DNA of 64,000 nucleotides. It comes from Podarcis filfolensis. Taxonomy: Eukaryota. Of this stretch, positions 1-64,000 are shown one piece after another (the first letter of the stretch is position 1; every line of letters begins with the position of its first letter). The notes beneath the pieces are model-generated. The model did no database searches. It saw only the letters and a list, made by a program, of their open reading frames with translations, and was not told where the DNA came from. The position numbers and the translations under genes were made by a program. The stretch is from assembly GCA_964270895.1 (NCBI GenBank), contig OZ185441.1; one strand, given 5' to 3'.

Positions 1-720
1 GAAAAAGGTATTTAGGTATACCTTTCCCAAGAAACCAGAGGCCTTCCTGTTGGGCATGGTGGACCAGAAAGTGTTAAAGAAGGACAGAGCTTTGTTTATG
101 TATGCTAGTACAGCAGCAAGAATACTCATTGCAAAGAACTGGAAGACACAAGATTTACCCACGCTGGAGGAATGGCAGACGCAGTTGATGGACTACATGG
201 AGATAGCTGAACTGACCGGCAGAATCCGAGATTTGGATGTAGAAACAATTGAGGCGGACTGGAAAAAGTTTAAAGACTACTTGCAAAAGTATTATAAACT
301 GTATGAATCTTAAGATTGTGCATGATTTGGAAAGGATACGCTTTAGCAATCATGATTAAGTAAATAGTAAACCAAGTGATAAAAGAGAAAAGGAGATAAT
401 ATGAATTGAACATGTTACGTTTATTTTAAAGGTATAAAAATTGTGATATAATATATTGAATTTAGATACATAACATGTAAAAGTTACAATAAGGTAGGAC
501 ATAAGGTAATAAATTGCTGACAAGGTTAATATAAAGAACGCAGAATCGGAAGGGGTGGGGAAGTCCAAGTTGGGATTTATTTTTGTTTTGATTTTTATTG
601 GTTTGTTATAAAAAAAAAAAAAAAAAAAAAAATGGTTTCTTGTAAACTCCTCATTTGCTTGCAATGTACAAAATTTGGAAAGAAACGCAATAAAAAATAC
701 TATTAAAAAAAAAAATAAAA
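1..720 (+). mobile_element. 3' end of a LINE-1 (L1/Tx1-like) element: ORF2 C-terminus, 3' UTR and A-rich tail
   Basis: Frame 2 is open from the window edge to TAA at 311-313 (KKVFRYTFPKKPEAFLLGMVDQK...AARILIAKNWKTQDLPTLEEW...WKKF), resembling the L1 ORF2p C-terminus. It is followed by a G-rich UTR tract, A23 at 610-632, AATAAA at 689-694 and an A-rich end near 720. Confidence 0.75.
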
Positions 721-724
721 TATC

Positions 725-911
725 TCACCAAGGAGTTCAAGGTGGCACACCTTGCTCTGCCCCTTTCCATATTATCCTCACAACAACACTGTGAAGTTGG
801 TTGAGCTGAAAGTTGGTGACTGGTCCAAGGCCGGGATCATGGCTGACTGGGGATTTGAACCTTGGTCTCCCAGCTTCTTGTCTGACACTCTAACCACTGC
901 ACCACACTGGC
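725..911 (-). mobile_element. tRNA-derived SINE (MIR/L2-tail-like squamate SINE)
   Basis: The minus strand begins AGCCAGTGTGGTGCAGTGGTTAGAGTG (A-box-like) and contains GGTTCAAATCC (B-box-like). Family assigned from recall only. Confidence 0.55.
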
Positions 912-989
912 TTTATGCCATCATCATCATCATTAGTCACTTTCCTCACAAAAGTGACTATAAGCAAAAACAAATATAAACACCAAAAC

Positions 990-1450
990 CAATTACAACA
1001 AACACAGCCAATAAAAAACCCTAACCAACACATCTATACCAATAAAAGACAGGTCTTACACTAGGAGGGGCCTCATGCACTGGAAACCCTACAAATTAAG
1101 GGCCCAAAGTCCAGATAAAAAGGAAAGTTTTCGCCTGGCACCTAAAAATGAAGAGAGCACCAGGCAAGTATCCCTAGGGAGAACATTTCATAAATGGGGA
1201 GCCACCACAGAAAAGGCCTGTTCTCGTGTTGCTACACTTCAGACCTCCTGTGGGGGGGGCATATGAAGAAGGGCCTCAGAGGATGATCACAGGGTTTGGA
1301 TCAGTTCATGTGGGGATTGATGGTCCTTTAGGTATTGGGGTGCTGAGTCACATAAGAATTTATAGATCAAAACCAGCATTTTGAATTGAGCCTGGAAACT
1401 ACTGGTAATTAGTAGTGGATACAGTCATGCTGGAATTGGTGTTACATATT
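990..1450 (-). mobile_element. L2-clade LINE 3' fragment
   Basis: Resembles lizard L2 3' ends (GGGGAGCCACCACAGAAAAGGCC, TTGAATTGAGCCTGGAAAC). Boundaries approximate. Confidence 0.5.
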
Positions 1451-1619
1451 TAGACTGCCCTGCCCTGGTGAATAATCTGGGAAGATAAACACTGTATAAT
1501 CTATTAACAAAATAATGAGGTTGATTAAAAATTATTTAATAATTAAAATATCAGAAGAGTCTGTAAACCAGGAAAAACAATTTTGGAAGCCCTGCTAAAC
1601 CACTGTGCTTGCGAATTCA

Positions 1620-1643
1620 GACACACGGTGTCACTCTTGCCTA
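1620..1643 (+). promoter_or_regulatory. CSE/CTCF-type promoter element of V1
   Basis: GACACACGGTGTCACTCTTGCCTA, 245 bp upstream of the ATG. Aligns with the elements before V3, V4, V6 and V7. Confidence 0.6.
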
Positions 1644-1864
1644 CAAAATCTCTTCAGGAAACCTAAGGGGATTTGCTGCCCTGCCCTCAGATGGAAAGCA
1701 AATCATTTGATGCAAGAATCCGGAGGAAAACCCCAGATACCATCAAAATATAACAGACAAAGCAGATCCCACCTTTTCAAGCGGAATTTTCATTAACCAA
1801 AGGATGAATTCATAGCATCAGGAAACCTCACATTCTGGCCATCATTCTAAGAAACCACAGCTCA

Positions 1865-4222
1865 ATGGAGACGGAGAGAAGGCAGCTGCTGCAGCTGATG
1901 GTGCTTCATGCAGCCTGGATGGTGGGGAGCGGCCAGCTCCATTATTCTGTGCCGGAGGAATCCCAGCATGGCACCTTTGTGGGCCGCATCGCCCAGGACC
2001 TGGGGCTGGAGGTGGAGGAGCTGGTGCCTCGGATGTTCCGGATGGTTTCCAAAGGACAGGAGGACTATTTTGAGGTAAATGTACAGAATGGTGTTTTGTT
2101 TGTGAATTCCCGAATTGACAGGGAGCAGCTGTGTGCTCAGAGTCCCATTTGCATCATTCATCTAGAGATGATTGTGGACAAGCCTCTCAGGATCTTCCAT
2201 GCAGAGGTGGAGATCAGGGACATAAATGACAATGCCCCCATTTTCCCAGTAAATGAACACCAACTATTTATTTTGGAATCTAGGCTGCTGGGCTCCTATT
2301 TTCCACTAGAGGGAGCTTCAGATGCTGATATTGGTTCAAATGGTCTGCTTACCTACATCCTTAGTCCAAATGATCATTTTCAGCTACGTGAAGAAAAGCA
2401 TGGAGATCTCAGTAAATCTTTAGCACTCGTGCTATACAATGCCCTGGATCGAGAAAAAATCTCTGTACATCATTTATTGCTTACTGCCACTGATGGGGGA
2501 CAACCAGAGCTAACTGGTTCAGTGCAGCTGAAGATAACTGTACTAGATGTAAATGATAATGTACCAATGTTTAACCAGTCTGTGTATGAGGTGCATCTGC
2601 TGGAAAACATCACAGAGGGAACATCAGTCATTACTTTGACTGCTTATGACTTGGATGAAGGAACAAATAAAGAAATACTGTATTCGTTTAGCAATATGAT
2701 GCCTCCCCATTTAAGGCAGGTTTTTTCCATAGATTCCAACACAGGTGAAATCAAAACCAAAGGAAAGATAGACTTTGAAGATATTAACTTATTTGAATTG
2801 CAAGTGGAAGCTGCTGATCAAGGGTCCTACTCTTTGGTCGGACACTGCAAAGTTCTGATCCAGGTTTTGGATGTGAATGACAATGCTCCAGAACTGTCTG
2901 TGACATCCATGTCTGTGCCAGTGCCTGAGGACTCCCCACTGGGGACAGTGGTGGCCCTGATGAGTATATCGGACAGTGATGCAGGCATCAATGCTCAAGT
3001 TAGTTGCTCCCTGTGGCCACATGGACTTCCCTTCAGGCTGATATCCACCTTTAAGAATTACTACTCACTGGTGCTGGCTGAATCCCTGGACCGTGAAGAG
3101 GTGGCTGAATACAGGCTGGTGGTGACAGCCCAAGACCAAGGGACTCCATCATTGTCAGCTAGCAGCAGCCTTGTGGTGCCCATCGGTGATGTGAATGACA
3201 ATGCACCTGCTTTTCCTCAGCCCTCCTATACTGTCTTTGTGAAGGAGAACAACCCACCAGGTGCTCACATCTTCACGGTGTCTGCCTCAGACTCAGATGT
3301 GGCTGAAAACGCCTTGGTTAGCTACTGGCTGGATGACAAGCTCTGGCCCCTGTCGAGTTACATCTCAGTGCACTCAGAAAGTGGGAAGCTCTATGCTTTA
3401 CAGCCCTTGGACTATGAGGAGGTGAAGCTGCTGGAGTTCCAAGTGAGGGCCAAGGATGCTGGGCTGCCCTCCCTGTGTGGCAATGTGACAGTGCAAGTCT
3501 TTGTGGTGGATGAGAATGATAATGCACCTGAAGTTTCCAAGGCAGCAGAGGCCCCCATCCTGCTGGTAGTTCCTGTTACTGCAGGACACATGGTGGGCAA
3601 GATCCATGCCCTGGATGCTGACTCAGGCTACAATGCCTGGTTGCACTATGAGCTGCATGAAGGAAGTAGTAGCTCCTGGCGTGTGGGGCTGTACAGTGGT
3701 GAGATTAGTACTACACATGCGCTGGATGAGACAGAGGGGGTAGGCAGTAGCATGATTCTCTTGGTGCTGGTGAAGGACCATGGGAAGCCTGTACGGTCAA
3801 CCACAGCTACGTTGAGCATTTCCCTGGTGGCAAGCACCCAGGCTGCTCAAGCTGATGCCCACCTCTCCAGAATGGGAGGGAGCCTCAAGCCTCTGGTGGA
3901 CACTACAAACATTTACCTGATCATTGCCATCTGCTCAGTGTCCAGCTTGTTCCTGCTTGCCATCGTTGTGTATGTGGCTCTGCGATGCCAGTCTCAGCTC
4001 GAGGACAGTTCCAGGTATGGTCCTGGCACAGCCACACTAGTGTGCGCCAGTGAAGTGGGTAGCTGGTCATATTCACAACGTCATAGTCGCAACCTGGGAT
4101 GTGTGGCTGGGGAAGCTGGTATCAAGAATGACCTCATGGTTTTCAGTCCCAATATTCCTGTCTTTGCTGTGAACACAGGAGTAGGAAATGCAAAGGAGCT
4201 TGTTCCAAATTTATCTGGAGAG
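1865..4222 (+). CDS. PCDHA: Protocadherin-alpha variable exon V1 (signal peptide, EC1-EC6, TM, variable cytoplasmic tail); needs downstream constant exons
   Basis: 786 codons. Alpha signatures [61 protein letters not shown] and VGSWSYS; DxNDN linkers. Phase-0 donor GAG|GTGAGT at 4222/4223. Isoform number cannot be assigned. Confidence 0.95.
2303..2316 (+). promoter_or_regulatory. Exonic CTCF-like site (eCBS equivalent) in V1 EC2 codons PLEGA
   Basis: CCACTAGAGGGAGC matches the CTCF core CCASYAGRKGG(C/A)GC, in forward orientation. Confidence 0.65.
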
Positions 4223-4826
4223 GTGAGTCACATTGAAGCCTTAAGAATCTTTGTAACTGATGCTCTTGTATTCCTTTCTTGTTTCAATGCATGGCATTAT
4301 ACTATAGGACACCATATAAAGAGACAATGGGGCTTGATTGCTCTGTGCACTTCTATATATTTATCTGTTCTCTTTCTTAATCGAATTTCTTGCCTATCCT
4401 TCCACCCAGGCTCAAGACAGGTACAATTTTGCTTACAATAAAAAATGTATAAAATGTATAAAAAAGTATAAAATTCATTTCATACTTACAATATTTGTAA
4501 GAATATTACAGCGCAGTAGGAGGTGTGGGGAATTCACTCTTCCCTTACTTTGAGAAGTGAAGGGATCTGTCTAGTTGACGTCCTTTGCTGTTTGAATCTT
4601 TCCCTGAGGAGAAGGTATTTTGGATATGTAGGCTTAAATCTCTTTAATTGTGATGTAGCTTTGCAGGAAAGGGTGTAGGAAGCTTGGCTAGATGCCTGTG
4701 TCCTATGATGTACCCTAGTCTCGAGGAAGCTCTGACATGCATGTGTTTCAACGCATTGGTTCCTTTCAAATCGCTATCACTGTGGAAATCCCTGACTTTT
4801 CTGTGAACTCTGGTCAAGTTTTCAAT

Positions 4827-5172
4827 GGTGGCACTGTGGGTTAAACCACAGAGCCTAGGACTTGCCGATCAGAAGGTCGGCGGTTCAGATCCCCATGACG
4901 GGGTGAGCTCCCGTTGCTCGGTCCTGCTCCTGCCAACCTAGCAGTTCGAAAGCACGTCAAAGTGCAAGTAGATAAATAGGTAGTGCTCCAGCGGGAAGGT
5001 AAATGGCATTTCCGTGCGCTGCTCTGGTTCACCAGAAGTGGCTTAGTCATGCTGGCCACATGACCCGGAAGCTGTACTCCGGCTCCCTCGGCCAATAAAG
5101 CGAGATGAGTGCTGCAACCCCAGAGTCGGCCATGACTGGACCTAATGGTCAGGGGTCCCTTTACCTTTACCT
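4827..5172 (+). mobile_element. Sauria SINE (Squam1-type), near full length
   Basis: tRNA-like head GGTGGCACTGTGGGTTAAACCACAGAGCCTAGG, mutated B box GGTTCAGATCC (4882-4892) and an (ACCTTT)n tail. Reverse-complement match to the copy at 31484-31831. Confidence 0.9.
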
Positions 5173-6840
5173 ATCCTGCATTAACAATTAGTCATTATTG
5201 ACACTTTTTAAAATGAAAAACTATTTGGCGGGACCTACTCTTGGGTAGGATCATGATGATGACATAGCAGCAACAATCTTAGAAGTGGCTTCAGATGTCC
5301 ATTCAGCCACAAATTGCACAAGGTAGCCTAGGCCCATTCATTATCATTCAGCCTAATCTGTATGATAAGAGGTGACACAACCATATGTATTACTACCTGG
5401 GCTTCAAGATTCCAGTGTGATAAGAACAAGATAGGAGAAAGTAATCCTGAAAATATTTGCAAAGGTAGTTTTTGCAAGAGCATCGTTTTTTTGTTACCCA
5501 TTCTTAAAAATAAGGTGGAATTACAGTAATGGTGGGCTTTCAGGGAAAACAGGAATAATTTGGGCTCAGATCAAGTGAGAAAAGGTCTTTTTATAATGTG
5601 TGATTAGCATCATGTATCTTAATTTTATTTGTAATGACAAAGTAAAACCAGATGATAAGCACAGTTTGGAATTACATGACCAAATGGCTACATTTCTGCA
5701 TCCGTTTGTTTAACCAATGTCCTTGTTGAAAACCATTACGGCAATTGGGCCATCACTATCCCTTAGCCTATTCTACGTCACAGGGTTGTTGTGCAAATAA
5801 TGAGCAGGGAAACGTGCTGCTCTGAGCTACTTGGAGGGCAGGTTGCATAGAATCATAGTAAACGAAATGAACCTGAGAGAACAGAGCTCTTCAACTTCAG
5901 ACTCCAGATATGCTATTCAATTTGTCAGCGTGCCCGCTTCCCTGAAAAATCCCAACAACTCATTATTTTCATAAAGATTCTTTTTTAATATTCTTTAGAA
6001 TAAAGAACTCCTCAGGCCTTTAAAGGCTGACAGATTGAGGAAGAAATTAATTTCTCTGGATCGAACCACTTCACTGTTTGAATTAGAGCTCCATGAATAA
6101 AGTATGCACTGAAACTTATGATTGGTTGCCCTTAACTATTCAGATAGCACCATCAGTGTGCATGGTATTTTATAGAGTGAAAGAGGATATGTCTGTGCTC
6201 CGAGGAACTTACAATCTAAAGCTCAGCATAAAGGAAACATAATCAGATGGACCCAAATGAAACAGTGCAAGATTGACTTGGGCATATGTAGATAGGTTAT
6301 CTTGTGACTTCCAATAATCATGACCCATCATTTCTGACACTTCCTGTTCTTCTTTTTTATTTCTTGACACGGCAGAGGGATTTTGCTTAGCTCTCAGGCT
6401 GTCAGCACTGTGACAGTGGCTGGCCTTCATTGTATAGGGTGACGGGCGGACTGTGGACTGGTGACAAGATAAACTTGCCAGTGAGGACAGCCCCTTTGGC
6501 CCCTTGTGAAAACATATTGAAGGAAAAATGGCCAAGAAACAAAAATAAGAGTTTCTAAAATGAGTAGAACACTTCTAACAACGTGGGTAACCCAGTACAA
6601 AACTCTACGGGAGCCAAACAATTTTGATTTAATTTTGGCCAATTAAGTCAACATGTATTCTCTACCTAGGCTTTATTTCTTTAAAAAAATACTGTGATGT
6701 GGTTACGAGACACTAACTTTTCAAGGAAAAAGGTATTACAATACAATATCAGCAAAATGCAAATGAATCCTACTTTATAGAGCCAAAAAAATAGGGAAAA
6801 TAAGAAGGAAGGAACATTTGTATGCCACTAATACTGATTT

Positions 6841-6864
6841 GTCACAAGATGTCGCTATCCACTG
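6841..6864 (+). promoter_or_regulatory. CSE/CTCF promoter element of V2 (canonical CGCT core)
   Basis: GTCACAAGATGTCGCTATCCACTG, 205 bp upstream of the ATG. Has the CGCT core of clustered-Pcdh CSEs and is nearly identical to the V8 element. Confidence 0.85.
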
Positions 6865-7045
6865 AAAATCAAAACGCTCTTTTGATACAAAGATCAAAGC
6901 CCCTCCCAGCAATTCAGAAAGAACAGAGACCATTAGAGGACAGTATGGATGCAACAGCATAACAACTGACTGATTCCCAGCCTTTAATGCCATCACGAAA
7001 GAGTGGATTTAATTTTTAAAACCAGGAATAAGACCTACCATTGCT

Positions 7046-9415
7046 ATGGTTGTTTTGCTCCGATGCTGCTTGGTGAGAAGGCAGCTGCTGCAGCTGTTTT
7101 TCATCTGCATGGCTTGGGAGAGAGGGAGCGGCCAGCTCCATTATTCAGTGTCTGAAGAATCCCAGCATGGCACCTTTGTGGGCCGCATTGCCCAGGATCT
7201 GGGGCTGGAGGTGGAGGAGCTGGTGCCTCGGATGTTCCGGATGGAGTCTCAAAGCCAAGGGGACTATTTAGAGGTAAATGTTCAGAATGGGATTTTGTTT
7301 GTTAACTCTCGAATAGACAGGGAGGAGCTGTGTGGCAAAAGCCCTTTGTGTGCCATTCACCTGGAGGTGATTGTGGATAAGCCTCTGAGGGTCTTTCATA
7401 TTGAGGTGGAGATCAAGGACATAAATGATAATGCTCCTACATTTCCTCAAATAGAACAAGATGTCTTTATTTCAGAAATGAGAATGCCTGGATCATTTTT
7501 CCCTCTGGTGGGAGCTTCTGATGCAGATATTGGTCCAAATTCTCACCTCACCTATACACTCAGCCCCAGCGAATACTTTAGTCTAGATATTCAGAGGAAA
7601 CACGATGAAAGTCCATCACTAGCACTCCTTTTAAAAACCTCTCTAGACAGAGAGGTGAGAGCTAAGCATCGTTTGCTGCTCACAGCCATTGATGGGGGGA
7701 AGCCAGAGCTCAGTGGCACAGCACAGCTGGTGATTTCTGTTCTTGATGAAAATGACAATGCACCTGCCTTTAATCAGTCAGTTTATAAAGTCCAAATGGC
7801 AGAGGATGTTCTAAGTGGGACATTAGTGGTCAAATTGAATGCCACAGATATGGATGAGGGAATCAATAAGGAGATTACATACTCATTTCAGAATCATGTG
7901 CCTGTTAAATTAAAAAATATATTTGTCTTAGATTCTGTTAATGGGGAAATAAGAACAAAAGAAAAATTAGACTTTGAGCAAAATCACCAGTATGAGATTC
8001 AGGTACAAGCTAGCGACAAAGGGAGCAATCCAATGACAGGATATTGCAGTGTTGTAGTGGAAGTGCTAGATGTCAATGACAATGCCCCTGAGATGTCATT
8101 AAAATCTCTCCTGGTGCCAGTGCCAGAGGATTCCCTGCCTGGAATGGTGGTGGCCCTGATCAGTGTCTCAGATCAGGATTCTGGGGCCAATGGACAAATA
8201 AGCTGCTTCCTGCACCCTCCAGAACTTCCCTTCAAGTTGGTGTCCACCTTCAAGAATTACTACTCTCTGGTAGTGTCTGAGCCTCTGGATCGGGAGCAGG
8301 TGGCTGAATACAAGCTGCTTGTAACAGCTCAAGATCAAGGGACTCCATCGCTGTCAGCCACCAGCAGCCTGGTGGTGCCCATTGGTGATGTGAATGACAA
8401 TGCACCCGCTTTTGCACAGCCATCTTACACAGTCTTTGTGAAGGAGAACAACCCACCTGGTGCTCACATCTTCACTGTGTCTGCCTCAGATCCAGATGTG
8501 GCTGAGAATGCGCTGGTCAGCTACTGGATCGATGAGAAGCTCTGGCCCCTGACAAGCTACATCTCGGTGCACTCAGAGAGTGGGAAGGTCTATGCATTGC
8601 AGCCCTTGGACTATGAGGAGCTGAAGCTGCTGGAGTTCCAAGTGAGGGCCAAGGATGCTGGGCTGCCCTCCTTGTGTGGCAATGTGACTATTCAGGTTTT
8701 TGTGGTCGATGAGAATGACAACGCACCTGCAGTGTCTGGAATGGCAGAAGAAAACCCAGTTCTGCTAGTGATCCCTGTGATGGCTGGGCATATAGTGGGG
8801 AAAATACAAGCCCTGGATGCTGACTCAGGCTACAATGCATGGCTACGGTATGAAATGCATGAGGGGACAAGTGGTCCATGGCGAGTTGGGCAGTACAGTG
8901 GAGAGATTAGCACTACACGTGCCCTTGATGAGGGAGAAGTTAGCGGTAGCAGCCAGAATCTGCTGGTCTTGGTGAAGGACCATGGGAATCCAATGTTGTC
9001 AGCTACTGCTACATTAAGTGTGACACTGGTGGCAAGCACCCAGCTCACCCGTACTGATGTTCACCTTCCAAGAACAGGAGGGAACCCAAAGCCTCTTGCA
9101 GGCAGTGCCAACATCTACCTAATCATTGCCATCTGCTCAGTGTCCAGCTTGTTTCTGCTTGCAATCATAATATACATTGTCCTGCGATGCCAGTCCCAAG
9201 CAAAGGAGGCTATGATATATGGCCCTGGCACAGCCACCCTCGTATGTGCCAGTGAAGTGGGTAGCTGGTCATATTCAAATCGTCATAGCCATATCCTGGC
9301 GGGTGTGAGTGGTGAAGCTGGCATCAAAAGTGACCTCATGGTTTTCAGCCCCAACATTCCTCCTCTGCAAGGCAGTGAGAAACAGGAACACATACTTGGT
9401 GATTCATCAGCGCAG
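7046..9415 (+). CDS. PCDHA: Protocadherin-alpha variable exon V2
   Basis: 790 codons, same alpha signatures, six EC repeats and TM. Phase-0 donor CAG|GTGAGT at 9415/9416. Confidence 0.95.
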
Positions 9416-11844
9416 GTGAGTAATACATTCTGAGGAACATTGGGGAACTTTTATCATACGTAATTGTAGCCATTAAATTAGCCTCACTATTGTGATAGTG
9501 AGGCTAAGAGTTTGAAGCGTCAGTGTCTCTGGTATTTTATTTTTTTATATTTAAAACATTTCTATGTTATGATTAGATTTAAAAACTCCCTGAGGTAGCT
9601 TATAGCTGTTGTAAAAGCTAAAACAACCATAACAAATTAATAAAACTATCAGCAACCCACACAAAATGGCATACTGAAAAACAATTAAAGCCAGCAGATT
9701 AAAACCAGCTTTGTAGCATGCTGGAAGGCCTAGACAAAAAATTTAAAATTTAAAAAGTTATTTGCATGTCATTGGAGAGATACAGGATTCAGTGCTAAAC
9801 AAATTTCCTGAAGAGGGTGTTCCAGAGGAATGGTGCCACAACACAAAAGGCCCTTTATTGGCCTGCCTCAGTTTGGAAGGCAGTTCAGAACTGTTGTTAA
9901 AGGAAGGCCTCTGACTGAAGATCTTAATGTTCAGGCAGGCTTATATGAGAGAAGGTGATATGTGTTGCAAAAACATTTATGGCTAACTTAATTTGTTCCA
10001 TGACCAAAGCACTGGTTTATCTTTTGAGATAATTAAAAGTAAATAAATCTGGCTTGCTAGAAATACTTACCTGTATTTTTTTGTATATATTCTTTATTTA
10101 AATGTGTTGCTTTGTTTTAAACATATTCCGCATTTGCAGAATTTGGTCAGTGAAGAATTAAATACCTGTAATTTTAACTTGTGTATTTTATTAGTACTTA
10201 CTGCTTTTCTAGGAATGAGTTTGTAATCCCATCCAAATATAGTTATTCTTTGCCTCTTGTGAATTGTGGTTTCGGGGGGGGGGGGGGAGAGACTCAGCCC
10301 CTGTTACTTCAAATGCATCCAGTAAGTTCAGTAGTGACAAGATGAGCAACGTAGCTGCAGCACTTGCCAGTGTCCTGGAAACTAGAATTTAATCTAGATT
10401 TGTTGGGGCAGACCTATTTAAATATAAGCATCTGGTTGAAGAAACTTTTTTCTCAGAAGCCATAAACATTCATTCAATTATTATAGTTACTCGTAACCGA
10501 GGGATGCTGTCTATTGCACAATGCATGATCTCTTAAGTCATGGGCCATGATAGTGCAATGTGTGGACATCCAATGAGTGCGACCCAGGGTGTACACAATG
10601 TTGGGAATGAGGTCAGTGGTGTGACCCTGCTCCCTGTCAGTGCCTGGGTAACATGTGAATATGGTTTGTAAGATCTTATTCTTCTTAAATGCATATAATC
10701 TTGCTAACTTTCTTTATCCTTATACGGAGTCTGGTCAAATGCAATTTATTAAAGTAGCCTATTCGACAACATTTGAATTATTGGGAGGAATCCAATATTA
10801 TGTTAAAATAATTGTTCTGTCAATACAAGCATTTCTGCTTGTTAAGTGGAAACAATCTCCCCTCTTCTCCACATCCTTCTGTGGGCTTCTGCTAGTGGGG
10901 CCAGTGAGTTGAATCTGGTCCAATATTCTTTCAAAGCAAAACTATTTTGATGTCGCTTGGTGCTAAGAAAGCCTTTGATAGATTAGAATGGTCATCTTTT
11001 TGAGAGAATTTTGGAAATCTTGATCTGGGGAAAACTCTGAAACACTAGCTTGGAATGAAATATAATTGCTGGGTATAGGAAAATGATTTTAATAAATTGA
11101 AATTATACAGAGTATTTTGATGAGTCAATTATGGAATCTTCACAGCAGGTTGCAGTCAGTTGGTCCCCATGGAAACATAGCAAAGCAGGAAGAGGAAGGG
11201 AGATAGGAGGCAGCAGCTGTAGACACATATCTGATTGATTTGTGTCTGCTTAAAATGGAGCTGTCATATGAGACAAGGCAGAATGGCTTGAAATACTGTG
11301 AGTGACTCCTAATACAGTCCATAATCTAAGAAGTGTCAGAGCATGACTGGCTTCTGGATAGCAGAATGCAGGCGATGCAAGAGAAGGGTGATAAAAGAGA
11401 AGGGAACGGAATGGTTAGAGAAGTTATTCTGCCCAAATTTGGATGACCATTGAGGCAACAAGGCCAGATGTTCTGCCCAGAGCTGAGTTTTCATCAATGG
11501 AGAATTTTGAGTGGTTCAAGGTGATGGGTAAAGCAAGTTCTTCAATCAAGATTGCAGTCAGAATAGTCGGTGTGGGCTATAACTGATGGAGTTGCATTCT
11601 TTCTGGGTTTTCCTCATTCAAACTCTTTGGCCACAATGGGCTTCCAGATTCTTTAATATGAAAATAAAATTTATCATTTTGTTCACTTATTTGCTTAGAC
11701 AAAAGGTGGTGGTCTGTATGAACATACTGGAAAAGAGTACAAAACTGAGAATTCATGGTTCCATGTATTTTAATCATTTGTAAAAGCCTGGTTTGTACTG
11801 CAGTAGAATTAAGTAAAAGCTAATAAAACATCTTAGAATAGTTT

Positions 11845-12402
11845 ATAGAAACATAGAATTGTAGAGTTGGAAGGGACCCTGACGGTCATCTAGTCCAACC
11901 CCCCGTGATGCAGGAATCTCAACTAAATCATACATAACAGGTGACCATCCAACCTCTGCTTGCAAACCTCTAAGGAAGGAGAGTCCACCACCTACCAAAG
12001 GCGTCTGTTCCACTGTCAAACAGTTCTTACTGTCAAAAAGCTCTTCCTCATTTTTGGTCATAATCTCCTTTCTTGCAACTAGAAGCCATTATTTCAGGTC
12101 CTACCCTCCAGAGCAGGAGAAAACAAGCTTGCTTGATCTTCCATGTGATAGCCCTTAAGACATTCAAAAATGGCTATCATGGCTCCTCTCAGTCTCCTTC
12201 CAGGCTAAACATACCCAACTCCTTCAACCATTCCTCATAAGGCTTGATTCCCAGACCCTTGATCATCTTGGTTGCACACATTCTCCTCTGCACACATTCC
12301 AGGTTGTCAATATCCTTCTTAATATTTTTTTTTTGCTGTTGCATCACAGTGTTGACCCATGTTAAGCTTGTGGTCTACTAAGACCCCTAGATCTTTTTCA
12401 CA
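11845..12402 (-). mobile_element. CR1 LINE 3' fragment
   Basis: Begins ATAGAAACATAGAATTGTAGAGTTGGAAGGGACC (reverse of a CR1 tail) and continues with CR1 3' UTR/ORF2-end-like sequence (CCAGGCTAAACATACCCAACTCC, GACCCCTAGATCTTTTTCACA). Confidence 0.75.
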
Positions 12403-12710
12403 TTCAGGTTCAATTAAGGAATCAAATGGAATTAAGAAACAAATGAATTTAAAGCAAAAGTTTCGTTATCAAAAATATTAGAATATTTGGAAAATAGCAC
12501 ATATCTATTCCTATATCTCTATAGCTATTTCTCAAAATAAGCAAAAATTGTCAAACATTTGAGTTCTTTCTTGGATAAAGTAGACATATAGTGGCCATCA
12601 TTACTATTATTAATATATTACCTACCCTTCATGCTAAGGTCACAGGGCAAGTTGTAGCATTAAAGACAATATTGTAAACAATGGTTAAAGCACTTGTAGC
12701 TCATGTAGTC

Positions 12711-12792
12711 TGCCCATTTTCAAGTATAATTAACATACCAGTGATTGGTGGTGCCCATTTTCAAGTATAATTAACATACCAGTGATTGGTGG
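12711..12792. repeat. Perfect 41-bp tandem duplication
   Basis: TGCCCATTTTCAAGTATAATTAACATACCAGTGATTGGTGG at 12711-12751 and again at 12752-12792. Confidence 0.95.
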
Positions 12793-13520
12793 GGTGTGTG
12801 GGGGTGTTAGGGGAAGAGTAATACCTCTGGTGGGGACACATGCTCCTTCTGGGGTAGACTGTTCACCTTTGGTCCCAACCCTGCACTCAGCTTTCACCTG
12901 TAGCTCCTAGAAGCTGTCAGCATGCAACAGTGGCCACACCCCAGGAATGGATTTGACTGACTGGCTGAAGGTAGCTGATGGGTCTCAAACCCTCAGTGAG
13001 TCTGGGTCTTTTCCTGCATGCGAAGACAGGCTATGATGGACTGAGTAGATGAAACCAACAGTGGGTCCAATGGTGAAAAGTACTGTTATTGTGCATGCTG
13101 CAGAGGGAAGTGCGGGGCAAATGAGTCTTTCAACTGGGAAAGGTAGCCCAACTAGAAGAAGGAATCTCTGATCCTAAATCTCTGCTGTCTCTTGTGGGAT
13201 ATATTCAGGAGAAGAAAAGTCTAAGGAGTAAACCCTACAGAAATCCAGAGTGGAGTCACTAAGCAGGTTGGATGGTGCCTTGTATGCCTCCTTTTGACAA
13301 CTCCTGCAGCCAAGCTGGTGCCGAATGTATTGCTCTGCTTTGCTATGGACCACATCAGTGAGACGAATATGGGGATCTTGTCATCTGAGCAGCCCAGGAC
13401 CTCCATACACACTGCCCATGTTTGCGCACCATGGAAGGTCACTTAGGTGCTGCTAACACAGTGGTGTGACTTCACCCCTGGAATCTCATTCCATTGTCTC
13501 TTGAGACAGACAGGAGCCAA
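12793..13520 (+). mobile_element. Probable RTE-clade LINE 5' non-coding fragment
   Basis: Resembles RTE 5' UTRs as recalled (CTCTGATCCTAAATCTCTGCTG...GGAGTAAACCC). No diagnostic ORF. Confidence 0.4.
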
Positions 13521-14029
13521 CAAATTATTTGTTAACTCTACATGTCAATGGACCAGCTTGTGTCTTTATACATGACAGTTGGTGTGTCACAGAATGGCAG
13601 CATAGGCAAGTTTAGGGTCTGCATTTATAGCTCTACACTTTCTTTAACTGATGAAATTTGAAGGTAGTCTAATAGTTGCTTTGAGACATATGATGAAAAG
13701 TGGGTTATAAATTTCTTAAATAAAAGAAAATGAAGTGATATACAATGATGACTGAAAGACCTAATATAAAAAGAATAATTTTAATGTCTGAAAATGTCTT
13801 CAGTGATTTTTTTCTTTGTATATGATGGAAATATGAGAGCATAAAATTATATTGGAAGGGGACTATATGTAAATCCTATAATGAAAAATAATGAAATCCC
13901 CCCCAATTTTACTGTGGTGTTACATTCTCAAACACCAGCAGAGGTGCTGAAAACTGAAGGCATAACATGGGTGACCACTTTGGAACATATACTTTATCCT
14001 GAAGCGCATTTATTTATTGATTATATATT

Positions 14030-14195
14030 TATTTTCCTCCAAGATACTTGGGGTGGCTTACATGTTCTCACACTCTTGATACTCAGAGAAAAACACAGCA
14101 AGAGCTTCATGACTGAGTACAGATTTGAACCCAGGTTGTCTAAGTCCTAGTTGGACACACTAACAGTTAAGATACTAACTATTACACTAAACTGG
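14030..14195 (-). mobile_element. Degenerate tRNA-derived SINE, same type as 725-911
   Basis: GATTTGAACCCAGG (reverse B-box-like) and overall similarity to the 725-911 copy. Confidence 0.4.
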
Positions 14196-14667
14196 TGGTT
14201 TAAATGCTTTTGTAATATAATGTGTTAGTGTAAACTGGTTTTGGAGAGCAGTCTCCATTATCAAAGGAAATAATAACCACAAATAAACACTTGTCAGAAG
14301 CAACTCATTTCTTGGAAAGACTTCACCCCCTCTCTCAAAAGACTGACTAATCAGAATGCATCATTAAGAAAATGAATGGATAAATTTGTGTGTATGTGAA
14401 CCACCACCCCGGGAAACTATTAGTAACTCATTATGTTCAGAAATTTATATTTTGAAGAACTTTTATAAAACATTGAAAACGAAGAGGAAAATCCACATTA
14501 TGTAATCTCTATGAAGGCAGAACGAACTCTTGCAGACCCTTGATGACTTCCATTTGCATGAAGTTTGACAAATATATGAACTTATTCCCCTAACAGTAAT
14601 CCATGCCAGACATTCAAACAGCAGACAAAATGAAGGAACACAGTATTGTCTGCACTGAACATAGTCA

Positions 14668-14691
14668 GTCACACGGGGTCGCAATTGCCTA
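14668..14691 (+). promoter_or_regulatory. CSE/CTCF-type promoter element of V3
   Basis: GTCACACGGGGTCGCAATTGCCTA, 225 bp upstream of the ATG. Core is CGCA. Confidence 0.7.
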
Positions 14692-14892
14692 AACAATCCT
14701 ATTGGAAACCTCTAAATACAGCTCTCTACCTTTAAAAAGGCATTTGAAGAAAAAAGACAGGAGACAACTGGATACGATTACATGATCCAGAGAGATTTCT
14801 ATCAGTGATGCTACTCCCTGGTGTTCCCTAGATCACCTGGATCAGCTGCATTTGAAACAAACATCTTGGAAGCATCCTAATCTCAAATCTCC

Positions 14893-17253
14893 ATGGTTAT
14901 TATGCGGATAGAATTCTGGGTGAGGAGGAGGCTGCTGCAGCTGGTTCTTCTCCACACAGCCTGGGAAATGGGGAGCGGCCAGCTCCATTATTCTGTGCCG
15001 GAGGAATCCCAGCATGGCACCTTTGTGGGCCGCATTGCCCAGGATCTGGGGCTGGAGGTGAGTGAGCTGGTGCCTCGGCTGTTCCGGGTGGAATCTCAAG
15101 GCCACGAGGACTATTTCAAGGTAAATTTGCAGAATGGGATTTTGTTTGTTAATTCCCGGATAGACAGGGAGGAGCTGTGTGCCAAGAGCCCTTTGTGCTC
15201 CATCCACCTGGAGGTGATTGTGGATAAACCCCTGAAAGTCTTCCATGTGGAAGTGGAGATTGCAGACATAAATGACAATGCCCCCATTTTCTCTGTCACA
15301 GAGCAAACATTGATTATTGCAGAATCAAGATTGCCATATACTCCTTTCCCACTGGAGAGTGCTTCTGATGCAGATATTGGCAGCAATGCTCTGCTAACTT
15401 ACAAGATCAATCCAAATGATTATTTCAAGCTGAATGTAGTAACAAATGAAGCCCACACTAAATCTGCTGGGCTAGAATTAAAGAAACCATTAGACAGAGA
15501 AGACATATCTGTGCACCATTTATTACTGACAGCCACAGATGGTGGTAAGCCAGAGCTCACAGGAACAGTCCAGCTTGTGATAAATGTATTGGATGTAAAT
15601 GATAATGCTCCATTATTCAACCAATCTGTTTACAAAGTCAGAATACCAGAGAATCCAGTTAATGGAACACACATAATAACACTCAATGCCACAGACTTGG
15701 ATGAAGGTATTTCTAAGGATGTTACTTATTCCTTTAGCAGCCTAGTACCTCCCAAAGTTAAACATACCTTCCAAATAAGTGAAAGCACTGGTGAAATCAA
15801 GGTTATAGGACCAATAGATTACGAAGACATTAATTTGTGGGAAATTCAAGTTGTAGCAGAAGATAAAGGCAATCCTCCTTTGGCTGGACACTGTCAAGTA
15901 ATAATAGAGATTCTAGACATGAATGACAACATCCCTCAGCTTTCACTGAAATCCCTGTCAGTGCCTGTGCCTGAGGACTCCCCACAAGGTACTGTGGTGG
16001 CTTTGATTAGTATCTCAGACAGAGACTCTGGACCCAATGGGCAAGTGAGCTGCTCCTTGTGGCCTTCTGGGATTCCCTTCAAGTTGGTATCCACCTTCAA
16101 GAATTACTACTCACTGATGTTGGAAGAAACACTGGATCGGGAACAGATGGCTGAGTATGTGCTAGTGGTGATGGCTCACGATGAAGGGATTCCATCACTG
16201 TCAGCTAGCAGCACCTTGTTGGTGCCCATTGGTGATGTGAATGACAATGCACCTGCTTTTGCTCAGCCCTCCTACACGGTCTTTGTGAAAGAGAACAACC
16301 CACCAGGTGCTCACATCTTCACAGTGTCTGCTTCAGACCCAGATGTGGCTGAGAACAGCCTGATCAGCTACTGGATTGATGAGAAGCTTTGGCCACTGAC
16401 AAGCTACATCTCAGTTCATTCAGAGAGTGGGAAGGTCTATGCCTTGCAACCCTTGGACTATGAAGAGCTGAAGCTGCTGGAGTTCCAAGTGAGGGCCAAG
16501 GATGCTGGGCTGCCCTCCCTGTGTGGCAATGTGACTATTCAGGTCTTTGTGGTGGACGAGAATGACAATGCACCTGAAGTATCTAGGGCAGCAGAGTCCC
16601 CCATCATGTTGGTCGTCCCAATAAAAGCTGGACATGCAGTGGGCAAGATCCATGCCCTGGATGCTGACTCGGGTTACAATGCATGGTTGCGCTATGAGCT
16701 GCATGAAGCCAATAATGGCCCCTGGCGGGTGGGGCTTTATAGTGGTGAGATTAGCACCACACGTGCCCTGGATGAAGCAGCAGGCAGTGGTGGCAGCCAG
16801 AATATTTTAGTGTTGGTAAAGGACCATGGCAAACCAGTGCTGTCAGCTACAGCCACCCTGAGTGTGTCACTTGTGGCAAGCACCCAGGCAGTTCAGGCTG
16901 ATGCCCACCTTGTCAGGATGGGAGGGAGCCCAAAGCCCCAGGTGGAAAATGTCAACGTCTACCTGATCATTGCCATCTGCTCTGTGTCCAGCTTGTTCCT
17001 GCTGGTGATCATAGTATACATCTCCCTGCGTTGCCGTTGCCAGGCCAAGGAGGCCATGGTGTATGGTCCTGGCACAACCACGCTGGTATGTGCCAGTGAA
17101 GTGGGCAGCTGGTCTTATTCAAATCGTCACAGCCACATCCTGGCAGGTGTGAGCGGGGAGGCTGGTGCCAAAAGTGATCTCATGGTTTTCACTCCAAATG
17201 TTCCTGTATTTGCAATGAATGGGGATGCAGGAAATGGAAATTCATCAGATGAG
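14893..17253 (+). CDS. PCDHA: Protocadherin-alpha variable exon V3
   Basis: 787 codons, alpha signatures intact. Phase-0 donor GAG|GTGAGT at 17253/17254. Confidence 0.95.
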
Positions 17254-17689
17254 GTGAGTTATATGGAATCTTTAAAATCTTTGCAGTTCTCTCTTTGTTA
17301 TACCTTCTTGGTGTGAAAACACTGAAGCAAAATGTGCTATTATGGAAAGCAGAGCTATCAAACATTTTGGGGCTTTATGTTAAAAAAATAAAAAAATTCT
17401 GCTCAAAGTTTCTAAGAAAGTTTAAAAGGCTTCTTTCAAAGTTAAACCCTAAAATGTACATCATAAAAATGTAATGTTTTTATAATGTAAACTGCTCTAT
17501 GATCTTCAGATGAAGGGTAGTATAGAATTTGAATAAGGCTAATCTCTGAAATAAAAATACCACAGAAAGCCAGAGACAAACCATCCAATCAAGGCCAAAG
17601 CCCAGTAAGTAAAATAAAATCTGTGTTTGTTATAAAACTGCAGAGTCAAGGAATGCTGCAACATAGATTATGCAATTTAAAAGGCCCTT

Positions 17690-17834
17690 CAGTGCTCCCC
17701 CCCCCAAAAAAAGTTTAGGGGTACTCTCATTTTCCTACTCATAATGAAACATTGCCCCTCAATGAGGCCAAACTTAGATTCACAAAATGTTTAGGGGTGT
17801 GTGTACCCCTGCGTTCCCCCAGAAAAAAGCACTG
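17690..17834. mobile_element. Short non-autonomous DNA transposon (MITE-like)
   Basis: Ends CAGTGCT... / ...AAAAAAGCACTG with internal inverted GGGGTAC/GTACCCC segments. No TSD found. Confidence 0.4.
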
Positions 17835-20210
17835 GTCTTATATCTCTCTCCATTTCTTTCTTAAAAGTTATCCTCGTTAACTTCCAGGTTTAAGGTAAGT
17901 ACAGCAGTGTTTGTCTTTACATTTAAAAAGTGCTAAGTTTATTCATACTCATGATCTTTGGTGCACCTCCACTGAGAATGTTGTGGAAATATGGGTGCAG
18001 GTTCTACTGATCTTATTTGATAAAGGGGTGGTTGGATCCTGAAATAACACACTGTAGCTTTTCCTGTAAAGGAGGTCCTTTATAGGGTATTGTAAGGGAA
18101 AAGAAAAAAAGAAAAAAAGACACTCAGTCCTAATATCTGTGCAATGATGAGCTGAGGAACTCTCTTTTTGCGATTGGGGGTGGAGGGGGCGGGGAGTGCT
18201 GCATTCAATGTCCTTCTCCAAATGGGAAGGCTTCTGATTGGAGACCTCCCCGAATGGAAGAGGCAATTTTTGCCAATTCACTCTTTTTCCTACAGGAATT
18301 TGCACCGCCTTCCACTCTGTTCTGGAGGGTCTTAGAATTCACAGGGACCTGTAGAGCAGAGGCCATATAAGTGAAAATGGTCTCCCTTTTTCCATTAGGA
18401 CAGATCCACTAGGTCAATAACACTTCCACAAATGAAAGGACTCCTTTGTGGATGGACAATTATGTATGCAAACCTATAAATAGAACTTCAGTTTCTCATG
18501 TCTGATGTCTTCATTATAAATATGTATAAAAATATATATTATGGGGTGCCAGTTTGTGTAAAGATTAGATGGCAATGCAACTAGCCTGAGATTAGCATTG
18601 ATTGTAGTGTTGCTGTAGTGTTTTGCATTATTTTATTCAACAGACATAGAAGAAATATTTCGTACTGAGTATGCTTCAGATCTGCAGATCATTGGATGTG
18701 CTGTTTCTGTAGCTTGGGAGCTTAACCATTAGCCAGCCTTGTAGTTCCTTCTGACCCCTCCCTCTGCAGAAAGAGCCTGGAACCTGGACATGTCATCAAC
18801 TGCCAGAGTCTCAAAGATTATTCTGAAACACACCGCAACATATCCTTAGAATAATAGTATGTTTGTGTATGTTTTAATTGGAAGCCACATTTGGAGCCAA
18901 CATAGGCAGAAAAATTGAGTGAAAATGTAAAATAAGAATACCGTACATTTAGGATAGTACAGACTAAATCATTCTCAGAATAGATCCATCAAAATCACAA
19001 CTAACAAGATATTTCAATGGGTTTCTTCTGAGCAAGACTTAGTTGGATATCATTATTAATCTGTACAGATAGGCAGGAAAAACAAAATATAGTGGGTGGA
19101 ATTCAATGTTGCACTCTTCCAATCATTCTCACAAGCATTCCAGCTTACCAAATGAATCAATAGCCCTCTACTCCCACTGGCTCGCTGTTCTGGGAGTTCT
19201 GCTACCTCTCATAATTGAATTTTTGGACAGGGTGGGGGGTGGGAGGAAGGGAAACCATACAAGTGGAAAGCCTTGCACAGGGCTTCCACTGATGGGGCTG
19301 GTTAGGTGAATCCTTGGCAGTGTATCTCAGATAATGGAGCAAACAGCAATCCTTTAATAAATTGCAAAAAATATGGAAGTAGCAATGAAAAGATCAGCCT
19401 AATCATCCAAAAAGGGCTACTGTGATAGGAAGTTGCACATACTGTAAGCAGACTGACTTTCTTGCAGGCAAGCTACTGTAATCTCTACTGAACCAGTACT
19501 GAATGACAAGGATTATAAAAATGTAGCTATATGCTTGCAGATGTTGAAAAGGATTTTGAGTGAGTAGAGTGGATTAATATATCTCTCTACAGAACTTTTA
19601 ATGAGGGACTCTGCTTTTGAATTATGTAGTAAGTTTTTTTTTAATTTTATTGTATCTAAAAGAGCGTATAAGACTTATAAGTACAATTAAGTATATAGCA
19701 TAAACAATTACCACTAAATTATATAAAAATAAAGAAAGAAGAATATACACATGACATAAGTAATATACTACCATGATGCAAATAAATTATAAGGGTATAT
19801 ATTATCTTCATATTTATATTTCCAAATATAATAAAAATTGACATTGTTCTATAACTCTGTATATTTGCTCATATCCCTCTCTCCTATAATACAGGTTTTT
19901 TTAAATAATGCAACAATGTTCCAAATTATTACTTGTCTAGAATTGGTAGTACAAACTTTAGCAATAACTAACCTTACAGCTATCAGTAATTTTATTATTG
20001 TTTCAGAATCTGCCTCTGGTACAATACCCTCCAAATAATTCAATAACCGTATTTAGAAATCATTTGGTAAGAAATATCCAGTTATTTCTGAGGCGAATTT
20101 TTGAGTATCAGTAATAATTCTGAATTACTGAGCAAAATGTATGTAAACAGTCTGCAAGATGATTGCTACATCTCCAACATTCATCTTATGTGGTTGGGTA
20201 TATCTTAGTG

Positions 20211-20416
20211 CAGAACTTTCCAAATTATGTGTCACAACACGTTAGTGTGTTGGCTGCAGTGTGTAGGTGTGTTACGTTAACACTCCCTTCTCTCCTCCCG
20301 GGGCTGGAAAGGGGTTAGTTTAACTTCTGGTCTGCTAGTAAAACTGAATTACTGTGTCACAAAATGATGCATGTCTAAAAAGTGTGTCACCAACATGATA
20401 AGTTTGGAAAGCTCTG
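20211..20416. mobile_element. hAT-type MITE with 8-bp TSD
   Basis: TIR CAGAACTTTCCAAA / TTTGGAAAGCTCTG. Perfect TSD TCTTAGTG at 20203-20210 and 20417-20424. Confidence 0.85.
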
Positions 20417-22601
20417 TCTTAGTGAGTCTACATTGAGTTAAATACCACTGATACTGGATCTTGTAAATGTTTTCCTTAAATCCATAGATATAATTGAAAG
20501 AGAACTATCTTCCCAAATCCAAGGTTAACTCTTTTAAGTCTCTGGCCCATTTCCTTATGAACGTTCCAGTTTTATTCTAAAGTTTCATAATTATGGAATG
20601 CATATTAGCAGTTCACAGTTTGATATTATAGTAGTTAGAATTTCAAATTCAGTTTCCTCCCTTGAGACACAATGTTTTCTTAGTAAACATAGAAATGCTT
20701 CTTTTATTAGAAAATGCTAATATAATTGTGGCTGAAGACCACCCATAATTTTAATAACTTTTGTGTATCATTTAATTTCTTGCCTGGATATGTTGTTCTT
20801 AACACTGTCCTCTTCTGTTTGATACCATAATGTCAAATCCCCTATCATCCTTTGTGTATGTGATAGCAATATGTTATGAAATAATGTGCGGGATGATAAA
20901 GCTGGGAAGATTTTCTTAATTAATTTATACCAACTTATTAGAGCACTGTGAACATATGGTACCTTCCTAGCAAACTTTTCCCAATTCTTCTGGAACCATA
21001 ACATTGTCTTTGATTGACTCTTTAAAATAGTTTTCTGGTAGTGTGATCAGATACCACTCCATGATAGATGTTAGCTTTGCAGCATAAGAAGTTTTGTATA
21101 TTTGGAACTCCCATACTCCCCTTTTCAGTTTGTTTTACTGCAACAACTGGACCCTCGCCATGCAACCCCAAATGGATTAATGCCATATTTGCAAAATATG
21201 GGACTTGTAATGGAATACTCAAAAATAAATAAATAAATAAATAGAAAATAGACATTTTAGCAATTGCAATACGAGCCTTCCAAGAAACTGGATCCAAGAT
21301 CTTAATGCTGATTCCATCTCCTGGTGCAATTTTTCATAATTGATTCAAATTAATTGTGACAAATTATGAAGAATCATTTAACAGGTTTAGATTACCAAGT
21401 TATATATACAGTTTCTGTTCATTCTTTTTTTCAACTCTTTATCTGAAGCTAGGCCTATCTATTCAGATTTTCTAGAGTTTATATATTGATATTTCCCCCA
21501 TATCTATCGCATATCTTTTTAGATGTCTATAAGAAGTATTAAGGATATGCTAATGTTTAAAAGATGCCATCCATTATGAGCAAGATATTTTTTGTATGAA
21601 TTACCCCTATCACATTTAATACATTTCAAATTCTTCTCTAATTGCTATAATTGCTCTAACTTAATAATTGCTCAAATTTAATGTAATTGCTCTAATTGTT
21701 TGATAGCTAAAACAAAAAATAGAGGTAAAAATGGGCATCCTTGCCTATTTATTCTGCACAGTGAAAAAAGATCTAAGAGATAGCCAGTCATCTGTACCTG
21801 TGCTGTTGGCGTCTGATATAAAAGTTGGATCTAGGACCCGAAATTTAAACCCAGTTTGAAATAGTTCATAACGTTTATCAGCTATTTCCACTCCACTCTA
21901 TCAAAAGCCTTTTTGGGATCTAAAAATAACAGTACAGATGTTAGTTTTTTATCTTATTATCATATTAATAATGAAAAGGTTATTTTCATATTAGTTTATC
22001 ATTTTCTGTCTCTCAAGAATCCAGTCAATATCTATGTACTTCACAATGATGGATATTGCTTTTTCTGCAATATTACAGAAGTAGATTTTCACACCTTGGT
22101 TTAACAATGAAATGGATCTATAAGATTCCTGGTTTGCTAGGTATTCATTAGGTTTAGATATCATGGTGATTTTGCCATATCCCACGAGCCTGTCAATTTC
22201 TTTTACCATATTGATTTATTGAACCACAAGAGTGGTTGTTCTAGGTCCTCAAGAGGTTTTATAACATCCATCTGGTAAACCCACCTGGGCTGGGAGGTTT
22301 GTCATTTAAATATTAATTATCATCAGTCTTACCTATGATAAAGAAAAGGGAGCCTCTAGTTTTCTCTGGATATCATTAGATATTTTTGGTATATTTAAAT
22401 TTCTTTAAAATCATTAATTTCTTCACTAATTCAAGTTACCTGCCATAATTATGTATCTATTATAAAATCTATCTAATTGAATCTATTTTTAAAATTGAAT
22501 ATCCCTTGTGAGTTATGTGGACCATATATAAATACTAACATGTTCTTTCCCCATCATCTCTCAATATTTCTGGATTAACCCATTTTTAACTAATACCACT
22601 A

Positions 22602-22830
22602 CAGTGGTACCTCGGGTTACATACGCTTCGGGTTACAGACTCTGCTAACCCAGAAATATTACCTCGGGTTAAGAACTTTGCTTCAGGATGAGAACAGAAA
22701 TTGTGCGGCAGTGGCGCAGCGGCAGCAGCAGGAGGCCCCATTAGCTAAAGTAGTGCTTCAGGTTAAGAACAGTTTCAGGTTAAGAACGGACCTCCGGAAC
22801 AAATTAAATACTTAACCCGAGGTACCACTG
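22602..22830 (+). mobile_element. Tc1/mariner-pogo type MITE, copy A
   Basis: Perfect 18-bp TIR CAGTGGTACCTCGGGTTA with TA on both sides. Four related copies in the window; strand is relative to this copy. Confidence 0.9.
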
Positions 22831-23425
22831 TACTTCTGAAGCAGTGAAGACTTGTCCTAATCTAATTTCATTCAGATATTTCCCCTGCTTTTATCTGTAT
22901 TTCTTGCAGAAATATAGAACCTGCATTTTCTGAACACAATTTTCATGTAAATTTCCAGCATTTCAATGAAGAGTTCAGCACCTTTACATATCAATGAGAG
23001 AGTTCTTACTGAATTTGTTTTATGGTCATTTAACAATTAAAACAAAACACTAACAAGGAGAAAAAAGTGAACCTTATTCTCACTAATTATTTTATCTTCT
23101 TCAGATTTATTAGAGTTTACTGATCTGAGATAGCTTGTTCCTTTGCTTCCTTCAGAGAATCTTGCTCAGCTCTTTCCCCAGTATTATTTATTTGTCTTCT
23201 CTGGTTTTCTTTATTCTTAAATTAATTTTTTATTCTGATTTTGTTGTATTCCTGTCTGTGGCCGTTATCTAACATTATCTGGCATGGAAATTTCCTCTAT
23301 ATATGCTTTCAGCTGTAAAGCTTCCTTCCCTGTCTTAATCTTAACCTCTTTTAAAAACAAACAAACAAAATAATTAACTTAAAAGGGGACAGAGCGAGCA
23401 AGCGAGAGAGCTGGCCATTGATGTA

Positions 23426-23667
23426 CAGTGGTACCTCGGGTTAAGAACTTAATTCGTTTTGGAGGTCCGTTCTTAACCTGAAACTGTTCTTAACCTGAGG
23501 TACCACTTTAGCTAATAGGGCCTCCTGCTGCCGCCGCGCCACCAAAGCACGATTTCTGTTCTTATCCTGAAACAAAGTTCTTAGCCCGAGGTACTATTTC
23601 TGGGTTAGCGGAGTATGTAACCAGAAGCATCTGTAACCTAAAGTGTCTGTAACCCGAGGTATCATTG
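23426..23667 (-). mobile_element. Same MITE family, copy B (inverted relative to A)
   Basis: TA-CAGTGGTACCTCGGGTTAAG...TAACCCGAGGTATCATTG-TA. The interior is the reverse complement of copy A. Confidence 0.9.
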
Positions 23668-25233
23668 TAAGAAACTTAAATTAATTTTCCTTCAAAGTAT
23701 CAGGATGAATAATTAAATTGACCAAGATGACTTTAGCATAAGTTGCTTTTCTTAAATTGCTATGGCCAGTCTTGATTTTACTTTCTCCTCTGAAACAACT
23801 TCAGTACCAATTGTACATAATCTATCAAGCTGTATGTAATTTGATAGATGTTCTTCTAAAATGGTGACTGTGTCCTCCCTTTCTGTGTATTCTGGGAGGC
23901 TTCTAAGTTTTTAATTCTTCTTGTGTTGTTCCTGGGTTGTTTCCTCAAATCATGTTTACTGACTTTGAGAGCTATATTTTATGTCTTTTGCTTTCACTTC
24001 TCACAATAGTTTAAATTCTGTCTTTGTTGTTTCCATTTTTTCTATTTTCATACTAACGGCTGCAACTCCCTTTTCCATATCAACCACAGCCTTTTCAGTA
24101 TTGTTCACTTTTCCTACAACTAATTGTAGGGAATTGTTTTTGAGTACATTGAATGTATGAAATGTAACTAATAGGTAAAATAATATTTAAATACCTTCTA
24201 GTGTTATGAGTTCTTAATATTGTTTTGCATGTTTCCATATTTATAGTAATAATTTAAAATATTTTCATCTGCTGAGTCAAATTCTGAGCCTTGCAATTTT
24301 ACTGTTTACCTCTTTTATATTTAATCAAAATTTACCTTTGGGTGGAAAGAAGATCAACTGAATTACCCAAAGCATAAGAAAGTGCAGAATGCTTTCACTT
24401 TGTGTCTCATCTGTTTCTCCTCTTTGTAATTCTTAAATTAAAATTGCAATACAAGAGAAATAGTGCTTCTGATCCTTTACAGAGGGTTTTTTAATTACTT
24501 TTTGATGACTGTAGCAGGTTTAACTTCTTGTGAGGTAGGTCAGTCATCGAGACAAGTGAAGCAAGAACAATGTCCAGGAAGATGAAAATGCAGCTTGGTT
24601 AAAAGTATCTTGGAGCACATTTGCCAGGACAGTAAATGAAACCTATTGGGTTTCATGACTAACTGTTCCCATTGATTTCAGTGCCACTTAGGTGTGTCTA
24701 AGGCTGCAGTCCTGTACCCATATACTGGCAGTAAGCCCCATGGAACTTAGTGGGTAGACCTTGACAGTGAAGGCAGGGGTGGGTTTGTCAACCCCGTGTT
24801 AGTATCATATAATGCATTTCCACCATCAGAGTTCTAGTATTAGGGGAGCTATTATATTTGTGAAACTAACAAAAGCCCTAAATGACGGTTCTTAACTTTT
24901 TAAAAAACGGCAAATTATTTAGTTAGGACTTAGGTGGAAATTCTCAAATATGCCACCTGATCCTATGCATACTCACTCAGAAATGAGCCCAACTGTGTTA
25001 AATGGTGATTGATGCCAGGTAAGTCTTTATGGGTGCAATCTCAAGCCCTGTGGACTCTTAGGTATGCTTACGATTGCAATCTGCTGTTGATTTGAAAAGA
25101 ACTTGCTAGAACTAGAAGCACTATCCCACCTTTTTATTGGCTGAACTAGAATTTTTATGCAAACATGAGCAAATGTTGTGTAAAGATTAAGCAGCTGCTT
25201 CCCCTCCCATTTCTCTGCTCAAGATTCCAGCAT

Positions 25234-25601
25234 TGAAATATACTCAGAGTCACAAAGTGATTTCATGCTCTTTATTCAGCTCATAGTGGTGAGGAGGAGT
25301 GAATGAATGTCCCCTCAAAGTATCTGCTTTATATACATTATTTACACAATGGGCTGCACATGATTGGCTAATTCCGGAATTCTACTGTAAGCCAATCAGG
25401 TTGTGGATTCACCTATCTGGGGCATGATTGGGTGGTTCCTGCCAACCAATCATACTGCTGCATTGTTCTAGGACCAATCAGACTGCTGCATTCTGAATCC
25501 TATTGTTCTAGGACCAATCAGACTGCTGCCTTTTGGATCCTATTGTTCTAGGACCAATCAGACTACTGCAGTTTGGATCCTATTCAACTCAGTACATAAC
25601 A
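25234..25601 (-). mobile_element. Solo LTR (368 bp) with 5-bp TSD
   Basis: TG...CA termini. TSD AGCAT at 25229-25233 and 25602-25606. The minus strand has a TATA-like GTATATAAAG followed by AATAAA. Three 40-bp internal repeats (25462-25581) and seven CCAAT/ATTGG boxes. Confidence 0.85.
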
Positions 25602-26157
25602 AGCATCATCTGCAAGGCCCATCACATTGCGGTGCAATGTCTAGTGTGCATTGTTGTGTCCCTATATAACTCATTCAGTGTCTACTCCTCTCAACTCTTG
25701 AGAGTTACAGGCTATTAAGCATGGAGTTGCATGCCAGAGGTTGCTGAAAAGTGTATGATAAGAGAGGGCTACATGCTATTACATATAACAGGCACTTTGA
25801 TCTTGAAAAATACATGTCACTTTCCCCCAATAAACGTATAAGAGCATAATCAAGTGTCGTATCACTTCAATATCAATTGGTGAATGAGCCTTCATGGATC
25901 TAACACAACTGGCAGAACTTTCTTATCACTTGGTGCCAGCACAAGTGCAACCCTTCTTGGAGGAGCCATTCAGATATAAGCTGTTATGATAACTGAGTGT
26001 GCAACAGTAATGTTGTAATGTGAACCACCACATTAGAAGTATGAATGGACTTTAATAACTTCAGTTGAAAGTAGAAGTGCATAAAATCTCTGAAGAACAG
26101 GCGCTTATCACAAAATGTTTCATAGTTTAGTCACCTGCTTCTCCATTTCTACAATCA

Positions 26158-26181
26158 TTCGCTAGAGGTCACTGTTGCCTA
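26158..26181 (+). promoter_or_regulatory. CSE/CTCF-type promoter element of V4
   Basis: TTCGCTAGAGGTCACTGTTGCCTA, 288 bp upstream of the first ATG. Flanks align with the V6 and V7 promoters. Confidence 0.75.
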
Positions 26182-26381
26182 AGGAAATATTTAAGAAGAA
26201 AGAACATTCAGAGCTCCTCCCTCAGAGTGACTGAAAACCCTGCCTGTCAGATTCACAATGGGGCTATCAAGCACAGAATGCAAGAGCACCGGCGTCTATT
26301 CAAATGACTTCACAAATACCAATTCAGATGGGCTCCTTGGACTCTGCTCTACACTACATTAGAGAAAAGGATTTATAAAAA

Positions 26382-26425
26382 GGAAGGAAGGAAGAAAAGA
26401 AGGAAGGAAGGAAGGAAGGAAGGAA
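26382..26425. repeat. (GGAA)n microsatellite between the V4 CSE and ATG
   Basis: (GGAA)3 GAAAAGAA (GGAA)6, ending 20 bp before ATG 26446. Confidence 0.95.
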
Positions 26426-26445
26426 GAAGACAACAATTTGTGGCT

Positions 26446-28812
26446 ATGCTTGCAATGGTTGCCTGGCAGAATGATTCGGTGGCAAAGCAGCTCCTGCAGC
26501 TGCTTCTCCTCCACGCAGCCTGGATGGTGGGGAGCGGCCAGCTCCATTATTCTGTGCCGGAGGAATCCCAGCACGGCACCTTTGTGGGCCGCATTGCCCA
26601 GGATCTGGGGCTGGAGGTGGAGGAGCTGGTGCCTCGGATGTTCCGGATGATGTCCAAAGGACAGGAGGACTATTTTGAGGTAAATGTGCAGAATGGGATC
26701 TTGTTTGTGAATTCCCGGATAGACAGGGAGGAGCTGTGTGCTAAGAATCTTGAATGTGCCGTTCACCTGGAGGTGATTGTGGACAAACCTCTGAGGGTTT
26801 TCCATATAGAGGTGGAGATCAGGGACATAAATGACAATGCTCCCATTTTCTCTGCAAGTGAACAAATTCTGAGCATAGCAGAAATTATAACAGCACCTGG
26901 CACCAGATTCCCTTTAGAGGGGGCTTCTGATGCAGATATCGGCAGTAATGCTCTGCTAACCTACAAGCTCAGGCCCAATGACTATTTCATTGTAGAACAG
27001 AAAACTGGTGACCAGCACATTAAACCCTTAGCAATTGTTTTAAAGAAGCCATTGGACAGGGAAGAGGCTCCTGTGCACCGTCTTTCACTCACAGCCACTG
27101 ATGGAGGCAAACCAGAGCTCACAGGCACAGTCCAGCTGGTGATTAATGTGCTAGATGCAAATGACAACCCTCCTGTATTTAACCAATCAGTTTACAAGGT
27201 AACATTATTGGAAAATGCAGCTACTGGAACATTGGTTATTAAGCTGAATGCCACTGATTTAGATGAAGGAATTAATAAGGAGATCTCCTATTCTTTTACT
27301 AACCATGTGCCACTAAATTTCCAAAAGATTTTTACCATAAATTCCAATACTGGGGAAATAATGGTAAATGGAAGAATTGATTTTGAAGAAATTAGTGTAT
27401 ATGATCTTCAGATTGTGGCAGAAAATAAAGGCAACCTTCCTTTGTCTGGACATTGCCAAGTGATAATTGAGGTGCTGGATGTGAATGATAATGCCCCAGA
27501 GGTGTCAGTCTCATCCCTCTCTGTGCCAGTGCCAGAGGACTCCCCACTGGGGACAGTGGTAGCCTTAATCAGTGTCTCAGACAGGGACTCTGGGGCCAAT
27601 GGCCAAGTAAGCTGTTCACTGTGGCCTCCTGGGCTTCCCTTCAAACTGGCGTCCACGTTCAAGAACTACTACTCATTAGTAGTGTCTGAACTCCTGGATC
27701 GGGAGCAGGTAGCCGAGTATAAGTTGATGGTGATGGCCCAGGACCAAGGTGTTCCACCACTGTCAGCTAGTGGTAGCTTATTAGTTCCAATTAGTGACAT
27801 AAATGACAATGCACCCACTTTTGCACAACCCTCCTACACGGTCTTTGTGAAGGAGAACAACCCACCTGGTGCTCACATCTTCACAGTGTCTGCTTCAGAC
27901 CCAGATGTGGCTGAGAACAGCCTGATCAGCTACTGGATTGATGAGAAGCTTTGGCCCCTGACAAGCTACATCTCGGTGCACTCAGAGAGTGGGAAGGTCT
28001 ATGCCTTGCAGCCCTTGGACTATGAAGAGCTGAAGCTGCTGGAGTTCCAAGTGAGGGCCAAGGATGCTGGGCTGCCCTCCCTGTGTGGCAATGTGACTAT
28101 TCAGGTCTTTGTGGTCGATGAGAATGACAACGCACCTGCAGTGTCAGGGACAACAGAAGAGAACCCCATTCTCCTAGTGCTTCCTATGGGGTCTGGGCAC
28201 ACAGTGGGCAAGATCCATGCTCTGGATGCTGACTCAGGATACAATGCATGGCTGCGATATGAACTGCATGAGGTGACAAGTGGACCATGGCGTGTGGGCC
28301 TGTATAGTGGAGAGATCAGTACCATACGTGCTGTAGATGAGGCAGAAGTCAGCAGAAGTCAGAGCCTGCTGGTTTTGGTGAAAGATCATGGGAAGCCTCA
28401 ACTCTCAACCACAGCCACATTGAGTGTGTCACTGGTAACCAGTGCGCAGGCCATCAAAACGGATACCCGCCTTTCCAGGACAGGTGAAAGCCCAAAGTCT
28501 TTGGTGGACAATGTCAATGTCTACCTGATCATTGCCATCTGCTCCGTGTCCAGCTTGTTCCTCCTAGCAGTAATCTTTTACGTGGCCTTGCGATGCCGTT
28601 GCCAGGCGAAGGAGGCCATGGTGTATGGTCCTGGCACAGCCACACTGGTATGTGCCAGTGAGGTGGGCAGCTGGTCCTATTCAAATCGTCACAGCCACAT
28701 CCTGGCAGGTGTGAGCGGGGAGGCTGGAGCCAAGAGTGACCTCATGGTCTTCAGCCCCAACATTCCTACTTCTGCTGATAATGGGAAGCAGCAGGACCTG
28801 CTCTGTGCAACG
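26446..28812 (+). CDS. PCDHA: Protocadherin-alpha variable exon V4
   Basis: 789 codons from the first ATG (26446; the track start 26440 is GTG). Alpha signatures. Phase-0 donor ACG|GTTAGT at 28812/28813. Confidence 0.93.
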
Positions 28813-29229
28813 GTTAGTATCTGACTTGGTTTCTTCTCTCTCTCAGCCATTGTTCAGTCTCCATAACATTGAATAAGAATATATCCTAGTTATTCAATAT
28901 TGAATTTGAAATTTTCTTTGTTGAACTTAATTTTGTAAGCGTCCACATTGAATTGCAAATGGATAGTTTATGAGAAACATGTATTCCCCCCTCTTCAATT
29001 CAATTTTACTGGTGTTTTCTTCCTGAGAATTATTTTTATTTGTTTATTGACTAAGTATACACTTAAAATAATAAAAGTTACTAAATGGCTAACATAAACA
29101 TAGTAAAAATGCAGTAGCATTCAATAAAATATTCCTAAAAGCTGGTTAAAAATGAAATAAAAACACAACACAACTGTATATGTCACATAAAACTGAGCAG
29201 TGTGCAAAATAACTTTTTTAAAAAATTGA

Positions 29230-30405
29230 GTCAGAGCCCAGGAAATATTGGGCAAATTTTAAAGGAGGAATTTAAAAGTAATCACTTCGTCTACCTGAGA
29301 GAAGGTGTTCAGAGGGTAGGTGCTATCACATAGAGGGCCATCTTCTGCATTGTCACCAAGTGACTATTCACTAGTCAGGAGATCTTAGATTGACTTGGAC
29401 TGTACTTGGGGAGGTGGCCTGGCAGGCGACTTTGTTCAAAGCTATTTAGAGTGGTAAATGTCAGCATAAAAACCTTGAACTTGGCTCAGGAGTTAATAGG
29501 CAGCTAGCTGAGATATTTCAGCGTTGGTGTAATATTTTCAAAGTTAGGTGTTCCACGAAGCACCCAAGCAGCTTCATTTTGAGATAACTGTGGTTTCCAA
29601 ATCAGGCACAAGACTAGCCCGACGTGCAGTACAATACAGTTATCTAATAATGATATTAGATGTATGGGCCACTGTAGCAAAGCTATCCCTGTCTGGGAAT
29701 AGTCATAGTTAGTATACCAGCTAAGTTATTAATGGATGATCTGAGGCCAACTTGGCCTCCAGTTATAGAGGTGGATCTAGAACACCTCTAACTATGTACT
29801 TGCTGCCTCTGGGGGAGTGAAATCCCTTACATAGGTGGTACGCAACCCAATTCTCAGACCTGGAAACCACCCATCTATAGGATCACCATCTTGTCAGGAT
29901 TCAGTCACAGTTTAATAGCCTTCATTCAATCCATAAGTGCATCCAGTGATTTGTTTAGGAAACACACAACTTCAGCTGTCACAGAGTTGTGTCTCATCAG
30001 CATACTGGCTCCAAATCTCCTAATGACTATCCCCAGTGGTTTCATATAGCTATTAAATAGCATTGGGGAAGAGATTGTGTCCTGTGGGATTCCACAGATC
30101 AACTGCCACGGGGCTGAGGCACAGTCACCCAATATGATTCTGGAACTGACCCCACAAGTAGAAGTGGCATGACCATTAAACAGTGCATTCAGTCCTCAAA
30201 ACATGGAGGTGGTCCAGGAGGACACTATGGTCCATGGTATCAAAAGCCATGGAGAGATCCAGGAGAATCGACAGAGTCCTATTTCTTTGTCCTTTTCCCA
30301 AAGGAGGTAATCTGTAAGGGCGACCGTGACTGATTCTGTCCCAAAATCAAGCCTGAACCCAGAGTGGAATGGGCCAAGATAGTTCCATCCAAGAGCACCA
30401 GAATT
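29230..30405 (-). mobile_element. L2-clade LINE RT and 3' fragment, degraded
   Basis: Minus-strand translation CGIPQDTISSPMLFNSYMKPLGIVIRRFG corresponds to the RT motif GVPQGS.LSP.LFN.YM.PL. Upstream LLDLSMAFDT-like motif. Confidence 0.75.
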
Positions 30406-31483
30406 CTCAATATGATGCCTTCTTTACAACATTTATTGCCAATGCATTAGTTCCAGAAATTAGTAGCTTACTTCTAAGTAAGAATGCATAGGATTGTAGC
30501 AATGATGACAAAAGTGGAAATGCTTCAGAGTAAACCACAAACCAAATATTCAATCTACTTCATTCTTTTATTTATTTACTTACCATTATTTCTTGACGAT
30601 CCTGTACAACAAAGCCCTCAGGGCAGGTCATAGCAAGCAATTAAAACATTTAAAATTCAACAACAATAAAAGTGTATATATGTGTGTGTGTATTATATAT
30701 ATATATATATATACACACAGCACAAAAACACAAGTCCGAGTCAAAAGCAGTGCCTTGATTAATGGGAGGCTGGGGTTCAGTTCTTTGTATCAGAATTGGA
30801 TAAGGATCCCACCAATTTGGAATGTTCTAGAGGACAACAAGCAGGAGTATGAAAAGTCTTGAAGGAAATCATATATAAATGAGAAGGAAGAAACTGCTTA
30901 TGTTTGTCATACGTGAAACAAAATTTAATCTCATTTTGTTAGATTGCCTGGACAGATTATGGAATCCATTTCAAATGAAGCTTTCAAGAAACATCCCTGC
31001 TTCTGGGCAGACAACTCGAGGCTATTAAGACATTCAACTATATATAGACAGCTCACATAAAGGGGAGACCTTGCACTTGTGCAAACTTTAGACGCGTAGG
31101 CTTGTTTGCTCCCTGCCAAAAGAGTTGCCAGTTGCACACAGACTGCATGTACAGTTTTGTACAGCATGTGCAGACATAACATGGAGTGCTTGGTGATCAG
31201 TGGTGTGGCTTGCCAGAATGACACTAAAATCCTGTTCTCGTCAATCCTTCTTCATTGTACACAGTTTGAAATCTGCATAGCGCTTAGATCAAATTATCTT
31301 AGTTGTAGGAAGATTCTTTGCTTTTATTTCTTTATAGTGATTTCTTTTAAGATTATTTATACCAACATTGTTTAAATGCCTGTGGAATGAATAGTTCAAC
31401 AACAGTTTCAGTTTATTTGGTCTGTAGACCAAAACACATCAGATACAGTCTGTTGTATTTACCAAGGTTGCTAGGACAGACAT

Positions 31484-31831
31484 AAAGGTAAAGGTAAAGG
31501 GACGCCTGACCATTAGGTCCAGTCGTGACTGACTCTGGGGTTGCGGCGCTCATCTCGCTTTATTGGCCGAGGGAGCCGGCGTACAGGTTCTGGGTCATGT
31601 GGCCAGCATGACTAAGCCGCTTCTGGCAAACCAGAGCAGCACACAGAAACGCCGTTTACCTTCCCACCGGAGCGGTACCTATTTATCTACTTGCACTTTG
31701 ACGTGCTTTCGAACTGCTAGGTTGGCAGGAGCAGGGACCAGGCAACGGGAGCTCACCCCTTCATGGGGATTCGAACCACCGACCTTCTGATCGGCAAGTC
31801 CTAGGCTCTGTGGTTTAACCCACATCGCCAC
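31484..31831 (-). mobile_element. Sauria SINE (Squam1-type), near full length
   Basis: AAAGGTAAAGGTAAAGGGAC tail (reverse) and intact B box GGTTCGAATCC (31767-31777, minus). Matches the copy at 4827-5172. Confidence 0.9.
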
Positions 31832-32113
31832 ATAGCAGAGTGAAAAAAGGACAATACACTAGCAAGCAATTTGGAACAACACAAAGCATTTTGACTTGAA
31901 TCTCGGGTTCCTTTTAATAATTGTGACTTGGTTTGATGGCTACAGCAAGGAACTTGGCTATACTTCCTGTGACCATAGGGTTGGAATCTGCCATTAAAAC
32001 TGAAACATGGAATTCACCTGAGTTCCCCAAGTGTAGAGTAAGTACCTGAAGATAAACTGTGATATTTATTCTGTGAACTGCCCTGAGATCTTACGATGAA
32101 GGGTGGTATATAG

Positions 32114-32157
32114 AAACAAACAAACAAACAAACAAACAAACAAACAAACAAACAAAC
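32114..32157. repeat. (AAAC)11 microsatellite, probably the tail of an L2-type 3' end
   Basis: Pure repeat preceded by GAACTGCCCTGAGATC...GAAGGGTGGTATATAG, an L2-tail-like sequence. Confidence 0.85.
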
Positions 32158-32684
32158 CCTATGAACATTATAATATAACAGAACATTGGCTACTATTTCA
32201 TCTGAGCTGCTTTCACAAGGGCAAGATTGCCAAGGCAGCCTTGTGAATTCACCTTCCATAACTGCTGGTGGCAAAGCATTGAACTAGCCACTCTTTCGTT
32301 ACCGTAATGTTGCTATATGCCTAGCAGGCTGATAATCACCCCTATGTTGTAGACCAAGGTACAGTGCAGTGGTGAGCCAACCCCATTTGGTAGAGTTGAT
32401 AAACAAAGACCTAGAAGTGGTGCAGCCAGTTTTTTCTAACCCAAGTGGCAGAAGATGGTGTAGAAAATAGTGAGAGCTGTTAACTTAGTCATTAACAAAT
32501 TTCAGCCAAGAGCAAGCATAATCTTCAACCAAAGCCAGAGACAGGTAGCCCACATCTGTTGAGGATAACTGCACATGAAGCCAGTAACCAATGGCAAGGG
32601 ACAATGCTATTTTTCCCCTAAGTCTACTTACTCTTCTGGTATGGCAGCATTGTGGGCTGGTGATGTCTCATTTCACTGGGATCC

Positions 32685-32932
32685 GGATGTGAGGGCGATC
32701 TGGCTGTAACATCTGTCACCCTATTGATCTCCAGGGTTGATTCGGCTGATCTGGCTGGCTAGCTGGGTGTTCCCTTCCTCCCTTACCACTCCGTGTGCAT
32801 CCCTCCCGAAGCTGCGTGCTCGGTGGAAGAGGATGATAAACCCAGATAGAAGGAGTGTACCATTCTTCGGTGAAGGGTATACAATAGCTGTGCTCCCCTG
32901 CTAGAACCTCCAAACAAGCTCAAGGTCCATTT
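32685..32932 (+). pseudogene. RN7SK: 7SK snRNA retrocopy, 3'-truncated and tailless, with 16-bp TSD
   Basis: Starts at 7SK nt 1 (GGATGTGAGGGCGATCTGGCTG...GGGTTGATTCGGCTGATCTGGCTGGCTAG...CTAGAACCTCCAAACAAGCTCAAGGTCCATTT). TSD CATTTCACTGGGATCC at 32669-32684 and 32928-32943. Many CpG-decay changes; no 3' hairpin or U tail. Confidence 0.92.
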
Positions 32933-34142
32933 CACTGGGATCCAACAGGGCTCAGGCTGCTGCGGACTGCCCTGATGGACTAGGATTTCAGCTCCAAGCT
33001 TGCCGCAAAATTGGCCAATGGCAGGCAGACTTGGAGGCAAGCTCCTCCTTGGGGGCAGGCCTGATGGAGCACGTAGACTCCACTCCCAGGATACTTAAGG
33101 AGGCCTGCCCCAGTCCCACCACCTGGGTTTGCGTTAATAGGTATGCACACTATCTCCATTGTTCAACTGCCTCTGTGAATGAATGTGGTCAAGAATTGGT
33201 TCTGTGAAGAAGTGATTTTTGGAAATTCCATTGAATGTGACTTTTAGACAATTGTATACAAATAATCTCTAATGTTTGCCTACTAAAGACAACCACATCT
33301 CCATGTGGTAAGGTTTTCTACTGCATATTTGTTTTGTCACCTGTATTAAAGAAAGAGGGTAATAATTTTTTTCCCCTGTAGCAAATTCCAATGTGTGTTG
33401 GGAGCCTTATCACATCACCACAGTTTTTGATCTGTTTTAGTATTTGTGACAGGTGACATGAAGTAAGAATACTTTCTCCCTAAACTATAGTGTCTCTTGA
33501 CTAGAGTTGTGTCCCAAGGAACAGCTTCCCTTCCCTACTTTTTCCTCTATGACTACTAAATCTGAAATTTAAGATTTTAAATCCAAATCTGAGAGGGTTT
33601 TCAGTTGGGGGAACTTTTGTAAAATAACAAAAAAACATTCATGGATAATCTAAATTAAGAGAAAGAGCTGGTTTCAAATGCTTAATAGCAAAATATCAGA
33701 GGACTCCGAAGGTTTAAAAGCAAGGCAAGTTTGTTTAAAAAGCTTGAACTTGCTCCTGAAAATGAAAGTAACTCTACTATTGAGCTGAAGCACAGTCTCT
33801 TTACTCTAAGTAGCAATGGAACCACTATAAAACAGTGCCTCCTATACCTAAGCTAGCAATGTCCATTACTTTAAATGGGTCTACTCTGAGTAGGGCCAGC
33901 ATTGTAAAATAGAAACGGTACAAAGAGCTGTATGGGTAATAGTTACTCTTCTGAAGGAATAAGCCATTATATATTTTAAAATTCCTATACTTAGTGGAAG
34001 ATCTTTCTGTTCTTATTTTAAGAAGCCTAGTTTACCTGGAGTTCCAAAATTTCTATTTTGAAAAATAAACTAAACATTATGTAGCAGAAGAATACATTTA
34101 TTCTACTAGTCAGAAGAAGTACTGTGCAACCAAAAACATTTC

Positions 34143-34166
34143 AACACAAGGGGGAGCCATTGACTA
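34143..34166 (+). promoter_or_regulatory. CSE/CTCF-type promoter element of V5
   Basis: AACACAAGGGGGAGCCATTGACTA, 213 bp upstream of the ATG. CTCF-like core ACACAAGGGGGAGC at the CSE position. Confidence 0.65.
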
Positions 34167-34355
34167 ACAAGACCATTTCTGAAAGGACACGCTCCTCCCT
34201 CTGACTAGATAAAAAATCTGCCTCTTCCTTCATTGGAAAACCTTCGATCCTCAATGTAAAAGGACCGGCATTGACTCCTTTCTATCCAGGTCAGTCAACA
34301 TTTGCTCAGTTATAGCCAGGTAATTTATAACAGATCATCAGTACTTGCATTTGCT

Positions 34356-36731
34356 ATGCCTTTTCTGCAAAGAGATTTCCAGGTGACAATGAAGCTGCTG
34401 CAGCTGATTGTGTTCCACAAAGCCTGGTTGATGGGGAGCGGCCAGCTCCATTATTCTGTGCCTGAGGAATCCCAGCATGGCACCTTTGTGGGCCGCATCA
34501 CTCAGGATCTGGGGCTGGAGGTGGGAGAGCTCATGCCTCGGATGTTCCGGATGGTTTCCAAAGACCACAAGGATTATTTAGAGGTAAATGTGCAAAATGG
34601 GATCTTGTTTGTTAGTTCCCGGATAGACAGGGAGGAGCTTTGCAGCAAGAATCCTGTGTGCACCATTCACTTGGAGGTGATCCTGGATAAGCCCCTTCGG
34701 GTTTTTCATGTGGAAGTGGAGATCAGGGATATAAATGACAATGCTCCTGTTTTCTCGGAGGGCGAGGAGATTTTGAGTGTCGCAGAGTCAACACTGCCAG
34801 GTGCTCATTTCCCTCTAGAGGGAGCCTCAGATGCAGATGTTGGTGCTAATGCTCAACTGAAGTACAAGCTCAACTCCACAGAATATTTTGTTGTTGAAGA
34901 GAAAATCAACGACAGGCACAGTAAATCATTAGTGCTTGTGTTAAAGAAACCTGTGGACAGAGAAAAAATCCCTGTGCATCGTTTAGTGCTAACAGCTACT
35001 GATGGGGGTCAACCAGAACTCACAAGCACCGTTCATCTTGAGATCACTGTGATTGATGCAAATGACAATGCACCTGTATTTAATCAATCTGTTTATAAGG
35101 TGAAATTGTTAGAAAATGTGGCAGATGGAACATTGGTTATTCATCTCAATGCAACAGACTTAGATGAAGGAAGTAACAAGGAAATCACCTACTATTTCAG
35201 TAAGCATGTTTCTCCCAATGTAAAAAAGACATTCAGTATAGATTCAGTTACAGGTGAGATTAGGGTAAAAGGAAAAGTGGATTACGAAGATATCAATCTG
35301 TATGATATTGAAATTGAGGCGAAAGACAAAGGAACCCCTCCTCTCTCAGGGCACTGCAATGTCATCATAGAAATAATGGACGTAAATGACAACATCCCGG
35401 AAGTATCAGTGACATCGCTATCAGTACCTGTCTCAGAGGACTCCCCACTGGAGTCAGTGGTGGCCCTAATCAGTGCCTCAGACAAGGACGCTGGCACCAA
35501 TGGACAAGTAAACTGCTCTCTGTGGCCTCCTGGGCTCCCCTTTAAGCTGGTATCCACTTTCAAGAATTACTACTCCCTGGTGCTAAATGAACCTCTGGAT
35601 CGAGAAAAGGTTGCAGAATACAAACTAGTTGTAACAGCAAGAGACCAAGGGGACCCACCCTTGTCAGCCAGCAGCACCCTGGTTGTGCCCATCGGTGATG
35701 TGAACGACAATGCACCTGCTTTTACTCAGACTTCCTACACAGTTTTTGTGAAAGAGAACAACCCACCTGGTGCCCACATCTTTACGGTGTCTGCCTCAGA
35801 TCCAGATATAGCTGAGAATGCTCTGGTCACCTACTGGATAGATGAGAACCTCTGGCCACTGTCAAGCTACATCTCGGTACACTCAGAAAGTGGGAATGTC
35901 TATGCTTTGCAGCCCTTGGATTATGAGGAACTGAAGCTGCTGGAGTTCAAAGTGAGTGCAAAGGACGCCGGATTGCCCTCCTTGCACAGCAATGTGATGG
36001 TGCAGGTCTTTGTGGTGGATGAAAATGATAACGCCCCAACAGTATCTGGGCCAGAGCACACTCCCATCTTGCTGGTGATCCCTTTGGTTGCTGGACAGAT
36101 GGTAGGCAAGATCCGTGCTCTGGATGCTGACTCAGGCTACAATGCATGGCTTCACTATGAGCTGCATGAGTCAACTAGCGGTCCTTGGCGGGTGGGCCTA
36201 TATAGTGGGGAGATCAGCACCACCCGTGTTTTGAATGAGATGGAGGGTGATGCTGGCAGCCAGAATCTGCTGGTACTGGTGAAGGATCATGGCAAGCCAA
36301 TGCTGTCAACCACAGCCACCCTGAGTGTGTCACTGGTGGTCAGTGCTCAGGCCATCCACACAGATGGCTACCATTCTAGAGCAGGAGGGAGCTCAAAGCC
36401 GCTTGAAGAGAACAAAAATGTCTACCTGATCATTGCCATCTGCTCAGTTTCCACATTGTTTCTGCTGGCAATCATTGTGTATATGGCTCTGCGATGCCAG
36501 TGTCAACCCAAGGAGCCCGTGATGTATGGCCCTGGCACAGCCACATTGGTTTGTGCCAGCGAAGTGGGCAGCTGGTCCTATTCAAATCGCCACAGCCATA
36601 TCCTGGCAGCTCCAGCTGGGGAGGCTGGTGCCAAGAATGACCTCATGGTTTTTACCCCCAACATCCCTGCCTTTATGGAGAATGGAGAGCTTGGGAATGG
36701 GAAGGAAATGGCTCCAACCTCATCTGGACAG
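34356..36731 (+). CDS. PCDHA: Protocadherin-alpha variable exon V5
   Basis: 792 codons from the first ATG (34356; the track start 34302 is TTG). Phase-0 donor CAG|GTAAGT at 36731/36732. Confidence 0.93.
34812..34825 (+). promoter_or_regulatory. Exonic CTCF-like site in V5 EC2
   Basis: CCTCTAGAGGGAGC, one mismatch to the V1/V8 version. Confidence 0.5.
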
Positions 36732-39700
36732 GTAAGTCACAGGAGATGGCTTTCCTTCTTTAATTTTTCTATATTGTTTTACTAAGTCAGCATCTACATA
36801 CAAAACAAATATCCAGCTGGAGACTTACTGTAGAGAATGAGTTCACACATAATTAAAAGTATCAGTGTTTTTTCTTGTGTCCCAATCTCATCCAGGAGAG
36901 GTATTCCAGAAGGATAACATGGCCAGTTGTTAAAAAATTTCTGAAGCTTCAGGAGAATCATGAGTTGCACTTCTATTGTCCCTCTGCTGGTAAAGGTGGT
37001 CCGCCAGAATGACCAAGACAGTTTAATTGAAATTGCCTGCTTGCATCAAACCTTAGGTTCATATAGGTCAATATTATGTTTCTAGCAGCAGCTAAGCAAC
37101 TAAATCTTGCAAGCTTACAGGCAGGGCACAAAGGAGACGTACTGACCTATTATTTGTGCCTATCACAGAGATATACTGCTCTTTAACATGGAGTCTTCAT
37201 TTAGATATCAAGCTTAATAGTTTTGATAGATCTATCTCTTTTGAACTTGTCTAATCCTTTTTCTAAAAGCTACCTAAGTGAATGCTGTGTTTTGCCTTGT
37301 ACACATACACACACTTTGGTAGAAATATGGTGTGAATCTAATATTTTTTTCAGAATTTTAATATTTGCATTATTGCCTTTTTGGTGAAATAATAGTTACT
37401 CTGCATAAACAATTATTTGTGCTGCACAATCCATGATGAGATCTGAATTATATTTCTCAGACAAGAAGTGAATTGCCTGTGTGATTGTGAAATGCACCAT
37501 GAATTCATGTTGTTTTTCATTTACTTTGTGAGTGCTTGGTAGTTCGAGGGTTTAGGGAAGCCAGGATCCAACTGTTCTTGTGCAGTCTTTAGAGAGTTAA
37601 TGAGGAGGTCTGGACGGGTGCTACAATTGGACTGGCATTTTTGGTGGTGATGGTTAGCTGTTCTTGGTTCACCTGCCTTTAGGAAGGTAAGCTCATAGTT
37701 TGAGAATTACACACTTAAAAAAAAAAAGATATCAGAATAAAAGAGGGTGAATCTTTTAGCTCTGAGATGGCGATGGAAACTGGGTGCAGGGAAGGTTGTT
37801 GAATGAAATTCTGTGGAGTCTTGTCACTCTCTCAGTTTGTAAATATTGATATTCCACTTTCAGGAAAAGGGCATATCATAAGATTTCTGGTACAGGGAAA
37901 GCCCATAGCAGGAGATAAAAATAAATAACTGCAGCACAAGACAGCTGGAGATGTACCTTAGCAGAGAGCATTTTATCTGTGTGGTGCCTTTTCAACCATT
38001 GTTCCTTGATAATTGCGTTGTTGAAAGTCTGTTTATTTTAAATTAACACAAGTAGTTCACAAAATGGAAAAGTATTATGTCAACATTCTAATAATGATTA
38101 ATTAAATAGGCAATTAAAAATAATAAGTGTGTAATGTTCTGTGTGGTACAATTAAAGGTGGATGCTGGGTCTCAAATGGTTGATGATGATTGGTTTAAGC
38201 AAGTTGTCTGTAGCTGGTAAATGGTTCAATTCTGCATTATTATTGTCTGAAATTAAGAATCAAATTTTCTGCCAGGCCATGCTTGTCATGCCTCCAGTGC
38301 AACATAGATTTTCTCTCTCTGTCTGCCTCTCTCTTCATAAATATCATTGAAATAATCATGGCAGGTGTTCTCTTAAGTCAGCCATAAAGCATTATTTATT
38401 ACATCAAAGGAAAATGGATAAAAATCCTGCCATTAATAAAATATTGTTTATCAATATATCTGATAACAAAGCAGGCTTTTTTCCTAATTAAAAAAGCTTT
38501 CAGAGAAAACGAAAGCTATGGTCTAATGCTCCACACACATAATTCTGTTGGTGGAACAGGACCTACATTTCCTCTTCTCCCTCCTATGAACCCTTGAATT
38601 CTGGAGGGTCCTCCAACTCTCCAGAACTGATTTTGAGGGTGTGTGGTGGTGGGGCGCTGGAGGGGACAGGAGTGAAAGAGAAGCTCTGTTCACCCAGAAG
38701 TCTGTTCCACCCCTGCATTGAATACAATCATATGCAATTGGATTATATTACCAAACAATTTTATAGTGAGAGCTTGGATATTTCTAGATACGAAAAGGCT
38801 TTTGACTGATTTGGATGTGATATTTGAAAGATTGCATTGGAGAGCATCTGTAGCAATGAATATCTTTGTAAATATGAGTGGCGTTTTGGAGCTCTGTTGA
38901 TAGGGCAAGGGATACAGATTATTTTTTAAATACCACTACCTTCTCCATTCACCCGAATTTACACCCCCACTGTGTTTCCAAATGCAGCTACCAACTCTGA
39001 ATCTTTGCATTTCAAAATTTTTTTTTAAGTGCACCAGAAATATATTCTCCACCTTAAGTGCAATTTGAAACATATACTCTAATAATTCGATCCCATGGCT
39101 AACTTTAAGATGTACCAGTGATCGGGAAGAGCTCTATACAAAAATTAAATAGGAAAGATGAAAGAAAACAATCTTGTCTTACTCCTCGTTCAGGAAATAC
39201 AGTTTTCATTGCTGTCTGTCAGCAATTATTTTTTCACTGCATAGTGAATCAACTCAATTGATGTTCACATAGTGAGGCAAAAGCCTAATGCTTTTATTAC
39301 TTTGTAGATTACAACATTTTCCACACTGTCAAATGCCATTTCAACACTGAAAAAAATCAATAAAACATAGATGTTTTGGATATTTGTGATAAATGAATTA
39401 TATTACCCATAGCTGGGCTATAGACGGCAGTTTCAGGACAGCCAAGAACTAGGACCAAGGAGCACTCAGGATCTGTGGGTAATCAGGAGGCAGGGTCAGA
39501 AAACAAACCAAGAGCCAAGACTAATTCAGGATTGGAAGCCAAGACTGAAGAACAAATTGGAAGGCATGATCATACAGCAATCAGAATCAGAAGGCAAACC
39601 AGGCTGAAGAACAAGCCAAGAGTCAGGACCAAAGAGGAAGACAAGAAACGCAAGGTGTCCTAGACATATTTTGGAAAGTGATTTGTCTGTTTGTCCATTT

Positions 39701-42324
39701 GTTCTCAAAGAGCTGGATGCCTCTCAAGATATCATTGTCAAACTTGGCATGAGGGCTCCCAAGGTGGGACAGTGGACTTCATTGATGTTTGAACACCGTG
39801 CACCACTTTGAATCAAGATGGCTGACCAAAATGTCACTTTGGTGCAACTTCACACGTTTTTTGGCATGGGTTCAACTGTCTTTTGAGTTGTCACTAAACT
39901 TGAGGGTTCCCAAGGTGGAGGCAGTAGTCTCGGACTATGTTTGGATGTTGGGCAGCATTTTGAATCAAGATTGTGGACCAAATTAACCCTATTTAAACAC
40001 TAGCTTCCTCCCCAAAAAATATTTATTTGGGGCCAGGGAGTTGTTGCCCAGATCAGGTCAGAATCTTGTGTGCACACACACACATTCCCCAAACTCACAA
40101 AGTACACTATCTATTTAAAAAATCACTTTTCTTTAAATACCCAGTCAGCACCGGGCACTCCACAGTCGTATCCTATAGTTCAAGCAGACCTTGTTGCAGA
40201 AGAAAGACTCAGCTGCAAGAGGGAGTCCTTTATACTTCTCCTTGCCTAGGAGGAACCATTGGCCAGCCAGGTCAGATGACTGCAGTTATCTTGGTCACCA
40301 CATGGCACTGTGGAATCCAGTCTTTCACCAACATGAATTCCCATTATAAAGTTTACAGCCTGTTTTCCTGAAATGCTTTTTTGATGTGTAAAGATCCAGC
40401 CCTAAGCAGTTTCAGCTCATCATTGTCTGGAGGAAATGAGCCTCCAGGCTTTTCAGTTCAGTACTATCAACAGTTTGTTCTCTACAGTGCTCTCAATCCT
40501 GGCTTGCTTCTTCTGATTTCATCTCTTTCTTCTGACTTTAATGCCAACTGTATTCCTATTTGCCAGCTTTACTTACATGGATGATGTCACCTCACCCTGG
40601 CTACCATCTTGGACAGTGCGGTAGAGTTTTGTTTCTGTTGCCCAATAATATTTAGGCTTCTTTTTTCTTCCTGAAGTTTGTATATTTCTTTCCCATTTTA
40701 AGTTTGTTTCCTGGGCTGAGTTTTTTACCATCCCACAAGAATAACCTCTAAACTGAGAGCAATAATTTTACATCCAACAATGAAACACAAAATGGCTAAA
40801 TAGTTTCAATCCTTCACAACATCCATGATCTCAAACAGTCTAAAGTCTATTGAAAAACTGTTCCAGGTCTATTAATACTTTCCCAAAATTTGAATTTCAG
40901 TAAAATACTTCTCTTTCAGCAATAAAGAACATGGAAAGAGGGTCAGAAAAGCACACACACCACTATTTGTACATAAAAGCAAAAAATAGCCACCACTCCT
41001 TCCAAACTTGAGAATAAGGAAGGGAAAAAGAGGATGAGGCAATTCTGAAGGAAAGGCTGTGTGTTCCTTCCTTATTTATTTTACTTTATTTCATAACATT
41101 TATATACTGCTTAATTCTTAGGAAAACCCCAAAGCAGTTTACAAAATAACACACAATAAAACTGTGAGTAGAAAACCATAAAACAACTCTTTGAATCATT
41201 CAAGACATAAGATGAACAACAAACTAAAAACCGATTAAAGCATATATTCACATTCTACACATCCAGATAGGCTTGTCTAAACAAAATGTATCCCCCCCCC
41301 CCCCCGCAGAAGAAGTAGATACAAAAATATTAACTTGCGAGACCCAGCATCAGAGGTTGGCGTAGGTTTAAAAAATTATTATTAAAGCTATGCACTGGAT
41401 TTTTAACATTATATAAACTTATCCAGTAGAAAATAAAATGGAGGAGGCAATAGCAAACAGACATTGCTGGCACAGTTGGGCATCTGCCAAGGCCATAGAC
41501 TGGCAAGCACTGTGGAAGCTGTTGTCTGGTGATGGGTTTTCTACCTGCCTCAGAAGAAGCATCCCCAAAAGTGCTGCTTCTCTCTCAGGCATCTAACTTC
41601 CATTGTAACCATGATATTGCTCCAGAGGAACACAGGGAGGAAGCCCAATTCAAGATGACCTGTCTTGGTCAGGCCAAAGGAACACAACAAAGCCACAGTG
41701 CTCCCTCTACTGCTGTCATTTGCTTCTCCTGACAGGAGGGGTGATCAGTTACCATATCCACCTGAGATACTGTTTAAGAACAGTAGCTTTGAAAATGAGG
41801 GCGTGGAATGTAGTTCCGCTGGTCTGTGGCCTTGGAGGTTGACCCAGCAAGTCTCTTGCCCCCCCCCCAAACTTGGACCACCTCTACAAATAACAGGATT
41901 CTAAGGCATGAAGAGTGGTCTAAAAGTGCAAAAAATAATAGTAAGTTTTTACAATTATGTATGGCAATCTAGAACTTTCAGGATTGCATTCTGTCAGTGC
42001 AAGGATTTCGCTTTGCACAGCAAAGCATTCTCTCCCCTCTCCTCTCTTGTGCAGCCCATAAATCTGTTCTGGGTTGCCCCCCCACCACCATCTGGACCCG
42101 ATTTGGGGAGGGTATTGAGGCACATGGTGGAGAAGGAGAGGTAGGGAGACTCCTACTGCATGAACGGAAGACATTCTGCTCACACAATTATTCAGTTGAA
42201 TGCCACCCTTATTTTCATAATATGAGCATTGACAGCATGTGACATGAGCAGATTAAAGGAAACATATCAGTTAATGGCTCTTACATATTACATGGCAACA
42301 AATCCAGATTTGCCTCCTAAAATA

Positions 42325-42541
42325 CAGTGGTACTCGGGTTAATAACTTAATTCGTTCTGGAGGTCTGTTCTTAAACTGAAACTGTTCTTAACCTGAGGTA
42401 CCACTTTAGCTAATGGGGCCTCCTGCTGCCATCGCCGCACGATTTCTGTTCTCATCCTGAAGCAAAGTTCTTAACCCGAGGTACTATTTCTGGGTTAGTG
42501 GAGTCTGTAACCTAAAGCGTCTGTAACCCAAGGTACCACTG
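42325..42541 (-). mobile_element. Tc1/mariner-pogo MITE, copy C
   Basis: TA-CAGTGGTACTCGGGTTAA...TAACCCAAGGTACCACTG-TA. Same orientation as copy B. Confidence 0.9.
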
Positions 42542-42984
42542 TACAATCAACAGGAGCCCACAGCTAATCCTGCCTCCATTGGTGGTGTGGACGCAGGAAA
42601 GTGACTGCTTTCAGACTTTGGAACTCCCTAGAGAAGCTAGATTGGCTCCGTCCCTCCTTGTCTTTCTGCTGGCAGGTGAAGACTTTCTTGTTCCAACCAG
42701 CTATGGAAACTGACTTCTTATAATAAAACGGCTGGTGTAATGTGCTCTCTCTCTCTCTCTGTATGTATAGAGGTTTAATTCTATTAATGTTTACTTGTTT
42801 TTTAATTATTGTTTTTCCTGTGTTTTAGCAATTCTTGTTTTTACCTGTAAGCTGCTTTTGTAAGCTGCTTTGAGTTCCTGTCAGAGAAAAAGGTGGAATG
42901 ATGATGATGTGTCTGATGGGTGTTGACAAACACATGCAGATCAAATTGACATGTGGACTTAACCCTTGCACTGCATGCATTATA

Positions 42985-43226
42985 CAGTGGTACCTCGGGT
43001 TACAGACACTTCAGGTTACAGACACTTCAGGTTACAGACTCCGCTAACCCAGAAATAGTACCTCGGGTTAAGAACTTTGCTTCAGGATGAGAACAGAAAT
43101 TGTGCGGCGGCAGCACAGCAGCAGCAGGAGGCCCCATTAGCTAAAGTGGTACCTCAGGTTAAGAACAGTTTCAGGTTAAGAACGGACTTCCAGAACGAAA
43201 TCAGTTCTTAACCTGAGGTACCACTG
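42985..43226 (+). mobile_element. Tc1/mariner-pogo MITE, copy D
   Basis: TA-CAGTGGTACCTCGGGTTAC...TAACCTGAGGTACCACTG-TA. Same orientation as copy A; ends 194 bp before the V6 CSE. Confidence 0.9.
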
Positions 43227-43420
43227 TATTTTAAAATGATTAATTTTAGAAGAAGCTAAGATGATTTATGCAGGGTATTCAGAGAAGCAAAGGAAAATAA
43301 ATGCAATTGTAAGAGAAAGTTAAGCACTTCATGCAAAAGTAAAAGGTTTATTAATCAAATGGGGGCAACATCTGATTAAAATACAGAATGTAATAATTTG
43401 CTTCTCCATTTCAAAATTCA

Positions 43421-43444
43421 GTCACAAGGGGTCACTGTTGCCTA
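43421..43444 (+). promoter_or_regulatory. CSE/CTCF-type promoter element of V6
   Basis: GTCACAAGGGGTCACTGTTGCCTA, 223 bp upstream of the first ATG. CACT instead of CGCT. Confidence 0.75.
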
Positions 43445-43643
43445 AGGAAATGTTTTAAGAACAGAGAGAATTCATAGCTCCTCCCTTAGAGAGCCTGAAA
43501 ATCCTGCCTGTGAGATTCACAATAGGGATATCACACACCAGATGCAAGATTACTGGAATCTATTCAAATGATTACACCAACCCTGATGAGCTCTTTGGAC
43601 CCTGCTCTTCACTTCTTCAAGAAAGGTGATTTTTAAAGGAGAA

Positions 43644-46046
43644 ATGCCACTGGTGGGATTTGTGTCTGTATTTGCAATGGTTCCTTGGCAGAATCCTTCC
43701 GTGGTAAAGCAGCTGCTGCAGCTGGTTCTTCTCCACACAGCCTGGGAGATGGGGAGCGGCCAGCTCCATTATTCTGTGCCGGAGGAATCCCAGCATGGCA
43801 CCTTTGTGGGTCGCATCACTCAGGATCTTGGGCTGGATGTAAGTGAGCTGGTGCCTCGGATGTTCCAGATGGTGTCTAGAGGACATGAAGACTATTTTGA
43901 GGTAAATGTGCAAAATGGAATTTTGTTTGTGAATTCCCGGATAGACAGGGAGGAGCTTTGCAACAAGAACCCTCTGTGCTCCATTCACCTGGAGATGATT
44001 GTGGATAAACCTCTGAGGGTCTTCCATGTGGAAGTGGAGATCAAGGACATAAATGACAATGCTCCTCTTTTTTCAGTAAATGAACAGAATTTGACTATTG
44101 CAGAATCAGGTTTACCAGGTTTCCGTTTCCTGTTAGCTGGTGCCTCTGATGCAGATACAGATGCCAATGCTTTGCTGACCTACAAGCTCAGCCCTAATGA
44201 CTATTTCATGCTTGAATCGGGAGGTGATGAGGACCAGAGTAAATCTCCAGTACTTATACTAAAAACCCCACTTGACAGAGAGAAGACTCCTGTGCATCAC
44301 TTGGTACTCACAGCCACTGATGGGGGCAAACCAAAGCTCACAGGCACAGTCCAGCTGGTGATCAATGTCCTGGATGCAAATGACAACCCTCCTGTATTTA
44401 ACCAATCAGTTTACAAGGTAAAACTATTGGAGAATGCAGCTAATGGAACAACAGTTATTAAACTGAATGCTACAGACTTAGATGAAGGGAATAATGGGGA
44501 AATCACTTATTTTTTTAGTAATAATGTACCACCCCGTTTCACAAAGATATTTAGCATAAGTGCCAACACAGGTGAGGTCAGAGTGATTGGGAAAGTAGAT
44601 TTTGAAGACATTAATCTATATGACCTTCAAATTGTTGCAGAAGATAAAGGCAGTTTGCCCTTGTCTGGACACTGTAAGGTTCTCATTGAGGTGTTAGACA
44701 TGAACGACAACGTTCCAGAAGTTTCTGTGACTTCTCTTGCTGTGCCAGTGCCAGAGGACTCTCCTCCAGGGACAGTGGTGGCCCTCGTCAGCGTCTCGGA
44801 CAGGGACTCTGAAGCCAATGGGCAAGTGAGTTGCTCCCTGTGGCCCCCTGGGCTGCCTTTCAAATTAGCATCGACATTCAAGAACTACTACTCCTTAACT
44901 CTAGCAGAGCCTTTGGATCGGGAGCGGGTGGCTGAGTACAGCTTGGTAGTGACAGCTCAAGATCAAGGCGTCCCACCATTGTCTGCTAGCAGCAGCCTCT
45001 TAGTTCCTATCCGTGATGTAAATGACAATGCTCCAGCTTTCACGCAGCCCTCCTACACGGTCTTTGTGAAGGAGAATAATCCACCGGGAGCCCACATCTT
45101 CACTGTGTCTGCCTCAGACCCGGATGTGGCTGAGAATGCTCTAGTCAGCTACTGGATCGATGAGACACTCTGGCCCCTGACAAGCTACATCTCAGTGCAC
45201 TCAGAGAGTGGGAAGGTCTATGCCTTGCAACCCTTGGACTATGAGGACATAAAGCTTCTGGAGTTCCAAGTGAGGGCCAAGGATGCCGGGCTGCCCTCCT
45301 TGTGTGGCAACACTACAGTTCAGGTGTTTGTGGTGGATGAGAATGACAATGCGCCTACAGTGGCTGGGTCATCAGAAGAGACTCCAATTGTTCTAGTGGC
45401 TCCTGTGTTGTCTGGACACATGGTGGGCAAGATCCGTGCCCTGGATGCTGACTCAGGGTACAATGCATGGTTGCGATATGAGATGCATGAGTTGACCGCT
45501 GGCCCTTGGCGTGTGGGGCTGTACAGTGGGGAGATCAGTACCACACGTGCCCTGGATGAGGTGGAGAGCAGAAGCAGCCAGACTCTCCTTGTGTTGGTGA
45601 AAGATCATGGCACACCTTCACTCACGGCCACAGCCACCCTGAGTGTGTCACTGGTGGCAAGTGCCCAGGCTGTTAAGACTGACACCCTTTCCAGGACAGG
45701 TGAAAGCTCAAAGCCTTTGGTGGACAATGTCAATGTCTACTTGATCATTGCCATCTGCTCCGTGTCCAGCTTGTTCCTCCTAGCAGTAATCTTTTACGTG
45801 GCCTTGCGATGCCGTTGCCAGGCGAAGGAGGCCATGGTGTATGGTCCTGGCACAGCCACACTGGTATGTGCCAGTGAAGTGGGCAGCTGGTCATATTCAA
45901 ATCGCCACAGCCACATCCTGGCAGGTGTGAGCGGGGAGGCTGGAGCCAAGAGCGACCTCATGGTCTTCAGCCCCAACATTCCTGTTTTTGCAGATAATGG
46001 GGAGGTTAGGAATGGGAAGGAACTGCTCCCAAATGCATCTGGAGAG
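43644..46046 (+). CDS. PCDHA: Protocadherin-alpha variable exon V6
   Basis: 801 codons from the first ATG (43644; ATG 43677 is an alternative start; the track start 43626 is GTG). Phase-0 donor GAG|GTGAGT at 46046/46047. Confidence 0.93.
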
Positions 46047-47020
46047 GTGAGTCATGTGCAACTATTAGAATCCTTGAAAAAACACAATATATTTTTATTC
46101 TAATACCATGTTTTTTGCCAACTGAATGACAATTTCTGTATGCCAGTTTAGGATCAGTCTTGATGCAATAAGCATGTTCAATATAGATTTAAAATGGCAT
46201 TCTATACATGCAGAGATTGCTTCTACATAAACTAGAATAATTCCATGTTGTTGTTGTTGTTTTTTGGGGGTGGTGGTGGACAAATCAGGGCTCTTTTCTT
46301 TACCCTGATGCAATAAATTCTCCACAATAAGGAGTGCCCATATTCTGTGTAACCGTAGGTTCATCAAAAGAATGCTATTGGACTCCTTCAGGGTGTGGGT
46401 TTGTCCAGTTTGCTGCCATGGGAAGAAATGGAAATAAATCCTTTTATCTTGTGAAAATATTATGGCCATGTGCTATATTTAGCAGCAAAAATATTTGATG
46501 ACTACTTTCTCTTCTTTTTAAAAAATATGCTACATATGTGCTGCCAGAAGGTTTGAATCCTTGGGTAGGTCCACCAGACATGTCAAGAATGTAGTCTTCC
46601 CAAGCTTTAATGTATTCTGTGGGAGAACCACCTGATGTAATTTTGCTAGGAATGTTCTCTGGAGCCAGAACAGATTTTGGCATGCTGTGATCTCACCTAG
46701 TCTCATGTGACATGAATATGTTTAAAACTGATTTTTCAGTTAATATTGGGGCAGTGCTTTTATCTGTCTCATAGCCAGACATGTTAACATGGTGTGTGTG
46801 TTTGTGTGTAGAAATAAGGATACATTTGGTGGTAGAGGAGGAAATAGTCCAATGTGCTTAAACTTATTTAATATTAAACAAATTAAAATCAATTAAGAAG
46901 TGTACTAAGTGACCAAATACCTTGCCAATCAACCCAGAGACTCTATGGGTGAGAATAACAGAAGGCAGAAGAAGCAAGATTTCCTCATAATGAGCAGCCA
47001 GCTAGATTTACCCACGTGCT

Positions 47021-47022
47021 TT

Positions 47023-47082
<60 letters not shown>

Positions 47083-47091
47083 TTTTCTTTC
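47021..47091. repeat. (TTTC)15 microsatellite plus pyrimidine extension
   Basis: Pure TTTC at 47021-47080, then TTTTTTCTTTC, then TATTTACAG. Confidence 0.95.
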
Positions 47092-49189
47092 TATTTACAG
47101 TAAAAGTCTTTCCAGGTCTTCTCAGATTCCACTGTTTTCAGTGGCATCTACCTTCTAGAAGGAGCACACAGAATTAGAGTCACTCTTTTTTAATATGCAT
47201 AGAAAGAGAGGTGGAAATCCATGCCTTGATTTAGCAAGGGGCTTTCCAGCAAGGCATGGAAGCCCTGGGGTGTTTATTCCAGCCTTTGTAAATGATGGGT
47301 GGAGTGACAGTGGCTCTTCCCAGAGGCCCTGGGATGGAGTAGGACAACAATGAGGTCAGGGAACCTCCAAGCTCACTGCCAACTCACCCCCTGCACAAGG
47401 CACTTCTGCCGTATTCCTAACTTTACAAGGCATCCACAGAGAACTGGTTGCTCTATGCATAATCTCCCAACTCTTAAAAGCTTTAATTGTCCTGGCTTAC
47501 AGTTCACACCCACCCACCCTTTTCCTTCAGTGCAGTCTACCATTCTCCCAAAGCCCAGTCATGGAGTAGCTTGCTTTTGTGGAATTCATTCATGGATAAT
47601 CTACTTATCGAAACAAGTATGTGTACATTTAAAAACAACAACAACCAAGCACCCACAGATAGATGTCATTCTCTAGATAGCCCACAAAGAGAAATCAAGT
47701 AAATGAAACTTTCAATACATAGAAGACAAAATAAAACAGATACATTTAACTGTATAAAAAAACCTATATTGTCCTTCTACCGCCCATGCACCCATCAGAG
47801 TAGCTTACAGCAATTTAAAATCACAATACAACAAAAATATATTACAATACATCAACAAAAAGCAACACATTGAAATAAGCATTAAAACCATTTACATTGC
47901 ATATTGCGTGCAACCCAAAAGGCCCACTTGGCTTGTTCAGAGTGCCGTGTTCTGGGCTAGGTGGCAGTGGGTTTTCCAAGATCATCTGGTCAACACATGG
48001 CTGACATGAGAGGAATGTATTTCTGTTGAACCTTATGCAAGGAAAACTTCATATTGGAAGCTTAAATACGACTAAAGGTATAGAATTAATTGGGGAATTG
48101 GGATATCTATGGATGAAGATGGTCCATGGAAAATTTAGGGGCTGAAACAAGAAATGACATTTTCAAGAAGGGTCTATGTCAATAAAAGGGAATAAAAAGA
48201 AAAGAATGGATAAGCTGTAATTGATCAGAATTTGTTCTGTGATTTCTAAAGAGGAAGATAAAAGTTAAAGGTACAGCCACCGAGTTAATATGCTAGCAGA
48301 CACATGAACAAAGCACCTTAGTGTTCTTTAAAAAGTAAATCATATATGAGACAGTGCCCACAATGACTCTCATGTCAGTCTTGAACCCAGTTGGAGGCCT
48401 TGAGATGAAGTCCTACATCCATCAATTGTAACATGATTATATTCATGAAACAGTTTTAGTTTGAAATGCTATGTAAATGCTAAGTGTTATTATAACTGAA
48501 CTGGGAATGGCCACTTCACACTTCCCTTTCAGAAGCAGTTTCATGTAATGTGGCCCCTATTGAAGTGATCACCAGCCTCTCTTTTTGTATTCTTTAGGCT
48601 TAGCTCTATAAAGTACAGCATTTTTTTCTAGTTTAATCCAGAACAAGTGGTTTTAACTAGGGGAAAATGTATGAAATGGAACCCTAAATTTGAGCACCAT
48701 TTGGCACGGAAATTAATTTATGAGGAATTTATGACATAGACTACTTTTTATTTATTTAAATGAAGATTTTTTTGGGTGTGTGTGCATGCTTTTTCATCTC
48801 CTGTGTATTGCAAATTAGGCTGGATTTTTAAAAATCACCTGTAAAGACAACCCAGGCCCTAGCACAGGGAAAGCAAATTTCTTCTTAAACACCTTGAACT
48901 TACTTTATGAATGCAGGGAAAGGTCTGGGAGGTGAGACTAAAGGTGAGTTTATTTTCTTGCCATAGGCAGAATTAGAGTTTAATGAGTAATAAGAGACAG
49001 GCTATGATGAGACACGACCTGCAAATCCATCTCTTTCACATCCTGCATTTGGTGTCATCTTAAAATATGCATGCCAGACCATGGTCACAATTCTTTGAAG
49101 TGTTGTGTAGGGTATTTGCAGTATTTTAAAACATGCAAAGTATGTGGAGGAGAAATCCCCCCAAACCTCATGAATTCCTCTGTCTGAAG

Positions 49190-49588
49190 AGGCATGACTG
49201 AAGTGTACAAAATCATGCCTGGTGTGAAGAAGGAGACCCTTTTCTCCCTTTCTCATAATACTAGAGGCCTGGAGTCATCTAATGAAGCTGATTAATTGGA
49301 AATTCAGGATTCGCCACCACACAATGTGCTGATGGGCATCAACTTGGACAGCTTGAAGAGCCGATTCAGCAAATTCATGGAGGATGGGGCTATCAGGGGC
49401 TAATACTCAGGAGGACTACGTGCTGCCTCTGGTATCAAAGGCCATTTGAATGCCATTTGCTGGGAAACACAAGTAGAAGCCCACTGTTGCGTTCACATCC
49501 TGATTATATGTTTCCCTTAGGTATCTGGTTGATCACCATGAGAACTGGATGCTGAACTAGGTGGGCCTTTGGTCTGATCTGTTCTTAT
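49190..49588 (+). mobile_element. CR1 LINE 3' fragment, degraded
   Basis: CR1-like TTTTCTCCCTTTCTCATAATACTAGAG...AATGAAGCTG and 3' end GATGCTGAACTAGGTGGGCCTTTGGTCTGATC. Confidence 0.6.
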
Positions 49589-51052
49589 CTAGAAGCTTCT
49601 CCCCAACTCATTTTCAGATTATGGAAAGGTATAGTATGTCTGGAACAATTCCAGCCTAAGCAGCCTGAACCTATGTCTTTGCACTAAACAGGCAGCCCTA
49701 AGGGCTAACAGAAAAGGACTGCCCTCTCCCTTCCTGCTAAAGATTATCAAAAGTTTTTCTCTAGTCCCACACGTTCCAGATGTTGTTGCCATTATCCTGA
49801 TCAGAGAATATAAAATGGATGCTCATGTGAAACTTGTATTCATGGACTGATAAACCTCAGAGATATCAAAATTACTTGCAACAGAAGTCTCTAATGGATC
49901 AGAATTGCCATGTTCAAAACTTCTCAAGAATTAACTATTAGGAGATCTAATTCAGCAGTCTGACACTGGGTATCTTGATGTCTTCCTCTTGGGTAAAAAG
50001 GATGTGGTATTCTATCCCATCTTGATTTACTGGGGTTTTTTTTTATAATCCCATGTTGCAGCTCTTTACCATGAGCCATCTATTGTTCCACATCCCAGTT
50101 ATACCCTTTGGTGTTACATAATCTGAAATCTATTACAACAGTATTTCTTGGTCCCAGAAAATCCTTTGAATTTCAATAAAAACATTAGACTCACCTCTAA
50201 GCAATGGCGAACACGGAAAGAGGCCACCACAAGGAAGGAAAGAAGCAGCCACTCATCCAAGAACCAGTTTTCCTGGAGCAGGTGGGGGGCAGCTTTTATT
50301 CACAACCCATTTTCACTCGTTGACAACAAAATGAACAACGAATTGCATACAAAGCAGAGGAAGGAAGAAATGCAGAAGCTAGCAAATATCCTTGGAAGGC
50401 TCATGCTTTATACAGACGTGTGCACAAAATCCCACTCAATTCCAGGCAGAAGTGGATGAGAATGAATTATTCTGCAGACCCTGAAGACGTGCTGCCAATC
50501 AGAGCAGGTCATGATAGACTGGATGGCCAATGGTCTGATTCAGTATAAAGCAGTTTCAAATGCCCAGTGTCTTTGTGTAGGGGCAGACCTTGTTCATGTG
50601 AGAGACACCCCTAACAATGGAGCTGGAAAAAGGGAAGCTGATAACATTTCAATCCCCCCACCCAAAAAATAATTCTACCAGAAAAGGAAAGTAAAAAGGA
50701 CATGACAGTTCACAGCAGTTTTACCAGGGAACGCCATGTGAATCTTGGCAATGTGAATGGGAAGATGGAAGTTTTTCCTTCTGGAAGTACATATGGCACC
50801 TAAGGGTGTGCAGATGAAGAATGAAAACAGTGATGATGCATAACTGACATAAAGGGGGAGAAGATTCCAAAAAGGAGCTGAGTTAATGGAATATAATAAA
50901 ATAAATGAAACTTGAATAGAAAGACAAATGGAGGCTAAGGAATTTACTTGGAAGTAAAACTGTATCAAACAGTGTGTATTGGCACAGGATTATTAAAAAC
51001 ATTTACTTGAAAACATAAAAGGTAATAGTCTGATTCTCCAGTTCAAAACTCA

Positions 51053-51076
51053 GTCACAAGGTGTCACTGTTGTTTA
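51053..51076 (+). promoter_or_regulatory. CSE/CTCF-type promoter element of V7
   Basis: GTCACAAGGTGTCACTGTTGTTTA, 233 bp upstream of the ATG. CACT core. Confidence 0.75.
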
Positions 51077-51285
51077 AGGAGTTTTTTAGGAAGACTGAAA
51101 ATTCAGAGCTCCTCCCTCAAAGGTGCTGAATATCCTGTCAAATACACAGCAGAGACATCAAACATTAGCTGCAATACCAGAGTCAACTGATCTCTTAGCC
51201 ACTGGTTTGGAGGAACGTCTTGGACTCTGCTCATCACTTCCTCAAAAAAGGCAAGACATTGCTGGGATTTGTATCTGAATTTGTC

Positions 51286-53655
51286 ATGCTTGCATGGAAG
51301 ACAAATTCTGGAAAGAGATGTCTACTGCAGCTGGTTCTTCTCCACACAGCCTGGTTAATGGGGAGCGGCCAGCTCCATTATTCTGTGCCAGAGGAATCCC
51401 AGCATGGCACCTTTGTGGGCCGCATCGCCCAGGACCTGGGGCTGGAGGTGGGAGAGCTGGTGCCTCGGCTGTTTCGAATGGTGTCCAAAGGACAGGAGGA
51501 GTATTTTGAGGTAAATGTTCAGAATGGGATTTTATTTGTGAATTCCCGGATAGACAGGGAGGAGTTGTGTGACAGGAGCGCTGTGTGTGTTATTCACCTG
51601 GAGGCCCTTGTAGATAAACCCCTGAAGGTTTTCCACGTGGAAGTGGAGATCACCGACATAAATGACAATGCCCCCATTTTCCCTGTAACAGAAAAGCAAT
51701 TTACTATTGCAGAGTCTAGCTCTCGTGATTCACGTTTTCCTCTAGAGGGAGCCTCTGATGCAGACATCAGTGCAAACTCGCTCCTTAGCTACAGACTTAG
51801 CACAAATCCACATTTCAGTCTAGAGACAATAGAAAATCATGAACGTGGTGCATCTTTATTTCTTGTTTTAAACAAACCTCTTGATAGAGAAGAATGTGCA
51901 GCTCACCATCTTTTACTCACAGCAGTTGATGGAGGCCAGCCCCAGCTCACTGGCACCGTCCAGCTGATAATCAAAGTGCTGGACGCAAATGACAATCCTC
52001 CTGTATTTAACCAGTCAGTTTATAAAGTCCATTTATTAGAAAACTCAGAGAATGGGCTATTAGTAATTAAGCTAAATGCTACCGATTTAGATGAGGGAAC
52101 AAATAAGGAGATCACATATACATCAAGCACTTTTTCTCCTGCAAATGGAAAAGAAAAGTTTGTACTTGATCAAAAGACTGGTGAGATTCACGTGAAAGGA
52201 AATCTGGATTTTGAAGACAAGAATTTTTATGAAATACAAGTTGAGGCTAAAGACATGGGGAATCCCCCGTTATCAGGGCATTGCAAAGTTTTGATTGAGG
52301 TTCTAGATGTAAATGATAATGCACCTGAAATTTCAGTGATGTCTCTGCTGGTACCCGTTCCAGAGGACTCCCCTCTGGGGATGGTGGTGGCCCTGATAAG
52401 CATATCAGACAGGGATATTGATGCCAATGGACAAGTGAGCACTTCCTTATGGCCACATGGAACCCCCTTCAAGCTACTTTCCACCTTCAAGAATTACCAT
52501 TCACTGTTGCTAGCTGAGCCCCTGGATAGAGAACAAGAGGCTGAGTATAGGCTGGTAGTGACTGCCCAGGATCAAGGGACTCCATCACTGTCAGCCAGCA
52601 GCACCTTGGTGGTGCCCATCAGTGATGTGAATGACAATGCACCTGCTTTTGCTCAGCCCTCCTACACGGTCTTTGTGAAGGAGAACAACCCACCGGGTGC
52701 TCACATCTTCACAGTGTCTGCTTCAGACCCAGATGTGGCTGAGAACAGCCTGATCAGCTACTGGCTGGACGAAAAGCTCTGGCCCCTGACAAGCTACATC
52801 TCGGTGCATTCAGAGAGTGGGAAGCTCTATGCTCTTCAGCCCTTGGACTATGAGGAGGTGAAGCTGCTGGAGTTCCAAGTGAGGGCCAAGGATGCTGGGC
52901 TGCCCTCCCTGTGTGGCAATGTGACGGTGCAAGTCTTTGTGGTGGATGAGAATGATAACACGCCTGTAGTGTATGGGACAGAAGTGATTCCCATCTCTTT
53001 GACTGTTCCTGTGACTGCTGGACAGGTGGTGGGCAAGATCCATGCCATGGATGCTGACTCTGGCTACAATGCATGGCTGCGCTATGAGATGCACGAGGCA
53101 ATCAGCAGCCCTTGGCGTGTGGGATTATACAGCGGGGAGATCAGCGCCGCACGTTCCCTGGATGACGCAGAGGGCAGCTACAGCCAAAGGCTTCTCGTTC
53201 TAGTGAAGGACCATGGCAAGCCAGCTTTGTCATCCACAGCTACTTTGAGTGTGTCCATGGTGATGAATTCCCAGGCTGTCCATGGCGACGCTCACCTTTC
53301 AAGGAAGGGAGGTAGTCCAAAGCCACTGGGGGAAAATGCCAATGTTTACTTGATCATTGCTATCTGCTCGGTGTCCAGCTTATTCCTGCTGGCGATCATA
53401 GTATACATGGCACTGCGATGCCATTGCCAGGCCAAGGAGGCCGTGGTGTACGGTCCTGGGACAGCCACACTAGTCTGCGCCAGCGAAGTTGGCAGCTGGT
53501 CATATTCAAATCGTCACAGCCATCTTCTGGCGGGCATGAGTGGGGAGGCTGGTGCCAAGAGTGACCTCATGGTCTTCAGCCCCAGCATTCCGGCCTGTGT
53601 GGAAAATGGGCAAGTGGGAGTTGTGAAGGAACCAGTTCCAAATTCATCTGAGCAG
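51286..53655 (+). CDS. PCDHA: Protocadherin-alpha variable exon V7
   Basis: 790 codons from the first ATG (51286; the track start 51220 is TTG). Phase-0 donor CAG|GTGAGT at 53655/53656. Confidence 0.93.
51739..51752 (+). promoter_or_regulatory. Exonic CTCF-like site in V7 EC2
   Basis: CCTCTAGAGGGAGC in codons PLEGA. Confidence 0.5.
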
Positions 53656-54134
53656 GTGAGTTATAAGAATTGATACTATGATCAATGAAAAAACTACTAT
53701 GAAAAACCTATTCCGTTTTGGCATGTGTGACATGGTTGGGTATTTGATTTTTTAATAATTAAAAGCATTACTTTGATTCACACTTATGATTTTTGGTAGA
53801 CTTTAATGAGAATGTTGCAGGGGTAAAGGTAGTGTTATTCTTATTTTATAGGCAAATGCCATTGGCCTCATTCCACTTATACCTGTGAAGATGATCTTTT
53901 GGATGTAAAAACAGCCAGTGTTTTTGCTGTTGTTGGGAGCAAGAATATGCGCCAGCATACCCCTGAAACATGCTTCTCTTTCTGTTCAGAGTATTTGGAC
54001 AACCAGTGCTTGACTGTGTTTAATATTGGTTATTTGGTTTTTGAATTAAAATAAGGAACAGTGTAGCAAATTAGTTGTGGCCAAGTATCGAGCATTAACG
54101 AAACCTCAAACCATTCCTCAAACCTACACAGGAA

Positions 54135-54545
54135 GTTAGTTAGTTTAGTTTATTACGGCCATAGGCCCATATTCAATACATCATACAGCAAAACAGGTAT
54201 AACAAGATAAAATTAATAAATTAAAATACGTTAAAATCAGGTACATCTCAAACCGTAAGTTTCTAAATTCCATTAAAATAAGAATATAGCACTTAAAATA
54301 TCAAATTATCAATATATATCAATATTATTTGAGCAAAATCAATAATCATAAATCCATTTTTCCTCTTATAAGCTAATACTGTTATCAGAAATCTGGCAAC
54401 AGAGAGGGACCTACTCGGATCAGAATCTTGCAATAAATATATTAGCTGTGTTTCCAAGGAGTCACCTGGGATTTCCGATAATAAAGGGGACAAGAATCTG
54501 ATCCGAGAAACTGAATGTAGTGAACAACAGAATAGTATATGTTGT
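54135..54545 (-). mobile_element. 5'-truncated LINE 3' end with 13-bp TSD (RTEX/Rex-Babar/L2-like, clade uncertain)
   Basis: TSD ACCTACACAGGAA at 54122-54134 and 54546-54558. The minus-strand frame QHILFCCSLHSVSRIRFLSPLL...IYLL...VARFL resembles a LINE ORF2 C-terminus. (AACT)n-like tail. Confidence 0.75.
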
Positions 54546-55829
54546 ACCTACACAGGAATGAAGGACAAGTTTAGATGATCCACCTTCAGAAAGAGGAGGC
54601 TCTGAATGGTTTCTATTCCATTTTTGGTGACTTTCCTCATGACATGGCAAGTGGTTCTGTCAAATCCCTGGTCAGTTTGTGCCATCTCCCACTACCTAAA
54701 GTCCATTTAGGTCCTTCATTTTTCTGGAGTTCATTTTGGACCTTACTCTGTGGTAGATATAGTAACAAAGAAATTATTTCCCCACCACCATGCACATCTG
54801 TGTCCAGCACATCTGTTTATGTGGTGAGAGAGCTGCTTCATGTGGGTTTTCAGACAGATCTTATGACGCCTCAGCAACCTCTGGCGATATTTTTGCTAAG
54901 CACCTCAAGGATAAAATTGCTCATGTTTGTACTGATATGGCTGTGGCGCTGAGTTTAGTAAATTACCCGTTGTTCTATGGTCTTGCCGATATTGTGTAGA
55001 TGTGTTCCATTTATTATAGTCTAAGGATGCTGAAAGGTTGCTTGGAGTTTTAATTTAGTCATTTAGTGTATATTTATATTGACCACCCATTAGCACAGTT
55101 TTTGGGGTGGCTCACAAAGGTAAAGTGATAAAATGCACACAAACATGCATGCAACAGCAACAAAAATAGTGTGACTCGACAATTTTTGCTCTTTCTCACT
55201 TATAATATTTTCTCATCAAGATATGATGGGTACACTCCAGGAAATCGTGAATGTGTCACTGAAAGAGGTAGCCTGGGAGTAGCCACTGGGTATATCCTTT
55301 GGGTTTCTACACAATGTGCTTCAGATGTTGGTGAGGTAGAAAAAAAGCCCTCTCTTGAAGATCTTAAAATGTATGCAGGCTAATATGGAAGAATATAATG
55401 TTTCAGATAACCAGGTCCACCTCCAACATCTGAGCATTCAGATCTGAATCCTAGAGTGTAACCAAACTGCAAAGCTGAGTCTTCAAGCAAAGTAGAACCA
55501 CATCCAAGGCAGGTTGAGCCCCATTTCTCCAGCTTGCCTTTCTATTGGCCAGGAGCTTCTCTGGCTGAATCTACAGTTTGTGCACCATCTTCCAGTCCAT
55601 TACTAACATCAGACACTAATTCTGAAGGCAGTTTCCTTGGATTTAAATGGAAAAAAAGAAATAGAGTTGGGTGGCATCAGCATATTGGTGATAATGAACC
55701 CCCAAACTCCTGGACACCTGACCCAGCAGTTTCATGAAATGTGAGGAAACAATGTGGAATTTTGACAGACACACTATAGGCCATTGGCCAAAGCCTTAAA
55801 CAGGAGTCCTCCAGCACCATGTTCTGAAA

Positions 55830-55945
55830 CTTTCCCTCTAAGAAGAAACAGATCTACTGTAAAACAATGCCTTCCAGTCTCATCACAGCCAGGCAGTCCT
55901 GAAGGATACCATGGTCAATAGTGCCTAAGCTGCAAAGGGATCCAG
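55830..55945 (-). mobile_element. L2 RT fragment
   Basis: Translation GTIDHGILQDCLAVMRLEGIVLQ resembles the RT motif DTIDHGILL.RL...GL.G.VLQW. Confidence 0.45.
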
Positions 55946-57595
55946 CAGAACCAACAGGATGGATTTTCTTATTTGATTGCAGAAATAATTTTGAATATAG
56001 TTTTTCAAACACAGACACAGAACTGGACCATTTAAGGAAACACCAGAGACTACATGCCAAATTCACTTACCTGGGAATAACTCCAATCAAACTACATAGG
56101 GATTACTTCTGGGTAGCCATGTAAAGGACTGCACTGTTAGAGGGCCATAATCTCTCTCTAGTTTATACTCCTGTCTATATATTTTTGTGAATATACCCTT
56201 GCTGAATAAAATCTTCCAGTTTCCTTAAGCCACCTTTAACCAACTTCCTTGCCACTGATAATAAAGTAAACGTAAAAGTATACATGAATTTATATTTGGT
56301 GTACGTGAAGTAAAAAAGGAATCACTTTGGAATATACCTAATTAAAATACAGTCACAACCACATTTAAAAGAAAAAGCTCAATATAAATGCATGATAGAA
56401 ACCAGGAAGAAAGTATACGGTAACTTACAATAACTTACAAATATATGACAACTTACAATTTAATAAACAGCACCTAGCACTGTTGTTATATCCCACCTTT
56501 TTCCCTGACAGGGACTCAGGGTGACTGACGAGTGTTAGAAGGCAAATCCATTTACAGTTGTGTCTTCTTCATTTTCTATTACAGCATCACACCAAAACTA
56601 AAAGAGCCTCATAAAATAAAAAGAGAATGCCTATAGTTCTTGGCTAAAATTTTATCTTGCATTAAAACTGTTCTTCTTGGCTAAATTAACATTCCTTGCA
56701 GTGTAATCCTAAACATGTTTGTTCGATAGCAATAACAGAAAGTTCCACCATGTTGGATGGGGCGTACTCCCAGGAAATGTGCATAGGACTATAGCCTTAA
56801 TTGATTCCTCTACCAATGACAACATCTGTGCCCATTCTCACCAGTTAAATCAGTGAGATCTGGGCTGGATGTCTGAGCCTCTGAGGTGGCAGATAAGAGG
56901 GGTGTGCATGACCTCCATGATACACCAAGTATGTATCTTGGCATTTTTGAAAATTCTGATCTGTTTTTGAGTCGTGCTCTGTTCTCTCTGATTCAGTCTG
57001 TAATTTGGGTTGGAGCTGCTCTGTATAAAACAAGCCTCTCTGTTCCGCCTTCACTATAACAGAAAATCTGAAAATGGCTACAACTTTCCTTTTTTTGGCC
57101 AAGGTGGATGAAATTTACAGGCGCAGGAGCCCCCCACCCCACCCCCAATGGATCAAGCCTGTCAAATTGCAGAATACTTCCAGGGGCTTTTTGTGGTGGA
57201 AGTAAAAGGGATTCAGTTTCCTCCATAATCCCATTGACGTGTGTGTGTGTGTGCAGGTGTTTGCCTCTTGCTCTTTCTTACCTTAAAATAATTAATAGGT
57301 GACTGACTGCTGTGTATTCTTGCATGCGTTTTTTAAAAACCTTGCAGCTTTACACATGCTTTTCCAATTCTTGTTTGTGTTCTCTGATAGGCCTTATAAT
57401 GTGAGGCTGTCTCCAACAGGGCCCTCAGTGTTCTGAAGAACTCTGGAGATTTCTTTGCTAAAACCAAACAACATTGGGATTCCCCCCCCCCCCGCCCAAA
57501 CATAACTTTTTTTAAAAAAAAACCCCACTGCTGTGCTGTAACAAAAGAAAAAGGAAATTCCTGAGCTCTTTATTGATCTGTAGGCAACAATTTCA

Positions 57596-57742
57596 GACCC
57601 TCCAAGTGTCCCTATGTTGCAGGGACAGTCCAGGATTTACAACAGCCATCTCGGTTTCTGATTTGATCCCAGAATTGATCCTGGAATGTCCTGCTTTTCC
57701 TTAGAGTGCCCTTATTTTCATTGGAGAAATGTTGGTGGGTAT
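57596..57742. mobile_element. Short lizard repeat, MITE-like
   Basis: Ends GACCCTCCAAG... / ...GTTGGTGGGTAT resemble a common lacertid short repeat. From recall only. Confidence 0.35.
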
Positions 57743-59050
57743 AAACTTTTCTGGGACAAATGGCATATAAATATTTTAAAATAGTAATAAATAAAAAAAT
57801 AAGAGAGGTCAGCAGCAAGGCAGTCACGTGTATGTGCTGCATTAGTAGCTTGCAAGTAAAAGCAGATATTGCTACTTTCTAATGAAACATGGTATATATT
57901 ACCATTTTTAATATTTTTATATTAAAATACAGACAATTATTTTATTGTTTATTTTAATTCAAAACACAACCGAGGCCTAGAGCCTCTATCAACTATCAGC
58001 CATCTTCTCAATAATGCAAACATCAACTGGGGTAGTTCTTCTTGCCCTTCTGCTTGGGGACAGTACAATTATTAACGAATTACTTCCCTAGTACTTTTGT
58101 ATTCTTTTAACCACTGTAATGCATAAGTGCAGGAGGATGCAAAGAATGACTCAATAATATCCTTAAAAACTATTATCCTGTTGAATCTAGGATAGTGGGA
58201 TTTGTATTTCTTTTTTATGATTATTTTTTTAAAGGGAAGGAACACTAATTTTCAAGTCAGTCAATGTGGTGTGGTGGTTAGAAAGTTAAGGGCACTGGGA
58301 ATTGTAGCTTGGGGGTGGAAACTACAGTTTTTAGAATTCTTTGAGGGAAGTCACATGCTTTAAATGTATGTTGTGTACGTAGCCTTTGTCTAGCAATTTC
58401 TGTATTATTGTTTTGGCTCTCAATGACCTTACCTGGCAAGATGGAATAGGCTGGGTTGCAAATAAATTATGGGCTGTGTCCCTAGTTTGAGGTTCTAAAA
58501 TAATTTTAGTTGGATCCAGTAGGGTTTTTCCAATGTTCTCTGGCTAATTTTTTAATGTGTCAGTTCTCTGCCTGTCACACACTGTGCCTTTGCTGTGTAG
58601 AGTGATTGGGCAAAGAGAGAAGGCCGCTGGACACGGTGGTCCCAGAAGTAATGCCTAGTTGATCTCTTGTGAAGGAATGCAGTTGACTCAGTATCTCAGA
58701 CCTCTACAGTGTAAACTTCTCAACAGTTTGGTATGCCTTGTGATAACAGCATAAAAGTCTTCTAGTGTAAGTAGTTGAAAATGTAACCTGTGGAAGCCAC
58801 AATACTCTGACTGAGTTCTATTTTGGATAATTGAAATCAACATGTACTCTACCTAATTGTTTGATTCTACTATGATTATTCAAAAATATTACAACTATAT
58901 ACCAAAAAACACACAAGTTAACTTTGCAAGGAAAAACGTCAGAAAATAATAGCAACGAACTACACATATATTTCAGAAGGAAATTATGAAATTAATCTAA
59001 GAATTGAGGAAAATTTAAAATAAAATACCTGTGTGGCATTTATACCAATT

Positions 59051-59074
59051 GTCACAAGATGTCGCTACCCACTG
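59051..59074 (+). promoter_or_regulatory. CSE/CTCF promoter element of V8 (canonical CGCT core)
   Basis: GTCACAAGATGTCGCTACCCACTG, 211 bp upstream of the ATG. One mismatch to the V2 element. Confidence 0.85.
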
Positions 59075-59261
59075 AAAATCAAAATACTCTTTTCAGGCAG
59101 AGATCAAAGCCCCTCCCAGCAATTCAGAAAGAACAAGAGACTGCAAGAAGCTCAGGGTGATGGCATGGAGACTGCAGCATAACAATTGCCTATTTCCCAC
59201 CATTTTATGCTGATGCTGGAGAGTGGATTAATTTTTTTCCAAAGCAGGGATAAAACCTACC

Positions 59262-61637
59262 ATGACGATGTCTTTGGACCAATGCCCCCTGGTGAAGAGC
59301 TGGCTGCTGCAGCTGATTCTAATCCACAGAGTCTGGGAAATGGGAAATGGCCAGCTCCATTACTCTGTCCTGGAAGAATCCCAGCATGGCACCTTCGTGG
59401 GCCGCATTGCCCAGGATCTGGGGCTGCAGGTGGAGGAGCTTATGCCTCGCATGTTCCGGATGATATCCCAAGGCCATGAGGACTACTTAGAGGTAAATGT
59501 CCAAAATGGAATTTTATTTGTTAATTCCCGGATAGATCGAGAGGAGATGTGCGCCAAGACCCTTGTATGCATGATTCACCTGGAGGTGATCCTGGATAAA
59601 CCCTTGAGAGTCTTTCATGTGGAAGTGGAGATCAAGGATATCAATGACAATGCTCCTATATTCCCAGCTGCTGGGCAAACCCTGATTGTTCCTGAATCTA
59701 GACTTCCAGGTTCATCCTTCCCACTAGAGGGAGCTTCTGATGACGATATTGGTTCAAACTCTCATCTCAGCTACAAACTCAGTCCCAATGAGTATTTCAC
59801 CTTGGATGTTCAAAACAATGAGAAGCATGGTGAGTCTTTAGTTCTTGTGTTAAAGAAACCTCTTGATCGAGAATTAACTCACGTATACAATTTATTGCTT
59901 ACGGCCACTGATGGAGGAAAACCAGAGCAAACTGGCACAGCTCAGTTGCTAATCAGTGTGCTGGATACGAATGATAATGCACCAGTTTTTAATCAGTCTG
60001 TGTATCAAGTTAAAGTTTTTGAAAATGCAAAAATAGGAACGTTAATAATCTGTCTCAATGCAACAGATCTCGATGAAGGAATTAACAAAGACATTATATA
60101 TTCAATTCGAAGTGTTAACCCACAGAATTTAGGTGCACTGATTAGTTTAGATTCAAGCAATGGACAAATCATATTAAATGGAGAACTTGATTTTGAAAGT
60201 ATTAAGTTAGGTGAAATTAGGGTAGAAGCAACAGACAAAGGCTCCCCACCAATGAAAGGACATTGTAAAGTCCTGATTGAGGTCTTGGATGTGAATGACA
60301 ATGCTCCTGAGATATCAGTCTCATCACTGTCAGTGCCAGTGCCAGAGGACTCCCCACTAGGGACAGTGGTGGCCCTGCTCAGCATTTCTGACAGAGATGT
60401 TGGTGCCAATGGACAAGTAAGCTGCTCCTTGTGGCCACCTGGGCTCCCCTTCAAGCTGATGTCCAACTTCAAGAATTATTATTCACTGGTGATAGCTCAG
60501 CCTCTGGATCGGGAGAAAGTAGCTGAATATAGACTGTTGGTGATGGCACAAGATCAAGGGGAGCCATTGTTGTCAACCAGCAACAGTCTGGTTGTGCCCA
60601 TCAGTGATGTAAATGACAATGCACCTACATTTGCACAACCCTCCTACATGGTCTTTGTGAAGGAGAACAACCCACCGGGTGCTCACATCTTCACTGTGTC
60701 TGCCTCAGACCCAGATGTGGCTGAGAATGCTCTGGTTAGCTACTCGATGGATGACAAGCTTTGGCCCCTGACAAGCTACATCTCGGTGCACTCGGAGAGT
60801 GGGAAGGTCTATGCCTTGCAACCCTTGGACTATGAGGAGCTGAAGCTGCTGGAGTTCCAAGTGAGGGCCAAGGATGCTGGGCTGCCCTCCTTATGTGGCA
60901 ACGTGACTATTCAGGTCTTTGTGGTGGATGAGAATGATAATGCACCAGCAGTGTCTGAGCCAGAGGAGGCACCCATCTTGCTGGCAGCCCCACTAGAAGC
61001 TGGACGTGTAGTGGGAAAGATCCGTGCCTTGGATGCTGACTCAGGCTACAATGCATGGCTGCGCTATGAATTGCATGATGCGAAAAGTGGTCCTTGGCGT
61101 GTTGGGTTATACAGTGGTGAGATCAGTACAACCCAAGCCCTGGATGAGACAGAAGGTGGCAGCAGCCAGAATCTGCTGATAGTAGTGAAGGATCATGGCA
61201 AACCAGTGTTGTCAGCCACAGTCACATTCAGTATATCACTGATATCAAGTGCTCAGGCTGTTCACACTGATACCCGGCTTCCCATGTTGGGAGTGAACTC
61301 AGGATCCTTGGCAGACAATTCCAATATCTACCTGATCATTGCCATCTGCTCAGTTTCCACATTGTTTCTGCTGGCAATCATTGTGTATATGGCTCTGCGA
61401 TGTCAGTGTCAACCCAAGGAGCCCGTGATGTATGGTCCTGGCACAGCCACACTGGTTTGTGCCAGCGAAGTGGGCAGCTGGTCCTATTCAAATCGCCACA
61501 GCCATATCCTGGCAGCTCCAGCAGGGGAGGCTGGTGCCAAGAATGACCTCATGGTTTTTACCCCCAACATACCTATCTTTTCAGAGAATGGGGAACTGCA
61601 GAATGGAAAGGAGCTGGTCCCAAATATATCTGGGCAG
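59262..61637 (+). CDS. PCDHA: Protocadherin-alpha variable exon V8
   Basis: 792 codons, alpha signatures. Phase-0 donor CAG|GTGAGA at 61637/61638. Confidence 0.95.
59721..59734 (+). promoter_or_regulatory. Exonic CTCF-like site in V8 EC2
   Basis: CCACTAGAGGGAGC, identical to the V1 site. Confidence 0.65.
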
Positions 61638-62596
61638 GTGAGATGTAAAGAGAGTTTGCTTTCTTTAATTTTTCTGATGTGTTATCATGTGGAGTCACTA
61701 GCAACATAAAAAGTAAATTTTCCCATTGAAATTTTCTTAGAGAATGAGATTTCTGATAGCACACAAAGCTTGTCTTTTGGGGGTTATTATGATTAATTTT
61801 AAACAATTTTGCATTTACTTTGTACAACTCTGTTTTAAAGTGAAATTTGCAATACTTGTTTATGGTGCCGCTTAGATAATGTGGGACTTTTTTTGTTTTG
61901 CTGAAATGGGAAATTATATGGAGGCTTAATTTTTAAATTTATTAATTCATCTCTCTGTTCATTATTTTTCATAGCTGATGGATGGCTGAGCTCATTCTTC
62001 TGTCATTAACTGCAACCACCTAATAAGGCACCTAAGAGGTTTTTTTTATCCATTTCTGTGCATTTTTGTTCTATTGATTCCAAGGCAAATGCTGCTCAAA
62101 GATTTGTAGACTTCAAAGCTTAACTTCAGATATTACCACTCTGTTTTAATGTCCTCCTTTAATGTCCTTCGTAGCTGTCATAGCCAAGGGAGAACTGCTG
62201 TTCGCTGAATGAATGACTTATTGTGAATGAACACACATCCACTGACAAGCTTAAGTCTATATTAATTCATAATTTAGTGTCAATCTAAGACATGGTTTGT
62301 TCTATTTGGGGTGTATTTTAAGAAAGGATTAAAATAAGGGAAGATATGGGGAGTGGAGAAGAAGGTGCTTAACTCTTTCCCCCTCCAGTTGCTTTTTCTG
62401 TTCCCCACTGTTGCTTTCTCTCTTGCAGAATTCCAAATGTATGTTTGCAATGGCAAATGCTTTTGGGACTCCATTCAGAGGGGAACATTTGGCAGGGAAG
62501 TGATAGATGGGGTAATAGTTAAGCATGCCCCCCCACTCTGTTTCTTTGCTCAGAATTACCCCCTTAGAAATAGCATCCATTAATAGGGTTAAAATA

Positions 62597-62928
62597 CAGG
62601 CACACCTCCTTTTATTGTGTTTCACAGATATTGCTCCTTATGAGGCTATGGGTGCAGCTGCAGGAAGCCTGGCTGCTTCCAGGGGAAGGAAGCCCTGTCC
62701 CCGCCAGCCCCTGCCCCTCTTCTGGCCTTGGGAGTAGAGCTGTCTAGGGCTGGAGCTGGGTTTTCCCCCTCTTGCCCCTGCAGTTAGGGAGGCCTGGCTT
62801 AATAGATGACAATATAACTTCAATATGCACTGGGAAACAAACAAAAAAAGTGTGTCTTGCTTTATTGTGATATTTGCTTTATTGTGGTGCTCTGGAACCA
62901 AACCTACAATATCTTTGAGGTATGCCTG
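62597..62928. mobile_element. Tigger1-like (pogo) non-autonomous element
   Basis: TIR CAGGCACACCTC / GAGGTATGCCTG with TA on both sides. Subterminal GCTTTATTG repeats as in Tigger1 ends. Confidence 0.75.
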
Positions 62929-63261
62929 TACATTTGTTTGTTTTGTATCACAAAAAAATTTTTACATTTTTTAAAAAATGTAACTTGTAGTTAGGATCTT
63001 AGAGTGAATTTGTATGGACAATTCTGAGAGAATATTCTTTCTTTCTTTGGCAATCACTCGTAGCTGAGTAAGATTGTTAGAAAGACTTGTCTTTTGGTTC
63101 CCATTCAGTTTTTGTGTGTATTGACCAACATTATATACCATCCCTAAGATACTCAACTGACACTTCTCAGCTGCTAGTAAATTACTAGCTTTCATCCTTC
63201 TGGCCAGTTTCTGTTGGCTCACCAGCAATGGCTATTCCTTGACAGAGATAGCCTTGACACA

Positions 63262-63830
63262 GAAATCCATGTTCTGTCAACCGCCTGCTTGGATTATTGT
63301 TGGTGTGGTGTTACTCTTGAAGACTGAAGCTTCAGCTAGTATGGAATGCAGTTGCCAGGTTGTTAAGTGGGTCAGCCAGCTGTTCCTGAAGACTGCCAAT
63401 GGACTTCCTGGCTGAAATCAAGGTGTTAGTGGTGATTTATGAAGCCCTAAATTACTTGCAACCTAAGTACTTGAAAGAATGTCTCTTCCTATATTGCCTT
63501 GCCTGGATACTAAGTTCCTTCTGGAGAGGCCCTTTTCAGTGTCCTGTTGCCAGGAGTTGAATACCATGTGGCAATACCAGAGAGAGCCTATTCAATGGTA
63601 GCATCACATCCACTCTAAGGAATGGCAGCTTCTGACTCAGTTTTCTCTTTGATGCCAACTTAAAGCATGGTTCTTTACTCAAGCATTTGAGATTCATTAA
63701 GTTGTTCAGCTGAGATTGCAGGAGATTCCATTATGTGATTTTACCATTGATAGTATTTATTGATTTTAACTGTTCTCTAAAGATTATTACAGATTTGCTA
63801 TTTAAAATATAGTTTTATTGTATCCCACCC
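63262..63830 (+). mobile_element. L2-clade LINE 3' fragment, degraded
   Basis: L2 C-terminal-like stretches (TTGGATTATTG, CTTCAGCTAGTATGGAATGCAG, TATGAAGCCCTAAAT) and an L2-like tail. Boundaries approximate. Confidence 0.55.
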
Positions 63831-64000
63831 TGCAATCCATTGTGATGAAATGTAGGCTATGGTATTAAAATAAATTAATTGAGCTTTATTTCCATAGCAC
63901 AAATTGGGATGCAACAACCTCTTAGGCATTTGTGAGCCTCTCTGAAGAAATACCAGCAGCTGTTAAACTACAACAAAAAGCGGGGGGAAATGCTTGATAA

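What the first reader, a model, noticed from the sequence alone, without database searches (positions are those of the whole stretch)
1620..59074. CpG-free CTCF promoter elements: three of eight lizard Pcdh-alpha CSEs cannot be methylated
Seen: aligned 14-nt cores are V1 ACACACGGTGTCAC, V2 TCACAAGATGTCGC, V3 TCACACGGGGTCGC, V4 TCGCTAGAGGTCAC, V5 ACACAAGGGGGAGC, V6 TCACAAGGGGTCAC, V7 TCACAAGGTGTCAC, V8 TCACAAGATGTCGC. Only V2 and V8 keep CGCT; V1, V4, V6 and V7 have CACT. V5, V6 and V7 have no CpG anywhere in the 24-bp element, V4 has its CpG at motif position 2, and V1/V3 have one at position 6. Established: in mammals stochastic Pcdh-alpha choice depends on demethylation of the CSE and eCBS, which lets CTCF bind; methylation at motif position 2 is the more inhibitory one. 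Inference: the array mixes methylation-gated promoters (V4 most clearly) with ones that cannot be gated at the site, so isoform choice here may use a different or mixed logic.
Basis: partly seen in the sequence, partly recalled or inferred. Interest (0 to 1): 0.75.

Follow-up and report, generated by a model that had tools for sequence, protein, structure and literature searches.

The report
Lizard protocadherin promoter CTCF sites lacking CpG
Eight lizard protocadherin-alpha promoters each carry the conserved CTCF-type element known from mammals, but three have no CpG at all, as part of a squamate-wide CpG loss in this gene array, so the mouse model of methylation-gated promoter choice may not carry over unchanged.

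Summary
All eight 14-nt cores sit where stated, on the + strand, 204-287 bp upstream of the start codons of eight tandem Pcdh-alpha variable exons of a lacertid lizard. V5, V6 and V7 have no CpG in the element; V6 and V7 have none within 100 bp.

The CpG-free elements are not decayed sites. They are among the best CTCF-motif matches. Their lineages are CpG-free in the other squamates sampled, and V6 is identical in a gecko and an anguid. The V7 orthologue is transcribed and spliced to the alpha constant exon in related lizards.

The reading needs widening and softening:
- Absence of CpG is what the CpG-poor background predicts. The non-random part is that five cores keep a CpG.
- The loss extends beyond these three elements. 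All eight squamate taxa sampled have CpG-poor promoters and 5' exons and CpG-free exonic CTCF sites. Rodent, turtle and pigeon are CpG-rich there.
- By the position-2 rule, only V4 has a CpG at the methylation-sensitive position.
- "Cannot be methylated" ignores neuronal CAC methylation and regional CpGs.
- CGCT-less alpha CSEs are already published for frog and zebrafish.

Verdict: a new variant of a known element. Its regulatory consequence is untested.

The parts
1620..1643 (+). V1 CSE (24-bp element). CACT type with CpG at motif positions 6-7; weak CTCF match.
   Evidence: (score 7.6). A pigeon promoter has a similar CACACGGTGTCGCT core.
6841..6864 (+). V2 CSE. CGCT type with CpG at 12-13; its downstream flank resembles the rodent alpha CSE.
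   Evidence: (score 13.4).
14668..14691 (+). V3 CSE. CpGs at 6-7 and at 12-13 (CGCA, not CGCT).
   Evidence: (score 7.9). A skink V3-like promoter keeps TCGCAA but lacks the 6-7 CpG.
26158..26181 (+). V4 CSE. The only one with CpG at the methylation-sensitive positions 2-3; CACT at 12-15.
   Evidence: score 9.4. Core identical in Lacerta, Zootoca and P. raffonei. The skink orthologue has CA at 2-3.
34143..34166 (+). V5 CSE. CpG-free (GGGGGAGCC type); the best CTCF match of the eight.
   Evidence: score 16.1. Identical in three other lacertids, and CpG-free in the skink orthologue.
43421..43444 (+). V6 CSE. CpG-free CACT type; no CpG within 225 bp upstream or 277 bp downstream.
   Evidence: score 14.3. 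The 16-mer is identical in gecko, anguid and P. raffonei, with about 56 invariant columns around it.
51053..51076 (+). V7 CSE. CpG-free CACT type; one CpG in the 500 bp before the ATG.
   Evidence: score 13.2. The Elgaria orthologue is also CpG-free.
59051..59074 (+). V8 CSE. CGCT type with CpG at 12-13.
   Evidence: score 13.4. The 16-mer is identical in the Elgaria orthologue.
2300..2318 (+). V1 exonic CTCF-like site (eCBS), codons FPLEGA, 682 bp downstream of the CSE; no CpG.
   Evidence: (score 16.6).
34809..34827 (+). V5 eCBS-like site; no CpG.
   Evidence: (score 12.8).
51736..51754 (+). V7 eCBS-like site; no CpG in the forward core. CpGs lie 4-5 and 12-13 bp upstream of the 19-mer.
   Evidence: (score 13.8).
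59718..59736 (+). V8 eCBS-like site; no CpG.
   Evidence: (score 15.7).
7499..7517 (+). V2 position homologous to the eCBS. Degenerate in forward orientation; a reverse-strand match overlaps at 7496-7514.
44127..44144 (+). V6 position homologous to the eCBS; motif lost.
51286..53655 (+). V7 variable exon coding part, ending at a GTGAGT donor (53656).
   Evidence: RNA contigs of four runs cover 51241-53655, and one continues into alpha constant exon 1.
51108..51116 (+). Second conserved promoter box GCTCCTCCC, about 55 bp downstream of the CSE. Also present in V2, V4, V5, V6 and V8.
   Evidence: function not tested.

Best explanation
These are the promoter CTCF sites (CSE, also called pCBS) of eight alternate protocadherin-alpha variable exons of a lacertid lizard close to Podarcis.

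Shown:
- They lie at the canonical distance from the start codon and in the forward orientation.
- They match the CTCF core about as well as, or better than, two rodent alpha CSEs.
- They are the most conserved block of each promoter.
- In four exons they are paired with a forward exonic CTCF-like site 668-685 bp downstream, as in mammals.
- In squamates the whole alpha array is CpG-depleted: promoters and 5' exons have no CpG islands, and the exonic site has lost its CpGs through synonymous changes.
- Several CSE lineages read CACT or GAGCC where turtle and rodent read CGCT.
- These states are old and stable, and at least V7 is expressed and spliced.

Inferred:
- CTCF binds these sites.
- CpG methylation inside the motif cannot set occupancy at V5, V6 and V7. 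Methylation of a CpG at the sensitive position 2 can set it only at V4.
- Any gating of promoter choice must therefore be indirect (sparse exon CpGs, chromatin state, or non-CpG methylation), or choice rests on CTCF/cohesin competition for the enhancer alone.
For: Location and identity:
- Position, strand and identity of the elements and exons.
- CTCF-matrix scores are V5 16.1, V6 14.3, V2/V8 13.4, V7 13.2, V4 9.4, V3 7.9 and V1 7.6. Two rodent alpha CSEs score 7.3 and 9.5.
- The window has 12 strong hits against 1.8 expected.
- Forward exonic sites are present in V1, V5, V7 and V8.

CpG depletion:
- No promoter meets CpG-island criteria. Promoter o/e is 0.06-0.38 and 5' exon o/e is 0.24-0.39.
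- Across eight squamate taxa, promoters are 0-0.48 and 5' exons 0.16-0.56. Rodent is 0.37-0.85 and 0.55-0.71, turtle 0.58-0.88 and 0.65-0.78, and pigeon above 1.
- The exonic site reads GGGCGCGT or GGGCGCAT in rodent and turtle, and GGCGCGT or GGCGCCT in pigeon. In squamates it reads GGGAGCTT or GGGAGCCT.
- Only 27-37% of noncoding window CpGs are kept in Lacerta and Zootoca at about 91% identity, mostly becoming TG or CA. This indicates germline methylation.

Age of the states:
- The V5, V7 and V8 clades each have 100/100 support and a uniform CSE type. The V6 core is identical in gecko and anguid, within a 99/99 V4/V6 superclade.

Expression:
- RNA contigs from three studies of one relative and one study of another cover only the V7 exon. 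One contig joins 53655 to a sequence encoding PKPPNPDWRY, the start of the alpha constant region.

Literature:
- CpA or CpG is accepted at positions 2-3 and 12-13. Position-2 methylation inhibits CTCF binding and position-12 methylation does not (PMC11514455).
Against: - No CTCF-binding or methylation data for any lizard could be examined.
- T at position 11 departs from the genome-wide CTCF consensus, although both rodent alpha CSEs share it.
- Cold-blooded vertebrates can have unmethylated islands that sequence criteria miss.
- Exon CpGs (8-13 in the first 600 bp) could still carry a regional methylation signal.
- Expression is shown for V7 only, and in a close relative rather than the window's own species.
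- The Wu laboratory reports that methylation of the CGCT box blocks CTCF. If so, V2, V3 and V8 would be gated too.
Confidence: 0.7

Rival explanations
1. Regional gating as in mouse. DNA methylation still controls choice, but it acts through the sparse CpGs of the 5' exon and flanks (methyl-binding proteins, nucleosomes, heterochromatin), not through a CpG inside the CTCF motif. On this reading the CpG-free cores change nothing.
For: Every exon keeps 8-13 CpGs in its first 600 bp, starting 162-278 bp downstream of the V6 and V7 cores. In mouse, transcription correlated with methylation of the first exon, while CSE methylation was mosaic regardless of activity. One EMSA study saw no effect of SSE-CSE methylation (PMC3333863).
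Against: CpG density there is at background level (o/e 0.24-0.39 against 0.20 intergenic). There is no island for a demethylation switch to act on. V6 also lacks the exonic CTCF site, whose demethylation is part of the mammalian model.
Confidence: 0.3
2. Non-CpG gating. In neurons, DNMT3A methylates the cytosine at motif position 2 in its CAC context, and this blocks CTCF just as 5mCpG at position 2 does. On this reading the CpG-free elements remain methylation-gated.
For: Seven of eight cores have CAC at positions 2-4, and V1, V4, V6 and V7 also have it at 12-14. CAC is the preferred neuronal mCH context and mCH is also found in zebrafish brain (PMC7978034). CTCF needs an unmodified C at position 2, whether followed by G or A (PMC11514455).
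Against: mCH accumulates late, in post-mitotic neurons, and at low per-site levels, whereas Pcdh choice is set early in mammals. mCH is not maintained by the CpG maintenance system. No lizard brain mCH data were examined.
Confidence: 0.1
3. The CpG-free elements are not CTCF sites. They are bound by another factor, or they are relics, and those promoters use other elements.
For: All but V5 have T instead of G at motif position 11. A second conserved box (GCTCCTCCC) lies about 55 bp downstream. No binding data exist.
Against: Both rodent alpha CSEs, whose family binds CTCF in mammals, share T11 and score lower. The core and its flanks are invariant from gecko to lacertid. V7 is expressed. Orientation and CSE-to-exonic-site spacing match the mammalian pair.
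Confidence: 0.1

Closest known systems
Mammalian Pcdh-alpha CSE / pCBS with its exonic partner eCBS
   Same: Position about 200 bp upstream of the ATG, forward CTCF orientation, and the shared core G-A/G-T/G-G-T-C at motif positions 7-12. A forward exonic site lies about 0.7 kb downstream at the FPLEGA codons. Each variable exon has its own copy.
   Different: The two rodent cores sampled carry CpGs at both 2-3 and 12-13 (CCGC...GTCGCT), and their exons carry CpG-island-like segments at the 5' end. The rodent exonic site contains CpGs. No lizard core here has both CpGs, three have none, no promoter has an island, and the exonic sites are CpG-free (PMC10463633).
Xenopus tropicalis and zebrafish Pcdh-alpha CSEs
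   Same: CSE motif present at the same position but without the CGCT box: all 14 frog alpha promoters, and divergent zebrafish alpha CSEs (PMC4978886).
   Different: Those reports do not discuss methylation, CTCF-motif positions or CpG content. The lizard array is mixed, with CGCT-bearing and CpG-free lineages side by side, each stable for a long time.
Methylation-insensitive CTCF sites with CpA at motif positions 2-3
   Same: CpA at 2-3 and CpA or CpG at 12-13 are both accepted by CTCF. Only position-2 methylation inhibits binding (PMC11514455).
   Different: Here such sites sit at promoters of a stochastically chosen gene array, where the current mammalian model requires a methylation switch at the site.

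Membership tests
Clustered protocadherin-alpha variable exons | Single large exon of about 2.4 kb encoding a signal peptide, six cadherin repeats, a TM segment and a short tail, arranged in tandem and named alpha by homology | tested here: met
   Eight ORFs of 792-858 aa; Cadherin_2 plus five Cadherin hits; best hits are squamate protocadherin alpha proteins.
Clustered protocadherin-alpha variable exons | Spliced from a donor at the exon end to the shared alpha constant exon 1 | tested here: met
   For V7 only. An RNA contig joins 53655 (followed by GTGAGT) to a sequence encoding PKPPNPDWRY. Similar donors are seen in V1, V2, V3, V5 and V6.
Pcdh CSE (promoter CTCF site) | Conserved element about 200 bp upstream of the start codon of each variable exon | tested here: met
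   204-287 bp upstream in 8 of 8; it is the conserved block in the paralogue alignment and in the orthologue alignments.
Pcdh CSE (promoter CTCF site) | CGCT box | tested here: not met
   Present only in V2 and V8. V3 has CGCA, V1/V4/V6/V7 have CACT, and V5 has AGCC. The literature already calls CGCT-less frog and zebrafish elements CSEs, so this marks a variant and does not exclude membership.
Pcdh CSE (promoter CTCF site) | Match to the CTCF core motif in forward orientation | tested here: met
   Scores 7.6-16.1, all on the + strand, equal to or above two rodent CSEs; hits enriched over shuffles. The matrix was recalled from memory.
Pcdh CSE (promoter CTCF site) | Occupied by CTCF/cohesin in neurons | not testable with these tools
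   No ChIP or CUT&RUN data for lizards were available.
Pcdh CSE (promoter CTCF site) | Alpha-specific partner: forward exonic CTCF site about 0.7 kb downstream | tested here: inconclusive
   Good forward matches in V1, V5, V7 and V8, 668-685 bp downstream. Degenerate or lost in V2, V3, V4 and V6.
Methylation-gated CTCF site | CpG at the methylation-sensitive motif position 2-3 | tested here: not met
   Only V4 has it; the other seven have CpA. The rule comes from PMC11514455.
Methylation-gated CTCF site | Differential methylation between active and silent alleles | not testable with these tools
   No methylome was examined. Fast decay of noncoding CpGs indicates germline methylation of the locus only.

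The most novel reading that the evidence does not exclude
Squamates are a natural experiment in which stochastic Pcdh-alpha promoter choice runs without the CpG-methylation switch at the CTCF sites. The CTCF motifs, their orientation and the promoter-exon pairing were kept for roughly 200 million years, while CpG islands and motif CpGs were lost. Choice is then made by CTCF/cohesin competition for the enhancer, or by another mark such as CAC methylation at motif position 2. A few lineages (V4, V8/V2) retain a CpG under selection for a distinct, methylation-sensitive behaviour.
Probability: 0.25. Interest if true: 0.75.

Novelty: new variant of a known kind. Interest (0 to 1): 0.5.

Why it matters
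The current model of protocadherin-alpha choice in mammals needs demethylation of the promoter and exonic CTCF sites before CTCF can bind and lock in one promoter. If lizards keep the CTCF architecture but have lost the CpGs that the switch acts on, there are two possibilities. Methylation may be dispensable for stochastic choice, or another mark may do the job.

Either answer would show which parts of the mechanism are core and which are mammalian additions. The mixed array also offers an internal control: CpG-free V5, V6 and V7, position-2 CpG in V4, and position-12 CpG in V2 and V8. All can be compared in one animal with one set of brain methylome, CTCF and single-cell isoform data.

Tried and rejected
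- **CpG-free as a statistical oddity.** I asked whether a CpG-free element is unusual here. It is not: the background predicts about 81% of 24-mers without CpG. I dropped that framing.
- **Recent duplication.** I asked whether the similarity of the V4, V6 and V7 elements reflects recent duplication. The protein tree and orthologue alignments show separate old lineages.
- **Earlier analysis of lizard CSEs.** The anole cluster paper does not mention CSE, CGCT or CpG. The NRSE paper covers lizard only for NRSEs.
- **Scan notes.** The only nearby note concerns an unrelated 7SK retrocopy, and a word search found nothing.
- **RNA support for V6.** This could not be checked directly, because the single read-laying run went to V7. 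The share of words in RNA-like runs fits coverage of both exons but does not prove it.
- **Turtle and pigeon loci.** Some ORFs there are broken or tandemly duplicated. In the GC-rich pigeon locus the best matrix hit is not a reliable CSE call. I used those loci mainly for CpG content and the exonic site.
- **Human sequence.** No human sequence was fetched or compared. The runs of N in L007 and L010 were left as they are.
Full report
**What is in the window**

The window holds eight tandem ORFs of 792-858 aa on the + strand. Four were scanned, and each has an N-terminal Cadherin_2 domain and five Cadherin repeats. The best database hits are squamate proteins named protocadherin alpha. The top hit is 94% identical to a Podarcis muralis entry.

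Syntenic DNA of Podarcis raffonei is 97-98% identical over the longest blocks. Lacerta agilis and Zootoca vivipara are about 93% identical. The window is therefore part of the Pcdh-alpha variable array of a lacertid close to Podarcis.

**Check of the observation**

All eight quoted cores are found on the + strand, at 1621, 6842, 14669, 26159, 34144, 43422, 51054 and 59052. V2 and V8 share one sequence. The cores lie 204-287 bp upstream of the first ATG.

- The CpG statements are right.
- V5, V6 and V7 have no CpG in the 24-bp element or within 12 bp either side.
- V6 has none from -225 to +277, and V7 none from at least -300 to +161.

**Are these CTCF-type elements?**

The core aligns with the CTCF motif so that the CGCT box falls on motif positions 12-15.

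| Element | Score |
|---|---|
| V5 | 16.1 |
| V6 | 14.3 |
| V2, V8 | 13.4 |
| V7 | 13.2 |
| V4 | 9.4 |
| V3 | 7.9 |
| V1 | 7.6 |

Two alpha CSEs of a rodent (Sigmodon) score 7.3 and 9.5 and share the unusual T at position 11.

The window has 12 hits of 13 or more on both strands, against 1.8 expected from dinucleotide shuffles. Five are CSEs and five lie at the exonic site described next (four forward, plus V2's reverse-strand hit). The CpG-free elements are thus among the best motif matches. The CpGs of V1, V3 and V4 sit at positions that are normally A, and they weaken the match.

**The exonic partner**

A forward CTCF-like site lies at the codons for FPLEGA, 668-685 bp downstream of the CSE, in V1, V5, V7 and V8 (scores 12.8-16.6). 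It is degenerate in V2, V3 and V4 and lost in V6. This matches the published mammalian arrangement: a forward CSE plus an exonic site about 700 bp downstream (PMC7811963).

None of the lizard exonic cores has a CpG.

**Chance**

The window is CpG-poor (o/e 0.215). A 24-mer without CpG is therefore the expected outcome. Five of eight 14-nt cores holding a CpG is not expected (P = 8e-4). The non-random feature is retention of CpG in some cores, not its absence in others.

**A locus-wide and squamate-wide pattern**

No promoter or 5' exon in the window meets CpG-island criteria. I fetched Pcdh-alpha loci from other taxa:
- three other lacertids;
- a gecko, a skink, an anguid, an iguanian and a snake;
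- a rodent, a turtle and a pigeon.

CpG o/e values (window, all others):

| Taxon | Promoter | 5' exon |
|---|---|---|
| Window | 0.06-0.38 | 0.24-0.39 |
| Eight squamate taxa | 0-0.48 | 0.16-0.56 |
| Rodent | 0.37-0.85 | 0.55-0.71 |
| Turtle | 0.58-0.88 | 0.65-0.78 |
| Pigeon | above 1 | above 1 |

The exonic site reads GGGCGCGT or GGGCGCAT in rodent and turtle, and GGCGCGT or GGCGCCT in pigeon. In squamates it reads GGGAGCTT or GGGAGCCT, a synonymous change that removes the CpGs. [quoted passage not shown]

Noncoding CpGs of the window are kept in only 27% (Lacerta) and 37% (Zootoca) of aligned cases at about 91% overall identity. Most have become TG or CA. This is the signature of germline methylation.

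**Age and stability of the CSE types**

A maximum-likelihood tree of the variable-exon proteins gives these clades:
- **V7 clade** (window, P. raffonei, Elgaria; 100/100): all CpG-free.
- **V8 clade** (same taxa; 100/100): an identical CGCT-bearing 16-mer in all three.
- **V5 clade**, including the skink (100/100): all CpG-free.
- **V4/V6 superclade** (99/99): the gecko, the anguid and V6 share one identical CpG-free 16-mer.

About 56 alignment columns around the V6 element are invariant from lacertid to gecko, while the flanks diverge.

The lacertid V4 CpG at positions 2-3 is shared by Lacerta, Zootoca and P. raffonei. Its skink orthologue and all other members of the superclade have CpA there, so the CpG may be derived.

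The three snake and three iguanian promoters sampled all keep CGCT. The mixture of CpG-bearing and CpG-free CSEs in one array is therefore old. Retention of the V8 CpG between lacertid and anguid, in a background where CpGs decay quickly, suggests selection or germline protection. I could not test this formally.

**Expression**

Contigs of four RNA-like runs were laid on 50500-56499. Three studies came from one related organism and one from another.
- The contigs cover 51241-53655 only, not the promoter.
- Apart from a short 54146-54546 segment that belongs to longer unrelated contigs, they do not cover the intron.
- One contig continues from 53655 into a sequence that translates to PKPPNPDWRY, the start of the alpha constant region.
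- Position 53656 begins GTGAGT.

The V7 orthologue is thus transcribed and correctly spliced in a close relative. The refutation criterion "those isoforms are silent" fails for V7. V6 and V5 were not tested.

**How methylation could or could not act**

A structural review from the Cheng laboratory states four things (PMC11514455):
- CTCF accepts CpG or CpA at positions 2-3 and 12-13.
[quoted passage not shown] - C2 must be unmodified whether followed by G or A.

By this rule CACT-type cores remain good sites, and only V4 has a CpG at the sensitive position. The CGCT CpG of V2, V3 and V8 would not gate.

The Wu laboratory states instead that methylation of the CGCT box precludes CTCF binding. 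Another group saw no effect of SSE-CSE methylation in EMSA. The two rodent cores carry both CpGs, so this conflict cannot be settled from sequence.

"Cannot be methylated" is true only for CpG. C2 in seven cores, and C12 in V1, V4, V6 and V7, lie in CAC. CAC is the preferred context of neuronal non-CpG methylation by DNMT3A, which is also seen in zebrafish brain (PMC7978034). Regional effects through the 8-13 CpGs of each 5' exon also remain possible.

**Comparison with what is known**

The elements work like, and by position, orientation, motif and conservation belong with, the Pcdh-alpha CSE. Six of eight lack the CGCT box that named the element. CGCT-less alpha CSEs are already reported for all 14 Xenopus tropicalis alpha promoters and for zebrafish (PMC4978886). 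The anole cluster paper did not analyse promoters.

I found no earlier report of the following:
- CpG-bearing and CpG-free CSE lineages coexist stably in one squamate array.
- CpG is also lost from the exonic site and from the promoter and exon islands across squamates, in contrast to turtle, bird and rodent.
- All of this occurs with the CTCF architecture kept.

**Verdict**

This is a new variant of a known element. The regulatory consequence is a reasonable but untested hypothesis, with specific experiments listed under next steps.

Noticed in passing
window 26213-26221, 34191-34199, 43477-43485, 51108-51116 (GCTCCTCCC); 6899-6907, 59109-59117 (GCCCCTCCC): A second conserved promoter box lies about 55 bp downstream of the CSE in six of eight promoters, followed by TCAGA-like letters. 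It is also invariant in the gecko and anguid V6-type promoters, together with a further block AATCCTGCCTGT. It could be a GC-box-type factor site or the start-site region.
   Followed up: partly
L002 4320-7097 (Podarcis raffonei, between the V3 and V4 orthologues): A 925-aa ORF with copia-type gag, integrase core and retroviral SH3-like domains lies in CpG-rich DNA, and no matching ORF is called at the corresponding place of the window. It looks like a lineage-specific LTR-retrotransposon insertion inside the Pcdh-alpha array.
   Followed up: partly
window 4721-5150, 22601-22800, 31411-31870, 53091-53540: These are the only segments of the window that meet CpG-island criteria. Three are intergenic and one is at the 3' end of the V7 exon; none is at a promoter. 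Their nature (repeats or unmethylated regulatory islands) was not examined.
   Followed up: no
window 54146-54546: In the intron downstream of V7, RNA-like contigs from several runs align here, but they belong to much longer contigs (up to 5.6 kb) that run on into unrelated sequence. This is most likely an expressed repeat copy and not part of the Pcdh transcript.
   Followed up: no
window 22722-22740 (+), 23516-23534 (-), 42414-42432 (-), 43118-43136 (+): Near-identical GCAGCAGCAGGAGGCCC motifs recur in both orientations in intergenic DNA and score as weak CTCF-like hits. They are probably copies of one repeat family.
   Followed up: no
L012 (Columba livia) 1239, 10546, 24425, 35551: The pigeon alpha locus contains at least four nearly identical tandem units with the same upstream GC-rich element and CpG o/e above 1. 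Several units have interrupted ORFs in this assembly.
   Followed up: no
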